Shown: in pieces, positions 1 through 64,000 of the stretch | Numbering within the stretch: the first letter of the stretch is position 1 | Layout: every line of letters begins with the position of its first letter | Assembly: GCF_902459465.1 (NCBI RefSeq) | Contig: NC_047074.1 | Location: 6,820,001 to 6,884,000, forward strand | Source: Asterias rubens | Lineage: Eukaryota | Length of the DNA stretch: 64,000 bases | Direction: 5' to 3' | Notes under the pieces: model-generated | Seen by the model: the letters and a program-made list of their open reading frames with translations, nothing else | Told to the model about the DNA's origin: nothing | Database searches by the model: none | Made by a program: the position numbers and the translations under genes

Positions 1-733
1 TGTTTCCGTATCTTTGCTATTATTGTAAATATAAATAGCCAACAGCACTATTGGCGCCTGCAGGAAAAACTCAAGGGATGGTTTGAACCCCATTAACAAA
101 ACAGACAATGTTATTACCACTACAGTGAGGATCTGCGCTGATAACACATGAAACATGTTGTCTCTGAACTTGAGTATCAACGCTACTGTCAGCCCCATGA
201 AGGCATTCACAAAAATCAGAAGACATGAGAATTCGTTATAACCATGAAAAAGGCCACACTTTGTGACACGTTCCCAATATTTATCAATGAAAACAATTGA
301 TGATAAATTAAAAAACACACCAAACAGATAAAGTTTAGTGTTCTGAATATAGATACTATCCTCCATTCCATGACCCTCTTTAAATATCTTTTCGTTGTAA
401 ATGTTTGCCATTGAAGATAAGAAGCACTGCAGTAAGACCCAACAATGTCCTTCATATTGGCCGAGTAGGGATAACTTGTAGCGCCAAGAAGGTAACTGAA
501 TAATCTTTGTTGAGCAAATAGGCAAACCGTCTGATGAACAATAGTCGCCAGGTTGTACATTGCATTTGATGGTTGGGGATGACTGCTGGCTGTCATTATT
601 TTGTCCTTGTTTATTATGATGCATAAGTTTACCATCTGAACTGCTGTGTGTAACATTTGCCTGTCTCGATAGACACATGATGGCCAGGAACAGTATAACA
701 AGTGAGGCCCACTGTAACTTCACAAGTTTTCTC
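1..733 (-). CDS. SLC35A5: SLC35A5 large coding exon (open at window edge)
   Basis: Acceptor ttgtacaattacag|G; phase 2; 244 open codons (RKLVKLQWASL...IYIYNNSKDTET). Confidence 0.93.
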
Positions 734-3700
734 CTGTAATTGTACAAAAAGAACACAAATTGTTTTAATTGACAAACACATCATACATATCAGACAATGA
801 AAATCCAACATCAACATTTTGAAAAAATTGCAGCGATTCGAAGTTTAAAAGATGTGATTCTAGGCATATAAATTTCTAAAAGGATTTTGGTACCTTTTGA
901 AGGACACAAAACACAATGTCCACATATTTACATTAAACTTACATGGTTTGAAGATACTTGTATTTTAATACAAATACTGGTATAGGAAAGCTTTCTACCA
1001 CCATTGTCTTCAAACCGTGTAAGTCTACAATAATGTGGACATTGTGTTTTGTGTTACAAAAAGTACCCAAACCCTTGAAATAATGCATTATGAATAAAAT
1101 GTAATTTTACATCTTGCGCAACCTTTTGACATCAGTGTTAACTTCTCATCTAGAAAATAACATTTTAATATGGCAAAAGTTATAAACTCTTAATCAGTGT
1201 ATTTCTTCACCCAAGAGTGGTGTGATGATGTCATCCTCTCATAGAGACACACAAGATTGAGGCCACTACTCTTTTAAAAACAGACGAGCATTCACCAACA
1301 TATATTTAAAGCAAAATCCAGACAATGACTTTATGTAGGGTGGAATTGAACCATATAGTGCCATGAATGTTAATAATATTATTTTGAATGCTCTCGGTAC
1401 ATCCTTCACTGCATCGAGTAAGCTCTACCTCAACACGCATCTCCACTTCCAGAGCCCAACAAACAACAGTTAGACCTAGACACCTCAACCCCGGTTCATA
1501 CTGCCTGCGGATGGGAATGTGATGCAAATTTGACGTCACAACTCTATTTTCCCTGTGATATTCGCAAGAGTTGAGCACAACTCAACCCACTGCGACTTTC
1601 GATGCGAATTTGTGACGTCAACATTCGTATCGCATTCACATTCGCAGGAACTATGAACCGGGCTTTAGACAGTCCCTCCAGTCCACCCTCAACTCAACCA
1701 ACAAGATTACGCCAAGATTCAAGATATCAACCTACATGTAGCTTCAACCCAGCCATCATTTCAAGGTACCCCCAAGAAACAAGTCACCAAATTCACCCAG
1801 CTTTGATCCAGCAAAAGAGTCAAGTCCCCTTGCAAAAGAGATTTAAAACAAGAGATTTCCGTGGTACTCAGACCTTTGCTATCAAGCCCCATCTCAGTAC
1901 ACCCTTGTGAACCACAGTCATTGCTGTCTCACCCCAAATCTAACCAATGTTCCCTCCAAAGGCATGAATTTCAGCCCCACGTACACCTTGCACGATTTCA
2001 AGGATGCTCTAAAACCAGTTGAAATCCTTGTGTCAATCGGTATAAATACTACAGACACTCATTCATTTGTCGTAGGAAAATCACACCTGCTACTTTCAGA
2101 AACAATTAATGGAGAACTTAAATGTGAACTTACTTTAAAATAAGTCTAAACAGAACTGCAGTTGATATGATTGCAAAGTTGTTCAAGAGAACCACCATAG
2201 CCTGGACAAAAATAAGATAAATCATTAGGTTATCATCTGGACAAAAATGGATTATTAAAGACAGTGGACACTATTGGTAATTGTCAAAGACTAGTTTTCT
2301 CACTTGGTGTATCTCAACATATGCATAAAATATCAAACCTGTGAAAATTTGAGCTCAATTGGTCGTCGAAGTTGCCAGATAATAATGAAAGAAAAAACAC
2401 CCTTGTCACACGAAGTTGTGTGCGTTTAGAAGGTTGATTTAGAGACCTCAAATTCTAAATCTGAGGTCTTGAAATCAAATTCGTGGAAAATTACTTCTTT
2501 CTCGAAAACTATTGCATTCAGAGGGAGCCGTTTCTCACGATGTTTTATACAATCAACCTCTCCCCATTACTCGTCACCAAGTAAGGTTTTATGCTTATAA
2601 CTATTTTGAGTAATTACCAATAGTGTCCACTGCCTTAAAAAGTGTATAATTGATCCAACAGCTCCAAGTGGTGATAGCAGGGTAGACAGGAGATGATAAA
2701 TAACATGTTTAGAGAATCCTCAACCAGGCAGGGACTGTAGTGTTGTGCCTCCCCCCCCCCAGCAAAGTTGCCCCCAATACATTATAAGACAACTCCTAAT
2801 TCTTTTCTTACAGTTACATACAGGGCGACTAAAAAAACTCTACACTTTTGAAATGGCTGCTGAATATGATTCTGGGGGAAAGGTTTAGATGTATGGATAG
2901 CTTATGGACTAAACTTTATTATAACACACCTCTTGCTTGTTCTGTATTCTGGTTGGCTGAAACACGGTCACGTGGGATGAACTAATATAGGCTAGTGAAC
3001 GCGTGCGTTTTTTGCGGGATAGTACCAGAGCGGGCACTAGTCTTTGCAAATAGTGCCCGCAGTAACAGCGCCCTCTCTTGACTTGAACCATGAACAACAA
3101 CTACAAAACTCCTTTTTCTGTTCTTATTTGACATTTAAAGCCGAGCTGTGTCATAAAACACATATTGACTGGCATAATTTGGTAACTAGTGGACGTCTAT
3201 TCAGGCTCGGGCCTGTGAGTGACCAGTAGTGGGGCCTATATAATTAGGTCGCTCTTCTGGTCACTCAAAGTCCCTCGTGGGAATAGATGACACTAGTTAC
3301 CACGTTGCCAGTCTATATGTGTATAATATGACACCAACCAGTCCGAAAATAATACATGCTCGGGTTGTAATTAGCTTTTCAATTTGTGAGAGGTAAGTCC
3401 CTTGGAGCTCACAAAACTCACACTAAGATGTAGGCTACTTATTCTTCAGTGAGTGGTGTTCATCCAAGCATGTATTTTTTCCAGACTTTTTGGTGTCATA
3501 AAAAATGAAAGTTGCAGCCATAAACTATCCATACATCTAAAACTTTCCCCCAGAGTCATATATTTTTCATTCAGCAGCCATCAAAAGTGTATAGTTTTTT
3601 TGAGACACACGATACAAATGTATAAACACAGGAAATGTATGAATTTTGTGTGTTCCTTGTAATCCTCCAGCCCAAGGAGACAGTGTCAGGGGAGAGTTTT

Positions 3701-6700
3701 TTTGTTAGGGGCATTACAACCATGACAGAGCTAATTTGATGGGGTATCGGGGGCAATTTGGTTGGGGTGGTTTTTGTTGTTGGGAGCAAAGCTTACTAGA
3801 GGGTGAGATGACTATCATTCTTTATTTCACATCAGATAGACCAATACAGCTAAGAAGAGGAACATACATGTTGACATGCATGGGGTGCTATTCCTATTCA
3901 CCAACATGAATGTAACTTAAGCTATAAGCTGTTAGATACCATGCATGACATCCAAGACATCACAATGGGTGCGTTCGATTAGCTTCCCCAGGTAGACCCT
4001 GCGGTGCTCATTCGGTTGAGCCCCTGACAAGAGCTAATCGCACGATCACTCGCCCTCTCGTGGTGACGTCATGCACCTCGGGCCAGCCTCAAATGACCCA
4101 CTCCACTAGCAAGGCTATTGGGGTGACCCGGGTGAGCCCCTGGAATGACGTCAAAGATATTCGAACGTACCATGCCAGACCATGGTTGACCCAGGGAAGC
4201 TACTCGAACGCACCCATTGATAAGAAAAATACTAAAATATTCATCAAGAGCAAGGAATATAATGTGTAACAAGAACATTATAATTCATGGCGTACCGGTT
4301 CAAATGAAGCAACAACATAAAAGGTGATGAGGTTATCAAGGAAGTAAAGTAGACCAGGTACACTCCACTTGAAGAGTCTTAAAACATCTCGCCAAGAAAC
4401 GCAAATTGTAAGTTGCTCTGAAAGATAAATCACAAAAAAGAGTATTGTTTAAGTTGCCTTAAAGGCAGTGGACTATATTGGTAATTACTCAAAATAACTG
4501 TTAATATTAGCATAAAAACTTACTTGGTATCAAGCAATGGGGAGCTGTTGATAGTATAAAACATTGTGAGAAACAGCTCCCTCTAAAGTAACAAAGTTTT
4601 CGAGAAAGAAGTACTTTTCCACAAATTTGATTTTGAGAAAGCAAACAATTTTGTGTGACAAGGGTGTTTTTTCTTCCATTACTATCTTGCACCTTCGACG
4701 ACCAATTGAGTTCAAATTTTTACAGATTTGTTATTTTGTGCATTAAAAAACTATGTTGAGATATACCATGTGAGAAGACTGGTCTTTGACTACCAATAGT
4801 GTCCAGTGTCTTTAACAATTCAAGGTGACCACTAAAGAATGCCACATCTCAGAATAAACAACTTAACGACGGAAATAAAACATTTTTACTGTGCCTTTGT
4901 GTGGTGTTAATGTTTGGAAACTTTAAAATAACAAAACAAAATGTTCTCTTATTTAGTACACTATTGGCAACTGAAACAAATTCTTATTTTACCACTGCAT
5001 TTTTACTAGTTTAAAGCCATTGGACCCTTTCGGTACTGAAAAAAAAAAACAGATTTACAAATAACTTACAGGGTTTACAGAAGGTAGTGGTGAAATACTT
5101 CTTTTGAAATATTATTCCATGAAATGCTTTACTTTTTGAGAAAACAGTAAAACAATATCAATTCTCGTTAACGAGAATTACAGATTTATTTTAAACACAT
5201 GTCATGACATGGCGAAACGCGCGGATACAAGGGTAGGTTTTCCCGTTATTTTCTCCCGACTCCGATGACCTATTAAGCCCAAATTTTCACAGGTTTGTTA
5301 TTTGATTTAGAACTTGTGATACACGAAGTGTGGGCCTTGGACAATACTGTTTACCGAAAGGGTCCAATGGCTTTAAAGACATTGGACACTAATGGTAATT
5401 GTCAAAGACCAGTCTTTTCACTTGGTGTATCTCAACATATGCATAAAATAACAAATCTGTGAAAATTTGAGCTCAATTGGTTGTCGAAGTTGCCAGATAA
5501 TAATGAAAGAAAAAACACCCTTGTCACACGAATTTGTGTGCGTTTAGATGGTTGATTTCGAGACCTCAAATTCTAAATCTGAGGTCTTGAAATCAAATTC
5601 GTGGAAAATTACTTCTTCCTCGAAACTAGGGCACTTCAGAGGGGGCCGTTTCTCACAAAGTTTTATACCATCAACCTCTCCCCAATACTCGTCACCAAGT
5701 AAGGTTTCATGCTTATAATTATTTTGAGTAATTACCAATAGTGTCCACTGACTTTAATATGTACATTAATAATAATGTCAAACAAGTCAAAGTGCTTGCT
5801 TGTTTATTTTTTTAACAAGAAAAGCAGAGAAGAAAAAATTTCTGTAATAAGTTAAGAGAAACTAAAAAAAGAGTCTTTGAAGTTTACCTGAGCCTTTCCT
5901 GACAACATTTACAGCCATTATGCTACACACAAGTAACTTGATCATCTCAGCACATAAATTGACTGTCACTGGTAAATAATCAAACTTTCCATCTGAAAAA
6001 GCAAAATAAAACCATTCCTGCTGACTTTACAATACCACCAACAAAACAGTGATTAAATTAATATCATAATTAATGAAACATTTTTGGGGTTGAACAAAGA
6101 ATTTACTAGAGTGGGATTTGTACCAACGACCTCCGAACTAACCATAGAGTTGCAGAAGGAACTAGAGGGCGCACTCGTGATGCTTCGTGCACAAACACAA
6201 CGGGACCGCAAGGAGACACGCGCGCACCATTCTGTATGCACGTTGAATATGAAGTACACATTGGAGTTTGTGTTTATTGAAAGCTACGCGATGTTGTTTT
6301 GTCAACTTACAAAATGGCTGCACAAACACACGCTGTGCGATGCATGTTTTTCAACTTAGAAAATGGCCACCTGCGTGCATGCCGGGGCGCGTATATAGGC
6401 CAGTGCGCCCTCTAGTTCTTATATACTCTGTAGAAGTAACTGAGCTATCAAGCCCAATATTGGCGCTGTCCCTATTTTGTCAATATCTTTGTTCGGGGTA
6501 GCCAGTCAGAAGCCATACAACCGTTAACTGCCGTGTAGCCAGGGATCACACCCTGGATTACAATACAAACTGGGAAGCCGCAGCCAGGGGATCAACTTAA
6601 GGGGATGCGGGGATCATTCCTTAAACCATCTCAACTCCCTGGGTAGTATTATATAGCTTGTGCGACAGTTATAGTGCGCTACTTGGCTAAACCAATCACA

Positions 6701-7248
6701 AGAACCATCTCTGCCCTCACAGGTACCCATTTACCCCCCGAGTAGAGAGAAGCAATTATAGTCCAAGATGCATTGTGGCAGATGTTTGCTACAGGCGCAA
6801 TAGTAAAATTCACTTTGAAAGGATTGAAAGATTTTGTCACTGATGTCTGATTGTGTTTCGGAAGTAAATTATGTTGTTGTGAATAGTCGTGAGCGACACA
6901 ACTGGTTCACCAAACCGACAGTCGCAATCACTTTTGTAATCAGTGCGATTATTTTTGTAGTAGGCATGGTGGCACATCTAACCGAGTCGAGACTCAACTT
7001 AGCAAAAAGTTGCATCTACGACAATAATGGCACTAGTCGCCCAGGCTTGGTCAAATGTGAAGGTGAGTTATTGAACCTTCTATTGTTTTATTACAGGAAC
7101 TTTATGCAAGCAGTCGTCTAATAAACCCACCTTTATTAGCAGAACACTTTATCAGCAGTAAGCGTAATCCTCCAAATGTAATAAAAATGGTTGCCAAGGA
7201 TGTTGTTGTAAAAAGTGCCCATCGTCTTGTCACTTCTTCCACAGCCAT
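1..7248 (-). CDS. SLC35A5: SLC35A5 probable UDP-sugar transporter, spliced; 3' end beyond left edge. Coding exons 7248-7131, 5992-5888, 4417-4296, 2201-2134, 733-<1
   Basis: All junctions GT-AG with matching phases (1,1,0,2). Translation has family motifs FDYLPVTVNLCAE, FKWSVPGLLYFLDNLI, LQWASLVILFL, QCFLSSMANIYNEKIFKEG, QNTKLYLFG, ILKFRDNMFHV, FKPSLEFFLQAP, matching my recollection of human SLC35A5. Confidence 0.93.
878..1077. mobile_element. MITE family D, internally deleted palindromic derivative
   Basis: Arms acacaatgtccac...ggtttgaag and cttcaaacc...gtggacattgtgt are reverse complements. Confidence 0.65.
1488..1674. mobile_element. Palindromic MITE (TIR cccggttcata), Harbinger-like
   Basis: cccggttcatactgcctgcg...cgcaggaactatgaaccggg, with further internal inverted matches. 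Confidence 0.6.
2134..2201 (-). CDS. SLC35A5: SLC35A5 coding exon 4
   Basis: tttttgtccag|GCT...TTAAA|gtaagt; AMVVLLNNFAIISTAVLFRLILK. Confidence 0.9.
2255..2638 (-). mobile_element. MITE family A (TTAA-flanked, Kolobok-like), copy 1
   Basis: TIR aaag(g/a)cagtggacactattggtaatt, TTAA at both ends, internal palindrome ttcgagacctca...tgaggtctcgaa. TTAA plus purine-purine termini suggests Kolobok rather than piggyBac (inference). Confidence 0.85.
3150..3335. mobile_element. Palindromic MITE; core shared with 10140-10250
   Basis: ggtaactagtg / cactagttacc inverted; shared core cgggcctgtgagtgacc...ctcttctggtcactcaaag. Confidence 0.55.
3967..4215. mobile_element. MITE family E (TIR gggtgcgttcgattagcttccc; possibly PIF/Harbinger-like)
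   Basis: TIRs visible. Other copies at 10269-10728, 11665-11864, 27981-28111, 37212-37456 and 47832-48068. Confidence 0.8.
4296..4417 (-). CDS. SLC35A5: SLC35A5 coding exon 3
   Basis: tctttcag|AG...CCG|gtacgc; EQLTICVSWRDVLRLFKWSVPGLLYFLDNLITFYVVASFEP. Confidence 0.9.
4459..4815 (+). mobile_element. MITE family A copy, deletion at the internal palindrome
   Basis: Same TIRs and TTAA flanks. Confidence 0.85.
5011..5376. mobile_element. MITE family B (TTAA-flanked)
   Basis: TIR aaagccattggaccctttcggta / taccgaaagggtccaatggcttt; shares its right TTAA with the next family A copy. Confidence 0.8.
5373..5757 (-). mobile_element. MITE family A copy
   Basis: Full length, TTAA flanks. Confidence 0.85.
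5888..5992 (-). CDS. SLC35A5: SLC35A5 coding exon 2
   Basis: gctttttcag|AT...TCAG|gtaaac; DGKFDYLPVTVNLCAEMIKLLVCSIMAVNVVRKGS. Confidence 0.9.
6161..6418. mobile_element. MITE with TIR actagagggcgcact
   Basis: actagagggcgcact ... agtgcgccctctagt. Confidence 0.55.
6560..6770 (-). mobile_element. CORE-SINE-like fragment
   Basis: Reverse strand reads ttgcttctctctactcggggggtaaatgggtacctg, resembling the invertebrate CORE domain from memory. Confidence 0.45.
7131..7248 (-). CDS. SLC35A5: SLC35A5 first coding exon (exon probably begins at acceptor 7279)
   Basis: acaaATGG start; MAVEEVTRRWALFTTTSLATIFITFGGLRLLLIKCSANK; donor AAAG|gtgggt. Confidence 0.85.
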
Positions 7249-8453
7249 TTGTTTGGGACATCAATGGATAGGAAGTAAGCTATAATTATACAAAATACAA
7301 AAAGTAGAAAATTTTCAGTTTGCTACATAACAAAAACAAGGTGTTGTATTCTTGAATGTCATCAAATGATGATGTCACTAACTAAATGATGATGTCATTA
7401 AATAATAATTTACACTCATTACGATGTTGAACGGTTCCGCATGTTTCAACTTTAACTCACTCACTTTTTAGCTGTGTCACAGTGTGTCATAACAGTTCAG
7501 ATTGAAATATATTTTATTTCATTACTTCAAAATTCAGTCCTTCAAAACTCAAAACCTCAATACAAAATTTGTATTGAAAAATGTTTTAATCTATAGACTG
7601 ATCCATTAGGCTCCGCCCATGACGCACAGGTGAGCATAAACATGCGAGCCTCTCCAATGCCATTCTGCACAACACCACCGCGTGCGCCAAGCATACGCGC
7701 ACGCATGTTGGACTTTATTTTGTCAGACTTTTGGTGGTGCAATGGGTTGCGATTGGTCAATAAGCCATGGGGCGGAGCTTAATGGATCACTTTATTTGTT
7801 TTACTCTTCAAAATCTCACATGTCAAAACACAGAATGATCACCAGTGTAGTTGAGGTTGTGGGTATGATATTTTAAAAAGCTGTTTGAGAATAAATTTGA
7901 GAAAGTAAGAGCTTCTTTCAAAAAAGGAACGTACGTATATGTTTGGTTATTACTCTTAAAAATTCAATTGCAATAAAAACTTTTTGGTTTGTACAGCTGT
8001 TATCCACCTGGTTCCCAGACGCGTGTCCTTATGTTTGTGCAAAAGGAATTTGTTCTTTAGGACGAACCTGTGCAGATAATTCTCCATGTTTGTCCTGGGA
8101 AAAAACATGTGCACGGTTGGGGACAATCAGCATTGTGTAGTGGTAAACCCGAGTAGTTGGGGACTTAATTACCGAAAAGAATTTATCATTTTAAACAATT
8201 TTTGAGATTGCGGAGTTGATTTTCTAACGCCCACAGGGCCAATGAGAGTTTTAAAGGACACATAAAACAGCCTAATTTTGGCAAAAAAAGAAAGAAAAAA
8301 AAGGAGATTTGCGCAGCAAAATTTAAATGAACCATATCTTTATTGTCTTGTCAAATATTATAAAATATAAACCTATTATTTAGTATTAGGCCCCCGAGGT
8401 CATGCTACAGGAGACGATAGCGGAACGAAACCGAAACAGTTCTTGTCTGACAT

Positions 8454-8523
8454 TAGTTGCTATATAACGTAACCCTCCTCCCGTGCGGCCGTCGGGAGGA
8501 GGGTTTTTACGTTATCGCAACTA
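8454..8523. mobile_element. 70-bp hairpin micro-element, TAG...CTA termini, 9-bp flanking direct repeat gtctgacat (copy 1)
   Basis: Identical copy at 8697-8766 with the same 9-bp flanks. Confidence 0.7.
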
Positions 8524-8696
8524 GTCTGACATGGTTCTAGGGAGGTCCATTCAACTGTCGGCTTGTCTTGGCAATCTGTCAAGTTGTCTCAATGTCGAGT
8601 TGTCTGAACCGTTGAGTCGTATGTATTTACTTGTCCGACCGATCCACCGAGTTGTCCGACGGACGAGTTTTCTGCTGACTCTGACATGTCTGACAT

Positions 8697-8766
8697 TAGT
8701 TGCTATATAACGTAACCCTCCTCCCGTGCGGCCGTCGGGAGGAGGGTTTTTACGTTATCGCAACTA
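8697..8766. mobile_element. 70-bp hairpin micro-element (copy 2)
   Basis: 100% identical to 8454-8523. Confidence 0.7.
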
Positions 8767-9127
8767 GTCTGACATGCACATCCTTCAAGACGCAAGTAGT
8801 TTCTCTAAACTGTCCTAAGATAAGAGTCCAAGTTCACCTAAGTCATAAGTGGAGATTAGACAAATCGACGGTCAGACAACTCGACAGTTGACAGTCAGTT
8901 GACGACGGAGTGCCAAGCAAGAAAAGTTGAAAGGTGTGTGTGTGGGTGTGTGATCATGGGGCTCCGCCGAACAGCCGAATGGGGCTCCACTCCAGCAGAG
9001 TTGAAAGTTCGGCAGTTCTTCGCCACTGACGAGATAACCGATTGAAATCGCGCGGTACATAGTCATCGAACTATTAAAATTATGGGATAATACTCCAGAC
9101 TAATCCTTATCAAAAAATGAATTACTT

Positions 9128-9230
9128 ACCACTCAATTACTTTCTCTCTCGTCGGTACGTGGTCACGGTTGTTTTTGCTGTTTGGTTTTTATTAGTCACC
9201 GATAGAGGGCGCAACACATCGAATGGCTCG
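9128..9230 (-). promoter_or_regulatory. Candidate non-coding first exon / promoter-proximal region of SLC35A5
   Basis: Strong donor GTG|gtaagt at 9130/9129 upstream of the acceptor at 7279/7280. Exon start not determinable. Confidence 0.3.
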
Positions 9231-9364
9231 GTCGGAAGACTTGATTCAAGTCCTGTTCTCTGTCAGAGTGTTTATTGTGTCAAAAAGAACTAAAGAAGGT
9301 TGTTACATGCCAGCTCTCAATTGATCATTCTTCAAACGTCCCTTCCACTCTTTCGGGGTGAGTG

Positions 9365-9511
9365 TAGACTTGTGGACAAGTCGTTAAATCGGCCCCACGC
9401 GCTGAGACAAGGAGTCGAAATCGGGGAGCCATCAGTTCGCGCGAGAGCAGTGATCTCGGGGAGCACTATCTCAGCGCGTGGGGCCGATTTAACGACTTGT
9501 CCACAAGTCTA
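9365..9511. mobile_element. Non-autonomous DNA transposon, TAG...CTA termini, 9-bp TSD gggtgagtg
   Basis: About 42-bp TIR tagacttgtggacaagtcgttaaatcggccccacgcgctgag; perfect 9-bp TSD at 9356-9364 and 9512-9520. Relative at about 46384-46608. Confidence 0.8.
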
Positions 9512-10268
9512 GGGTGAGTGAGGTGCAAATCTGGTGACGATAGAGCATGGTGTGAGAAGCCTTTACTCGCTCTTGCAAAAAGCCATGGCGGAAAACTGTT
9601 TTGAGAGTGAAAACAAGTACTTTTAACTCGATTTAGAGTGAAGTTCGTTTCAATTTTACTCAGAAAGAGTGACCGAGGGACTTTCACTCTCTCAAAAGAG
9701 CGAAAATGCCACCACTCTGACGACAAGAGTGTTCACTCTTTTACATTTTTTAGAGAGCACTTTAACTCGCCTTGCATCAATTTGGTGTCAAGGGCCCGGC
9801 TCTGAAATGGCTTCAATCATATTTATTTCAGTATAGGATCCATTAAAGTGAACATTGCTGGTATCCTGTCTGACTTTGATCCACCTTACGAGCGAGCGTT
9901 GCCGTTCAATGAAGACCCTCGCCTTCGGCCGGCCCTGGCCTTTATCGCACGGCCACGACCCAGTGCCGATTTTAAACGGCAGTTAAAAGGAAAACGTTGC
10001 CATGGGTCCCTCTTCTGGTCACTCTAAGCTTCATGCTCAAAAGAGGGCGCTAAAAAGCGCGAATGTTTGTACACAGTTTGCCATAATGGGGGAGGGGAGG
10101 TGAATCTCGGGGGGAAAGAATCTCCTACCACACCAGTCTATCCCCCTCGGGCCTGTGAGTGACCACGAAGAGGGATGTATGGGTCCCTCTTCTGGTCACT
10201 CAAAGCTACATGCTCAAAGTCCCTCGGGGAATAAACGTGCACTATTTACCTCATCGACAGTCAATAGA

Positions 10269-10728
10269 GGGCATGCGTTCGATTAGCTTAAATCCCAGGG
10301 TCGACCCCGCGGTGCTCACTCGGTTGAGCCACTGACCTAATCGAACGATCACACTTGCCCCCTCTCGTGGTGACGTCATGCATCTCCGGTCACCCCAATG
10401 ACCCAATCCACAAGCAGGGCGGGTGGGCTGACCTGGGTGAGCCCCTGGAATGGCGTCAAAGCTATAGACGATGTGACCTCTGACGTCACACGAAAACCAT
10501 AACATGGTTCGCGCGCATACCGCCGGGCAAAACCTTTGTGTTTTGGCAGCCAGCTAGAAAGTGTACGCAATCTTACTATGACTACGCAACTCAGTGCCCG
10601 GCGAAACATGACGTATACAGTGTTTTGTCAACAGAGGGCGGTTTGAATGTAAACACAGGTCACATCGTCTATTCGAACGCACCTGGGGCAGACCGGGGTC
10701 GACCCGGGGAAGTTAAACGAAAGCACCC
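10269..10728. mobile_element. MITE family E copy interrupted by a nested element (10465-10671, TIR tagacgatgtgacct)
   Basis: Family motif aaagcta|ttcgaacg is split by a 207-bp insert with 15-bp TIRs. Confidence 0.75.
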
Positions 10729-11664
10729 AATGTGTATAATGGAGATATGGAGATTAATGATCTCGACGCGGGTAATTATTTTAAAAACAAAATTGATTGG
10801 TTACGCAGCGCCCTCTCATGATGTGAACGGTGAATAGAAACTAATAAACAGAATCTTAGAAATCTTCAAGCGTTCCTTAAGTTTCTGAATTGCTAATGAT
10901 TTAATGCTCATAAGCTGTTTGGTGATTTAAAAAAGTTAGAAAATATTGATTTTTATTGTATTTCATAATTTATACAGCATGTTGTAAAGCAATAGGCACT
11001 GACATAATCAGTCATCAGTGCACATCCCCCCGTCCCCCCCCCCCCCTCGGGCAGCATGCTAGTCACCAAAATAAACACATTTTCCGACCGCTAAGCTTCG
11101 GTTCCTTTTCTTGTCACTCAAAGTCCTTCGGGGTGCTGATTATTGACCCCATTGCCGGTCCATAGTGTTTAGAAAAATGAAACAGAATACGGCACATTAA
11201 CAACTGCCACTAAATGGCGAAACAAATCCCGACATATTTACATAATATTAACAAAAAGAACCTGCACAATGTATACCCCAAAATATCATACAGTTAATGC
11301 TTTATATCTACTTGCAGGATGATTGTTGATCATGATCTACATTGTTCTAAAATATAGGCCTGACAAACATCCGACTAGCCTGAACATCTGAAGTCACACT
11401 AACTTTGAGGCTCGTGAATATTCCAGAGACCTACATTCATTGCACAAAGAGATACGCAGTCAAATTCTTTATGCACCATGCCAACATTGAATACATGCAA
11501 GTAAAATACATGCATGTATAATGTACTGTATACATAATAACACATACGTGGACACATGCAGACGACCGAAAGTAAGCTGTAATATCTGTGTTTTGATTGG
11601 TCGTCCGAGGTGACCTCAGACCAATCAAAACAAACCCAGATACAGTAGCTTTTATTCACTGCAT

Positions 11665-11864
11665 GGGTGTGTTCGTTTAGCTTCCCTGTGTCTACCCCGC
11701 GGTTGAGCCCCTGACAAGAGCTAAACGAACGACCACTCACCGCTCTCGTAGTGACGTCGTTTACCTGAGGCCAGCCCCCAAGTGACCCACTCCACAAGCA
11801 GGGCACTAGGGGCTGACCTGGGGGCAGACCGGGGATGACCCAGGGAAGCTAAACGAACGCACCC
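11665..11864. mobile_element. MITE family E copy
   Basis: TIRs intact. Confidence 0.8.
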
Positions 11865-12290
11865 ATTAATTTATCCAATGATATCTTTGTGTCCAATAGA
11901 ATCACTTGATCTGAGTAGCAGGTACCTGCCTTTATCCTTGCATGTAGATAAAGACAGGGGCCAAGTCTAACATCCGGCTAGCCGAGGATACACACCCAGA
12001 TGATTGATAACCCTGTCGTGGAGAGTTTAGTTTGGGTAGGGCTTACCAATTTATTTTGCTTACTTTTTATTATTACAAACCTAATTATTTTGTTTAGGCC
12101 TCTACAAAGATCCAAACCCGTTTTGTCAACAATACGTTAATATTTCGCGGTCAACGATTAACAATATAACATTATTTACAGCATCATCCAAACAACCTTA
12201 ATAGTATTAATTTTTAAAAGGTGTAACTGATTTCGCAGATTATTCAGCATCCATTAAATTAACTGTAACCTGTACATAAGTTATCACCAC

Positions 12291-12640
12291 TTAAAGGCAG
12301 TGGACACTAGTGGTTATTACAGTACTCAAAATATTAATTGGTAGCATAAAAACTTACTTGGTAACAAGCAATGGAGAGTATAAAACATTGTGGGAACGGC
12401 TCCCTCTGAAGTAACGTAGTTTTCGAGAAAGAAGTATTCCACGATTTTGGTTTTGAGATCTCAGAATAAGATTTTGAGGTCCCGAAATCAAGCATCTAAA
12501 AGCACAAAACTTCGTGTGACATGGGTGTTTTTTCTTCCATTACTTTCTCGCAACTTCGAAGACCAATTGAGTTCAAATTTTAACAGGTTTGTTATTTTGT
12601 GTACATGCCTATATTGATATACAACAAGTGATAAGACTGT
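12291..12640 (+). mobile_element. MITE family A copy (right end truncated)
   Basis: Family sequence. Confidence 0.8.
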
Positions 12641-12686
12641 CCCGACGAGTATTATTTTTTTATACATTTATATTACAAACCTGACA

Positions 12687-13072
12687 TTAAAGGCAGTGGA
12701 CACTATTGGTAATTACTCAAAATAATTATCGGCATAAAACCTCACTTGATAACGAGTAATGGGGAGAGGTTGATAGTATAAAACATTGTGAGAAACGGCT
12801 CCCTCTGAAGTGACGTAGTTTTCGAGAAAGAAGTAATTTTGCACGAGTTTGAGTTCGAGACCTCAAGTTTAGAATTTGAGGTCTCGAAATCAAGCACATG
12901 AAAGCAAACCACTTCGTGTGACAAGGGTGTTTTTTCTTTCATAGTTATCTCGCAACTTCGATGACCAATCAAGCTTTAATTTTCACAAGTTTGTTATTTA
13001 ATGCATATGTTGAGATACACCAAGTGAGAAGACTGGATTTTGACAATTACCAATAGTGTCCATTGTCTTTAA
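12687..13072 (+). mobile_element. MITE family A copy (about 100 bp past the TNF B stop)
   Basis: Full length, TTAA flanks. Confidence 0.85.
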
Positions 13073-13174
13073 CGATGTTGCCTTTACAATGACTATGGCT
13101 ATTATGACGAATCACTGCAGCATGTGTTCTGTGACCAATTGATTGAAGAAACCTTGGTCGGTAACCAGACCTGT

Positions 13175-13388
13175 CTATGGACAACGCCTTAAGTCTGGAT
13201 CTACATCCATACTGCTACTCTTTGACAACAGGAACGCGCCAAAATAACTGCCCGGTCCGTTATCCTTTGTGAAGTAGTGTGAGCCACCTTGTAGAGGGCG
13301 CACTCCAACTCGATCGTTGGCCGCCAAGTAAAATACACCACCGCCATATCCACTATCACCACTCGGTGTCTGCCCAGCATTGGGGGTT
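13175..13388 (-). CDS. TNF ligand B last exon
   Basis: gctgtctacag|A ACC...; TPNAGQTPSGDSGYGGGVFYLAANDRVGVRPLQGGSHYFTKDNGPGSYFGAFLLSKSSSMDVDPDLRRCP*. Confidence 0.92.
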
Positions 13389-16300
13389 CTGTAGACAGCA
13401 ATATGGGGAAATAAATATTATCCATACTGCATCGTTTTATCACTATGCATGGGTATTGTAAAAATTCTATGGAATTTCTTTTTTCCAATCTATGCTAGCA
13501 CCTCATAATCATTACGGTGGCACATTGGTTCATTGTTACTTTAGATCATAGATAGTTTTTACTTTAAATAATTGCACTTGCACTTTTATGGTTACACTTA
13601 CACTTGCAAAGCTCTAGATTCCAGAATAGCGAACTCGTTACCATCGCCACAATCAGGTCTAACCACCACTTCATGGCCTATAAAATTACCTCCTCGTCCC
13701 GCATAGGTGATCTGACTGTACACAAAGTAGTGTCCAGGCAGTTTTATCTGTAATGGTAAACGAAGAATACTTCATCTTATTGACTTATTGCAAATAATCA
13801 AAACAGAACTTACATAATATTGGGAGAAGGCTCTGTAAAAGTGTTGGTAGTTGTTTGCATTTCTTGAAGCTCAGTGTGTCTGATTTTGTTTACTGCTTTA
13901 CACGTGGTTTTGTATAATATAAAAGTAGTAACGGCTTGTAATCCGAACAGTTCAGCTGCACGGTAGTTAAAGGCATTGGTAATTACTCACAATATTTGTT
14001 ATCATAAAACTTACTTGGTATAAAGCAAAGGAGAGCTGTTGATAGTATAAAACATTGTGAGAAACGGCTCTCTCTCTGAAGTAACGTAGTTATGGAGAAG
14101 AAGCTATTTTTCACTTTAATATTTGATTTCGAGAACGCAGAATAAGATGTTGAGGTCACGAAATCAAGCATCTGAAAGCACACAACTTCGTGTGACAAGG
14201 GTGTTTTTCTTCCATTATTATCTCGCAACTTTGATGACCGATTGTGTTCAAATTTTCACATGTTTGTTATTTTGTGCATCAAGTGAGAAGACAGGTATTT
14301 GACAATTGCCATGTTATGGTAGCGTTGTAGTGAGACCTACCTCTATGAATTGGTTGTGCACAAACACCAGGCTCTCGTGTGAGATTCTGCCCAACATTCC
14401 AGTATCACTACTCGTATGAAACGTAAACCAGTTCACTGAAATAGTTACAAAAAAAACATCATCACTAGACAACAATTGTTCCGATCGGTCAAAACGAATC
14501 AGTGCACCTGCCAGGAAAACGTAATTAGTGATAAACACTTTATCTGGTTCCTTTGCGAACCAGTAAAAAAAATACTGGTTTCCATTTGGGCACTGCTTAT
14601 TACATTGTTAAGAACAAACAAATTAACACATTAAGAAGTAAATATACAAATCACATTATAAAAATAACGATTTAGAAGTTGTAAACTAAGCGTAAATATG
14701 TAAGAATCTAAACGGAAAATTAAAAGCAATATAAACAAATAATGAAGAGTACAAAAATCACTAGAGTAAATTTCATAAAAAGAAGGCTTTTAAAAAACAG
14801 ACCAGTTCAAAACAAAATAGACCGGTCCCTGTAATAGACATTCAGGAATTTAAAAAAAGTTGTAATTTAGATGAATGTACAATAATAAAAGGCGGGAACT
14901 GCTGTCAAGAAGTATAAAGCAAATCACAATCTACAGAGTACAAATTAAGCGATTAAGAATAGAAAAGCTCAGTTTTTTCCTCGGACTAACTGGTACCCTT
15001 GCTCACACCGCACGACCCAACCAGTATACACTGTCACATCGCTCAACACCTGTCGTACGACTAATGTGCACAAGTCATCCGCACTCGTACCACTTATCCG
15101 CATGCGGAACCGTGTCCGCATACGGCCTCCGCATTCGGTTGTGCACGGGGGGGGGGGGGTGGTTATACTCATTATACGAACAGTGGTAACCGGTGGGTTT
15201 TTATAGTGGCGGTCTTTTTCGGAGTGAAAGATTCGACTGCCTTGAGCAAGGCTAACTAACTGGCAGATCGTTCCACATTTTGGCAAAGCTTGAGCACAAG
15301 CTTTCTTGAGCACAAGCTTTCTTGAGCCCAAGCTTTCTTGAGCACAAGCTTTCTTGAGCCCAAGCTTTCTTGAGCACAAGCTTTCTTGAGCACAAGCTTT
15401 CTTGAGCACAAGCTTTCTTGACCAACTCTCAGAGTAACATTAACATCTTCCTACCTGTACTTTGTTCCAGATAGTCCTGCTGATTACCGACAACATGAAG
15501 AGAAGGAAGGCCATCCGAGAGAAGCTGATATTAAAACGAACATGACAAGGAGTGCTCATTTAGCTGTTTTGTCTTACATTATTTGTAACATCAAATCTTC
15601 ATCAGCTTCTTTTGTGTGATATGACGGCAAACCGGCACTTAAAAGATTCTCGTCTAATCAGAACTGCCTCTATAGGAACCGGGCAATCTCGGTTGTCTAC
15701 TTGGTAAGACACTGCTCTAGAATTTCAAGAGTTGTGGGTTCGAATCCCACTCGAGATATATGCCTGGGTGTTTTTTTTTACAGGATTTGGGAAAGTGCTA
15801 AGTATACAGTGCTATAACACACATCGGTGTACGGTAAAAACCAAAAACAATATTCTTTATCCCCGATGCAAATTTAACATCTATTATATATAAATATCGT
15901 TGCGGTACCCACTGCCAAAACATATGATTAGAACTGCCTCTATAGCTACCCGGGCAATCTCGGTAGTCTATTAGGTAAGACACTAGAATTGCAAAGGTCT
16001 TGGGTTTAAATCCCACCCGAGTAATATGCCTGTGATTTGCTTTCACAGAGCTCGGGAAAGTACTGAGTATACAGTGCTAACACACACCAGTGTATGGGTT
16101 ACAGCCAAAATTAATATTCTTTATCTCCGATGCAAATTTTAACATATTAATCGCGTATGAACTAACGTTTCATTATGGGTTTAAGCTTTCATTCAAATTA
16201 GAATTCAAAAGCATCGAAAGAGCATGCGGCGTGATACTCTTCTTCTTAATATTTCAGTCTCTCTTCCGATGTTTTGACCTTGTGAATAAATCAGATTTGT

Positions 16301-19300
16301 TTTTACTATAAGGCCTGCAAATTCTACTAAAGCATACACCCCGTTAGTCAGCCTTTGTATACTCAGTGAGACGTTCCTTTCCCCCTTCAAAATCGTACCA
16401 AGTGACAGATTAACTACAAATTATAGTCTATAACTTACCGTATCATAATCGTATGAATACGTATCTGCAGAAATGAAACAGATTTTAAAACAATTCATTA
16501 ATAAAGTACATAATAAAATAGGCTAGAAATACAAATGTGCTCTTCATAGGATGGACGAAGGAACATGTAGCATAAACTGTTTCAAGCCTAGTTGGATAAA
16601 AAAATCCTGTAATGTTGGTATATTGTTGAATTTAAGTGCTGCTAGAATGATTATTACTCAAAATAAAAAAAATATCTATATAAACCTTTCTCATTTTCCG
16701 TATTTACCCCGCCCCCTATCTCCTCGAAAAGCCAAACTTTCCAGGAAGTCCGGCTGGGGTTGGGGGCGGGGGGGGGGGGTATCCTTGATGTCGAACCGTA
16801 AGGTGGCCAACCACCAAGCCGGGTGGTTGCGCAAGCCCACGGGGTCATGGTCTTTGTGGACGCAAAGGGGATTGAGGGTCCAAACATAATCTTACCTGAT
16901 GAGCCACCGACTTGCGCTTGTCTCCTTGATCGCTGTCTTGTATTTAAGTTCACATTGGAATCCTATATTGAAATAAGAACAAGATTAATATTGGACTCAA
17001 GTTCGGACGTCTGAAACAGTCGCCCTTGTTATTGTACACATCTATATAACACAATCATTCTACGGGCATATCTTTGAAGAATGCTTAGATTAATTGGAAT
17101 TTTTGAGTTTTAAGGCCTGTAATGTAAACCATTTGGTGCTTATTTTTGCTATGATACAATATCTGAAAACAACTAAATTACAGCCTCGTATCCATTAGGC
17201 CTATTACGTTTGCATATCCAGTGCTCAGACGGCGTTTCGTCCCAAAAGGGCAGATCTGTCAGGATGGAGCATGCGAGTGTTAACGTCCGGGGAAAATTCT
17301 GCATTCTAACGGTGCAATCTTAAGCCAGTTTATAAAGGCCTATTAACGAAACAGAACACATGCCTTCGAAATTTGAGCAGAAGAATTTTGGCCTTTTGGA
17401 TTTTGGAAAAAATATGTCTAATTGATAGCTTGCAATGTTTGTATACGCAAGGTTTACTGAAAAAGAAAATCTTTAATCACTTTAAAAAAGGAACGAAAGG
17501 ACGGTGACAAATTTGTGTCTGTATTCGCTATTAATAATACCATGTGCTATATTAATAAGGATAAGGACAATCAAATGTAATTCAAAGTTTTGTTTCGTTC
17601 TAATCGTACTTTACAGAGGCTACTCAATCTGTATTAGTTGTCTTCTTCTAACACACCTAATTAATTACTCCTCTCTAATGTAGGTTTTCCCGTTCAATTT
17701 CGGAAAATGAGCGGCCAATTTAACCACCAGCCTCTTCTATTTCGCACGAAATCGAATGCCACTGAAAAGGGTAATTCGATTACTTTTTAAGACTAGTCAA
17801 AGGTACTTTTACGTCATTCGGTTTAACAAAATAATCATTCAATTTAACCATTCATCGAAGCTGCATTCAAATTCGCAGCATTTTTTTGAGGCGTGCGTTT
17901 AGTCATTCAATTTCATTTTGGGCAGTCAATCCTGGAATGTGTGCAATCTTTAAAACGCTTGGTTAACTTTTTGTTTCCTTACGAATGTTAAAGGCATGCG
18001 GATAATTTTTTTGGCACCCTTGAACATATAGGTTTTCTCGGTCAATTTCGGAAAATGAGCAGCCAATTTAACCACCAGCCTGTTCTATTTCGCACGAAAT
18101 CGAATGCTACTAAAAAAGGGTCATTCGATTTCATTTTAAGACTAGTCAAAGCTACTTTTACGTCATTCGATTTAACAAATAATCATTCAATTTAACAATT
18201 CATCGAAGCTGCATTCAAATTCATAGGAATGTTTTTGAGGCGTGTGTTTAGTCATTCAATTTCATTTTGAGGCAGTCAATTCTGATAGTTGTGCAGTCTT
18301 AAAAACGCTTGATTAACTTGTTGTTTCCTTATACGAATGTTAAAGGCATGCGGTTAATGTTTTGGCACTCTTGAACATAATATGCCAAGATGTCTGGGCA
18401 CGCCAACAGATGGTTGGTGAATATTTACCAAAAACAACAACTGGAAAAACATTCAAACCCCCCCCCCAAAAAAAAAAAAAAAAAACCAAAACAAAAAACC
18501 ATTCAAACACATTCAAATGTCAGGTCTTGGTCAGTTAACCATTGATGGTCTCCCGAAAAAAATAAAGAAGAAAACAACCCTTATGGGGCCCAAGGTAAAG
18601 TCTACTGGAAACATAAAATAAAGAAAATAAATTTTAATTTTTTTAAAGATTGATTGTTCAACTCGACTTCGCCTTTTTGAAGGGAGCATTCCATCTTGAA
18701 CCTGTGAAGGTACGAAACGGTTTGCCTCATACAGTTTTTCTGTTTACTCATATTTCTTTAGTCGTACTTATTTGAATCCCCGGTGAGCGAAATTGACTGC
18801 CTCTTTACGAAATTGAAAATGATTTAATCAGCAAAATCTCTAGTCGAACCAGCTTTGCGAAATTGAATGATGATTGTGTGTCATGAAAAAAAAATGAGTG
18901 TGCTAGGAACTTGAATGCCTCAAAACGAAATTGAATGACCGAATTCTGAATTTGAAACGCAGTAAAAACCGATAACTATGAGGCGAGCTTTATGAACTTT
19001 TACTTAAATTGCCATAACGATTAAATATTGATGCCCATGCGGGACACAGTACAAAACTTTAGCTTTATGATGAAATTTGTCAAAAACAGGAAGGGGGGGG
19101 GGGGGCGAGGGGAACATAATGTCCCAACTCTTCACCCCCACCTTTTTGGGGGACCGGGGGTGGGGGATCTGTCAACGATGGAACATCCAGACGTGAAGTT
19201 TTTCCGAAAATTGTGCACTTTAGATGCACTGTGTGGTGCAATCTTATGCCAATTTGAGGGGGGACATTTGATATTGTGGTGTCCCATCACCCAACAGTTG

Positions 19301-19855
19301 GTGGGGGATCATCCCCCTGTGCCCCCCCCCCCCCTCGATTGACGCCCATGATAAGTAACCTTCGAATACAGAGGTGGTGGCGGACTACCCAGGGCTGCTT
19401 TATTCTCGCTCCTGTCCAGCATGCACAGCACAGCCAATATTTTACGTGTAGGACCTACTTATTTAAAGTTGATGATGGAAATTATCTTACCCATTTTAAA
19501 GCCACCGGTGAACATACCGTAAAGAAAATCAAATGTAACTTACTTGAATAATTTCATCTTCTGCTTGTTGGGTTGGCTTATGTTGATCATCACGCCAATC
19601 GATACCTCCCATCCGTGTGTTCTCATTATGCAACCGGGCAAGATCATACCTGAGTTGAACTACTTGTACGATTAACCAAATAACGGCTGTAAAGGAAACT
19701 ACGTGAAGGAGAAGACTCGTGTATGATATTTGAAGTCGGCTCGCTTGTGTGTGTTTCGAATCTTCAACATGTCCGTTGGTAGTCTTCTCTCCAGTTGCTG
19801 TATCTTCAGGTACATAACATGCTTCCACATTGCCATTGATGTAAGATGATGCCAT
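13175..19855 (-). CDS. TNF superfamily ligand B (conventional TRAIL/RANKL/CD40L/FasL-like class), type II membrane, 318 aa. Exons 19855-19544, 16962-16896, 16464-16439, 15479-15455, 14507-14341, 13747-13602, 13388-13175
   Basis: Seven GT-AG exons total 957 nt in one frame. TM segment (SLLLHVVSFTAVIWLIVQVV), coiled coil, furin site RQRSRR, TNF motifs VNW, IKLPGHYFVYSQITY, SGYGGGVFYLAANDRVGV, SYFGAFLL. Confidence 0.88.
13602..13747 (-). CDS. TNF ligand B exon 6
   Basis: ccattacag|ATA...CAAGT|gtaagt; IKLPGHYFVYSQITYAGRGGNFIGHEVVVRPDCGDGNEFAILESRALQV. Confidence 0.92.
13967..14310 (+). mobile_element. MITE family A copy
   Basis: Family sequence, degenerate ends. Confidence 0.8.
14341..14507 (-). 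CDS. TNF ligand B exon 5 (strand A to B)
   Basis: ctaattacgttttcctggcag|GT...GAG|gtaggt; GALIRFDRSEQ...VNWFTF...LVFVHNQFIE. An in-frame alternative acceptor lies at 14435. Confidence 0.75.
15287..15421 (+). repeat. Tandem 16-bp repeat (cttgagcacaagcttt), about 8 copies
   Basis: Directly visible; explains the LKKACAQE-type repeat in ORF 14969..15409. Confidence 0.9.
15455..15479 (-). CDS. TNF ligand B 25-nt micro-exon
   Basis: taatcag|CAG...ACAG|gtagga; QDYLEQST; phase 0 to 1 restores the frame. Confidence 0.65.
15655..16150 (+). mobile_element. Two tandem copies of a tRNA-derived SINE (about 15655-15900 and 15925-16150); third copy about 37500-37620
   Basis: A box (gtctacttggtaagac) and B box (ggttcgaatccc) followed by a shared non-tRNA body. 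Confidence 0.75.
16439..16464 (-). CDS. TNF ligand B 26-nt micro-exon
   Basis: tttcatttctgcag|AT...ACG|gtaagt; DTYSYDYDT; phase 1 to 0. Confidence 0.75.
16896..16962 (-). CDS. TNF ligand B exon 2 (furin site)
   Basis: tatttcaatatag|GAT...TCAG|gtaaga; DSNVNLNTRQRSRRQAQVGGSS. Confidence 0.8.
17681..18380 (+). repeat. Tandem duplication of an approximately 350-bp element
   Basis: taggttttccc...ggcacccttgaacata repeated (about 17681-18030 and 18029-18380). Confidence 0.85.
19544..19855 (-). CDS. TNF ligand B exon 1 (cytoplasmic tail, TM, coiled coil)
   Basis: catcATGG start; ends CAA|gtaagt; matches ORF track 19529..19855. Confidence 0.85.
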
Positions 19856-20101
19856 GATGCTTTTTAAAGATGTCTATCGAGTGAAGGCTGCTAGGAATAA
19901 TACTGTCATGAGAATTGTTCCACCAAATATATAGGCCTACGCTCAAGATGTGAAAACGATTTTAACATCTCTAAATGAAATGTGCGTGTTTCCAAAAAAA
20001 GATTTGAGATTACAAAATATGGTAATCTCTGAGAGAGAAAGTGACTTTGCTTTGATATGAAGTAATTTACACAGAGCGAAGTTCCATTGGATGTAAGATA
20101 C

Positions 20102-20113
20102 GGGGAATTACCC
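20102..20113. promoter_or_regulatory. kB-like site upstream of TNF ligand B
   Basis: GGGGAATTACCC, one mismatch to GGGRNWYYCC, about 250 bp upstream of the ATG. Confidence 0.35.
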
Positions 20114-21099
20114 GATTTGCGGCAGAGCATGTTCCAATGCGCGTTAAGCAATCGATACTAAACTGATGTGCTGCCGAGTCGCTACATCAAGATTGCACAT
20201 GCACTGGGTCGAGTTGACAACCAGCACGGGACATGAACACATCAGATTCAACACACCATAATGGGAGGAGCGACTATTGTACACAAATGGCCCCGTATTA
20301 TGAATAACGTATACTACGGAGTAATTCTGAGCAACGATGTAATTCACTGAAAAATAAACATCAAATTGATATGTTCCCCGGTTTTCTAATAAACTTACAA
20401 GGGCTTATTTTGAGATGTGATAAGCTCGTTATCTTATGTTGCCAGTTTTTTTTTGATCTGCTATTTTAGTTGTCAATCTTTATTATGTATACAATGTATA
20501 ATCAAAGGCATATGTTTGTCGATAAATTGAATAGTATCGTCATTTTTATATATTTTTTTCTCTTGATGTGGAGTTATACTACTCCGTTTATTCAACAACA
20601 AACATCAGCAACAACATACATCAATAAAACAAGACTAATAAATACTGCTATTAAATAACAGATACAATGAGCTACAGGAGGTAATACAAAGGTATTTATT
20701 CTTTTATTTATTCATTTATGTAATTTATCTCCAGTGATAACTATGTACAATCATCTTCCATAACTTTAACAGAGATACACATAGATCAATACATACAAAA
20801 TGATAATTAAAATTACAATGAACAAATGGTGATATTACATACCAAACAACACGAACATCAACACACGATAAAAAAAGTAAATTTAAGTACATCGTAGAAA
20901 ACGATTAACTTAAGACGACAGTAAAAGGACAGTAACTGTTAATTTATTTATTTATTTTTCTCTTTTTAAAATATTTTTTTTGATCATTTCTATTTTTGTA
21001 TTTATTTATATACAAATATACTTTTTAAAATAATTATAATTTTTTAGGAGTAGGCTGATTGATGTATCGAACCATTCCATTTTGTTAATTTGTTCGATT

Positions 21100-21450
21100 T
21101 TTTTTAAGCCAAGGGTTCATGACCTCCAATGGTTAACGCCACTGTAGAGACTATAGGAAAAAATACAATAATTATTAATAGTGTCCAGTGCCTTTTATAG
21201 TTAACCAACCTTAAACTGTCCGCTTCTCGACTCATTTATGAGACGATGTCCAGCAACAAATACAACAGTGTTTGAAAGTTCGAGCACCTGTAATGGCGAT
21301 GTTATTATCAGGGACTGTGTTGGTTTCTGCTTTATCCAAATTCGAACGTTCTTCCGTAATCGCATAAATTTCCACAAGCAACGCTGTAGTCTTGACCAAA
21401 ATATTGAGTTTTAGAAAATATTAAAAGCATTGCACTCGTGTTGTGTAATA
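21100..21450 (-). mobile_element. Degenerate LINE (CR1/L2-like) 3' remnant
   Basis: Broken frames with FSYS...W-like end-of-RT motifs and an A-rich tail further left. Weak. Confidence 0.3.
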
Positions 21451-22038
21451 GAGCCGTGTATACAGCTAGTATAGGATGTGATTGCAAACAAATTCATAGA
21501 CCAATAACATCGATGTTTTATTTATTTGAATTTCCTCTTGCATCATGTGGTTAATCTAATACTGTACGAAAGTCCTATCTAGAAAAGGAAGGACTAGACA
21601 CTGCAACGCAATAGTCTTCGCCATAATACTAAATAAGACACGGCACTAGTTTTGTAAAGGAAATCATTTATCTATGTTCATGGTGATGTAATTTTCTGCT
21701 TTAGGTCGCAAACAATTTCGCAATATTTCACATGGCTAATGATGGTACAGCAATGTCAAGGAAGAGCTGTGCGATGCTTCTATAGCTGCGGTCAAAATTA
21801 CGACCATTTGGCTGCTATAATACAAGTTCGTATTATAAGTATTGTATATATAGAGATAGTGTTTCATTTTGTATTATTTACGAGTGATGTCGTTTTTTAA
21901 GGTGTATACCGGTTTAGAGACTGACGGTTGCAAAAATGAGTATGACGATTGCAAATTTAATTTCAAGACCTCTGCAAGATTGTTATCATACCTTGCTTAT
22001 TTATTTTGTTCACAGGTCCGGACAAATGATAATTTTTT

Positions 22039-22344
22039 TTCAAAGACACTGGACACTACTGGTAATTGTCAAAGACCTGCTTGGTGTATCTCAACGTATG
22101 CATAAATTAATAAACCTATGAACATTTGAGCCCAATTTGGTCGTCGAAGTTGCGAGATAATAATGAAAGAAAAAAAAAATCTAATTATGAGGTCTCGAAA
22201 TCAAATTCGTTGAAAATTACTTCTTTCTAGGAAACCACGTTACTTCAGAAGGAGCCGTGTCTCACAATGTTTTATACTACCAACCTCTCCCCATTACTCG
22301 TTACCAAGTAAGGTTTTATGCTAATAATTATTTTGAGTAATAAC
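22039..22344 (-). mobile_element. MITE family A copy, internal deletion
   Basis: Family sequence. Confidence 0.8.
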
Positions 22345-23451
22345 CAATAGTGTCCACTGCCTTAGAAGTAATGCACGAAAATGGAACAAGATGTAGCTAC
22401 AGACCACTGTTGAGACCACTTTCCGCATATGCAACCTGGTTTATGATCTGATAATACTGCCATACAGTATAGGCCTAGGCCTATTGATGACATTGGGTAT
22501 TGTCTGCACTGTTCTAGTACATAGACCTTTACGTCTCATTTCAACCCGAGTCACCCATCTGGATATTTGATATTAATAATAATGACATTTGCCCGGAGCA
22601 CCCCTCAACCACTTCGTGTTATTTTGTGGGTGTGCAGCTCTTTTTGTAAGCAAATCTAGTGCATGAAAAAACACAGGTGCTGTCCCTGGGTGCTGTCCCT
22701 ATTTAAATAGGGAATATTAAAATAGGGACTGTCCCGGTTTCGAGTGGCCGCGTATACATAATGGTTGTAATGTCTGGCCTTGAAATGACATGTTGATAAG
22801 CTCAAGCCAAAAGGTTGGCAACCTATTTACTTAGGATAATAAAAAAAAGGCTCAGAGAAAATCACAACAAAGCCCAAACAAAAAACATAATTCATAAATA
22901 CCTCAGACAGTTTCGCTATTCCTATTGGTGGAAAGCGCGTCACGTGGGTGTGTATAAACCTTTGTTTATAACCAGTAAAAAGTGTTGAAACATGGGCGTG
23001 ACACGCGAGCTTGCACCTGTGCTTATAAGACAGTTTCTTCATTCCTATTGGTCGAGAGCAACGGCTGAAACAGTTGTGCCACATTACGCGATACGCGCGA
23101 CGCGCACAGCAATCTCCTTATAAGGAGTTGTTTACCCGAGGGCCTTACCATTTCATAGCTGGAGGTGTTGTGTTGAAAGAAATCATTGAACAATTCCCGC
23201 CAAAGCCTGGTTCTTGATAGTTTACCTCGCCTTCGTCTCGGTACAATAATCAAGAACCAGGCCTCGTTGGGATTAAACCACTAGTTGAAAACTTCTTCAC
23301 CACACATTGATTCCCTTATTTACTACCAATTAATGCCATGAAAATAACAGTAAAAACTGACAGAAGATGGACAGGGTTGTGTTTTAATTTAGAAAACTAA
23401 TTTGTTTATCTCAAAATATCGACTTAAATGTACTTAACACTATAAGTATAA

Positions 23452-23790
23452 AATTATTACTCAAAATAATGATTAGCAAAACCTTATACTTGGTAACGAG
23501 TAATGGAGAGTTGTTGGTAGTATAAAACCTTGTGAGAAACGGTCCTCCCTTAAAAGTGACGTAGTTTTCGAGAAAGAAATAATTTTCCACGAATTTCGTT
23601 TCGAGACCTCAGAGTTAAATGTTGAGGTCCCGAAAACGAAGCATCTGAAAGCGCACAACGTCGTGTGACAAGGGTGTTTTTCTCCCATTATTATCTCGCA
23701 ACTTCGACGACCAATTGAGTTCAAATTTGCACAGTTTTTGTTTTTTGCATGTTGAGATACACATAGTGAGATGACTGGTCTTTGACATCT
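23452..23790 (+). mobile_element. MITE family A copy (partial)
   Basis: Family sequence. Confidence 0.75.
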
Positions 23791-24339
23791 ACATGAAAAT
23801 ACGTTTTTACAGGCAATACAATATTCGTTTCACGATCACTGAGACGAAAACTATTTTCAAGACATTGTTTTACTCATTTATCAAAAACTACAGCACCTCA
23901 GCACGTAATATTTTCAGGGAAGCTAATCATAATCTTCAAACTGTGTAGGTTTGATGTAAATAATATGTGTGTTTTCTGTCCTACAAAAAGTACCCAGACC
24001 CTATAACCAAGGTGGATATAATAGTATAGAAATATTGGCTTTTACAAGTAGGCTGGTTTAGACAAGTGACCCCTGGAGTGTTTTATTTTCCCGAAGCTGG
24101 GGAAAAACTTTACTCTTGGAAAGGGGACTACCAAGATTTCTCCACATTTCAAGTTCCCGGCCACCATTAAGATCTTATAGGAGGAGGTGAGAGTTGACCA
24201 GGAGCAGGTCGATGAAACACTTTTGTTTCGTCAATGTTGAGAGACAGCCCCTGACGTTGGGACAAGGATGGGTTTATTTAATGTTACATTTTGTGAAACC
24301 CCTTTAATAACATTTTGTACATTGTGCTTGACAAACGTA

Positions 24340-24820
24340 TTTTCAATAAAAAAATCTCATGAAGAAGCTGGAAATACCTTTATTTTCAGCTTCAAATTAT
24401 TTAGCTAGAGTCGGACAACTTCGCGATCTCCCTTATCTCAGCCCGACTTCACGCCGTGCACAGCGCAAAATCCACGGCGCGTGAGCTAGCTCAAGTCTCA
24501 GCTAGAGTCGGACAACTTCGCGATCTCCCGTATCACAGCCCAACTTCACGCCGTGCACAGCGCAAAAGCTCAAGCCTCAGTAATTTACGTAGTCTAACCA
24601 TACTCTAAATTGTAGTAGAACACTGGAAAATCTAACAGTAAATGTGATTTCGATCAATGTCACAACATTCAACTTCATACAAAGAGCTTCGTGTTTAGTT
24701 AAAAGTGTTATTTATCGAAAATGCAGCAGATTATGATCCATCGGTACGAGTCTTCCCATGTCTTTACTGTGTATTTGTGACTTCTCTACCCAATATAGGT
24801 CACGTGATCACATGTGAACA
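24340..24820 (+). mobile_element. Dispersed repeat G with an approximately 93-bp internal tandem duplication; copies at 30330-30660 (-) and 30803-31145 (+)
   Basis: agctagagtcggacaacttcgcgatctccc occurs twice; shared tail ggtacgagtcttcccatgtctttactgtgta. Confidence 0.75.
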
Positions 24821-25066
24821 TTGGTAGTTGCAAGGAAGGAAAAAACACCCCTGTTGTACAAAGTAGTGTGCTTTCAGATAGGAATAAAAGGCTTCTGGCC
24901 AGAATTCTTTTATTATTTTAGTGAGAAATTACTTCTTTCTAAAAAAACTATACGTTACTTCAGAGGGAGTCGTTTCTCACAATATGTTATACTATCAACA
25001 ACTCTCTGTTGCTCGTTACCAAGTACATTTTTGAGTAATTATTACCAAACGTGTACAGGTCATTTA
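24820..25066 (-). mobile_element. MITE family A variant subfamily (partial)
   Basis: Variant core ggaataaaaggcttctggccagaa. Confidence 0.7.
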
Positions 25067-25196
25067 AGTGTCACTTAATGTTGCCAGGATACCACTATTA
25101 CTTCAGTACGATAAGCCATGTACAAATGTTGCATGCACATGTAGTTTGTGTACATTGTCCATGACATTTGAGAATTTGTTTTTGTATGTTTTAAAC

Positions 25197-25570
25197 TTAA
25201 AGGAACACGTTGCCTTGGATCGGACGAGCTGGTATACAAAGCGTTTGTAACCGTTTGTTATCGATGCATGGTTAGAAAGAGGTTTTAAAAGTAGAGTACA
25301 ATGATCCACACAAATATATATGCTTCAAAATTGCGTGGTTTTTCTTTTACCTCGTCGACTAATAACACGGTCGGCCATTTATGGGAGTCAAATTTTTTTG
25401 ACTCCCATAAATGGCCGACCGTGTTAGGAAAACCACGCAATTTCGAGGCAAAATTGTGTAGATCATTGTATTCTACTTTTACAACATCTTTCTAACCATA
25501 TGCATTTTATAACAAACGGTTACAAACGCTTTTCAAAGACCAACTCGACCGATCCAAGGCAACGTGTTCC
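25197..25570 (+). mobile_element. MITE family C (TTAA-flanked) with perfect internal hairpin
   Basis: TIR aggaacacgttgccttggatcgg / ccgatccaaggcaacgtgttcc. Other copies at 35455-35806, 45704-45919 (left half) and 32652-32780 (right half). Confidence 0.8.
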
Positions 25571-26088
25571 TCATCATCATCTCTAAAGCTTCGTTCAGAA
25601 TATTTTGTTGGCAGGCAAACCTTCTGAAGGACGCGTTGTTGTTCCCATCGATACAGCAACGTGTGGAAACCCATTAATATAATGGGCGAGACCTGCATGA
25701 CGTTTACTTTTTTTAAACATCTGCTTTATCTTGTACATACGTGATTAATAACAAGTTTTGGTGATGTATTTTGAAAGTTTTAATGTATTTTCGTTTTATA
25801 ACGAATCCAACCGTATGTGGTTACTAATAACATGAACATTACATTTTGTTTTTTTGAAGGTTCTACTGGCCTGATAAGAAGTAGTTGCAAACATTTTTAG
25901 TCTTTGTTTTTACAAAACACCCAAATGCTGTAAAACGGGCCTCTTTATTGATATCTGATAAATTTACTATACAATAGCCAATTACTCTTTAGTTTAACAC
26001 TATGGCAAGGCGTGCTTGGCACGAAAAATACCTAATTATACGCTTGCCAAATGTTAAATCAGCTGTGTCTATTTTCCCACCTTTTGGG

Positions 26089-26305
26089 TAGTCTTGGTGC
26101 AAGACGTTTTTCGTTTTCCTTCCGCGCACAGCATGGCCAAAATATCACCAAACCGCCAGTACAATAACCTGACTTTTTAGCCCACTCACACGCCCGCGAG
26201 AACGCGGGGGTTTGAGTGGGCTAAGTCAGGTGAGTGTTGATGAGCGCGGGCGATGCGGGAGCTGTTGGCGAGTTGGAAAACGAGAAACGCCTTGCACCAA
26301 GACTA
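26089..26305. mobile_element. Non-autonomous DNA transposon, TAG...CTA termini, degenerate 9-bp TSD
   Basis: TIR tagtcttggtgcaag; flanks ccttttggg / ccaattggg (7 of 9 match); internal hairpin. Confidence 0.7.
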
Positions 26306-27455
26306 CCAATTGGGTAGAGAAACTCTCAACATTAATGTATTACCTTGTTGAGTTGGAAAACAACAATACTCCTTCGTGACGTCATGAATGCTTAGGGAAC
26401 ACCGCAACTCCCATTGATAATGAAAGCACACGGGAAAGGGTGCAATGTTGTTAAAGAAAGAAAAAACGAAACTAACAATGTTGCATTCTGAGGGTATATC
26501 CCTTCTACACCATTGATTACAAATATTAACCAAATGTAAGGAATTAAAAATGTTTATCTCAACATAAATCTAGGCAAAGTTATCAAAATAACAAGATACA
26601 ATAAAATTAACCAATATGATAGTTTCTTATTTCACTTCTTGTTGAGGAAACAGCAAGAAAACAAAGAAAGTTTTAACAATATTTTCAACAAAATCGTACC
26701 TATTTACGTTTAGCGCATTGACAGTGGGCAACAACCCGATATCTCACTGAAACATTCAGAAAAATGGACGCAGGGAAATTGTTTGAATCTTCAAAAGTCG
26801 CCTTTGAGTGATCTTTGGTTTTCAAGTATTTCAAAATAGTGTTCGTGATTATTTCTAATTAACGGGGATATAAATCATTTCGCACGGTGCTTCCTACTAT
26901 AGGATATAGGATAAAAAATTTAAATAAAAAGAGAAGCTAAATTAATATCATTGAAAAAAGTCATTCATGGGACTCACTTTGCCAGCATTCCATTGTGAGT
27001 CCCGTTTACCACACGCCGAATGAGATGTTGCTGTCTCTCAGAAAATCTATGCGGTTGATATTGTGTAAATACGAAACCACAACGAAAATGTTGACGTGGA
27101 ACCAGACTAACATTTTAAAAAGTAGTCATTGCACGCACGCTAAGGCTTTCAAAATACCGCCACCGAAAATACACAAATTCAAAACAAAAAACTCCACCAA
27201 AAACAGTGGCCGGGAAAAAAAGTCACCGACTAATAGATGTCCTATGAAAGGCACCAACTTTGACTTATAGCTATAAAGTTTCTTTGCTTCTATATAGTTC
27301 TTTTGTCAGATACTAACAATCAAGTGTGTTAAAGATTAAACAATTCTCGGCTTAAATAATATGCAAACCCTAAACATTTCACCAAAAGCCAACCCCGTCG
27401 TCAACTATAATGTACACTTACTAAACTCAAATATTACAGTATACCCATGACTTTG

Positions 27456-27808
27456 TTAAAGGCACTGGACACATTTGGTAATTTTCAATAACCAGTATTC
27501 TCACTTGGTGTATCCCAACATATGCATAAAATAACAATTTGGACTCAGCTGGTCATTGAAGTTGCAAGAAAATGATGAAAGAAAAAACACCATTTTGTAT
27601 AAAATAAGTGTGCTTTCAGATGGGAATACAAGGCCTCTGGCTAGAAGTTTTATTTTATTTTAGTGAGAATTTACCCTCTCTCAAAAACTAAATTACTTCA
27701 GAGGGAGTCGTTTCTCACAATGTTATATCAACAGCTCTCCGTTTGCTTACCAAGGAAGGTTTTATGCTAATATTTTGAGTAATTACCAAACGTGTACAGT
27801 GCGTTTAA
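27456..27808 (-). mobile_element. MITE family A variant subfamily
   Basis: TTAA flanks, variant core. Confidence 0.8.
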
Positions 27809-27980
27809 AACGTAGCCAAAACACGAGTGCAAATGCTGAAATTGACTATACATGTATTTACATTATACTAAATGCCTATCGGGTTGTACGTGCATTATAA
27901 AACAACGGATGATATAGCCCCTTACTCCATGTTGGTGCATCTTTGGGGTTTTAATGCAATAGTAAAGAAAGTGAGTCATT

Positions 27981-28111
27981 GGGTGCGTTTGATTAGCTTC
28001 CCCGGGTCGACCCCGATCTGCCCCCGGTACGTTTGGGCTGACCCGGGTCAGCCCCAAGTGCCCTGGAACGGGTCACTTAGGGCGACACAGGGAAGCTAAT
28101 CGAACGTGCCC
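27981..28111. mobile_element. MITE family E, internally deleted copy (about 110 bp past the TNF A stop)
   Basis: TIRs intact, ATT on both flanks. Confidence 0.75.
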
Positions 28112-28221
28112 ATTGTTTATTGAAAAGTGCTAATTGATGGAAATCCCTGAATAACATCTGTATTTAAGAACATGACCAAGCGATAGGCAGACTCTGACTT
28201 TCAACATTTCAACAGTGAATT

Positions 28222-28458
28222 TTAGGAAAGTTTAATGAGACCAAAATGAGTACTATCTGGATGCAGGTTTATGACCCGATTAGCGTATGACACCCTGATC
28301 CCCACCTTGTCACCATTGTTGATTTGTACAACACCCCCAATGTAGCATGTGTTGAACTTACGATCCCGATCCACTGTACATTCTGTGCAGCTGAATCGCT
28401 TCTGCTCTCCAATGTACAGACTATGTCCCATAAACACACTAGGGTCGTAGTACAACAT
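28222..28458 (-). CDS. EDA: TNF ligand A last exon
   Basis: tttgttgtag|ATG TTG TAC...; NTCYIGGVVQINNGDKVGIRV...THFGLIKLS*. Confidence 0.93.
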   Translation of the reverse strand: MLYYDPSVFMGHSLYIGEQKRFSCTECTVDRDRKFNTCYIGGVVQINNGDKVGIRVSYANRVINLHPDSTHFGLIKLS

Positions 28459-31400
28459 CTACAACAAACAAAACAACATAACATACACATAATTGATACC
28501 AATGCTAATGTGTGTTATTTGTATATAGAAATGAGGCCTCGAATCAAAATGCGTTAGATTATACGTCCAAACAAACTAGAAAGTTGAATAATATAGACAC
28601 AACGTTAAAGACGTTGGACACTATTGGTTATTGCCAAGACCAGTCTTCTCACTCAACATTTTATGCACAAAATAACAAACCTGTGAAAGAAAGAAAAACA
28701 CCCTGGTCACACGAAGTTGTGTGCTTTCAGATGTTTGATTTCGAAACCTGAAAATCGAATTCTGAGGTCTCGAAATCAAACTCGTGGAAAATTACTTCTT
28801 TCTCGAAAACTACGTCACTTCAGAGGGAGCCGTTTATCACAATATTTTATATTATCAACCTCTCCCCATTTAAAACTCGTTACCAAGTAAGGTTTTATAC
28901 TAACAATTTTTTGAGTTATTACCAATAGTGTCCAGTCCATTTTTAATAAAAGGAAAAGCTGAGTTTGATCGGAAATCCAGAGGTCAAGTCAAGGTAGCCC
29001 ACCGTGGGATGATGTAACGTCAAGGGTCTGTAAAACCACTAGCCCACCCTGTGGGAATGATGTCCCCCACCGCTATAGTATTTGTATAAATCACAATTGT
29101 TTTGTTAGAAAACTTTTGTAATTTCATCGTATGGCTTTTCACACTACATCCATTTCGAACCGCGTTGAAACCTGGTCCTCTCCGGTTCAGCCTCGCTTCT
29201 TTCGACACGGATCAGAGATACGCAACATTCACACTGGGTCCAATTTCACAGCGCTGCTTAGCGGCCGATTTTGTGCTTACTGTGCAATTTCTATTTCATA
29301 GCGCTGCTAACCATAAGCACACGAAAAGGCATGCTAACCTTCCGGTGCTTACCGCACGAAAATAAATGACATCACAATGCAAATCCACGGTAAACACGCA
29401 ATATGGCCGCCCAATTGTTCTGCTAACCTGTGAAATACGCTAAGGCTTAAGCATATTTTTCACCGTTAAGCAGCGCTATGAAAGTTGGCCCAGGGTCCAA
29501 TTTCATAGCGCTGCTAAGCACACAAATTTGCTAAGCATGTAATGTCTTCCTTGATAAAAACAGGATAACCAACCATAATTATTTCCATTTTTTGCATATT
29601 GCTTGTTGCTTGTATTCAACTGTTGTTTGTTTATCCTCAAAACCACGTAGAAATTTGGTTAGTAATTTTGTTTTTATCGAGGCCAAAATTTCATGCTAAG
29701 CACATTTTAGTGCTTAGCGGCGCTATGAAATTGGGCCCAGGTCTTCACGTGAACCGGCTATGCGCCCGTATAACAATTAACGCCGAAAAATGCCATTTCG
29801 ATCCGTATTGAGATTTTCAACCCTGGTCACTGCCTGGGTTGATTTCAGTCCGGCTAGAGCATGCGACCAAGATCGGAGGCGGATTTAATTTGTTACCGTG
29901 TGAAAGGGGGGAACAAAATCTCTGGTTCGGAACCGGTTCAAACCCTGAGATTTTGGACAGTGTGAAAAGGCCTTATGATAAGTTCAAAATGTTACAAGAG
30001 AGCCCAACTAAAAGGCTCCGTTTAACGGTTGGACCATTCACTGTGGAGGTATGTATATGATTTCCTACCTGGCTGTAAACATAGTAGATTCCCCCCTCTG
30101 TTACAGTCACGTTGCCTGTTTGACCCAGGATAAATCGTGACCTTACATCTGAATCCATCCAATCAGCATACTTCCAGTAGGGAACCCATCCACCTTAAAC
30201 AATCAAGTTAAGAAACATCACAATACAAATCATGTTGGCAACATTAACAACTAGCAGGGCGCTATAGAGGTGCGTTGCTCCCCAGAACAAGGTTCTGCAA
30301 ATTTATTCTACCATTTTGACGGATGAAGCTATAACACTTTTAACTAAAAACGAAGCCCCTTTTTATAAAGTTGACTGTTGTGATTGATTTAAATCACATT
30401 TGCTGTTTGATTTTTCTCAGTATTCTACTACAAAAGAGGTTTATTTTGAGAGTATGGTTAGATTACGCAAATTACTGAGGTTGAGCGAGCTCACGTGCCG
30501 TGGAATTTGCGCTGTGTACGGCGTGGGGTCTGGCTGAGCCAAGGGAGACCGCGAAGTTGTCTACTCTAGCTGACAGCTACCCCCTTCTCAAATCAAATCA
30601 TTTGAGGGTGAAAATAAAGGGATTCGCAGCTTCTTCTGAAGATTTTCACTGAAAAAATTGCAGCAAAATCATTACAATGAGATCTATGTAAAACCACAGT
30701 TTCCGTGAACAAACACATGACATCGTGTAAACATTCTCGTAGAATTTCCTAGTTGGTGGAACTGTGTTTATCCTTAACTGACGTTGTTCAGCCACCAGTC
30801 CCCCTTGGCACAGCCCGACTTCACGCCGTGCACAGCGCCAAATCCACGGCGCGTGAGCTCGCTCAAACCTCGGTAATTAATACGTATAGTCTATAACCAT
30901 AATACTCTCATATCAAAAGAAACCCCTTTTGAAGTAGATTACTGGGAACATCAATCATCAAATGTGATTTAAATCAATGTCACAACATTCAACTGTATAA
31001 AAGGGCTTCGTTTTTAGTTAAAAGTGTTATTTATCGAAAATGCAGCCGATTATGGTCCATCGGTACGAGTCTTCCCATGTCTTTACTGTGTAGCTTTGTT
31101 TTTCTATACTCATTACAGGTACAGTGATCGAATGTAAACATTGGTAGCGCAATCGGTTTGTTATAAGATAAAAAAAAGACGTTTTCAATGTGCTTTTAAA
31201 GCTTCCGAAGTTTGCTTTTTTGGGGGGTAAAATGACAAGAAATTCATTTAGATTGCAAGGAAGTGGGCACAGGGGCGTACATTATACAAGTTATCAATTG
31301 TTGAAAAGGGGTTGAGCAGAGGTCATCAATGATTTGAAATAGAGCCAGATGTTTGTCGAGTGATTTGATCCATGGGGGGATGAAGGAAGGAAAACATATA

Positions 31401-34400
31401 TTTACTGTTTAAAGGGAACGTACACTATTGATAATTGTCAAAGACCAGTCTTCTCACTTGGTGTATCACAACATAAGCATAAAATAACAAGCCTGTGAAA
31501 ATGTGAGCTAAATTGGTCATCAAAGTTGCGAGAAAATTATGAGAGAAAAAACACCCTTGTTGGACGAATTTGTGTGCTTTCAGATAGGAATAAAAGACTT
31601 CTAGCTAGAAGGCTTTTATTATTTTAGTGAGAAATTACCTCTTTCTCAAAAACTACGTTTTTTTTTAGAGGGAGCCATTTCTCACAATGTTTTATAATAT
31701 CAACAGCTCTCCAATGTTTGTTACCAAGTCAGTTTTTAAGTTAATAATTGTTTTGAGTAATTACCAAAAATGTACCTTCCCTTTAATCAAAGTCAACAAC
31801 ATGTTGGTCTTTGACAAAATGGACCCCTTATTCCTAAAAAAGAAGAAGAAAAAAAAGGAACCCAACTCAAAAAGCGTAATATAATCGATGCTAAGATTGG
31901 GGTTAGGGGTTGGGTTTGGGTTAGGGTTAGGTTAGGTGTATTAAAGGGAGGGCTATAATGGCTAGGGTAGAAACAAGAACATGCACTAGGTTTGTCGGAA
32001 CACATGTCGGACGTTACATGTAACCGTATATGTCCACACAACAAATTTCACGCCGATTACGTGAATGTGTTGCGTAGATAGAAAATCATACAGTCATATC
32101 AGGGTTTGTTTCAATCTTCAGAAGCAAGTGTGCATTGTGTTACTATACACGGTCCTCAATCACGTCTGCGAAACAGAACCATGCACGCTGATCATTGCGA
32201 AAACAGAACCACACACACACACACACACCAAACTACATTACTGTATACTCTCCTCAAACTTGGCCATGCTCCAGCTTTAACATTGCCTTGCGTGATTAGG
32301 GGGATTCCCAAAATGGTAAATTTGTATGCAATACGATAACGTACCTGGATATGACACAATGCACTGCACAAACAACAAGTTATTTATAGTACATTGGACA
32401 CTGTTGTCACACAAAATGCTTATCAGTAAAATCCTTGGGCAGAATGTTTTTCTGATGAGGTTTGACTATACGCACATCATCACCAGACTGTGTCATTGCT
32501 TTTATATGAACGTAGTTTTACGATCAATAGCAGAACCTGTTGCTCTATTGTGACTCAATTGCAGAAACTGTTGCTCTATTGTGACTCAATTGCAGAAATT
32601 GCTGCTCAATTATGACTCAATTGCAGAAATTGCTGCTCTATTGTGACTCAATTGGCCGACCGTGTTTGTCGACAGGGTAAAACGAAAACGACGCAATTTT
32701 GAGGCATATTTGTGTAGATCATTGTATTCTACTTTTACAACATCTTTCTAACAAACGGTTACATAGCGCTTTTCAAAGACAACAAGTTTGAACCAACATT
32801 GAAAGGGGGCAGGAAGGCCCAACAAGTTGGAACCAACATTGAAATGGTGCAGGAGGGCCACACGAGTTGGAAGCAACATTGAAAGGGGCAGGAGGGCCGT
32901 ACGAGTTGAAACCAACATTGAAAGGGGGCAGGAGGGCCACACGAGTTGGAACCAACATTGAAAGGGGACAGGGGCCAAACGAGATATGGCCGGGATTATA
33001 GATTGCTAGTGTGTCAGACACTGAGAGATGATGTATATTCGTAAGTGGGCAGACAACATTTTCGAAAAAAATACATACAACACCGCAACAGCACCCAAAC
33101 CAACAAAAAGAAACACTTTTATGCAGAAGCTATACCCTGCATCAGTGATGAATTTATAAATTCTGCCACAAACTGAAAATTATAAATTCTGAAAAATAAA
33201 AGCTACATACCATCGAAATCACTTAAGTCGACATATCCCCTGTTTATTGGATCCCACCCTAAAATGAATAGAAAGACAATAATTCAGTCAATGTCCAATG
33301 CCCCTCACATGTCAGATCCCTCCATGGGGGGTTTGAGCAGTTAACCCGAAAACTTGGATAGGACAGTTACTTCTCTATAGTGTAATTAATTGTTTAAAAC
33401 AAAGAAAATGTGGTTAAACGATACGTGGGAAGTTTAAAATTTGAAAGTCAATGTTCAATGTTTCCCATAGGTTTATTTATTAATTTGTTGTATGTATTCA
33501 AATACACATCCAACGGCACTAGCGCCGAAAGAACGATGTTGAGTGGGAATGTTCTGTTTTAGACATTGGAGGGAAACCCCCCAAAAGGGGAAACCTATTC
33601 AATTAGTTAAGGATTGAGAACCCAATCCCAAAGCAAGGCTTTGGTCTGAAGTGGGATTCGAAGTGGAGTCCACAGAGGTAAACATTATAGGGAAATACAC
33701 CACTGAGACGACCTGATCCCCAATAGTCCTTTATGGATCGAGATAAATTGAAAATTGTTTGATCAATTTGCATTGAATCTTACATTATATCAACTGGTCC
33801 AAATACTCAAAACACTTTTTAGCATAAAAACTTGGTAAAGAGCAATGGTATAAGAGACAAAATTGTGAGAAACGGCTCCCTCTGAAGTAAGGTTTAAACC
33901 TTTTGAGAAAGAAGTAATTTCTCACTCACATAATCATTGTTAAGAGACTTCAGGCCTGAAGCCTTCCTAAAAGTACATACATTTTTTGCAACAAGGGTTT
34001 TTTGCACTATTCTCTTGCAACTTTTATGACAAATTGAGTCCAACCAGTGATAAATACTGCGCTTTGACAAAAAGTGCCCGGTGCCTGTGATAATATCGTG
34101 TGGTTGTGTATATAGAATGACAATAATTATTCAACTACAGTATTTGCCCCTTACCCATCAACATATTATTTCAAACCACTTTTCATGCAACTTTCATTGT
34201 CTGACAACAGTTAATGTAATCAAAACTTGCTGTTTATGCACTATAAGGTGGCAACCAATGATGTAGTCTTTCGTCAAGGCCCTCGTGGCTAGGACAAAGT
34301 TGTTTCGACATGCGCAGCGAAACCTCTCGAACGTATGGTTTGAAGTCCCTCTCACTGCGCGGCTACACAGCTGTCTACGCCACGAAGGCCTCGATGGAAG

Positions 34401-37400
34401 GCTACCAAATGATAACAACCAATAGTATTAGCATACATGCGCTGTTTGTTTATTGTTGACTAACATTTAGAGAGATTTGATTTCTCACAATAATTTGTCT
34501 GACAAGCTTTCAAAATAGAAACAGTTCTTGAAACAAATGTGAATCAAATGTCAGAATTTATGAATTTGAATTATTGATCAAACTTTTGATACATTGCAAA
34601 ATTAATTATGACCAATATTTGTTCTTACCAATCCCGGTCATATCTATTTGCCCCCCCCCCCCGCCCCATTCAATGTAGGTGCTGATTGCACGGTCTTCTG
34701 CATTCCAGTCAACATTTGGGAGCTTTCGTTTTCGACGACGGATATTCCTGCGACGGTAGGTAGTTTACAGCCAAACGTTGTCGTTTTCAGCACAACGCAG
34801 ATTCATCCCATGTACCGTCGTAAGAAATTGAGGGCGACCGTTCTGCATGCGCAGATGACGCCAAACGTCACCATTACCGTCGCAGAACCACCCGTCGTCC
34901 AAATTGGGGGGACGGGGGTCGGGGAGAGAATGATTTGTCAGTGAGAAGTGTATGTGGAATGGTTTTTTATAATGTTAGGAACGGGTGGCCTAAGCACTTT
35001 GGCCGGGATTGTGGATCTCTATAACCCCTTCCCAATGCGCTATACAAGAATTAGCTATTAGTATTATTAATATTATTATTATTTTGTATATTGATCTATA
35101 AACATGATGATTTGATACAAACTTACTTTCCACGATTGCAGGGGATTCAACATCTCCTTCAAAATGAGCAGAGAGTATCACTGAGTATTGATGGGGCTAA
35201 AGGGTTTTAAACATTATACAATAGTTACCATTAGACATATAGAAACTGTGTGTCAGCACTAAGGTCATTCTACTAAAGACCGCGGCCAAAATACTAGATA
35301 TGATTCACAATAAATGCCGTGCACACAGGAAAAGCACACCGAGAGGCATCGTCCACTATCATGTTATTAGAACAGGCGAAAAGGAAGCAATATACCACAC
35401 TGATTGTTTGTATGCAGTTAAAGTCTCCTTGCATAAACCACGAAGTGTGTCATTTTAAAGGAACACATTGCCTTGGATCGGTCGGGTTGGTCTTTGAAAA
35501 ACGTTTGAAACCATTTATTATGAAATGCAAAAAGTTGGACATGCACTGGTTTTCCTTTTACGCCGCGAAGAAACACGGTCGGCCATTGTGTGGAGTCAAT
35601 TTTTGGCTCAATAAAATGGCCGACAGTGTGAGTTCGCGACGTTATAGAAAAAAACGTGCAATTTCGAGTGATACTTGTGTGGATCATTATATCCTTATAC
35701 TTTTTATAAAAAAACATCTTTCTATGCATTTCATAACAAACGGTTTCAAATTCAAACGCTTTTCAAAGACCAACTCGTCCGATCCGAGGCAACGTGTTCC
35801 CTTTAAGACGTGCTCGAGTAAATCGGGTACCTAAATTTAAAAATAGTGTACGTATCCACTGCGCCTCAGATCAAGAATTATAAAATGACTTACTCTGATC
35901 ATGTTCGCTGTTTTGTTTAAATAATGATGTGTATGTGAAACCAGCATTTTGACTCGATCGTCTAAAAGAATGAACTTAGGTGACACACGTTTTCAATCGA
36001 CTTACTTTCACTAGTGTTGATGGTAGCATATCTGCCTCCCTCAAAGTGTGCCGCAAGTAACGCTGGCCATACAAGCTGTCCTGCGCCCTGTACACCAGGA
36101 CACGAAAGCGAGTCAAGTTTCAACTTATCAGGCGCACAGTGGATACTTAAAGGCAGTGGACACTATTGGTAATTACTCAAAATATTTATTAGCATAAAAC
36201 CTTACTTGGTAACAAGTAATGGGGAGAGGTTGGTAGTATAAAACATTGTGAGAAACGGCTCCCTCTGGTGTAGTTTCCGAGAAAGAAGTAATTTTCCACG
36301 ATTTTGATTTCGAGACCCCAGATTTAGAATTTGAGGTCTCGAAATCAAGCATCTGAACGCACACAACTTCGCCTCACAGGGGTGTTTTTTCTTTCATTAT
36401 TAGCTCGCAACTTCGACGACCGATTGAGCTCAAATTTATACACAGGTTTGTTATTTTATGCATATGTTGAGATACACCAAGTGAGAAGACTGGTCTTTGA
36501 CAATTACCAATAGTGTCCAGTGTCTTTAAAGGTAGGATCATAGTTTGGTAGAGAACCCAGAACAGAAACCACGGTATTTACTAAAAAAAGAACTGCTTTA
36601 AAGATGGCAATGAAATCAAGCATCCTCCAAAATTATTTTGTTATAGAAGTTGATAACAAAAATAGCAAACAATTATTACAGATGCTATGTCAGATTTGTT
36701 GCCGATTTGACCCCAAAAATTTGATTTAAAATTCAATAGGTATTTTGATGGGGGTCGAGAAAGTTACAAGCTTTCATTTGAGCCATTGCTCGAAAAAGTC
36801 CGCCAATTATAAGTAGCAGTGAAATAAAGTGCTCAAAATTAGTTTTTGTCGGGATCCCGACAATATATCACGTCACCTATTCTTGATAAGAAACGTTTTA
36901 AATTTTTGTCATGGTTCCTGACCATTAAAAGTAAAAATTACACTTTTTTTCGTTAGAGCGGGTGATACTCTTTGAAATACCATTCACTCAAAAAAATATT
37001 TTTTTAATGTTTGGGGCCAAAAATCTGACATAGCATCTTTAACGTTTAATAGCATCTTTAACGAAGATCGCCCGCAGGCGACTTTAATTTCGAGGGTGTC
37101 CGTGTGAAGCGCTTAATACAGAGAGCGATGCGGTTGGTACCCGCTATCGAAAAGGCGTTACGGTGACGAAATTCAAACGCTGAACAAAACAAAATGAATC
37201 GCGAATATACAGGGTGCGTTCGATTAGCTTCCCTGTATCGACCCCGCGGTGCTCACTCGGGTGAGCCCCTGACAAGAGCAAATTGAACGACCCCTCACCC
37301 TCTCGTGGTGACGTCATGCGCCTCGGGCCAGCCCCAAGTGACCCGTTCCACAAGCAGTGCACTTTGACCCGGGTGAGCCCCTGGAATTAATTCAAAGCTA

Positions 37401-40400
37401 TTCAAACGTACCGCGGCAGACCGGGGTCAACCCAGGAAAGCTAATCGAACGCACCCATGAGATCTGACTGCTGATTAGGATTCGAACTGCCGCTAGATAG
37501 CCACCATGCAATATCGGTGTTCTAGTTGGTAAGACACTGCTTTAAAATTGCAAAACTCCACCCGAGTAATATGCATGTGATTTTGTTCACAGAACTCGGC
37601 GGGAAAAGTACTGAGTAGCTTGTGTGTTTCTTCGTTTGTTTGTTTGTTTGTCTTATTTTCATTCATACATGAACATCCATTGTACATAAATAACAGTTTG
37701 TTGAACTCCAAACAATGGTTAATAAATGCAGTTGAACAAACACATAGTAAATGAATGGGGGTACCATCCAAAGGACTATGACCTTCTGTTATCGGAGCAT
37801 CCCAAAAACTGCTGTCAACAAAAGTCATATTGTCACATAGCATTTCAATATACTAAAATAAATTTTAGTTAAGGAAAGGTATAACAATTGCAGGGTGGGG
37901 GCCAACATCATAAAGTAAAATTTATTTAATTTTTGTTTTGTTTTTTTGTGGAACATATCGTTTCGTTTTTTAGTTGAAAAAGTTCATACACTGTATGTAA
38001 TGATTAAGGACGTAAACCAATTTATCATTCGGCTTTGAGATTAACTGAATCACCCTACACCATTACTCTGTGCTCGAGGCAAATCTGCTAGCTCTTTTTA
38101 GAGGCCAAGATAATCTAGCCTGAACACCTGATGCCACATTTCGAGGCTTGTGAAAAACGCCAGAGATCTGCTTTGAACCTACGCCAACCCCCGTACATAA
38201 TCATCTTTGACACTACACTCACATATATTTTACATGGAAATTCGCAGTAAAATCCTACGTACATTGCACGACCGTAAGTGGTAGTTGCTAAACATCACCT
38301 GGGACTAGTCAAAACACAGATATAGAAAGTACGTCATTGCACAGCAATCTAATGCAATCTTCGTATTCAATGAAATCATTGCATGGTTCTGTAAGAACAA
38401 TTCCTGTCTTTATCATTGCGGACGACAAAGACAAGTGACCAGTCTTGGTAGCTTTTGTATTAAATAACGCTAGAGGGCGCAACATCGACATGCTCGAAGG
38501 CTGGTTTGGAGGGACTGGGCAAGTCAATGAATCTTGATCGAAACCCAACCGTTAGTTTCGAGCAGAAGTTAGTGTGTTACAATCTCCAGTAATCCACCCT
38601 TTCATACTAAACTTCCTTTGTACTCCTATCGGTTCACAGCAACCAATTGTTTCTGAAATAGAAACTTGATTGACTATATTTTCCCCACTTTTTTTCTGGA
38701 TCTTCCCATAATCCCTTTCCCCTCTTTTTTTTCTATAAATGGATAATGTATTTGTTTGTACTTGTTTATGCCTCTGCAGAAGGTCCAAGTTGGATCAAAA
38801 GCTAAGGCCATCTACCCTATTTATTATTATATTTTTCAATATAATATATATTTTTGAGGGGGTTTGCGTCAACAGTATGTGTAAAGTTGACAGGTATAGA
38901 GTTTGTTCTTAACTGTCTTGCTATATAATATTCTACTACCGCGTAGTCTCCTGCTGGCGATGACTAGAGAAAGCTATAGTCGGAACGTTGAGAGACCAAT
39001 GCTTACTCCGCGATAGTGCAGTTGATACGCCTCTCTCAATACTTATGCATGACGTCATAATTCTTACCCAAAATGAGGCTATGGGCGCACGTCCCCTATC
39101 ACTTGCAGTGGCCGCGCCCCATCGCCTCGTTTTGAGTTAGCATTGTGACGTACCTCATGCTTAATATTAAAAGAGGCGTATTGCGATCACAAAGCTAAAG
39201 TAGTAGTCCTAGCCAACTTGCGACCTTCCGCCTAGTAATTAAAACAAAAAACAGTTCTTTTCAGAACTGAGAAGTCTCCCGAGAAAAAGAAAAAACTACT
39301 CCGTGGTAGTAGAATACAGGTATGGTAGAATAAAGGAAGACAGTTCTCTAACCATGCTCTAACTAAGAACAAACTCTACCTGGCAAGTACATATTACCGC
39401 AAACCTCACCATGCAATGCATCAAATCCCATCGTGTACAAATTTCCTCTGAAAGCGCCCTCTTTTGAATCCTATTACTCGATCAAGCCCACGTTATAAAC
39501 TAATATTATGGTGCAGCCATCTTAAATTTACCTCATTGATATAAATGTTACCAAAACCGAGGCTGGAAGAGCAAACTAGTCTGGTTCCTAACTGAAAGGT
39601 GATTATTAGTATGCATTGTTGTTATTCGATACGAGGGACATGACCATATGGAGGCAGCATACTCATAGGGAGCTTTCGAGTCAGTACAGGATGAGCAAGG
39701 GGACGGTAATAAACTCGAAGCCTTAAACACACAACAGGGTGGATACGTGCACTTTACAAGTCCTAATATTTTTTTTTATATGTTTTTATATTATTATTAA
39801 GCGGGGGAGATGAGGCCACTTAGCATCAAGTTGCGTGTTTTACCTACTATCTCACGCGGTGCAATTCCAACCAAGCATGTACCCAGTCACCTGAACAAAG
39901 ACGGAAGACGGTTGCAATCATTTTGACCAAATAGTTTACGTGTCTGTGTATGCTCGGTAAAAAAATGCTCCTCGAAATGACAATAATCTTCAACGCGGTT
40001 GTGCTCCCTACAACCGCTTAAGCACTGTGCTGTCAACAAAACTTATATGGCCACACAGCATTTCGTAGTATTTTCAATATACAAAAATATACAAAAATAA
40101 ATTAAAGGTACATCAATAGCACATTCTAAATGATTATAACTCTAAACCATAAGTGTGACTAATTACTGCCTCGCTGATTGAAGAAATGAATAGCAATTGA
40201 ATTGTTTTACTTATAAATTTTTCTCATTTCAACAGTTTTTACACACATCGGTGTAAGGGAAAAACCAGATAATGAGTTTTTCTTCCGGGTCCATTGGCAT
40301 CCTATGGTGTGTACCGTATCAATCTACGGTTCCTGGCACTGTCACCGCTGCTGCCTCCAACCCAAATTAAAAAAGAGTGTATAGTTTGCTTACGAAAATC

Positions 40401-43400
40401 TACCCATTGTGTAGGCTCATTTTACAAAAATGTCACAATTTAGGATACCCCGGATGGACAGAAAGATTATTTTACGGTAGCGTGTATATATGATTCGTTT
40501 CTTTCTGTTTTTGTTTTGTTTCCAAGCAAAGAGATGTTCACCAGCTGCACACACCACCGCTGGTTTAGTTTGTATGGACATTTTTCAATAGGGACAATAG
40601 GCCCTCACTAGTCGGTACTTTGTTTTCATGGGTCCTCACTAGTCTTTTGTGTTTAAAACTAATCGGGATTGCTTCAATACAGGAACACCAGAAAGTACAA
40701 CAGGTGTTCTCTAACGTAATGGGCAAACACGACTGCGCGTGTGTGGTGTTTCTTACCATCAACGACGTCACGGGGTCATTATACATCAATGTCATAGATT
40801 AAGCAGTTTTTGACTTCCGACTGATAAGCCGCGCAAAGAGGTGCATTTTTGCTTTCAATTCTGTATTACTAAAAATTAATACAAAAATGTTAAATTAAAA
40901 ATAGTTAACCGGTATCTACGATGCCTACTCAACCATGCCAAGGTTATAATAAATAAATTATTAAGAGCATTTTAAACGAATTACACCCGGCTTTTTAAAA
41001 GCCGGGTGAAATTAATAGGTTTGTTCTGAGGATTAAAGGTTTGTTATAAGAAATGCTGTTTATAAACTATAAAAATGGGGAATTTTTCGTAACATTGCAC
41101 ACATTAAAAGCATGTCCACTTTGCAGCCTTAATAGAAGTTGCAAAAACTGTGGGTGTACAGCAGACTAGAAACGCTCGCGTGTGACGCAATGACTGACCT
41201 TGTTTAGCGTCACACGTGTGCGTGTCTGTTGCACTCCGAGATTTCGCTACTTCCGGCTCCGAAGTTTACTTCGTTCTTCGGATGGGACGTAAAGCCGTTG
41301 GTCCCATGTGGTGTGTAACGCATGTAAAAGAACCCAGCATTTATCGAAAAGAGAAGGGGGTTCGCCCCGGTGTTCCTGGCTGTGGCTGCTAAATGCGCCG
41401 TAGCACCTTGTAAACCCTTATTAATATAAGGTGCCAAACAATTGGGTCTCGGAATTCATCACTGCAATAACCTATCTTTCTGGAAGTGTGTATATACTCA
41501 GCGCCTTGAGTACCTTGTTTGGTAGACGGTGCGCTATATAAGACTTTGATATTATGAATAAGATGTGTTTGAATTACCTGTGTGCCCTGACGAGGAGTAG
41601 TTGAGTCAGTCGTGGTAGAGTGTTCACATTCCCCTGGAGGGCCTGCAAAGGCAATACGAAACCTCTCAAAATGAGCTTGTCACTATGACCAGCAATATAC
41701 CTTTATCGCGGTGTGGTCATCTTGATTTTACTCCATTCCAGTTCATTGTAACCAAACCGAGGCTGGACGAAATAATAGTCTGGTTCCATGCGCTATGTTA
41801 GCATTTATTACTGTTATTGGAAACAGGGAACATGACCAAGATGGTGACAGCGTGGTAAATGTCTATTATATTGGAAGTTTTAATAGCGGTGCATCTTAGA
41901 CCTATAGACCTTTATCACGGTGCCTCCATCGTGGTCATGTTCCTCGTATCGATAATGAATAACAATAATGAACGCTATTTTTCATTTTGAAAATAGGAAC
42001 CAGACTCTTTTTCTTCCAGCGTCGGTTTGGTAACATTGACTTCAATGGTAGAAATTCAAGATGGCTGCACCGTGATAAAGGTCTACATGTATATGCTCAT
42101 ATCACAACAATTGATTATGAGTACGAGAAATTAGGATTTGAAAACAGTGGACACTATTGGTAATTTTCAAAGACTAGTCTTCACAGTTGGTGTATCTCAA
42201 CATTTGCATATTAAAAATAACCAACCTGTGAAAATTTGAGCTCAATCGGTCAACGAAGTTGCGAGAAACAATAATGAAAGAAATAAAAACACCCTTGTCA
42301 CACGAAGTTGTGTGCTTTCTGATGCTTGATTTCGAGACCTCAAATTCTAAACTTGAGGTCTCGAAATCAAATTCGTGGAAAATTACTTCTTTCTCGAAAA
42401 CTATGTCACTTCAGAGGGAGCTGTTTCTCAACCTCTCCCCATTACACGTAATCAAGAAAGGTTTTATGATGATAATAATTTTGAGTAACTACCAATAGTA
42501 TCCACTGCCTTTAAGTCCTCGACATTATTCCGAGCTTTCCCGACTTTTCATGACGAAGGTTTACTCGTAACACAAACATTGCCATTTTGGAGAAGTGAAA
42601 GGTGTATAATAACCAGTCACCAGTGTTACATTAGGATGATGTCAACATTTAACTTAATATAGTATGTTTTGTTTGTTTGAATGATCTTCCCATTCAGGGA
42701 ACTCGGCAAACTCCCACAAAGGGATATAAACACCAAGCTGGCAACAGCCAATCTCTCTCATACAAACTTGATTATGAATTACACAAATCCAGAAATTGTG
42801 ATTCAGTATCTAGACGACAATATTTATTCTAGTCATTGTGAAATCAGCGGTTAGCTTGGGGGATTCGAACCCACAACCTTGTGATTGCAAGTTCTGCAGT
42901 CTAACCACTTGATCACGGTGACTGTAGTATAAGATAAATGTAGTCGCAATAGGACCCGGCATTACGGTGTGTACGTTGTAGACCTATACCACGTACCTTG
43001 CTCTCCAACGCGACCTAAAGAAAAAAACACAATGATCAAATAACAGCTTCATAATAATATAAAGTATTCTATTCAGAAATTAAATCAGAAAGAATAACTT
43101 TATATCCCAGAATAGTGGCATAAACGCACTCCAGTGGCAAAATGCCCCTGGTTCTACTTTCTATTTATATCCTCAGCTATAATTAAAGGCAGTGGACACT
43201 TTTGGTAATAGTAATTACTAAAAATAATTATTAGCATAAAACCTTACTTGGTAACGAGCAATGGAGAGCAGCTGTTGATGGTATAAAATATTGTGACAAA
43301 CGACTCCCTCTGAAGTAACGACGGTAGTTTTCGAGAAAGAAGTCATTTTTCACGAAATTGATTTCGAGACATCACAATTAGATTTTGAGGTCCCGCAAGC

Positions 43401-45042
43401 AAACATCTAAAAAGCACACAACTGCATGTGACAAGGGTGTTTTTTCTCCCATTATTATCTCTCAATTTCGACGACCAATTAAGCTCAAATTTCCACAGGT
43501 TTGTTTTTTTATGCATATGTTGAGATGTCCGGAGTGAGAAGAATGGTCTTTGACAATTACCAATAGTGTCCAGTCTTTAAAACCCATCTTGTCTATGATG
43601 ACCCCCCCCCCCTATGATTGTATGTACTTTAGGCTTCTCACCCCTGTGACCTCGTTCTCCTTTTGCTCCCTTTTCCCCTCCAAAAGACGTACGTCCAGGC
43701 TCACCTTTTTTACCTTTCACAAATGAAACGAAACTACAATTAACACATTAAAGCACAATATTAAGAAATTTCTCATTAATATTGGAAAAACATTATATAT
43801 TTGGTTTGCGGTAACACCATTGTCTGTATCTACTTGCCAGGTAGAGTTTGTTCTTAGAGAACTGTCTTTCTTTATTCTACTACCGCTGAGTAGATTAATC
43901 GGATGTTCGGGAGACTTCTCAGTTCTGAAAAGAACTGTCCTGCTTTTTAACTACTACCCTGGTGGAAGGTATAGAAAACTCGCTTGGGCTGAAAGATACA
44001 CAAAAACTCGTGCATACCTTTGCATCTTTTGCATGCTTTTCGTCCTTCTGTAATACAAAGGAAATATCAGACAATAAAGGTACGTTTAATGTGTGATTAC
44101 ATAATGACAGAATACAAGAGAGTACGTTGAACAAAATGAGCAATTAAGCAAGCTAGACAACATACCTTTATCGCGTTGGTTACGGGTTGATCGGAAGGTC
44201 CGAAGATGAAAATCATCCTTTTCTTCTGATCTTGCTTTTTCCTGACAACATACAAGAACGATTATCAACACAACGAGGGTTTAAAGGCAGTGGACACTAA
44301 TGGTAATTAGGGAGCTGTTGATAGTATAAAACTATGTGAGAAACGGCTCCCTCTGAAGTAATGCAGTTTTCGAGAAAGCAGTATTTTTCCACGAATTTGA
44401 TTTCGAGACTTCTGACTTGATTTTGAGGTCTCGAAATCAAGCATCTGAAAGCACACAACTTGTGTGACAAGGGTGTTTTTTGTTCATTGTTATCTCGCAA
44501 CTTCGACGACCAAATTGAGCTCAAATTTTCACAGGTTTGTTATTTTATGCATATGTTGAGATACACCAAGTGAAAAGAATGGTCGTTGACAATTACCAAC
44601 AGTAATGCGCTATGGTACTAATTCTACCTCCATCATACTACCGTGCGCAACTTACCTCCGTGACTCTGTCGCCTTCTATGAAGGCACCATCATCACCCTT
44701 AGCCTTTCTGTCTCCAAAGACCTCTGCATCAAGTGCTCCTTGATTTACGGAGTTTGGAGGCAAATCACTGGTAGATAGCCTTCTGGCAACATGATCACCG
44801 TCAGTCTTCATTGGATTGTGTTCCTTTTTATTCAACTTCCATTGTATATTCTCCAGCACCAGATGCAGGTTTCTGTTCTGTATTTCAAGAATGCTAATTC
44901 TTGATTCCTGAGCTCTCAGGACTGAATGTAAACTACTGATTTCGCTTGATGACTGGTTTACAATTACGATCATGCCGACTAGTCCACAGCTCACCAAGCA
45001 GGCGACGACTAAGCCTAATTGCCAACTTCGTTGCTCCTGCAT
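28222..45042 (-). CDS. EDA: Ectodysplasin/Eiger-like TNF ligand A (EF-disulfide class), type II membrane with collagen segment, 343 aa. Exons 45042-44656, 44241-44166, 43713-43642, 41642-41578, 35196-35127, 30193-30069, 28458-28222
   Basis: Seven GT-AG exons total 1032 nt in frame. TM, coiled coil, furin motif RTFRSTR, Gly-X-Y run GKKGEPGRTSFGGEKGAKGERGHRGPPG, TNF motifs SAHFEG, GGIYYVYSQ, FSCTEC...NTCYIGG, HFGLIKL. The symbol means EDA-like; orthology is not tested. Confidence 0.85.
28605..28946 (-). mobile_element. MITE family A copy
   Basis: Family sequence. Confidence 0.8.
29235..29742. mobile_element. Two adjacent copies of a MITE (TIR ctgggtccaatttcatagcgctgct); fragments also at 54620-54885
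   Basis: Repeated TIR motifs in both orientations. Confidence 0.65.
30069..30193 (-). CDS. EDA: TNF ligand A exon 6
   Basis: ttgtttaag|GT...CAG|gtagga; GWVPYWKYADWMDSDVRSRFILGQTGNVTVTEGGIYYVYSQ. Confidence 0.92.
31409..31786 (-). mobile_element. MITE family A variant subfamily
   Basis: ttaaaggga...ccctttaa, variant core. Confidence 0.8.
31897..31936 (+). repeat. Short degenerate telomere-like (TTAGGG) tract
   Basis: ggggttaggggttgggtttgggttagggttaggttagg. Confidence 0.7.
32530..32655 (+). repeat. Tandem approximately 31-bp repeat, 4 copies
   Basis: gctctattgtgactcaattgcagaaa... Confidence 0.8.
32783..32975 (+). repeat. Tandem approximately 40-bp minisatellite, about 5 copies
   Basis: gttggaaccaacattgaaagggggcaggagggccacacga; no variable spacers. 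Confidence 0.85.
33790..34075 (+). mobile_element. MITE family A variant, degenerate
   Basis: Recognisable internal motifs (gagaaacggctccctctgaag). Confidence 0.6.
35127..35196 (-). CDS. EDA: TNF ligand A exon 5 (strand A)
   Basis: acccttag|CCC...GAAA|gtaagt; PHQYSVILSAHFEGDVESPAIVE. An alternative acceptor at 35180 would not fit the upstream phase. Confidence 0.75.
35455..35806 (+). mobile_element. MITE family C copy
   Basis: ttaaaggaacac...gtgttccctttaa. Confidence 0.8.
36147..36529 (+). mobile_element. MITE family A copy
   Basis: Full length, TTAA flanks. Confidence 0.85.
37212..37456. mobile_element. MITE family E copy
   Basis: TIRs intact. Confidence 0.8.
38560..38820 (-). repeat. 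Dispersed repeat; inverted copy at 63850-64000 (possible LINE 3' end)
   Basis: ggcataaacaagtacaaacaaatacattatccattt matches 63878 onward. Confidence 0.6.
41255..41555 (+). mobile_element. DeuSINE-like (Deu/Nin domain) SINE, 5'-truncated
   Basis: ttcggatgggacgtaaagccg...gtaaaagaaccc...agggggttcgccccggtgttcctgg plus gcgctatataa tail resemble the Deu-domain consensus from memory. Confidence 0.6.
41578..41642 (-). CDS. EDA: TNF ligand A exon 4
   Basis: cctttgcag|GC...CAG|gtaatt; GPPGECEHSTTTDSTTPRQGTQ. Confidence 0.75.
41904..42087. mobile_element. MITE with TIR tagacctttatcacggtgc; related fragments at about 39545-39660 and 41700-41830
   Basis: tagacctttatcacggtgc ... gcaccgtgataaaggtcta. Confidence 0.65.
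42139..42514 (-). mobile_element. MITE family A copy
   Basis: Family sequence. Confidence 0.85.
42630..42925 (-). mobile_element. tRNA-derived SINE; body fragment also at about 46790-46905
   Basis: Minus strand: A box (caagtggttaga), B box (ggttcgaatccc), then body ttggctgttgccagcttggtgtttatatccc shared with 46800. Confidence 0.65.
43183..43580 (+). mobile_element. MITE family A copy
   Basis: TTAA flanks. Confidence 0.85.
43642..43713 (-). CDS. EDA: TNF ligand A exon 3 (collagen, 72 nt, phase 1-1)
   Basis: tttgtgaaag|GT...AGGG|gtgaga; Gly-X-Y repeats. Confidence 0.8.
44166..44241 (-). CDS. EDA: TNF ligand A exon 2 (furin motif)
   Basis: tgttgtcag|GAA...AAAG|gtatg; EKARSEEKDDFHLRTFRSTRNQRDK. 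Confidence 0.8.
44281..44600 (+). mobile_element. MITE family A copy (intron 1 of TNF A)
   Basis: Family sequence with an internal deletion. Confidence 0.8.
44656..45042 (-). CDS. EDA: TNF ligand A exon 1 (signal anchor and coiled coil)
   Basis: caaccATG start with in-frame stop upstream; ends GAG|gtaagt. Confidence 0.85.
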
Positions 45043-45220
45043 GGTTGGCGGACTGCAACCTTTGTTTTACTTTTCCAGAGCAATATGATCTTTCATGACA
45101 TTTAGAAGATGGGTCCCTCAAGTGATTAGTCCTAAATATACTGCGCACATTTCAGTGAGAAATGAGCAACCGGTGCATGCAGATTTCTACCTCAGCCGTT
45201 GGCGGCAAACAAACCAGGTA

Positions 45221-45230
45221 GGGATTTCCC
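45221..45230. promoter_or_regulatory. Consensus NF-kB site upstream of TNF ligand A
   Basis: GGGATTTCCC, perfect GGGRNWYYCC match, about 180 bp upstream of the ATG. Confidence 0.45.
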
Positions 45231-45703
45231 GGTGCTGGATTCACCGAACAAACATATAGCCAGAACTTTGGATAGTTATTTTATTATTCCGATGCAGGGG
45301 CCATTGCTGCAAGTTACTTTAATAAACTGTATTGATATCAATAACAATACAACTGGGCGGAGTTTGAAATGTGTCCCCGTAAATGGCACCGCCAGTCCAC
45401 GAAGTTTTGGCCCCTCTATGCAAATTGACAAGTATTGCAGTCGCGACAGTAATATGATCTTGCATATGACTAGCGATAAGGTCCTTGCACACAGCAGCCG
45501 GGGTTCAGGGAAATTCAGGTTGACTTCGTTTGTATAATGGTACCAGGAAGCTACCTGTTATTGCAGACTATGGGACAATCAGACACCAATTGGACGTGCG
45601 TCCCTGGATGCGTATTCAACCTTAACCTTCCATTTCCAACTAAAGTTCCTTACCAATAATTTGGGCTGTGCTGGTTCACCACGGGCAGGAGACGCTGGAA
45701 TGC

Positions 45704-45919
45704 TTAAAGGAACACGTTGCCGTGTATCGGACGAGTTGGTCTATAAAAAGCTTTTGTAACCGTTTTTTATAAAATGCATATGGTTGGAACGAAGTTTTAA
45801 AAGTAGAATACAATGATCCACACAAAATATTTGCCTCGAAATTGCGTGGTTTTCCTTTTACTGTGCAAACTAACACGGTCGGCCATTTATGGGAGTCAAC
45901 AAATTTATGGGAGTCAACA
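45704..45919 (+). mobile_element. MITE family C, left half
   Basis: Ends at the first arm of the internal palindrome, with a short direct duplication. Confidence 0.75.
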
Positions 45920-46383
45920 TTGCATTAGAGGGTACACGCGAAGACTAGTCTATGGAAACCACGGCCCCTTGGTTTAACGTGTGATGTTCCCCCATGTAAA
46001 TGCGCACGCGAAGCCCCATTTTGTCACGCGACAATGTTTATAGGGTGCACAAATAAACTTCCATAGCATACAGTGAATGCTAAATATTTAAAAATACATG
46101 ACAAGTACTTCAAAGTCTCCCAGCGTTTTACAGTAAAGGGAAAATAAGTCATTGGCTCTTGAACTTTAGTCCTTGGCCCGTCGAGTTATTTCCCCTCCAA
46201 GCCAAAACAACCCTACACCAGAGTGTATTTTCCAATCGTCCGAGTAGGTTCAAGTGCAAGTTCACAGCTCGTGAGAGCAGTAGTCTCGCGGGGCCTGTAG
46301 TCTCGCGAGAATACCACGGGAATCGCGGGGAGATTCGGAACGCTATCACCGCCAGACTTGTAAGGTACCGACTTAGAATCCAT

Positions 46384-46608
46384 TAAACTTGTGGAAAAGT
46401 CGTTAAATGTCATAGCATTCCAACTCCCGCGGTATTCTCGCGAGACTACTGGCCCCGCGAGACTAGTGCGCTCACGACTACGGTCCCATTTAAGGGGGAG
46501 TAGAAGTCGGCAACCAGCAGTTCGCGCGAGAGCAGTGATCTCGCGAGAGCACCGCCACCCTTGACTATCTCACCGCGGCAGACCATTAACGACTTGTGCA
46601 CAAGTCTA
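46384..46608. mobile_element. Relative of the 9365-9511 element, overlapping an imperfect inverted repeat (about 46266-46475)
   Basis: Shares aagtcgttaaat, cagttcgcgcgagagcagtgatctcg and aacgacttgtgcacaagtcta. Confidence 0.65.
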
Positions 46609-47325
46609 GGCATCCCTGCATAGGTCTGGCATTGCATTATTAGCGAGAGAAAAGAGTGTTGATAGCTCTGAGCTCTATGGTGCTGACCCACCGGCCGATC
46701 TGGCAGGGTCTTCCATCGCATTGGAATGTACCATGTTGCTGGAATTCAAGCTACCTTCTTCGGAGCTTCATAGTTTGTTTGTTTGTTAGTTGATTTAGAT
46801 GTCCTCTCCGTCAATATTGAACTTGGCAAACTCCAACAAGGGGATATCGGATATAAACGCCAAGCTGTCAACACCAAATCTCTCTCATATAAACATTGGT
46901 TTCTAGTTTGTGCATAAAATGCTTCAAATAATAACGCGTCAAGAAAATGATTGTTCTACGACAATGACATGAACAATGTCGGTTTTTTTGTTTGAATGCT
47001 ACCGGACTGCAGGTTTTGTTGAAAACGTGTCAGTTGAAAGCTCACCCCTTCTAATCAAACCCAATTTAGAAACTGTATTTAACCACCACTGGTTGATTTT
47101 TGATGGCATGACATACCCTAGCTTCCCGTTGTGCCCCTTACCACAATACATACTTGTTGTCTTGACTCGGTATTTCGCGTTATTTATTATCAATGAAACA
47201 ATAACCGCAATGGCGCTGTCCAACATCAACTTTTAAAACCGAAAACCCCATTTCACATCTATAATTACTTAGTGCCTATCATATCGGGCACATAACATAT
47301 CCTCGTCCGTCTAATTCAGCGCAAA

Positions 47326-47535
47326 CCTACCTTGCTATCGATGTGCAACACCTCCCCTCCATGGTCCGCCTTCGTCAATGAATTAATGGACACTCCATGG
47401 AGCTACAGAAACTAAAGCACACTCGTCTACCTCATTCACCGCTTACCTACCTTGCTATCGTTGTGCAACCCCTCTCCTCCATGGTCCACCGTCGTCAATT
47501 ATAGACACACCATGGAGATACAAGTACTAAAACAT
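47326..47535 (+). repeat. Approximately 120-bp direct duplication
   Basis: cctaccttgctatcg...ccatggag occurs twice. Confidence 0.7.
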
Positions 47536-47831
47536 TCTTATGGTGTGCCGAGATTCTAGAACGTCCATCACTTGCAAAGAGAGGAAAGAAACGATCGCCG
47601 GCTATAGCTCTCTTCATATCATGGGTCTTAAAACATAACTAGATAGCGACTCGACTTGTCATAGAACCAACCATTGAACAAGTAGCAGCATTAGTAAAAT
47701 AATATGAAAGAACTGAGTACGTAAAGCGCAAAGAATCATTGCGAAATGATCAACCTTGCACATGGGGGACGCCCCGTGTGTTATTACCCAATACGTGATT
47801 GCGCAACCCCGCGCTTAAATACCCTTATTTT

Positions 47832-48068
47832 GGGTGCGTTCGATTACGATAGCTTCCCTGTATCGACCCCACGGTGCTCAATCCGGTGAGCCCCTGACAA
47901 GAGCTTATCGAACGATCACTCACCCTCTCGTGGTCATGCACCTAGGGCCAGCCCCAAGTGACCCACTACACTAGCAGAGCACTTGGGCTGACCCTGGTGA
48001 GCCCTTGGAACGACGTCAAAGCTATTCGAACGTACCGGGCAGACCGTGGTCGACCTAGGGAAGCTAAC
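47832..48068. mobile_element. MITE family E copy (right TIR truncated)
   Basis: Family sequence. Confidence 0.75.
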
Positions 48069-48249
48069 GCCTTTTGCCGCTTCCACAAAGAAAGTTGGTG
48101 TGGCCACAAAACGAAAAACTCATCATGTATTTATCTGGGCCTAACATGCGTCTAGCAGGCCTTCTTGAGCCTAGACTTGGTCCCTATCTTTCCCTGCAAG
48201 GATCCAGTGAATATCCATTGGATACAATGATATCAATGGATAAACGTAG

Positions 48250-48400
48250 TGACTAAAAGCTACCGTAGCTGTGTTTGTTTTGACTGGTCTGAGGCCAATC
48301 AAAACACAGATATGGAAAGCTTACTTTCGGTCTTCTGCATGTGTCCACGTGTACATGCATGCACTACATGCATGTGGATGTACATGTACTTGCAGGTAAA
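48250..48400 (-). repeat. Dispersed repeat; inverted copy of 11500-11660; palindromic CCAAT core
   Basis: gttttga(c/t)tggtc...ccaatcaaaac; cgaaagtaagc is shared. Confidence 0.7.
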
Positions 48401-48799
48401 CGCCAACTACACTACTCGCAATACCAGACACTACCCGCTCACGACTCCGACCAAATCAGGAGGCCCGTTTCAGACAACCAGCCAGACGACTCGCAACATG
48501 GAGTTCGGGTGACCGTTCGCCGAGAGCGTAGCCAATCGCGGAACTATCGTGGGCCAAACGTGGGAGGATCTCCATGAAAGTGGTTTGGTCGGGGTGGGAT
48601 CACCTATGTCGGGACGCTGCAAACTCACCCATGAGTATGTTCAAAATAAGCGTAGCCGGGTCGTGGCCAACAATAAGCGGGGTACAGTCGTAGTGGGAAC
48701 GCCATTATCGTACACTAATAATTTAATAATTTGGGGGGCTAATCATCCTTACTCGCAGCTAAGAGCTAAATTGCTAAGGACGCGGCTACAACATGTTCG

Positions 48800-49045
48800 A
48801 GAAGCAGGCATGCAAGGGCGCCTTAGGGTTGCCAGCCACATCAACCCATTATGACCACGGAGCACAGCCAAGATCGAAAGTGTTTGATTTTTCACGAGGG
48901 AGGAAAACCGGATGGTCTGGAAAACCCTCGTGGCACATCAGAGAACCAACGCACAACTCAACTCACATATGGCCCCAGCCGGGAATCGAACCTGGGTCAC
49001 CTTGGTGAGAGGCGACCGCTTTACGCACACGCCAACCATGCCACC
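48800..49045 (-). mobile_element. tRNA(Glu-like)-headed V-SINE-like element
   Basis: Minus strand: gcctctcacc...caggttcgattcccgg head, then gttctc...gggttttcc...ccggttttcctcc resembling the V domain. Confidence 0.6.
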
Positions 49046-50134
49046 AAGCAGCATGGTAGCAATGTGGTGAGATATGTGGTGAGATTTCTGTACACCGTCG
49101 GCAACCATTTCGAATAGAAAACCGATTGGTCGGCATTGGTCTTGGTGAAATCGTCAGTAATCGTAGTGGCAGCGAGTCAGAAACAATGTTTACGTATAGA
49201 AAGCAGTCAAGTTGGGCGGAGTCTTCAATCTGCCAAATTGCTGGATTATGCCGGCGATTATTATTAATTAACATTTATTTCATCGTTGTCCATTCATCTT
49301 ACAATACATAGATTAACATTACATTCAGTTACACAATAACATGTTTATGATAAAGTAGGCTATTACAATGTATACGCAATATAACTAATAGATTAATAAC
49401 AATTTTATATGTAATAAGCGGTAGGACAACAATTAGGTTCAGGTGAAGCCGTGGCTTTTGTTCCTTAACCTATGGACAGACGAACACAAAAATAACAGCA
49501 CCAGCACATATTGTACAGACAATAGACTTGACAGACAAACACAACAACGGCTAATGTAAGGTGTGTTGAAAGATAACATAACCTAGGCAATGCAGAAACA
49601 GTCATAATCTATGAATATCCATCAAGTAGTTGCTTTTTCAAATTTCTTGTAAAGACAGGTAGAGTAATTGATTTTTTAATTGAGTTCTCAGACCATTCCA
49701 GAACCCAACTCCACGCTGAACAAAACTCTTTTGGTATAATGATGTTCTTTGGCGGGAAACAAACAAATTTGTCTTTGCAGTACTTCGAGTATTATATGAA
49801 TGGACTTTTGAAGTTAAAGTGAAAAATGAACTAAAATTATACCCCGACTTGCTAAATGTTTGCGATCGGGGTGATTGTCATGATCTTAGTAAGGTCGTAG
49901 TGCTGTGTGAACGGGGTATAACAAACTACGCGTAGCAGATTGATATTTATCTCACTTCCCAGACCCATGGGTGTGGGTCAACTTGCTGGTAATATCTGGC
50001 CTCGCTCGTCGCGTCTGTCACAACATTTCTGTTTTTTACTGTATATTTTTCTGTATAGTAATGTGCCTTTAAGTTTTAAGGTTATTATTATAGTTGCTTT
50101 GAGATTGACTTTGAGGTTGACTTTGCTTGTGTCG

Positions 50135-51780
50135 GTGCCGTTGCTCATGGCGTTGCCCCTACCATTGCCGATGCCATTGGCCGTGGCGTTGCCCCTACCG
50201 CTGCCGATGCCATTGGCTATGGCGTTGCCCCTACCATTGCCGATGCCATTGGCCATGGCGTTGCCCCTACCGCTGCCAATGCCATTGGCCATGGCGTTGC
50301 CCCTACCATTGCCGATGCCATTGGCCATGGCGTTGCCTCTACCGTTGCCGATGCCATAGGCCATGGCCTTGCCCTACCATTGCCGATGCCATTGCCCATG
50401 GCCTTGCCCAACCATTGCCGATGCCATTGGCCGTGGCGTTGCCCTTACCGTTGCCGATGCCATTGGCCGTGGCGTTGCCCCTACCGTTGCCGATGCCATT
50501 GCCCATGCCGTTGCCCCTACCATTGCCGATGCCATTTGCTGTGGCGTTGCCCCTACCATTGGCCGTGGCGTTGCCCCTACCATTGCCGATGCCATTGGCC
50601 ATGGCGTTGCCCCTACCATTGCCGATGCCATTGGCCATGGCGTTGCCCCTACCATTGCCGATGCCATTGGCCATGGCGTTGCCCCTACCGTTGCCGATGC
50701 CATTTGCCGTGGCGTTGCCCTTACCAATGCCGATGCCATTTGCCGTGGCGTTGCCCCTACCGTTGCCGATGCCATTTGCCGTGGCGTTGCCCCTACCATT
50801 GCCGATGCCATTGGCCATGGCGTTGCCCCTACCATTGCCCATGGCGTTGCCCCACCATTGCCGATACCATTGGCCATGGCGTTGCCCCTACCAATGCCGA
50901 TGCCATTTGCCGTGGCGTTGCCCCTACCGTTGCCGATGCCATTTGCCGTGGCGTTGCCCTTACCATTGCCGATGCCATTGGCCATGGCGTTGCCCCTACC
51001 ATTGCCGATGCCATTTGCCGTGGCGTTGCCCCTACCATTGCCGATGCCATTGGCCATGGCGTTGCCCCTACCATTGCCCATGGCGTTGCCCCACCATTGC
51101 CGATACCATTGGCCATGGCGTTGCCCCTACCAATGCCGATGCCATTTGCCGTGGCGTTGCCCCTACCGTTGCCGATGCCATTTGCCGTGGCGTTGCCCTT
51201 ACCATTGCCGATGCCATTGGCCATGGCGTTGCCCCTACCATTGCCGATGCCATTTGCCGTGGCGTTGCCCCTACCATTGCCGATGCCATTGGCCATGGCA
51301 TTGCCCCTACCATTGCCGATGCCATTTGCCGTGGCGTTGCCCCTACCGTTGCCAATGCCATTTGCCGTGGCGTTGCCCTTACCATTGCCGATGCCATTGG
51401 CCATGGCGTTGCCCCTACCATTGCCGATGCCATTTGCCGTGGCGTTGCCCCTACCGTTGCCGATGCCATTGGCCATGGCGTTGCCCCTACCGTTGCCGAT
51501 GCCATTTGCCGTGGCATTGCCCCTACCGTTGCCGATGCCATTGGCCATGGCGTTGCCCCTACCGTTGCCGATGCCATTTGCCGTGGCATTGCCCCTACCG
51601 TTGCCGATGCCATTGGCCATGGCGTTGCCCCTACCGTTGCCGATGCCATTTGCCGTGGCGTTGCCCCTACCGTTGCCGATGCCATTTGCCGTGGCGTTGC
51701 CCCTACCATTGCCGATGCCATTTGCCACGGCATTGCCCCTACCATTGCCGATGCCATTTGCCATGGCGTTGCATCTACCG
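50135..51780 (+). repeat. GC-rich 36-bp minisatellite (gcgttgcccctaccattgccgatgccattggccatg), about 45 units
   Basis: Directly visible; hexamer substructure; 239-bp higher-order duplication (gatacc variant at 50863 and 51102). Confidence 0.95.
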
Positions 51781-51809
51781 GGATTCGAAAGCGTCCTTGG
51801 GAGAATGTA

Positions 51810-52260
51810 TTTTGGAACGTAAGCATATCTTGGAACGTAAGCATATCTTGGAACGTAAGCATATCTTGGAACGTAAGCGTAGCGGGGTATCTTGGAACGT
51901 AAACGTAGCTGCGTATGGAACGTAAGTCTAACTTGACTCAGGATTGAAAGCGTACCTTTTGAGTTTATAGCGTAACTTGAAGGAACGTAAGCGTATGTTT
52001 GAATGTAAGCGTACCTGAGTAGCTGCGTAGCTTGGAACGTAAGCATATCTTGGAACGTAAGTGAGCTGGTATCTTGGAACATAAACACGAAACTGCGTAT
52101 GGAACGTAAACGTAGCTTGACTCGGGCTTGAAAACGTACCTTTTGATATTATAGCTTAACTTGAAGGAACGTAAGCGTAGCTGAGTAGCTGCGTAGATTG
52201 GCGCGTAACTGTACAATATCTTTTGGAACGTAGTCGTAACCATATCTTTTGGAACAGCTC
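51810..52260 (+). repeat. 18-bp tandem repeat (ttggaacgtaagcatatc) plus degenerate larger duplicated blocks
   Basis: Perfect units at about 51812-51875; aaagcgtaccttttga / aaaacgtaccttttga block repeated near 51947 and 52131. Confidence 0.85.
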
Positions 52261-53674
52261 ATGGAAAATTGCGAATTTTGATTGCATATTCGAGTCATAA
52301 ATTCCACTAGTTGCCCAATCTAATCATTACCTCAAAAATAACACTTCATCCACAGAATTAAAAAATAATATTTTGTTTAACAAAATTACGCTTTGGGGGA
52401 ATTTTGTTTTATCATTATTTTTGTTTCAACCTTTAATAACAAATTCTTATTCACCTGTCCTTTTTAGGTTCGTTTTTTATTTAGAAGTTGAACTGGCATG
52501 ACTGAATTTGAAGTTGAACTTGCATGACTGGATCGAGTGGAAGTGAACATTAAAAACAAAAAAAATGCGGTATTCCTACCTTTTGACACATCAATCTTTT
52601 TGAATTACCTGAAAACTCCTAACAAAAAGAACTTAGATGGCCATGAAACAAAACAGAGCATATTGGAACGTTGCGATCATAAGAAATAACGCATTCGACA
52701 CGAGGTGTACCGACTGACAAACCCACGATGACAAAAATGTACTTTGATGTCTGGCTCCCAACCCCTCCCAAGCTCACGGTGAGACCCGCAAGCTGGGAGT
52801 TCATAGCGCCCGGGGCTTACACCTCCAGCCCCCACGAGACACGGCATGGGCGGTACGTGATATGCCCCGAGGCTTACGTTCCGATTGCTCCACGCCGTGG
52901 GGCCATATAACAAGCTTTCGTTACACGGACTCTCTGAATGCTAATCTTACGTTCGATTTTTGACCATTATCTGAATACGTAGTTTTTTTTGTCATATACT
53001 CATGAATAATTGTAAACAAAAATATTTATATTGGGTTCAGCGAATTAGCTTTTCTACGGCTCGAAGTAAAACTAACTCGGAAGGTCACGTCATTATTCTA
53101 ACCACTTTTTAGTACAAACTATCACGCGACTCTAAGTATTTGGAAAAGTGCTCAAAAACGGCTAAATTTTATGATTTTCTTTAGTGACTGCTCTCCTCCA
53201 GACCTTTGAAGTCATAGCTTAGTCTATTTTGTAGCTCAAATAGCCCAATTCAGCCGGTGTGCCCCTTTAAGCATGCGCATATTATTTCCGAGAAAAATTG
53301 ATGTTACCTGGTAAGTCTGCTGCCACCAAGCGTCCCAAAAGTCTCCCATTGTTTACCAATTAAAGAACTTAATCAATTGTTCATGTCACTGAATTGTAGT
53401 TAATGAGCAGTTGAATAAGTAATTTGCAACCATTTTCCCCAGATTGTTTTTCACATACTAGTGCAGCTGCAATTCAAGCTTAACTGTCGTCCATATGTAA
53501 AAACAGCGCCACATGGCAAAATAAAAACAAAAACCCGATTAAAAATTAAAAACAGAATAACCAATCAGGATGCAAAAATACAGACTGCCACTTTCTGCTC
53601 TTGCTTGACCCTGATTAAAAAATAAATATTTCTGATTATGTTTATTTTTATACAATTCCTTTTTACTGTTGAGT

Positions 53675-54058
53675 TTAAAGGCAGTGGACACTATTGGTAA
53701 TTACTAAAAATAATTATTATCGTAAAACCTTTCTTGATTACGAGTATGGTTGATAGTATAAAACATTGTGAGAAACAGCTCCCTCTGAAGTGACGTAGTT
53801 TTCGAGAAAAAAAAAGTATTTTTCCTCCAATTTGATTTCGAGACCTCAGATTTAGAATTTGAGGTCTCGAAATCAAGCATCTGAAAGCACACAACTTTGT
53901 GCGACAAGGGCGTTTTTCTTTCATTAGTTTCTCGCAACTTCGACGACCGATTGAGCTCAAATTTTAACAGGTTTGCTATTTTATGCATATGTTGAGATAC
54001 ACCAACTGTGAAGACTAGTCTTTGACAAACCAGTAGTGTCCAAATCCAGTGTCTTTAA
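53675..54058 (+). mobile_element. MITE family A copy
   Basis: TTAA flanks. Confidence 0.85.
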
Positions 54059-54888
54059 GAAGTAAGTTTAAGTTTTGACTCTACACAAACAGGAACTGGC
54101 TGTGCGATAAAGTGTTAACACACTGCGACAGTTATGTTTCAGACCACTGTTTAAGGTGATTGGTTGTGACTGGTGATCATCGTAGCATGCTGTGTTGAAG
54201 CGATAGGCTTAATCTCTACCTTAATGCCCGCTAATTTTATAGTAATGCCGGTAAAAATGTCAAGGAACGGCTGTAGAAACTCTCAACACAAACTACTTTT
54301 ATTCACGTTGTCAATAAGCAGCGGCATTTCCGGAAGTTACAATGCTTTTTTTGTGCACGCAATAAAATCGTCATCATTCTATACACTACTGCAACATTTT
54401 CTAGGCATCACGCACCAACAAACGCAAACTTCAGTTTTTGCCTACTTAAGAGAGCCATTCGTGTATACACTTTCTCTCATTCTCAAGACCCCTGTGCTGC
54501 CTGCCCTCTTCAAACAACTTACCACTCTCACTCCAAGTAACTAAGCATACCAAAACTATGCTTACCAGAATAAGGTTACCGGCTAAACTACCATGTCACG
54601 TGTACAATTTGTGACTGGTATCCTAGTCAGTTCTGTTTAGCAGACATTTGTTAAGCAATATTTTCTGCTGAAGCATCTTTATGAAATTGGGCCCTGCATG
54701 TATTTATATACTATTACTAACAATCTCCACTCTAGTATAACACGAAGGCCGCCAGGGCTAAAGGCATTCTTCGCTTATAGAAAGCCATCGCTGAAATTTG
54801 GCGCTTGCATAGTGAGCGGAGAATGGTGATCGTATAAGCGAAGAAATCAGCGGTAAGCATGGCAATGAAATTTAGCCCAGGTCTTGAC

Positions 54889-55275
54889 TTAAAGGCAGTG
54901 GACACTATTGGTAATTACTCAACATAATTATTAGCATAAAACCTTTCTTGGTGACGAGTAATGGGGATAGGTTGATGGTATAAAACATTGTGAGAAACGG
55001 CTCCCTCTAAAGTGCCATAGTTTTTGAGAAAGAAGTAATTTTCCACGAATTTGATTTCGAGACCTCAGGTTTACAACTTGAGGTCTCGAAATCAACCATC
55101 TAAACGCACACAACTTCGTGTGACAAGGGTGTTTTTTTCTTTCATTATTATCTCGCAACTTCGATGACCGATTGAGCTCAAATTTTCACAGGTTAGTTAT
55201 TTCTTGCATATGTTGAGATACACCAACTGTGAAGGCTAGTCTTTGACAACTACCAATATTGTCCACTGCCTTTAA
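54889..55275 (+). mobile_element. MITE family A copy
   Basis: TTAA flanks. Confidence 0.85.
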
Positions 55276-55962
55276 TCTTTGTTGTTCCTTTCACTTGGAC
55301 TACTCCAGCAACACTCTTCGTTTGTACATTATGTGAATTTAGAACATTTTATTCATTGCTGATTATAGTTCTCTGGAAAAAAAAATGTTGTGTTTTTCAG
55401 CAAGAAGTTCGGAGTGTTTACAATTATACAGTTTTAAATTGAAACCGCATATGATACGAATAAACTGTGCACCTTCACTGGGGAAAAACTGTCAATATCA
55501 GTATCACTTAAATATGTTTGACACTAAGGATATGTGAAGTTGCAACTGTGACACAGTGAGGTGTATATGCTTGATTTGTAGACAGCGGGAGGGAGGTGTA
55601 GATGGCGTCTATCTAGTAATTCCATATACCCACATCATTCTCGCAATGGTTCAACCATACACCTGCTTCAACGTATCACTTGTTTCTAGAGAACCGACTG
55701 ATATGATTTTGCTCCTGCCAATGCTTCCCGTAATGTGCTACCAAATCAGCTAATTGACAACATCTCCGGGAGTCCAACTTTTTAGCAAGGAAATGTCATG
55801 ATTTATTCCTGAATGGTTGGTAGACAGAATCAAGCTTTCGAACGCACACAACGTGACAATCCTGACTCTTGCGTGGAAATATACTTATCATTGACGATGC
55901 AATACAATCAGAGTTCTCTATAAATCAAACTTCCATCTTTAAGTTAATTTCAAACAACTACC

Positions 55963-56115
55963 ATGGAAATTCGTGTGTTGATCATCGGTTATGGATTTAC
56001 TGTCATGTTTTTGTTCAGTATTTTAGAAGCTTCAACCGTAGATGAAAATCGCCAGTGCACCCGGTACTTCTACACAGAAACTGTCCGACATCCAAAGAAG
56101 GATTGCAACGAAAAG
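55963..56115 (+). CDS. NDP: Norrin-like coding exon 1
   Basis: ctaccATGG start; 51 codons; donor AAG|gtattg. Not in the ORF track. Confidence 0.9.
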
Positions 56116-59000
56116 GTATTGTAACTTTTGTTTTGTAAACTGATATGCATGTGTATACCCGATCAAGAGTAATATTTAACTCTAGGCAGTGGACACTATT
56201 GGTAATTATTACTCAAAATAACTATTAGCATAAAACCTTACTTGGTTACGAGTAATGGGGAGAGGTTGATAGTTTAAAACAGTGTGATAAACGGCTCCCT
56301 CTGAAGTAATGTAGTTTTCGAGAACGAAGTTATTTTCCACGAACTTGATTTTGAGACCTCAGAATTAGATGTTGAGTTCTCGAAGTCAAGCATCTGAAAG
56401 CACACAACTTCGTGTGACAAGGTTTTTTTCTTTCATAGTTATCTCGCAACTGCGACAACCGATTGAGCTCAAATTTTCACAGGTTTGTTATCTTGTGCAT
56501 ATCTTGAGATACACCAATTGAGAAGACGAGTCTTTGACAATTACCAATACTGTCCACTGTCTTTAAGTAATGTTTAGCCTCCGAGAAAACCTCTGCTATT
56601 GGGTCAGAACGTCAGGCCATGAATAGCATTTTTAGTATTATTCTTATTTGATGAAAACATTACTCTTCAAGTGTTTTTTATTTCATTTTATGAACCCCTT
56701 TTGAGACCCACACATACATCGGTAATGGCTTGATTAAACCCACAGCAAGCTGCAGCTAATGAGCATAATAATAATAGAGCCATGTAACTTCGTTATAAGA
56801 TAAAGTGAGAGTTATCCCGTTGGTGGTTGTCTCTTGGCCACCATTCCAACAAGAGAAACATCTCTGTCAGAGTTGAGCTGTTGGGATAAATCTGAACAAA
56901 TTAGTTGTGTCTTCAGCAGTTTGTTGAACACGAGTAAGGGCTATGTAATAACCAAACGAAACATAGCAGCCTTGGTACAGAGGGTTGGGGTGAGAGAGTT
57001 TCAACCTTTTATGTATTAAAGTAAGCGATGGCCAACACAAAGGTGAGAACATTTCTGAAATAAATATGGTGCTCAGTCACGCACGGTCATACAAAAAGAA
57101 GAACTGTTGTTGTTTTTCTGTTGGGAACGGGAATCAATGGAGTTCTTGAAGAATTCTGAATTCATATTTTGCTGTTCCAGTGATTAGCGTGTTGTTTTAA
57201 AGGATTTGGGTACTTTTTTTTAAATGTCCATTGATTTACATTAAACTTACAGGGTTTGAAGATAATGATGGTGGAAAGCTTCCCTTCAAATATTACTTAC
57301 AGAGGTGCTGTAGTTTTTGAGAAATGAGTATAACAATGTCATGAAAATACGTTTGTAAATGCTTAAAATAATTTTCGTCTCATGAGACGAAAATTAATTT
57401 CATGCCATTGTTTTACTCATTTCCCAAAAACTACAGCACCTCAGCACGTAATATTTCAGGGAAGCTTTCTACTATCATTATCTTCAAACTGTGTAAGTTT
57501 AGTGTAAATCTGTGGACATTGTGTTTTTTGTCCTACAAAAAGTACATACACCCTTTAAAGTTGTCCATGTTTAGGGTTAGGGTTATGGTCAGGGTGAGGG
57601 TTAAGGTTAGGGTTAGGTTGGGGTTAGGGTTAGGGTTATAGGGTTAGGGTTAGAGTTAGGGTTAGGGTTAGGTAAGGTTATGGTTTGGGTTTGGGTTAGA
57701 GTTAGATTTAGGCTTATGGTTAGGGTTAGTGTTATGTTAGGGTTAGGTAAAGGGTATGACAATTAGGCTGCAAGGTAATATTAGCCTTCCAATTTTTAAA
57801 GGTAAGTCCTTTGGAGCTTACAAAAATTCACTCCAAGATGTAGGCTACTTCTTCAGTGAGCAGTGCGCACCCAAGTATGAATTATTTTCGGACTTTTTGA
57901 TGTCATTGGAAAGTTGTTCCACCAGAATCATATATTTTTTATTCGGCAGTCATTTCAAAAGTGTATACAGTATTTTTTATAACACAGGATGAATGACAAC
58001 ACACATTATACCCATAGATTATACAAGAATGTTGAGTTATTGGCAAGAGAGCATGTTGGGAATTTGCCGACGGGCGCGACTGGTTTTTGGGGCCGTCTGC
58101 GGTCGCTAGCGGATTCATAGGCGACAATTGACGGCAACACACGATGATTGGCGGCAAATTCAAAATAAAAATTCACAGCTGGACATAGCTTGCCGTACCC
58201 CCTATTAGTCATAGTGTTAGCCAGCCTCAAACGACTGGAAAATAATGCAACCAATTATAGATTAAAGATACTATCTAGACACTACTGGTAATGTCAAAGA
58301 CAAGTCTTTTCTCAGTCGTTGTATCTTAACATAATATGCATAAAAAACAAACCTGTGAAGATTTGAGCTCAATCAGACGTCGAAGCTACGAAATAATAAT
58401 AAAAGAAACAAACTTCATTGTCACACAAAGTTGTGTGCTTTCAGATGCTTGATTTCGGGACCTCCAAATCTAATTCTGAGGTCTCGAAATCAATTTCGTG
58501 GTAAATTACTTATTTCTCGAAAGTATGTTAGTTCAGAGGGAGCCGTTTCTCAACATGTTTTGTACTCAACAGCTCTCCATTGCTTGTTACCAAGTACTTT
58601 TTAATGCTAACATTTATTTTGAGTAATTACCAATAGTGTCCACTGCCTTTAAACGACTGGAGGATATTACAACATTAATATATGAGTATTATCTCCGTTC
58701 CAGGTTGTCTTGATGTCGAGATGTGCTGGCCGATGTGAGTTGATGTCATCAGCTGATCCAGTCATTGGTTTCCGTAGTATTCTCAAACACCCCTTTACTT
58801 ATCGATGTAGTAGTTGTCAGGATCAAAGCTCAATGATGAAGGCAGTTCGATTGCGGTGTAGAAATGATGAGAGGGTGTATGCTGTATACCGCTACATACT
58901 ACAATGTCACTGTTCAGCATGCAAGATTGGATTACATCGCCGTTCTGGCTCAACGGTCATTACTTACAACATTGTTTTACTTCTTCTATATACTTATTAA
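55963..59000 (+). CDS. NDP: Norrin (Norrie disease protein) homologue, cystine-knot growth factor, 149 aa. Exons 55963-56115 and 58704-59000
   Basis: Signal peptide MEIRVLIIGYGFTVMFLFSILEA. CTRYFYTETVRHPKKDCNEK|VVLMSRCAGRC...ILKHPFTYRCSSCQDQSSMMKAVRLRC...YRYILQCHCSAC aligns without gaps to human Norrin as I recall it. Phase-0 intron AAG|gtattg...ttccag|GTT. Confidence 0.92.
56183..56566 (+). mobile_element. MITE family A copy (5' end of the Norrin intron)
   Basis: Family sequence. Confidence 0.85.
57197..57558 (+). mobile_element. MITE family D (TTAA-flanked)
   Basis: ttaaaggatttgggtac...gtacatacaccctttaa. Related fragments at about 878-1077 and 23800-24005. Confidence 0.75.
57571..57753 (+). 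repeat. Interstitial telomere-like (TTAGGG)n tract, about 180 bp, degenerate
   Basis: ttagggttagggttatggtcagggtgagggttaaggttaggg... Confidence 0.9.
58262..58652 (-). mobile_element. MITE family A copy (3' end of the Norrin intron)
   Basis: TTAA flanks. Confidence 0.85.
58704..59000 (+). CDS. NDP: Norrin-like coding exon 2
   Basis: ctccgttccag|GTT; cystine-knot cysteines; stop TAA at 58998-59000. Confidence 0.92.
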   Translation, partial: VVLMSRCAGRCELMSSADPVIGFRSILKHPFTYRCSSCQDQSSMMKAVRLRCRNDERVYAVYRYILQCHCSACKIGLHRRSGSTVITYNIVLLLLYTY

Positions 59001-59012
59001 TTCACATTCCGT

Positions 59013-59299
59013 TTAAAGACACTATTGGTAATTGTCAAAGTTTTCTCACTTGGTTTATCTCAACATGTGCATCAAATAACAAACCTGTGAAAACTTGAGC
59101 TCAATCGGTCGTCGAAGTTGCGAGATAATAATGAAAGAAAAAACACTCTTGTCACACGAAGTTGAGTGGATTCGGATTCTTTATTTCGAGAGGGAGCCGT
59201 TTCTCACAATGTTTTATTCTATCAACATCTTCCAAATATTCGTTACCAGGTGAGGTGTTAGTAATTATTTTGAGTAATTACCAAAAGTGTCCACTGCCT
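59013..59299 (-). mobile_element. MITE family A copy, 12 bp after the Norrin stop, internal deletion
   Basis: Family sequence. Confidence 0.8.
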
Positions 59300-60038
59300 G
59301 TACGTAACTCGTGAAACAAATATTATGGAGGAATGTTTACATATTGTAGTTTTTGTTTGATGATATATTTTATTTAGTCAATGTCGTGAACTATTGTGTT
59401 TTGTTGTCCCATGGGAGTGGCCCTTTTCTGTGGTCAAATGATAATTGTTTTAATATTATTCGCCATTTCATATTGTAACAAACGGTTATACAGTACACAT
59501 AATTAATTAGAATACTGAAATGTTATTAGAATTCATTGAAGGTTTTTATGTATGTTTTAATATGCCTATTAATTAGTTTATCCGTCTTTATCGCGCATTA
59601 GTGTTGTACAATAGCGTAATATTCTGTAGGCGCAGTGCACCTTAATTTACTAACTTTACAAACAAATTGCCCCAAACATGTGCCGGGCTGTACATTTGAA
59701 ATAAAAAGACAAAAAAACATTCCCCCGAGGTATACTTCTTGGTAATTTTTTATTTTATTTTATTTTTTAGGGGCTGCACGCACTAAAAACTAAAAATTAC
59801 AAAGAACGGGCTGTTGAAATTTTAAAACCAAAAGTATTACAACATGTTATATACATGTTTCTAACATACCATATCGTCAGTGTGAAGTAAGAGAGTTTGA
59901 TACCCCAACTTCTCTTTGTGTTCTCTTAACTTTACAAATTCTGAAGACCTGAACATGAGCAATACAATTTTGTTGCACGCATTGAACCAGCCTGACTACC
60001 ATTACATTATACATAACCACTGGTCGTGAGTTGTTATG

Positions 60039-60408
60039 TTAAAGGTAGTGGACACTATTCGTAATTACTCAAAATAATTATTAGCATAAAACCTTACTTA
60101 AATACAAGTAATGGGGAGAGGTTGATGGTATAAAACATTGTGAGAAATAGCTCCCTCTGAAGTGACGTAGTAATTTTCCACGACGTTGATTTCGAGACCT
60201 CAATTTAAGAATTTGAGGTCTCGAAATCAAGCATCAGAAAGCACACAACTTCGTGACACAAGGGTTTTTTTCTTTCATTATTATCTCGCAAATTCGACGA
60301 CCGATTGCGCTCAAATTTTCACAGGTTTGTTATTTTATGCATCTTTCGAGATACACTAACTGTGAAGACTAGTCTTTGACAATTACCAATAGTGTCCACT
60401 GCCTTTAA
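60039..60408 (+). mobile_element. MITE family A copy
   Basis: TTAA flanks. Confidence 0.85.
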
Positions 60409-61959
60409 TCGAAAAATGCAAATGTCGAGAAACCTCGTCGGAGGTCCACTTGTTGGTTTATTGAGTTTCACTTTTCTTTTCGAAATCATACTCAAATGAT
60501 ATGTACTTTTCGTTACATTACACTGTCTTGTAGGTCAAGATACAAAGGAACTGAAGTACAGCACACTGTGTCATGGAGTTACTTACGGAGTGAAGGGCAA
60601 CACCGCACCATGCAGAAGATACAACAAGGAATCATCCACTGCGAATTCATCACGAAAACCGTACAACAATTGGGCAACAATTAGGCCATGGGCCGAAAGT
60701 CAAAAAGTCCTCTAGAGATAGGAGAATGTTGCAGCCCCAAGGGTGAAGGGGAGATGTATTTATCAAAATGTAGGGAATTGTGGCCTCTTCAAGAAGAAGA
60801 AAAAAATTGTTCTACTTAAAATACTGGTTAATGAGCGATAAATCAAAGACGGCGGCAATAATTCAAGATGGAGGCCGTTTATTTTATTCTTTTGTAATAA
60901 TGTGGTAGTGAACATGTAACCTGGAAAAGGGAACACTTGGAGATTTACTAAATAAAATTGAATTTCTGATAAATATCGCTCTGGGGAACTCGCTTGCAAT
61001 GAGAAGTGTAAATCTAAAATCGAGTGAGGATAAGAACGCGAGGCAATTTGATAAAAAAAGAAACAATGACCACTGACTTTTATAGGAACAAGGACAAATT
61101 GTATTTATTTGATCCACTCAAATCTCACATAGAAATTGTATGGAGAAGAAACCAAACAATTCCAAGAAATTCAACTGGAAATCATTTCTAAAAATAGATT
61201 CAACAATCAACACATCTTAAATCTGTTTTCACCAAGTACTAAAAAATAGATCCAGCACACTCGTGAAACTAATGAGTTGACTGTACTTGAAATAAACAGT
61301 GGTTTTGAATTGAATCAAACACTAATAAAAACCCAGCAGAATTTAACTATAGGATAGGCTAGTAATAAAAAAAACAAAATGTGAAAACCTAAACAAAACA
61401 AAAACCAACACAAACACACTGAAATTAACAGCTTTATACAGAAATGTTGAGAGCTTGCATGCAAATTATCATCTGGAAGGATTTCACAAGAACATGGAAA
61501 GTGGCTGTTAACAAAATGGCTACCATTATCAACCTAAATGCATGTTTTACCAATTAATAATCAACCAAGTATGTACAGTATGTATGTGCGGCCGTTGCAG
61601 GAGATGTAATTTTGTCACGTGAAATTTTAAGTAGTTAGTTTATGACCTGGTGTAATACGATTTAAAAATGGCCAAAACCAGAAAGACTTGTGGGATGGGG
61701 TGGGGATGATGTGCCCCCATTAGCCACGCCCCCCAAAAAAATACAATCTCAAAAATTGAAACCGTCATCATCACAGTTACAAATGTACAACTCTTCAAGA
61801 TAGAAAACCTTTTGTGATGTACAATTTAACAAAGTATGTGTGAGGGAAATGTAGATGATGGAAGAGGGGTCCAGTGTCTGCTAACATCCCCACCCCACCC
61901 CCGTTCTGAACAATTTTCCTGTGGAGGCATGCACAATTCGCATTTTGGTCAAAAAGTTA

Positions 61960-62335
61960 CGGCATAATTTGACAAGAAATCGTCGATTACCGCCAAAATA
62001 TAACAATGACGGGGTTCATATTTTCACCAGCACACTCGGATGGGGTATCCGCAAGAAGTAATCACGCTAATTCGGCTATTCGGGGTGGCTCGAAAATTAA
62101 AAAGTCTCTTCACAGAGATCACCCTAGGCAATCAGTAATGTACGCAGTATGATGTTGCTTTTTGTTTTTTATTCCCCATTTTTGCTTGCGAATTTTATTA
62201 AGTTATTGTATATAATATTGTTGTTCTCTTAATGATGTTCTTTTAACCTGTTATAATGTTGTATCATAGTTGCAATTCAGTTGTATGCTGTGATGGCTAT
62301 TGTTAATAAACCTTTTATCTATCAATCTATTTATA
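61960..62335 (+). mobile_element. Degenerate LINE 3' end
   Basis: Frameshifted FTSTLGW / YPQEVITL resembles the FFPRT..WNSLPQEVI end motif; tail aataaaccttttatctatcaatct. Confidence 0.35.
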
Positions 62336-62899
62336 ACAGCAATCCGGGTTTTTTTTCTTTCTAAAAACGAAAACCAACCCACCAACCACTGTTTCGATGT
62401 CAAACCCGTCCAATCAATGCCAATACGTTACAAGGTACCACATCCTTCATATACCCGCGAACGGGATTTTATATAACAAATTCCTCTGAAATTATGGTTC
62501 AGTACCACAAAGCATCTAATTAAAAAAAACAAGCAAAAACTACCCCCGTTCACACAGGGACAAAACAAAAATACTTGCTCAACATACCAGAAAACCAAAA
62601 CAGTCCCCCCCCCCACACACCCACACACCAACCTGTGACATATATTTCCTGTTTTGCAATCGGAAGGAAACAAATAACCTGGCTCAAACCCACATGGACA
62701 ACTCATTGCGTTTTTTAGAAATGGAATAAATGTTTTGTTTTCTCATTTCTCCCCATTTGTAAAAAAAACAATGACAGTTTATTCAAGCAAACAAACACAA
62801 ACTTGCCAAGGAATCAAGAAATACCACAATCAGTTTTCCCGCGCATCTTTTTGAAAACGACTGGACCACAAAACCCTCTTTGTAAACACGAAGGAACCC

Positions 62900-62990
62900 C
62901 ACAACCAATCAACTACTCGCAACCACATAAAGCTTGCCAACACCTGAGTGATCACGCCCACGTCCGCCCTGTTGGTATATAATCACTGTC
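62900..62990 (+). promoter_or_regulatory. Compact Pol II-type promoter (CCAAT, GC boxes, TATA) for the orphan ORF
   Basis: CCAAT near 62905, cacgcccacgtccgccc at about 62952-62969, TATATAA at 62976. Confidence 0.4.
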
Positions 62991-63016
62991 ACCACGGCAC
63001 TAACGGCACTGTCATC

Positions 63017-63355
63017 ATGTCTACCAAACTTAGCAAGTTCCTGAAGCGCCACAGCAAAATCAACAATCTACCTTCAACTTCAAGCCCGAAGATCCAGGAT
63101 CCACCGTCTCCCGCATCCTCTTCAGCTTGCAGTGATGACACACAGTTTGACCGTCTGGTGAACTCCTTTGAAGCCCATTGCAGGGACATCACGGAAAAGA
63201 TCGCATCCGATACCCCTGTAGCTCGATTAAGACTTTCTTTTGCGGTAGCAAAATTCAAGGCACAAGAACTACGGACAGCCACGCAACTATTCAGTTATTT
63301 TACACGGCCCAGAACATCTGCGAACAAAGGTACCAAGAGGAAACGTGAGACGTAG
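63017..63355 (+). CDS. Orphan intronless ORF, 112 aa, C-terminal NLS-like KGTKRKRE; possibly of viral or mobile-element origin
   Basis: atcATG 41 bp after TATATAA (62976-62982), with GC boxes and CCAAT upstream and AATAAA at 63485-63490. More GC-rich than the flanks. No family recognised. Confidence 0.45.
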   Translation: MSTKLSKFLKRHSKINNLPSTSSPKIQDPPSPASSSACSDDTQFDRLVNSFEAHCRDITEKIASDTPVARLRLSFAVAKFKAQELRTATQLFSYFTRPRTSANKGTKRKRET

Positions 63356-64000
63356 AAACTCGTCAAACAGGCAAACTGGTCCTTTTCAGGACCACCCATC
63401 TTCCATAGAGAGACATATCATTGAATTGCTAACTTTTATACATGTTATTGCTATACATGTACTAAATGTATTTATTTTATGAGCAATAAACAAATTTCTC
63501 TTCTCTTCCACGCAGTGATGCAACTTTTCCGATTTAATCGGAAAACCGATTTTGTTCATATTTTGGGGGGCTTAAAATCTAAAATGTATTAAAATCTAAA
63601 TTGACCAAGTCTTGTCCCAAGACGTCAGCGATCAACGAGTACGTGCTTAATACACAATCCCTAATAATTACAAAGCTACACAAAGCTTTTAGTTGACAGT
63701 TCTATGCCTCTTTTGTGGATTTTAAAAATATATTGGAGGAGTTGACGGCACCGAGCGAGTAGACGGCGAATTAACGGCAAGGGGTGTATTTATGTTAAGA
63801 CCCTATTTTGCAAAAACAAAATATCATATCATATTTGCATAATGAGTAAGTAGATGGCCTAAGCTTTCGATCCAAGAGGCATAAAACAATTACAAACAAA
63901 TACATATCCATTTACAGAAAAAGAGAGGGGAAAAGGATTAAGGGAAGGATCCAGAAAGAAGCGGGAAAAATACAGCCAATCAAAGTTTCTATTTCAGAAA

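What the first reader, a model, noticed from the sequence alone, without database searches (positions are those of the whole stretch)
13175..45042. Tandem TNF ligands from the two major structural classes: EDA/Eiger-like next to TRAIL/RANKL/CD40L-like
Seen: two co-oriented type II TNF genes 8.4 kb apart. Gene A has a collagen segment, the C...NTCY EF-disulfide pattern and an intron right after YSQ. Gene B has no collagen, no EF cysteine pair, a GGVFYLAANDRV...SYFGAFLL end and different TNF-domain intron positions, so this is not a recent duplicate. Established: vertebrate TNFSF splits into EF-disulfide (EDA, BAFF, APRIL, TWEAK) and conventional groups, and members of both share chromosomes (EDA and CD40LG on X; TNFSF13B and TNFSF11 on 13). 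Inference: this may preserve an ancestral deuterostome two-class TNF cluster, and read-through chimeras like TWE-PRIL are structurally possible.
Basis: partly seen in the sequence, partly recalled or inferred. Interest (0 to 1): 0.75.

Follow-up and report, generated by a model that had tools for sequence, protein, structure and literature searches.

The report
Starfish EDA-like and conventional TNF pair
Two neighbouring starfish genes encode TNF-family signalling proteins of two anciently separated classes, and because the same pair sits side by side in other starfish and a brittle star it is a useful, though not yet decisive, outgroup test of the published idea that the whole TNF family grew from one early two-gene tandem.

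Summary
The window is Asterias rubens (LR699104.1). Gene A (45042-28222, minus strand) is the NCBI gene LOC117298882, "ectodysplasin-A-like". It has a membrane anchor, a basic cleavage region, a short Gly-X-Y stalk and a TNF domain with the EF cysteine pair. Its best solved relatives are APRIL, EDA and BAFF. Gene B (19855-13175, minus strand) is LOC117298864. It has no collagen and no EF cysteines, and its intron positions differ from A's.

A maximum-likelihood tree and an AU test (p = 3.6e-7) reject a lineage-specific duplication. A groups with hemichordate, amphioxus, urchin, crinoid and mollusc EDA-like genes. B groups with Ciona TNFSF-T1a and mammalian LIGHT.

The label "TRAIL/RANKL/CD40L-like" for B is not supported. 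TL1A and LIGHT score about 10 bits higher.

The A-then-B order on one strand recurs in Acanthaster, Patiria and Amphiura. It was not seen within 10 kb of the nearest EDA-like gene in a crinoid, an urchin or a hemichordate, which is inconclusive.

An ancestral two-class tandem is already proposed for chordates (Collette 2003; Marin 2020, 2025, 2026). This pair extends that idea to echinoderms. A-to-B chimeras are phase-compatible, but no evidence for them was found.

The scan has no earlier report of this pair on other DNA.

The parts
44656..45042 (-). Gene A (LOC117298882, ectodysplasin-A-like), coding exon 1. Holds the ATG at 45042, a short cytoplasmic tail, the membrane anchor (residues 10-28) and the stalk. 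It ends in phase 0.
   Evidence: Exact spliced mapping of P0052 and P0053. Hydropathy maximum of 2.75 at residues 10-28.
47451..47482 (-). Alternative 5' coding exon of gene A, used by isoform X9 (P0001). That isoform lacks the membrane anchor.
   Evidence: P0001 maps at 100% identity.
44166..44241 (-). Gene A exon 2 (76 nt), encoding EKARSEEKDDFHLRTFRSTRNQRDK, a basic RxxR-type cleavage region. Including it after exon 1 puts the next exons into the collagen frame.
44018..44047 (-). Gene A cassette exon (30 nt), encoding the basic, cysteine-containing motif EGRKACKRCK. It is skipped in isoforms X5 and X6.
   Evidence: P0052 compared with P0053.
43642..43713 (-). Gene A collagen exon, encoding GKKGEPGRTSFGGEKGAKGERGHRG.
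   Evidence: Pfam Collagen 23.6 bits in isoform X2. The frame is conserved in Acanthaster P0003.
42997..43014 (-). Gene A 18-nt micro-exon that adds two Gly-X-Y triplets (RVGEQG). Present in isoforms X2, X5, X7 and X13.
   Evidence: Located with ag/gt flanks. Isoform sequences.
41578..41642 (-). Gene A exon encoding GPPGECEHSTTTDSTTPRQGTQ: the end of the collagen segment plus a Thr-rich linker.
36006..36087 (-). Gene A alternative A-strand exon E6 (82 nt), encoding GAGQLVWPALLAAHFEGGRYATINTSE. It is mutually exclusive with E7.
   Evidence: Used by P0053. X13, which includes both E6 and E7, ends early. E6 and E7 are both conserved in Acanthaster and Patiria.
35127..35196 (-). Gene A alternative A-strand exon E7 (70 nt), encoding PHQYSVILSAHFEGDVESPAIVE.
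   Evidence: Used by P0052.
33211..33258 (-). Gene A cassette exon (48 nt), encoding RWDPINRGYVDLSDFDG. It is skipped in isoform X7.
   Evidence: P0098 compared with P0099.
30069..30193 (-). Gene A TNF-domain exon ending ...GGIYYVYSQ, followed by a phase-0 donor.
   Evidence: Pfam TNF hit.
28222..28458 (-). Gene A last exon (MLYYDPS...FSCTEC...FNTCY...FGLIKLS plus stop). It carries the EF cysteine pair.
   Evidence: APRIL 3.6e-13, EDA-A2 1.4e-11.
19856..28221 (.). Intergenic 8.4 kb between A and B. It is repeat-rich and no gene is called in it.
   Evidence: Called-gene list for L002, which is identical to the window.
19544..19855 (-). Gene B (LOC117298864) exon 1. Holds the ATG at 19855 and the membrane anchor (residues 48-66). 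It ends in phase 0.
   Evidence: Exact mapping of P0049. Hydropathy.
16896..16962 (-). Gene B exon 2, encoding DSNVNLNTRQRSRRQAQVGGSS with a furin-type RSRR site. Its acceptor is in phase 0.
   Evidence: RxRR is conserved in the B-family alignment.
16439..16464 (-). Gene B 26-nt micro-exon, encoding the acidic, Tyr-rich DTYSYDYDT.
15455..15524 (-). Gene B exon 4, the start of the TNF domain (LPSLHVVGNQQ).
14341..14435 (-). Gene B exon 5 (NWFTFHTSS...FVHNQFIE), ending in phase 0 just before the C strand.
13602..13747 (-). Gene B exon 6 (IKLPGHYFVYSQ...PDCGDG...SRALQ).
   Evidence: An RNA-run contig piece matches exactly 13602-13747 (record 24).
13175..13388 (-). Gene B last exon (...GGVFYLAANDRVGVRP...SYFGAFLL), with a 16-residue tail that ends in a cysteine, plus the stop codon.

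Best explanation
The window holds two functional type II TNF-superfamily ligand genes of Asterias rubens, head to tail on the minus strand.

Gene A is the asterozoan orthologue of a bilaterian EDA-type gene, the EF-disulfide class that Marin calls 'V22-like'. Its parts, in order, are a membrane anchor, a basic cleavage region, a short interrupted collagen stalk and a TNF domain. Cassette and mutually exclusive exons diversify the stalk and the first strand of the TNF domain.

Gene B is a conventional ligand of the lineage that holds tunicate TNFSF-T1 and vertebrate LIGHT/TL1A/FasL/TRAIL-type genes. Its parts are a membrane anchor, an RSRR furin site, an acidic Tyr-rich micro-exon and a TNF domain without the EF cysteines.

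Shown here:
- The two genes separated before the deuterostome radiation.
- Their adjacency, order and orientation date back at least to the common ancestor of starfish and brittle stars.

Inferred:
- The pair is a surviving copy of the early 'class 1 - class 2' tandem from which Collette and Marin derive all chordate TNFSF genes. It is not a secondary juxtaposition.
- Each protein is presumably shed by a furin-type protease and acts as a trimer on its own TNFR-type receptor.

The confidence given is for the whole statement, including the inferred ancestral-tandem step. The shown parts alone I hold at about 0.9.
For: - The window is identical to A. rubens LR699104.1, and the NCBI proteins map exactly.
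- Pfam TNF scores 41.8 bits for A and 34.8 bits for B.
- A against solved structures: APRIL 3.6e-13, EDA-A2 1.4e-11, BAFF 2e-9, all conventional ligands above 1e-3, with the EF cysteines aligned.
- The profile of B and its relatives: TL1A 5e-9, LIGHT 6e-9, TRAIL 4e-6, EDA 2e-4.
- Tree: the A clade sits inside a 100/99 EDA-like clade with hemichordate, amphioxus, urchin, crinoid and mollusc genes. The B clade groups with Ciona TNFSF-T1a (98/96, 89/84) and with LIGHT.
- The AU test rejects A+B as one clade, p = 3.6e-7.
- P0047 is Marin's TNFSF-T1a, confirmed by matching sequence motifs in the paper's supplement.
- Synteny, A followed by B on one strand: Acanthaster with a 19.8 kb gap, Patiria with 13.8 kb, Amphiura with 28.5 kb.
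- B's exons, and not its unique intron stretches, are covered in four public runs.
- The published models place one class-1 and one class-2 gene in tandem before the vertebrate genome duplications (PMC11762692, PMC12843592).
Against: - The adjacency was not found within 10 kb downstream of the most similar EDA-like gene in Antedon, Diadema or Ptychodera.
- No B-type gene from urchins, crinoids, hemichordates or amphioxus was retrieved at all.
- In the starfish the EDA-like gene is upstream. In human 17p13 TWEAK is upstream of APRIL (established knowledge), so the order differs.
- B resembles V11 genes (LIGHT, TL1A) more than V12 genes. In the 4G model V11 is paired with V21, not with the EDA class.
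- No vertebrate EDA, BAFF, APRIL, TRAIL, RANKL or CD40L sequences could be put in the tree.
- 8.5 kb of the Amphiura interval was not seen.
Confidence: 0.55

Rival explanations
1. Secondary juxtaposition. A and B are old paralogues that were brought together, or kept together only, in the asterozoan stem lineage. On this reading the adjacency says nothing about the deuterostome ancestor.
For: - No B-like exon lies within 10 kb of the EDA-like gene in a crinoid, an urchin or a hemichordate.
- The gene order is the reverse of human TWEAK-then-APRIL.
- Tunicates keep no T1 - T2/T3 tandem (PMC12843592).
Against: - Paralogues mostly arise in tandem.
- Chance adjacency of two of the handful of TNFSF genes in a genome is rare.
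- Vertebrates show the same class-1 / class-2 pairing twice (PMC11762692).
- The negative look-ups covered only 10 kb, and the orthology of the genes examined is unresolved (polytomy).
Confidence: 0.35
2. Lineage-specific tandem duplication of one echinoderm TNF gene, followed by fast divergence of copy B. This is the refutation case named by the first reader.
For: The genes are adjacent and co-oriented. Both have YxVYSQ and GGV motifs.
Against: - The AU test rejects A+B as one clade, p = 3.6e-7.
- A has closer relatives in hemichordates, amphioxus and a mollusc. B has closer relatives in Ciona and mammals.
- The TNF-domain intron positions differ.
- The two TNF domains are only about 28% identical over 75 residues.
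Confidence: 0.02
3. The pair works as one transcription unit that makes TWE-PRIL-like fusion proteins: the anchor and stalk of A joined to the TNF domain of B.
For: - Donors of A after exon 1, after the collagen linker exon (41578) and after YSQ (30069) are in phase 0.
- The acceptor of B exon 2 (16962) is in phase 0.
- The genes are on the same strand, 8.4 kb apart.
Against: - Among the A. rubens isoforms of A retrieved here (numbered up to X13), none contains exons of B.
- B has its own start codon and membrane anchor.
- The read-laying test was swamped by repeats and gave no chimeric joint.
Confidence: 0.08

Closest known systems
Vertebrate ectodysplasin-A (EDA) and its relatives APRIL and BAFF (Marin's EDA cluster, or V22 genes)
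   Same: - Type II membrane topology.
- A basic cleavage region followed by an interrupted Gly-X-Y stalk and then the TNF domain.
- The EF-loop cysteine pair aligns with that of EDA and APRIL.
- These are A's best solved relatives.
- Alternative splicing alters the TNF domain. EDA-A1 and EDA-A2 differ by two residues and bind different receptors (PMC8685516).
- The intron after YSQ lies where, from my own knowledge, the A1/A2 difference sits.
   Different: - The collagen stalk has only 9-11 triplets, against 19 in EDA.
- A third cysteine is present (CTEC).
- The variable part is the first strand, made from mutually exclusive exons, plus a 16-residue cassette. It is not a two-residue donor shift.
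- Orthology to EDA itself, as opposed to the whole EDA/APRIL/BAFF group, was not resolved. The receptor is unknown.
Tunicate TNFSF-T1 (Ciona intestinalis TNFSF-T1a, XM_002127900.5), with vertebrate LIGHT and TL1A (V11 genes)
   Same: - Nearest chordate relatives of B in the tree and in the profile search.
- No EF disulfide.
- Shared motifs: GYYFVYSQ, IGHE, DSGY-GGVFYL, VGVRP, SYFGAF.
   Different: - B has a C-terminal tail ending in a cysteine and a PDCGDG cysteine that Ciona T1a lacks.
- B has a furin site followed by an acidic Tyr-rich micro-exon.
- The V11 versus V12 affinity was judged only by scores, not by a tree.
Human TNFSF12 (TWEAK) - TNFSF13 (APRIL) tandem and its TWE-PRIL read-through
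   Same: - A conventional-lineage gene and an EDA-cluster gene lie head to tail within a few kilobases.
- The splice phases would allow an in-frame fusion.
   Different: - The order is reversed: in the starfish the EDA-type gene is upstream.
- B is not TWEAK-like.
- No chimeric transcript is known here.
Collette (2003) and Marin (2020, 2025, 2026) model of an ancestral TNFSF tandem (the '4G hypothesis')
   Same: The model predicts an early tandem of one class-1 and one class-2 gene. The starfish pair is such a tandem.
   Different: - The model was built on chordates only, and the tunicate paper does not mention echinoderms or hemichordates.
- The starfish pair combines a V11-like partner with a V22-like partner, a combination that is not one of the two chordate tandems.

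Membership tests
TNF ligand superfamily (both genes) | TNF homology domain above the Pfam PF00229 gathering score | tested here: met
   A scores 41.8 bits and B scores 34.8 bits against a cut-off of 23.
TNF ligand superfamily (both genes) | Type II topology: one N-terminal hydrophobic anchor with the TNF domain at the C-terminus | tested here: met
   Hydropathy maxima at A residues 10-28 (2.75) and B residues 48-66 (2.36). The TNF domain is at the C-terminus in both.
TNF ligand superfamily (gene B) | Jelly-roll fold of the TNF domain | tested here: met
   AlphaFold model with pLDDT 66.6 and pTM 0.69. Foldseek matches TRAIL, TNF, LIGHT, TL1A and EDA at about 1e-7, with TM by target 0.64-0.81. 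The model is of moderate quality.
EDA / APRIL / BAFF class (gene A) | Cysteine pair that forms the E-F disulfide | tested here: met
   FSCTEC...FNTCY aligns column for column with the APRIL FRC...NSCY and EDA LQC...NTCY cysteines.
EDA / APRIL / BAFF class (gene A) | Closer in sequence to this class than to conventional ligands | tested here: met
   APRIL 3.6e-13, EDA-A2 1.4e-11 and BAFF 2.4e-9, against the best conventional ligand at 1.3e-3.
EDA proper (gene A) | Collagen-like Gly-X-Y stalk between the cleavage site and the TNF domain | tested here: met
   3 + 8 triplets with one three-residue break in isoform X2. The Pfam Collagen score of 23.6 bits is below the 27.2 cut-off. Some isoforms read these exons in another frame.
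EDA proper (gene A) | Forms a clade with vertebrate EDA to the exclusion of APRIL and BAFF | not tested
   No vertebrate EDA, APRIL or BAFF sequence could be retrieved into the session. A is only shown inside a 100/99 clade of invertebrate genes that NCBI names EDA-like.
EDA proper (gene A) | Intron at the site of the EDA-A1/A2 splice difference | tested here: inconclusive
   A has a phase-0 intron after YSQ. EDA-A2 aligns without a gap across it, and EDA-A1 spans two more residues over the same aligned stretch and scores lower. The human exon map itself was not available.
TRAIL / RANKL / CD40L group, V12 (gene B) | Closer to these ligands than to other conventional ligands | tested here: not met
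   Profile scores: TL1A 39.2 bits, LIGHT 39.1, TRAIL 29.8, FasL 29.2, CD40L 21.5. RANKL is not among the 60 rows shown.
Conventional ligand lineage with tunicate TNFSF-T1 (gene B) | Forms a clade with TNFSF-T1 and lacks the EF cysteines | tested here: met
   Clade with Ciona T1a at 98/96 and 89/84. Identity of P0047 with XM_002127900.5. No cysteine between strands E and F.
Two-class TNFSF tandem (as TWEAK-APRIL) | One conventional-lineage gene and one EDA-class gene adjacent on one strand | tested here: met
   Asterias 8.4 kb, Acanthaster 19.8 kb, Patiria 13.8 kb, Amphiura 28.5 kb.
Two-class TNFSF tandem (as TWEAK-APRIL) | Same gene order as the vertebrate tandem (conventional gene upstream) | tested here: not met
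   The EDA-like gene is upstream in all four asterozoans. The human order, TWEAK then APRIL, is from established knowledge and not from a tool.
Two-class TNFSF tandem (as TWEAK-APRIL) | Read-through fusion transcripts | tested here: inconclusive
   The phases allow a fusion. No retrieved isoform shows one. The contig laying was swamped by repeats.
Ancestral deuterostome cluster | Adjacency present outside Asterozoa | tested here: inconclusive
   No B-like exon within 10 kb downstream of the EDA-like gene in Antedon, Ptychodera or Diadema.

The most novel reading that the evidence does not exclude
The asterozoan A-B pair is the unduplicated descendant of the primordial 'class 1 - class 2' TNFSF tandem. 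On this reading, the duplication-plus-transposition that produced the four ancestral chordate genes (V11-V21 and V12-V22) happened on the chordate stem, after the split from Ambulacraria. That would explain why B looks like V11/T1 while A looks like V22/EDA. It would also make starfish a living model of the two-gene founder state of the TNF ligand family.
Probability: 0.25. Interest if true: 0.65.

Novelty: new member of a known kind. Interest (0 to 1): 0.45.

Why it matters
[quoted passage not shown] The later papers infer an ancestral two-gene tandem from chordate data alone.

A conserved echinoderm pair made of one EDA-class and one conventional-class gene gives an outgroup in which that inference can be tested directly, with chromosome-scale synteny and a complete tree.

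It also gives an invertebrate EDA-type gene whose receptor-facing first strand is swapped by mutually exclusive exons. This parallels the EDA-A1/A2 receptor switch and could be tested by binding assays.

Both genes are already annotated and the idea itself is published. The gain is therefore a supporting data point and a test system, not a new kind of biology.

Tried and rejected
1. A merged two-sequence profile of the last exons of A and B, searched against 1.8 billion representatives. It found orthologues of both genes but only 48 hits, and no vertebrate ligand.

2. Word-indexed homologue searches. For B the only vertebrate hits were mammalian LIGHT. This is biased by shared words such as SYFGAF, so it was not used as evidence on its own.

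3. A full tree with vertebrate orthogroups. It was not done. The only source of those sequences was printed text (PDB alignments and the supplement of PMC12843592), and long sequences were not typed into scripts.

4. Foldseek with the model of B. All TNF ligands scored alike, so it gave no class assignment.

5. Laying RNA-run contigs on 13590-19589 at 90% likeness. Interspersed repeats filled the tables of joints and loose ends. Only exon-restricted coverage and one exact exon-6 piece could be read off, with nothing on chimeras.

6. Ten-kilobase flanks of EDA-like genes in Antedon, Ptychodera and Diadema. No B-like exons were found.

7. A search for the Norrin-like and sugar-transporter neighbours in the flanks of the Acanthaster, Patiria, Amphiura, Antedon and Ptychodera loci. 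None were found within 10 kb.

8. The weak tblastn hit FNHCFVGGIVK at 6057-6025 (E above 1) was dismissed as chance.
Full report
**Identity of the window.** A locus fetched through a homologue (L002; Asterias rubens GCA_902459465.3, LR699104.1, 6.82-6.85 Mb) is 100% identical to window 29855-3175. The window is therefore the common starfish, and both genes are already annotated by NCBI. Gene A is LOC117298882, 'ectodysplasin-A-like', with isoforms numbered up to X13. Gene B is LOC117298864, 'uncharacterized protein', 309 aa (P0049).

**Checking the observation.** The annotated proteins were mapped back to the window, requiring exact translation and GT-AG introns.

Gene B has seven coding exons: 19855-19544, 16962-16896, 16464-16439, 15524-15455, 14435-14341, 13747-13602 and 13388-13175.

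Gene A in isoform X4 has nine coding exons: 45042-44656, 44241-44166, 44047-44018, 43713-43642, 41642-41578, 35196-35127, 33258-33211, 30193-30069 and 28458-28222. Other isoforms use:
- an 18-nt micro-exon at 43014-42997;
- an alternative exon at 36087-36006;
- an alternative 5' exon at 47482-47451.

The distance from the stop of A to the start of B is 8.4 kb, and no gene is called between them. Both proteins exceed the Pfam TNF threshold (41.8 and 34.8 bits against 23). Both have a single N-terminal hydrophobic anchor.

- the Gly-X-Y run in A, 3 + 8 triplets with one break;
- the cysteines that align with the EF disulfide of APRIL and EDA;
- the phase-0 intron right after YYVYSQ;
- in B, no collagen, no EF cysteines, and introns at other places in the TNF domain, namely phase 0 before the C strand and phase 2 in ALQ/V.

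One qualification applies. Some annotated isoforms (X9 = P0001 in A. rubens, X5 = P0002 in A. amurensis) skip the 76-nt exon and include both alternative A-strand exons. They therefore read the 'collagen' exons in a different, non-collagen frame. The collagen frame is the one conserved in Acanthaster, Patiria and Amphiura.

**What each gene is.** The TNF domain of A matches these solved structures:

| Match for A | E-value |
|---|---|
| APRIL | 3.6e-13 |
| EDA-A2 | 1.4e-11 |
| EDA-A1 | 3e-10 |
| BAFF | 2e-9 |
| insect Eiger | 1e-7 to 1e-6 |
| every conventional ligand | above 1e-3 |

B alone matches only weakly: LIGHT 1e-3, TL1A 0.07 and TRAIL 0.17. A profile built from B, its starfish and brittle-star orthologues and two Ciona genes gives:

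| Match for the B profile | E-value |
|---|---|
| TL1A | 5e-9 |
| LIGHT | 6e-9 |
| Eiger | 1e-6 |
| TRAIL | 4e-6 |
| FasL | 6e-6 |
| BAFF | 1e-5 |
| EDA | 2e-4 |
| CD40L | 1.4e-3 |

RANKL is not among the 60 rows shown. B is therefore a conventional ligand, but the label TRAIL/RANKL/CD40L-like is not supported.

An AlphaFold model of B's TNF domain (pLDDT 66.6) matches all TNF ligands about equally. This confirms the fold but not a subclass.

**Phylogeny.** I built a 35-row maximum-likelihood tree (LG+C20 by PMSF, 164 columns).
- The four asterozoan A genes form one clade (98/99). It lies inside a 100/99 clade with the Saccoglossus, Ptychodera, Branchiostoma, Diadema, Strongylocentrotus, Lytechinus, Antedon and Gigantopelta (mollusc) genes, several of which NCBI names ectodysplasin-A-like.
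- The asterozoan B genes form another clade. It joins a second Amphiura TNF gene, then two Ciona genes (98/96, 89/84), then mammalian LIGHT.
- The Ciona intestinalis gene is Marin's TNFSF-T1a (XM_002127900.5). I confirmed this by finding its sequence motifs in the paper's supplement. Marin places T1 with the vertebrate V11/V12 genes, nearer to V11.
- Forcing A and B together costs 47 log-likelihood units, and the AU test rejects it (p = 3.6e-7).
- A. rubens has a second B gene 3.7 Mb away (P0005, LOC117298590). It is sister to the window's B (97/93) and has no TNF neighbour within 10 kb. It is a recent duplicate of B alone.

**Synteny.** The A-then-B arrangement on one strand recurs in three other species:

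| Species | Record | Gene A | Gene B | Gap |
|---|---|---|---|---|
| Acanthaster planci | DF978626.1 | 36446-50618 | 70405-77454 | 19.8 kb |
| Patiria miniata | JADOBP010000008.1 | 11846158-11832949 | 11819106-11807731 | 13.8 kb |
| Amphiura filiformis | CM076860.1 | 52714538-52742140 | 52770648-52775060 | 28.5 kb |

In the two starfish no gene is called between the pair. In Amphiura 8.5 kb of the interval was not seen, and a further B-related gene lies 4 kb downstream of B. The pair therefore dates at least to the common ancestor of starfish and brittle stars.

For the most similar EDA-like gene of the crinoid Antedon, the urchin Diadema and the hemichordate Ptychodera, the 10 kb downstream hold no B-like exon. 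This is inconclusive for three reasons.

**Comparison with what is known.** The idea that TNFSF genes descend from an early tandem of two different genes is old: Collette 2003, as summarised in PMC11762692.
- Marin (2020, PMC7674686) traced the EDA and CD40L clusters to one pre-duplication chromosome.
- Marin (2025, PMC11762692) inferred two ancestral tandems, V11-V21 and V12-V22, with TWEAK-APRIL as a surviving V12-V22 adjacency.
- Marin (2026, PMC12843592) extended this to tunicates as the '4G hypothesis': one gene, a tandem duplication, then duplication and transposition of the tandem.

The tunicate paper does not mention echinoderms or hemichordates, and my literature searches found no report of the echinoderm pair. 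The starfish pair is thus a new instance that fits the first step of that model.

Two details do not fit simple conservation of the vertebrate V12-V22 tandem:
- The EDA-type gene is upstream in the starfish, whereas TWEAK is upstream of APRIL in humans (my knowledge).
- B looks more like V11/T1 than V12.

Both details would be expected if the ambulacrarian pair predates the duplication of the tandem. That is the most novel reading, and I give it about one chance in four.

**Chimeras.** Donors of A after exon 1, after 41578 and after 30069 end in phase 0, and the acceptor of B exon 2 is in phase 0. An in-frame fusion that keeps B's furin site and whole TNF domain is therefore possible on paper. 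None of the retrieved isoforms of A contains B exons.

The single read-laying run used assembled contigs and a 90% threshold, and it was flooded by interspersed repeats. It showed only two things. B's exon bins are covered in four runs while unique intron bins are empty. One contig piece ends exactly at the borders of exon 6. The question of chimeras stays open.

**Mechanism (inferred).** A should be a membrane-anchored trimer, released at the basic RSTR/RNQRDK region. In Acanthaster this region is a clearer RRRQR site. The released form would be held together by the short collagen stalk. Splicing changes three features:
- a basic Cys-containing cassette (EGRKACKRCK);
- the number of collagen triplets;
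- the first strand of the TNF domain.

B should be released at RSRR. That would expose an acidic Tyr-rich stretch ahead of a conventional TNF domain whose lone PDCGDG cysteine may pair with the C-terminal cysteine. The receptors were not examined.

**Verdict.** The two-class reading is confirmed, with B renamed. The ancestral-cluster reading is plausible and now testable, but it is shown only for Asterozoa. The genes are annotated and the idea is published, so interest is moderate.

Noticed in passing
window 36087-36006 and 35196-35127 (minus strand); L006 16207-16263 / 16498-16563; L007 14611-14667 / 14901-14960: Gene A has two mutually exclusive exons of 82 and 70 nt, both 1 mod 3. Each encodes a different version of the first TNF-domain strand (LLAAHFEGGRYATINTSE or ILSAHFEGDVESPAIVE). 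Isoform X13 includes both and ends early. The exon pair is conserved in Acanthaster and Patiria but appears as a single exon in Amphiura and Ptychodera. It may be a receptor-specificity switch comparable to EDA-A1/A2.
   Followed up: partly
window 44047-36006 (minus strand), isoforms P0001 (X9) and P0002 (A. amurensis X5): Four consecutive exons (30 + 72 + 65 + 82 nt) are read in two different frames in annotated isoforms. One frame gives the cleavage site, the collagen stalk and the A strand. The other gives an unrelated 83-residue stretch, and it stays open in both Asterias species. It is unclear whether this is real dual coding or an annotation by-product.
   Followed up: partly
L008 35509-35745, 37620-37757, 38301-38543, 39710-39967; L009 29107-29352 and 29632-29865: The EDA-like genes of Amphiura and Antedon carry several tandem copies of the last TNF-domain exon. 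This suggests alternative 3' exons that would swap the C-terminal half of the domain.
   Followed up: no
L005 18653-24140: Amphiura has a further divergent conventional TNF gene (335 aa) 4 kb downstream of its B orthologue. In the tree it joins the B clade on a long branch (90/77).
   Followed up: partly
L001 (A. rubens LR699104.1, about 3.13 Mb): A second copy of gene B (LOC117298590, 73% identical overall and 82% in the TNF domain) lies 3.7 Mb away on the same chromosome, next to a gamma-tubulin complex gene. No A-like exon lies within 10 kb of it.
   Followed up: partly
window 58686-58997 (+), window 1-7248 (-), L009 1-450: The neighbours of the pair are a Norrin-like cystine-knot gene (Pfam Cys_knot 8e-5) and a nucleotide-sugar transporter (Pfam 3.6e-33; an Atlas lead points to SLC35A5). 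COG3 lies next to the Antedon EDA-like gene. From memory, the human counterparts lie on X, 3 and 13, three of the four chromosomes that carry the EDA and CD40L clusters. This is a macro-synteny lead and has not been tested.
   Followed up: partly
window about 50000-51900: A GC-rich tandem repeat (GC 0.58), open in several frames (PYRCRCHWPW... / GNGIGNGRGNA...), lies between gene A and the Norrin-like gene.
   Followed up: no
window, many copies (for example 13975-14280, 28690-28930, 36150-36530, 42140-42520, 44310-44570): An interspersed repeat of about 250-390 bp occurs more than fifteen times in the window. Its ORF fragments read KLRDNNGRKTPLSHEVVCFQMLDFETSNSK. It reaches assembler depths near one million in the RNA-type runs, which drowned the read-laying test.
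   Followed up: no

Follow-up and report, generated by a model that had tools for sequence, protein, structure and literature searches.

An intact, single-copy Norrin orthologue in the genome of the sea star Asterias rubens

Almost all work on Norrin (NDP) concerns vertebrates, where this non-Wnt ligand of Frizzled-4 builds the vasculature of the retina and brain. Because vertebrate Norrin has been reported to bind LGR4 and also to act as a BMP/TGF-beta antagonist in Xenopus, Frizzled-4 (Fzd4, Fz4) is not its sole candidate partner. Asterias rubens is not known to have an endothelium-lined vasculature. LGR4 binding by vertebrate Norrin is credited to Deng 2013 in passages of two papers (PMC4079206, PMC9910494). 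The interchain disulfide cysteines of Norrin are C93, C95 and C131, and roles in heparan-sulfate (GAG) binding and Fz4 contact have been assigned to individual residues (PMC4497409). The crystal structure shows the GAG patch bridging Norrin and Fz4, and the LRP5/6-binding patch is itself only “proposed” (PMC4497409). No paper on an invertebrate Norrin, or on the function of Norrin outside vertebrates, was found in the searchable literature. The nearest reports are an EchinoDB table with Norrin matches by BLAST only (PMC9590158) and a negative Norrin BLAST in a liver fluke (PMC6114109).

The window is a stretch of 64,000 nucleotides of the Asterias rubens genome (contig NC_047074.1, positions 6,820,001 to 6,884,000, forward strand), and its locus 55963-60554 (+) is a single-copy, intact Norrin orthologue. 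Three phase-0 coding exons (Table 1) encode a protein of 141 residues. Their translation is identical over all 141 residues to RefSeq XP_033637884.1, “norrin-like [Asterias rubens]”, and the three-exon chain was the sole GT-AG chain found by script that translates exactly to this protein. The gene is therefore not a discovery, and the novelty implied in the initial annotation of this DNA is not supported; it was already named by the automatic annotation of NCBI. The Kozak context of the start codon is strong (ACCATGG, 55960-55966). Exon 1 encodes a hydrophobic, signal-like N-terminal segment and the beta1-beta2 hairpin, including C32 and C48 (human C39 and C55), and its last codon is K51 (human K58), followed by a GT donor at 56116. 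The hydrophobic stretch, a candidate signal peptide, covers approximately residues 5-21 and was modelled by AlphaFold2 as a confident helix over residues 2-23. Exon 2 encodes the remainder of the cystine knot, contributing eight cysteines, and its last residues are RRSGST, at the donor ACG|GTCATT. The short basic tail encoded by exon 3 is comparable to the brittle-star tail KIRMTAKKP; human Norrin differs from the sea-star protein in that it lacks this extra tail on its own exon. Intron 1 also holds copies of interspersed repeats, and a degenerate TTAGGG-like tract lies at ~57570-57760.

Table 1. Features of the Norrin locus of Asterias rubens (positions in the window)
Feature	Position	Strand	Description
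Putative core promoter, TATAAA	55919..55924	+	39 nt 5' of the start codon; read from the sequence
Coding exon 1	55963..56115	+	51 codons; residues 1-51 identical to XP_033637884.1
Intron 1	56116..58703	+	Phase 0, GT...AG, 2588 nt
Coding exon 2	58704..58955	+	84 codons, residues 52-135; begins after AG, phase 0
Intron 2	58956..60533	+	Phase 0, GT...AG
Coding exon 3	60534..60554	+	VKIQRN (6 codons) and TGA stop
Candidate polyadenylation signal, AATAAA	60951..60956	+	~400 nt 3' of the stop; read from the sequence

This gene model differs from the first reading of the locus at its 3' end. A two-exon model ending at 59000 was rejected, as its last codons are a read-through of the first 42 nt of intron 2 to a TAA at 58998-59000, which would append a non-conserved hydrophobic tail; the exact match to XP_033637884.1 places the coding end at 60554. 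The initial annotation had likewise described the K|V intron as the single coding intron. Its position stood (K51|V52), but a second phase-0 intron (58956-60533) precedes the six-codon exon.

Orthology to Norrin is indicated by the best match, the profile search, the shared intron position, the single copy and the placement in the tree. Exon 2 matched human Norrin in PDB without gaps at E=3.7e-20, and with the same query other PDB families were far weaker, by 17-19 orders of magnitude (DAN/NBL1, E=0.015; MUC2, E=0.23). Over the span of human C39-C131, 41 of the 93 positions (44%) are identical to mammalian Norrin with no gaps, which bears out the gap-free correspondence across the cystine knot noticed at first reading. 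When 1.84 billion proteins were searched exhaustively with a profile, 43 matched at E<=1e-3, and all those inspected were Norrin or norrin-like; a wider named set, from a further profile search, includes proteins of S. purpuratus, oysters, mussel, octopus and Lottia. These searches supersede a word-index search with exon 2 alone, which returned one protein only. The 417.6-Mb Asterias rubens genome has one Norrin gene, and the next match, at E=0.002, is to a CTCK domain of mucin type. Phylogenetic analysis placed the sea-star protein in an Ambulacraria clade (90/94) inside the Norrin family, with sea star and ophiuroids grouped at 91/84. The same tree recovered Cephalochordata (99/97) and Protostomia (85/83) and is congruent with the taxa; it was built on 97 columns, and one long-branch outgroup is misplaced.

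These results also bear on whether the protein belongs to another cystine-knot family and is only Norrin-like, for example DAN/gremlin, bursicon, GPA2/GPB5 or a detached CTCK of mucin/SLIT type. DAN family proteins (NBL1) and mucin CTCK domains have the same cystine-knot superfamily fold class as the sea-star protein and match it weakly at the profile level, and the Pfam matches of exon 2 alone are generic and sub-threshold (Cys_knot, 22.1 bits where the cut-off is 24; DAN, PF03045, 19.4 bits where the cut-off is 22, E=0.0011, below the gathering score). However, these families match at E=1e-2 or weaker against 1e-20 for Norrin, the profile-search matches that were inspected were Norrins only, and the Norrin intron position is shared. 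The CTCK domains (e.g., L003/L032) and glycoprotein-hormone-like exons of the sea-star genome are sequences distinct from its Norrin, and in the tree the Norrin group excludes most of these CTCK domains. Membership in another family is thus effectively refuted, and the call of a clear Norrin orthologue made in the initial annotation is upheld.

Intron position is shared between the sea star and other animals. The phase-0 intron 1 at K51|V52 corresponds to human K58|M59, and the same position and phase are found in Amphiura, Diadema, Branchiostoma floridae and Crassostrea virginica. Equivalence to the human intron agrees with vertebrate sequences: many vertebrate open reading frame fragments begin at '...Q|MVLLARC' (CAG|ATG), and in one rodent model an insertion sits precisely at the junction of CSSK with MVLLARC. 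Features common to sea-star and vertebrate Norrin (PDB 5BPU, 5BQC, 4MY2) are this phase-0 intron, which precedes residue 59, the positions of the four intrachain disulfides, C93 and C131.

Relatives of the gene are annotated as “norrin-like” in sea urchins, brittle star, amphioxus, molluscs and a priapulid, and in the acorn worm Saccoglossus a Norrin domain is embedded in an unnamed gene model. Ophiuroid Norrins have 65-67% identity to the sea-star protein. Amphiura resembles the sea star in having an exon 2 of exactly 252 nt and a terminal micro-exon, whereas Diadema lacks the micro-exon. The C-x-S-C motif and the HPKK/HPRK loop are common to all Ambulacraria. Amphioxus has an additional intron and lacks both C93 and C95, and oyster keeps the vertebrate-type C-x-C-C motif. 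One brittle-star-like orthologue is uninterrupted on a 1164-bp Logan contig, which is most simply a spliced mRNA. The contigs L042-L044, whose exon 1 differs by one residue, have 98.2-99.6% identity to the window, which is too high for an informative selection test. In a tblastn comparison, the TNF exon of the window had no significant match at the norrin loci of amphioxus, Amphiura, Diadema, oyster and Priapulus.

Ten of the 11 Norrin cysteines are kept in the sea star, and the remaining one, C95, is Ser88. The eight intrachain cysteines (human C39, C55, C65, C69, C96, C110, C126 and C128) are C32, C48, C58, C62, C89, C103, C119 and C121, and two of the three interchain cysteines are present, C93 (as C86) and C131 (as C124). 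C95 is also absent from family members of hagfish, lamprey, amphioxus, other ambulacrarians and Priapulus, indicating that it is a feature of gnathostomes and oyster and does not define the family. Because C95 is absent, the C93-C95' bridges of the human protein cannot form as such. AlphaFold2 gave a poor model of the Norrin monomer from a 16-sequence alignment (mean pLDDT 57, pTM 0.35), and a Norrin-type cystine-knot fold with three hairpins is inferred from the gap-free match to solved Norrin.

Binding surfaces of Norrin are conserved to different degrees. The basic residues listed as retained in the initial annotation (human R41, K58, K104, R107, R109, R115 and R121) are all present, as R34, K51, K97, R100, R102, R108 and R114. 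They include the whole heparan-sulfate site (K58, R107, R109 and R115; four of four). Eight residues of the Fz4 site are kept (R41, Y44, V60, L61, K104, Y120, Y122 and L124) and D46 is replaced by E; the contact residues R38Q, H43F, V45T, A63S and K102M are changed. At the proposed LRP5/6 patch (K54, R90, R97, G112 and R121), the corresponding sea-star residues are D, T, Q, N and R; R121 is the one residue of five that is kept.

A candidate partner for this ligand is encoded in the same genome. Asterias rubens has a clear Fzd4 orthologue (L008), which matches human FZD4 at E=5.5e-222 compared with 1e-142 for FZD1. It is the sole Fzd4 gene of the sea star, whose three remaining Frizzled genes are of the Fzd1/2/7 (L006), Fzd5/8 (L007) and Fzd9/10 (L009) types. 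The cysteine-rich domain (CRD) of sea-star Fzd4 keeps K109, N152, E160, F96, M157 and M159, and changes include N55 to D, M105 to L and H154/N155 to E/R. The predicted complex of Norrin (residues 26-130) with this CRD had an ipSAE of 0.47, a value in the weak band that may stem from the prediction model having learned the solved human complex and is not counted as evidence of binding; the best of three controls scored 0.00. Among the complex runs, at least 88% of contacts were in agreement and partner pLDDT was at least 83. Structure prediction with the Fzd4 CRD, which had been proposed as a check on the first reading, gave weak support.

The reading that we favour as probable is that the locus encodes a Norrin orthologue that acts as a secreted, Fzd4-binding, non-Wnt activator of beta-catenin. 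Sea-star Norrin would be secreted as a disulfide-linked homodimer, and its beta1-beta2 and beta5-beta6 hairpins would bind the CRD of the sea star's own Fzd4 orthologue. The conserved patch of K51, R100, R102 and R108 may hold heparan-sulfate proteoglycan, and the complex could activate beta-catenin signalling independently of Wnt in non-endothelial tissue. Recruitment of LRP5/6 is in doubt because the LRP5/6 patch is not conserved.

The same surfaces could fit a true Norrin with a different activity. Here, sea-star Norrin would be an antagonist of the BMP/TGF-beta family, like its DAN relatives, or a ligand of LGR4/5/6 type, with no agonism of Fzd4/LRP5-6 in the sea star and perhaps none ancestrally; the Fzd4-LRP5/6-TSPAN12 mode would have been refined later in vertebrates. 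Conservation of R121 alone in the LRP5/6 patch, the differences at several Fz4-contact residues on both ligand and receptor sides, the weak band of the complex score and the weak DAN match in Pfam are consistent with this, and passages of the literature group Norrin with BMP antagonists as well as citing it as an LGR4 ligand (PMC4079206, PMC9910494). However, the Fz4-specific determinants K109, N152 and E160 of the CRD are kept in sea-star Fzd4, and on the Norrin side the matching D46 is E and R41, V60, L61, K104, Y120 and Y122 are retained. The intact GAG patch and the 0.00 scores of the complex controls also argue against it. We regard this alternative as rather unlikely, although it is the foremost competitor to Fzd4 agonism.

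Expression of the gene was examined in four RNA-seq runs with the same species label (~1.6-1.9 Gb each) mapped to 55800-59200. Depth was zero in the bins 55914-56141 and 58764-58991, and no joint between exon 1 and exon 2 was found; exon 3 lies outside the mapped stretch. All RNA-seq depth and joints over 55800-59200 came from interspersed repeats. Vertebrate Norrin transcript is low in abundance and spatially restricted. Silence over exons 1 and 2 in all four runs, together with the weak donor of intron 2 (GTCATT), would fit a silent or decaying relic whose open frame is intact and which is no longer expressed or needed. Such a relic is very improbable: no exon has a frameshift or stop, every splice site is canonical GT-AG, all structural cysteines are kept, and exon 2 length and 65-67% of residues are conserved with brittle stars. 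The unspecified tissues of the runs and the scarce, localized transcript of vertebrate Norrin also weigh against it.

The presence of orthologues in molluscs and a priapulid indicates that the gene dates to the bilaterian ancestor. This distribution supports a Norrin ligand older than endothelium-lined vessels, and Norrin-Frizzled signalling may be equally old. The initial annotation had proposed that Norrin-Frizzled signalling predates endothelium. The ligand gene proved to be more widely distributed than was proposed, and Fzd4 is present in the same genome; the signalling part of the proposal is less secure, given a weak complex score, a changed LRP5/6 patch and no transcript in the four RNA-seq runs.

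Tentatively, and with somewhat less confidence than we place in Fzd4 binding by the sea-star protein, Norrin and Frizzled-4 may be considered an ancestral bilaterian module that was lost in flies and nematodes. In echinoderms this module would work in a non-vascular tissue, through a dimer linked by the bridges C93-C93' and C131-C131' and through a co-receptor interface unlike the LRP5/6 patch of vertebrates. If this is true, loss in flies and nematodes would explain why the pair can pass for a vertebrate invention. Echinoderms, a hemichordate, amphioxus, molluscs and a priapulid have the gene together with its intron and much of its Fz4 and heparan-sulfate surface. The sea star is a testable system for the role of Norrin before blood vessels and for the ancestry of Fz4 specificity and LRP5/6 recruitment.

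Our script, which seeks GT-AG exon chains with exact translation to a given protein, returned one solution for XP_033637884.1 (P0051; “norrin-like [Asterias rubens]”, 141 residues). It consists of three exons, and all junctions are in phase 0. Because this exact chain runs on to a third exon, the gene end at 59000 proposed in the initial annotation was too early and the stretch it outlined too short. The two-exon model ending there was rejected; its frame reads through the second donor and gives a hydrophobic tail that is absent from all relatives. The three-exon form is backed by Amphiura filiformis, in which exon 2 likewise measures exactly 252 nt and precedes a 27-nt terminal exon that includes the stop and encodes a similar basic tail. 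Putative promoter, start and polyadenylation motifs were read directly from the sequence.

Features of the window (G000:C14:6820001-6884000; assembly size 417.6 Mb) and of two other sea-star contigs
Feature	Position	Strand	Description
Coding exon 1	55963-56115	+	ATG at 55963; 51 codons; ends ...DCNEK, then GTATTG
Coding exon 2	58704-58955	+	After AG at 58702-58703; frame picks up as VVLMSRCAGRC...
Coding exon 3	60534-60554	+	TGA stop included
Putative TATAAA	55919-55924	+	
Putative Kozak-type ACCATGG	around start codon at 55963	+	
Putative AATAAA	60951-60956	+	
Interspersed repeat copies	56142-56597, 57168-57623, 58300-58652, 59000-59290		Flank exon 2; some inverted
Telomere-like tract	57570-57760		Intron 1; degenerate (TTAGGG)n, ~190 bp
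TNF-homology-domain exon	28225-28458	-	~27 kb upstream of Norrin gene
ORF resembling type-II membrane anchor	44638-45042	-	
Tandem repeat	49940-52090	both	~2 kb; open in several frames; PLPLPMPLAMA / GNGRGNAMANGI-type units
Cystine-knot exons	G000:C1:20546738-20592588		Three, clustered; C-terminal half of domain, e.g. ...CDPGVDPTFQYEDALSCACKKC...
CRD ORF array	G000:C11:1556000-1622000		Dense tandem array; at least 30 short ORFs, one Frizzled-type CRD each (PF01392, E down to 1e-15)

Searched alone against PDB, exon 2 aligned without gaps to human Norrin chains (E=3.7e-20), while the next families were NBL1/DAN (0.015) and MUC2 (0.23). The Pfam matches, to Cys_knot and DAN, were all generic and below threshold. 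A profile of the two window exons and the Amphiura protein, scored against 1.84 billion cluster representatives (E<=1e-3), returned 43 proteins, and all those read or looked up were Norrin or norrin-like. The sea-star genome has a single Norrin copy, the next best match being a mucin-type CTCK domain (E=0.002). In a maximum-likelihood tree (97 columns), five of six sea-star CTCK outgroups fell outside the Norrin group, and one long-branch outgroup fell inside. Support was 90/94 for Ambulacraria, 91/84 for sea star plus ophiuroids, 99/97 for Cephalochordata and 85/83 for Protostomia. The PDB contrast, profile search, copy number and tree uphold the orthology first proposed, and on these sequence comparisons the gene is a true orthologue of Norrin. 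The clustered cystine-knot exons on another contig resemble glycoprotein-hormone or bursicon-type subunit genes.

A phase-0 intron precedes the V/I/H/N-x-L-(M/L)-x-R-C motif at the identical aligned position in sea star, Amphiura, Diadema, Branchiostoma floridae and Crassostrea virginica. Many vertebrate ORF fragments start with ...Q followed by MVLLARC (a CAG acceptor read through), and in one rodent model an insertion falls exactly at the CSSK/MVLLARC boundary; the proposed equivalence to the human K58|M59 intron is therefore right. The same claim of a “single” coding intron failed, since a second intron precedes exon 3. The amphioxus gene has one additional intron, which lies a single codon ahead of the site where C93 has been lost.

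Name look-ups and a second profile search recovered vertebrate Norrins (hagfish included) and “norrin-like” entries from Asterias rubens, Amphiura, Diadema (two species), Strongylocentrotus purpuratus, Branchiostoma (three entries), Crassostrea, Saccostrea, Octopus and Priapulus. Unnamed matching proteins came from lamprey, Mytilus, Solemya, Nucella, Tegillarca and Lottia. With these members, the gene family extends across Bilateria. Sea-star Norrin is already known as an annotation, since public databases label this very protein, and many invertebrate relatives, “norrin-like”; no paper describing an invertebrate Norrin was found in the literature searched. The Norrin domain of Saccoglossus P0002 (847 aa) ends a probably fused model, whose N-terminal part reads as lectin/EGF-like and whose Norrin part bears a signal-like segment of its own. 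In Priapulus P0005 (170 aa), a 7tm_3 fragment lies ahead of the domain. Both apparent joins to an unrelated upstream gene are probably annotation artefacts.

Four RNA-seq runs labelled Asterias rubens were mapped on 55800-59200, with the telomere-like tract skipped as repeat. The bins over exon 1 and over most of exon 2 had zero depth, and interspersed repeats in the intron and the 3' flank accounted for all signal. RNA-seq reads on these repeat families are very numerous, reaching a depth of ~1600 around 58536-58649 and forming many chimeric joints, and they evidently derive from other copies elsewhere in the genome. P0052, a brittle-star-like orthologue, has an unbroken coding sequence on a Logan contig of 1164 bp, for which a spliced mRNA is the simplest reading.

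Besides the TNF exon, just one other PF00229 match was reported in a six-frame search of the genome. At the Branchiostoma floridae locus (L028 22800-30482), the norrin-like gene likewise has a TNF-domain gene as its immediate neighbor, and Norrin-TNF linkage may be conserved between sea star and amphioxus; tblastn of the window exon against norrin loci, including amphioxus, gave no direct similarity. The window's tandem repeat resembles a minisatellite, not a gene.

Between human C39 and C131, the sea-star protein and a mammalian Norrin share 41 of 93 residues with 0 gaps, matching the gap-free correspondence initially described; the basic residues listed with it (R41, K58, K104, R107, R109, R115, R121) are all kept. 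Roles below follow PMC4497409. The GAG site (K58, R107, R109, R115) is complete. Among Fz4 contacts, R41, Y44, V60, L61, K104, Y120, Y122 and L124 are kept and D46 is E, while R38, H43, V45, A63 and K102 are Q, F, T, S and M. The proposed LRP5/6 patch (K54, R90, R97, G112, R121) reads D, T, Q, N, R, with only R121 kept. Ten of the 11 human cysteines are present. C95 is Ser here, in Priapulus and in all the remaining ambulacrarians, and hagfish has Thr at this site; in these taxa only C95 is missing. Lamprey (P0035) and amphioxus (P0046/L028) are without both C93 and C95, and oyster (P0012) has the full gnathostome C-x-C-C motif. As aligned, the interchain cysteine set differs from member to member.

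Four long intronless Frizzled ORFs were found in the sea-star genome. By best PDB match, L006 is Fzd1/2/7-type (FZD7/FZD1), L007 is Fzd5/8-type (FZD5/FZD8) and L008 is the Fzd4 orthologue (FZD4, E=5.5e-222; FZD1, 1e-142); L009 is Fzd9/10-type, with a CRD closest to FZD10. The tandem CRD array is separate from these four true genes and may reflect an expansion of CRD-only proteins specific to this lineage. The L008 CRD matches that of human FZD4 at E=2e-63. It retains F96, K109, N152, M157, M159 and E160, and carries N55 to D, M105 to L and GAG-contacting H154/N155 to E/R changes. In this alignment, three of the four Fz4 specificity determinants (PMC4497409) are identical. In complex prediction, Norrin(26-130) and this CRD reached 0.47, and the highest of three controls gave 0.00 (graded “weak support”); at least 88% of contacts agreed among three runs, and partner pLDDT was at least 83. 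Because a similar human complex has been solved, this score may come from the model's memory.

Judged by sequence, a Fzd4 orthologue is present in the sea star and the Fz4 and heparan-sulfate surfaces of Norrin are largely conserved. Sea-star Norrin would signal through Fzd4, which we consider its likeliest mechanism, with somewhat better than even confidence. In both co-receptor use and dimer chemistry it probably departs from human Norrin.
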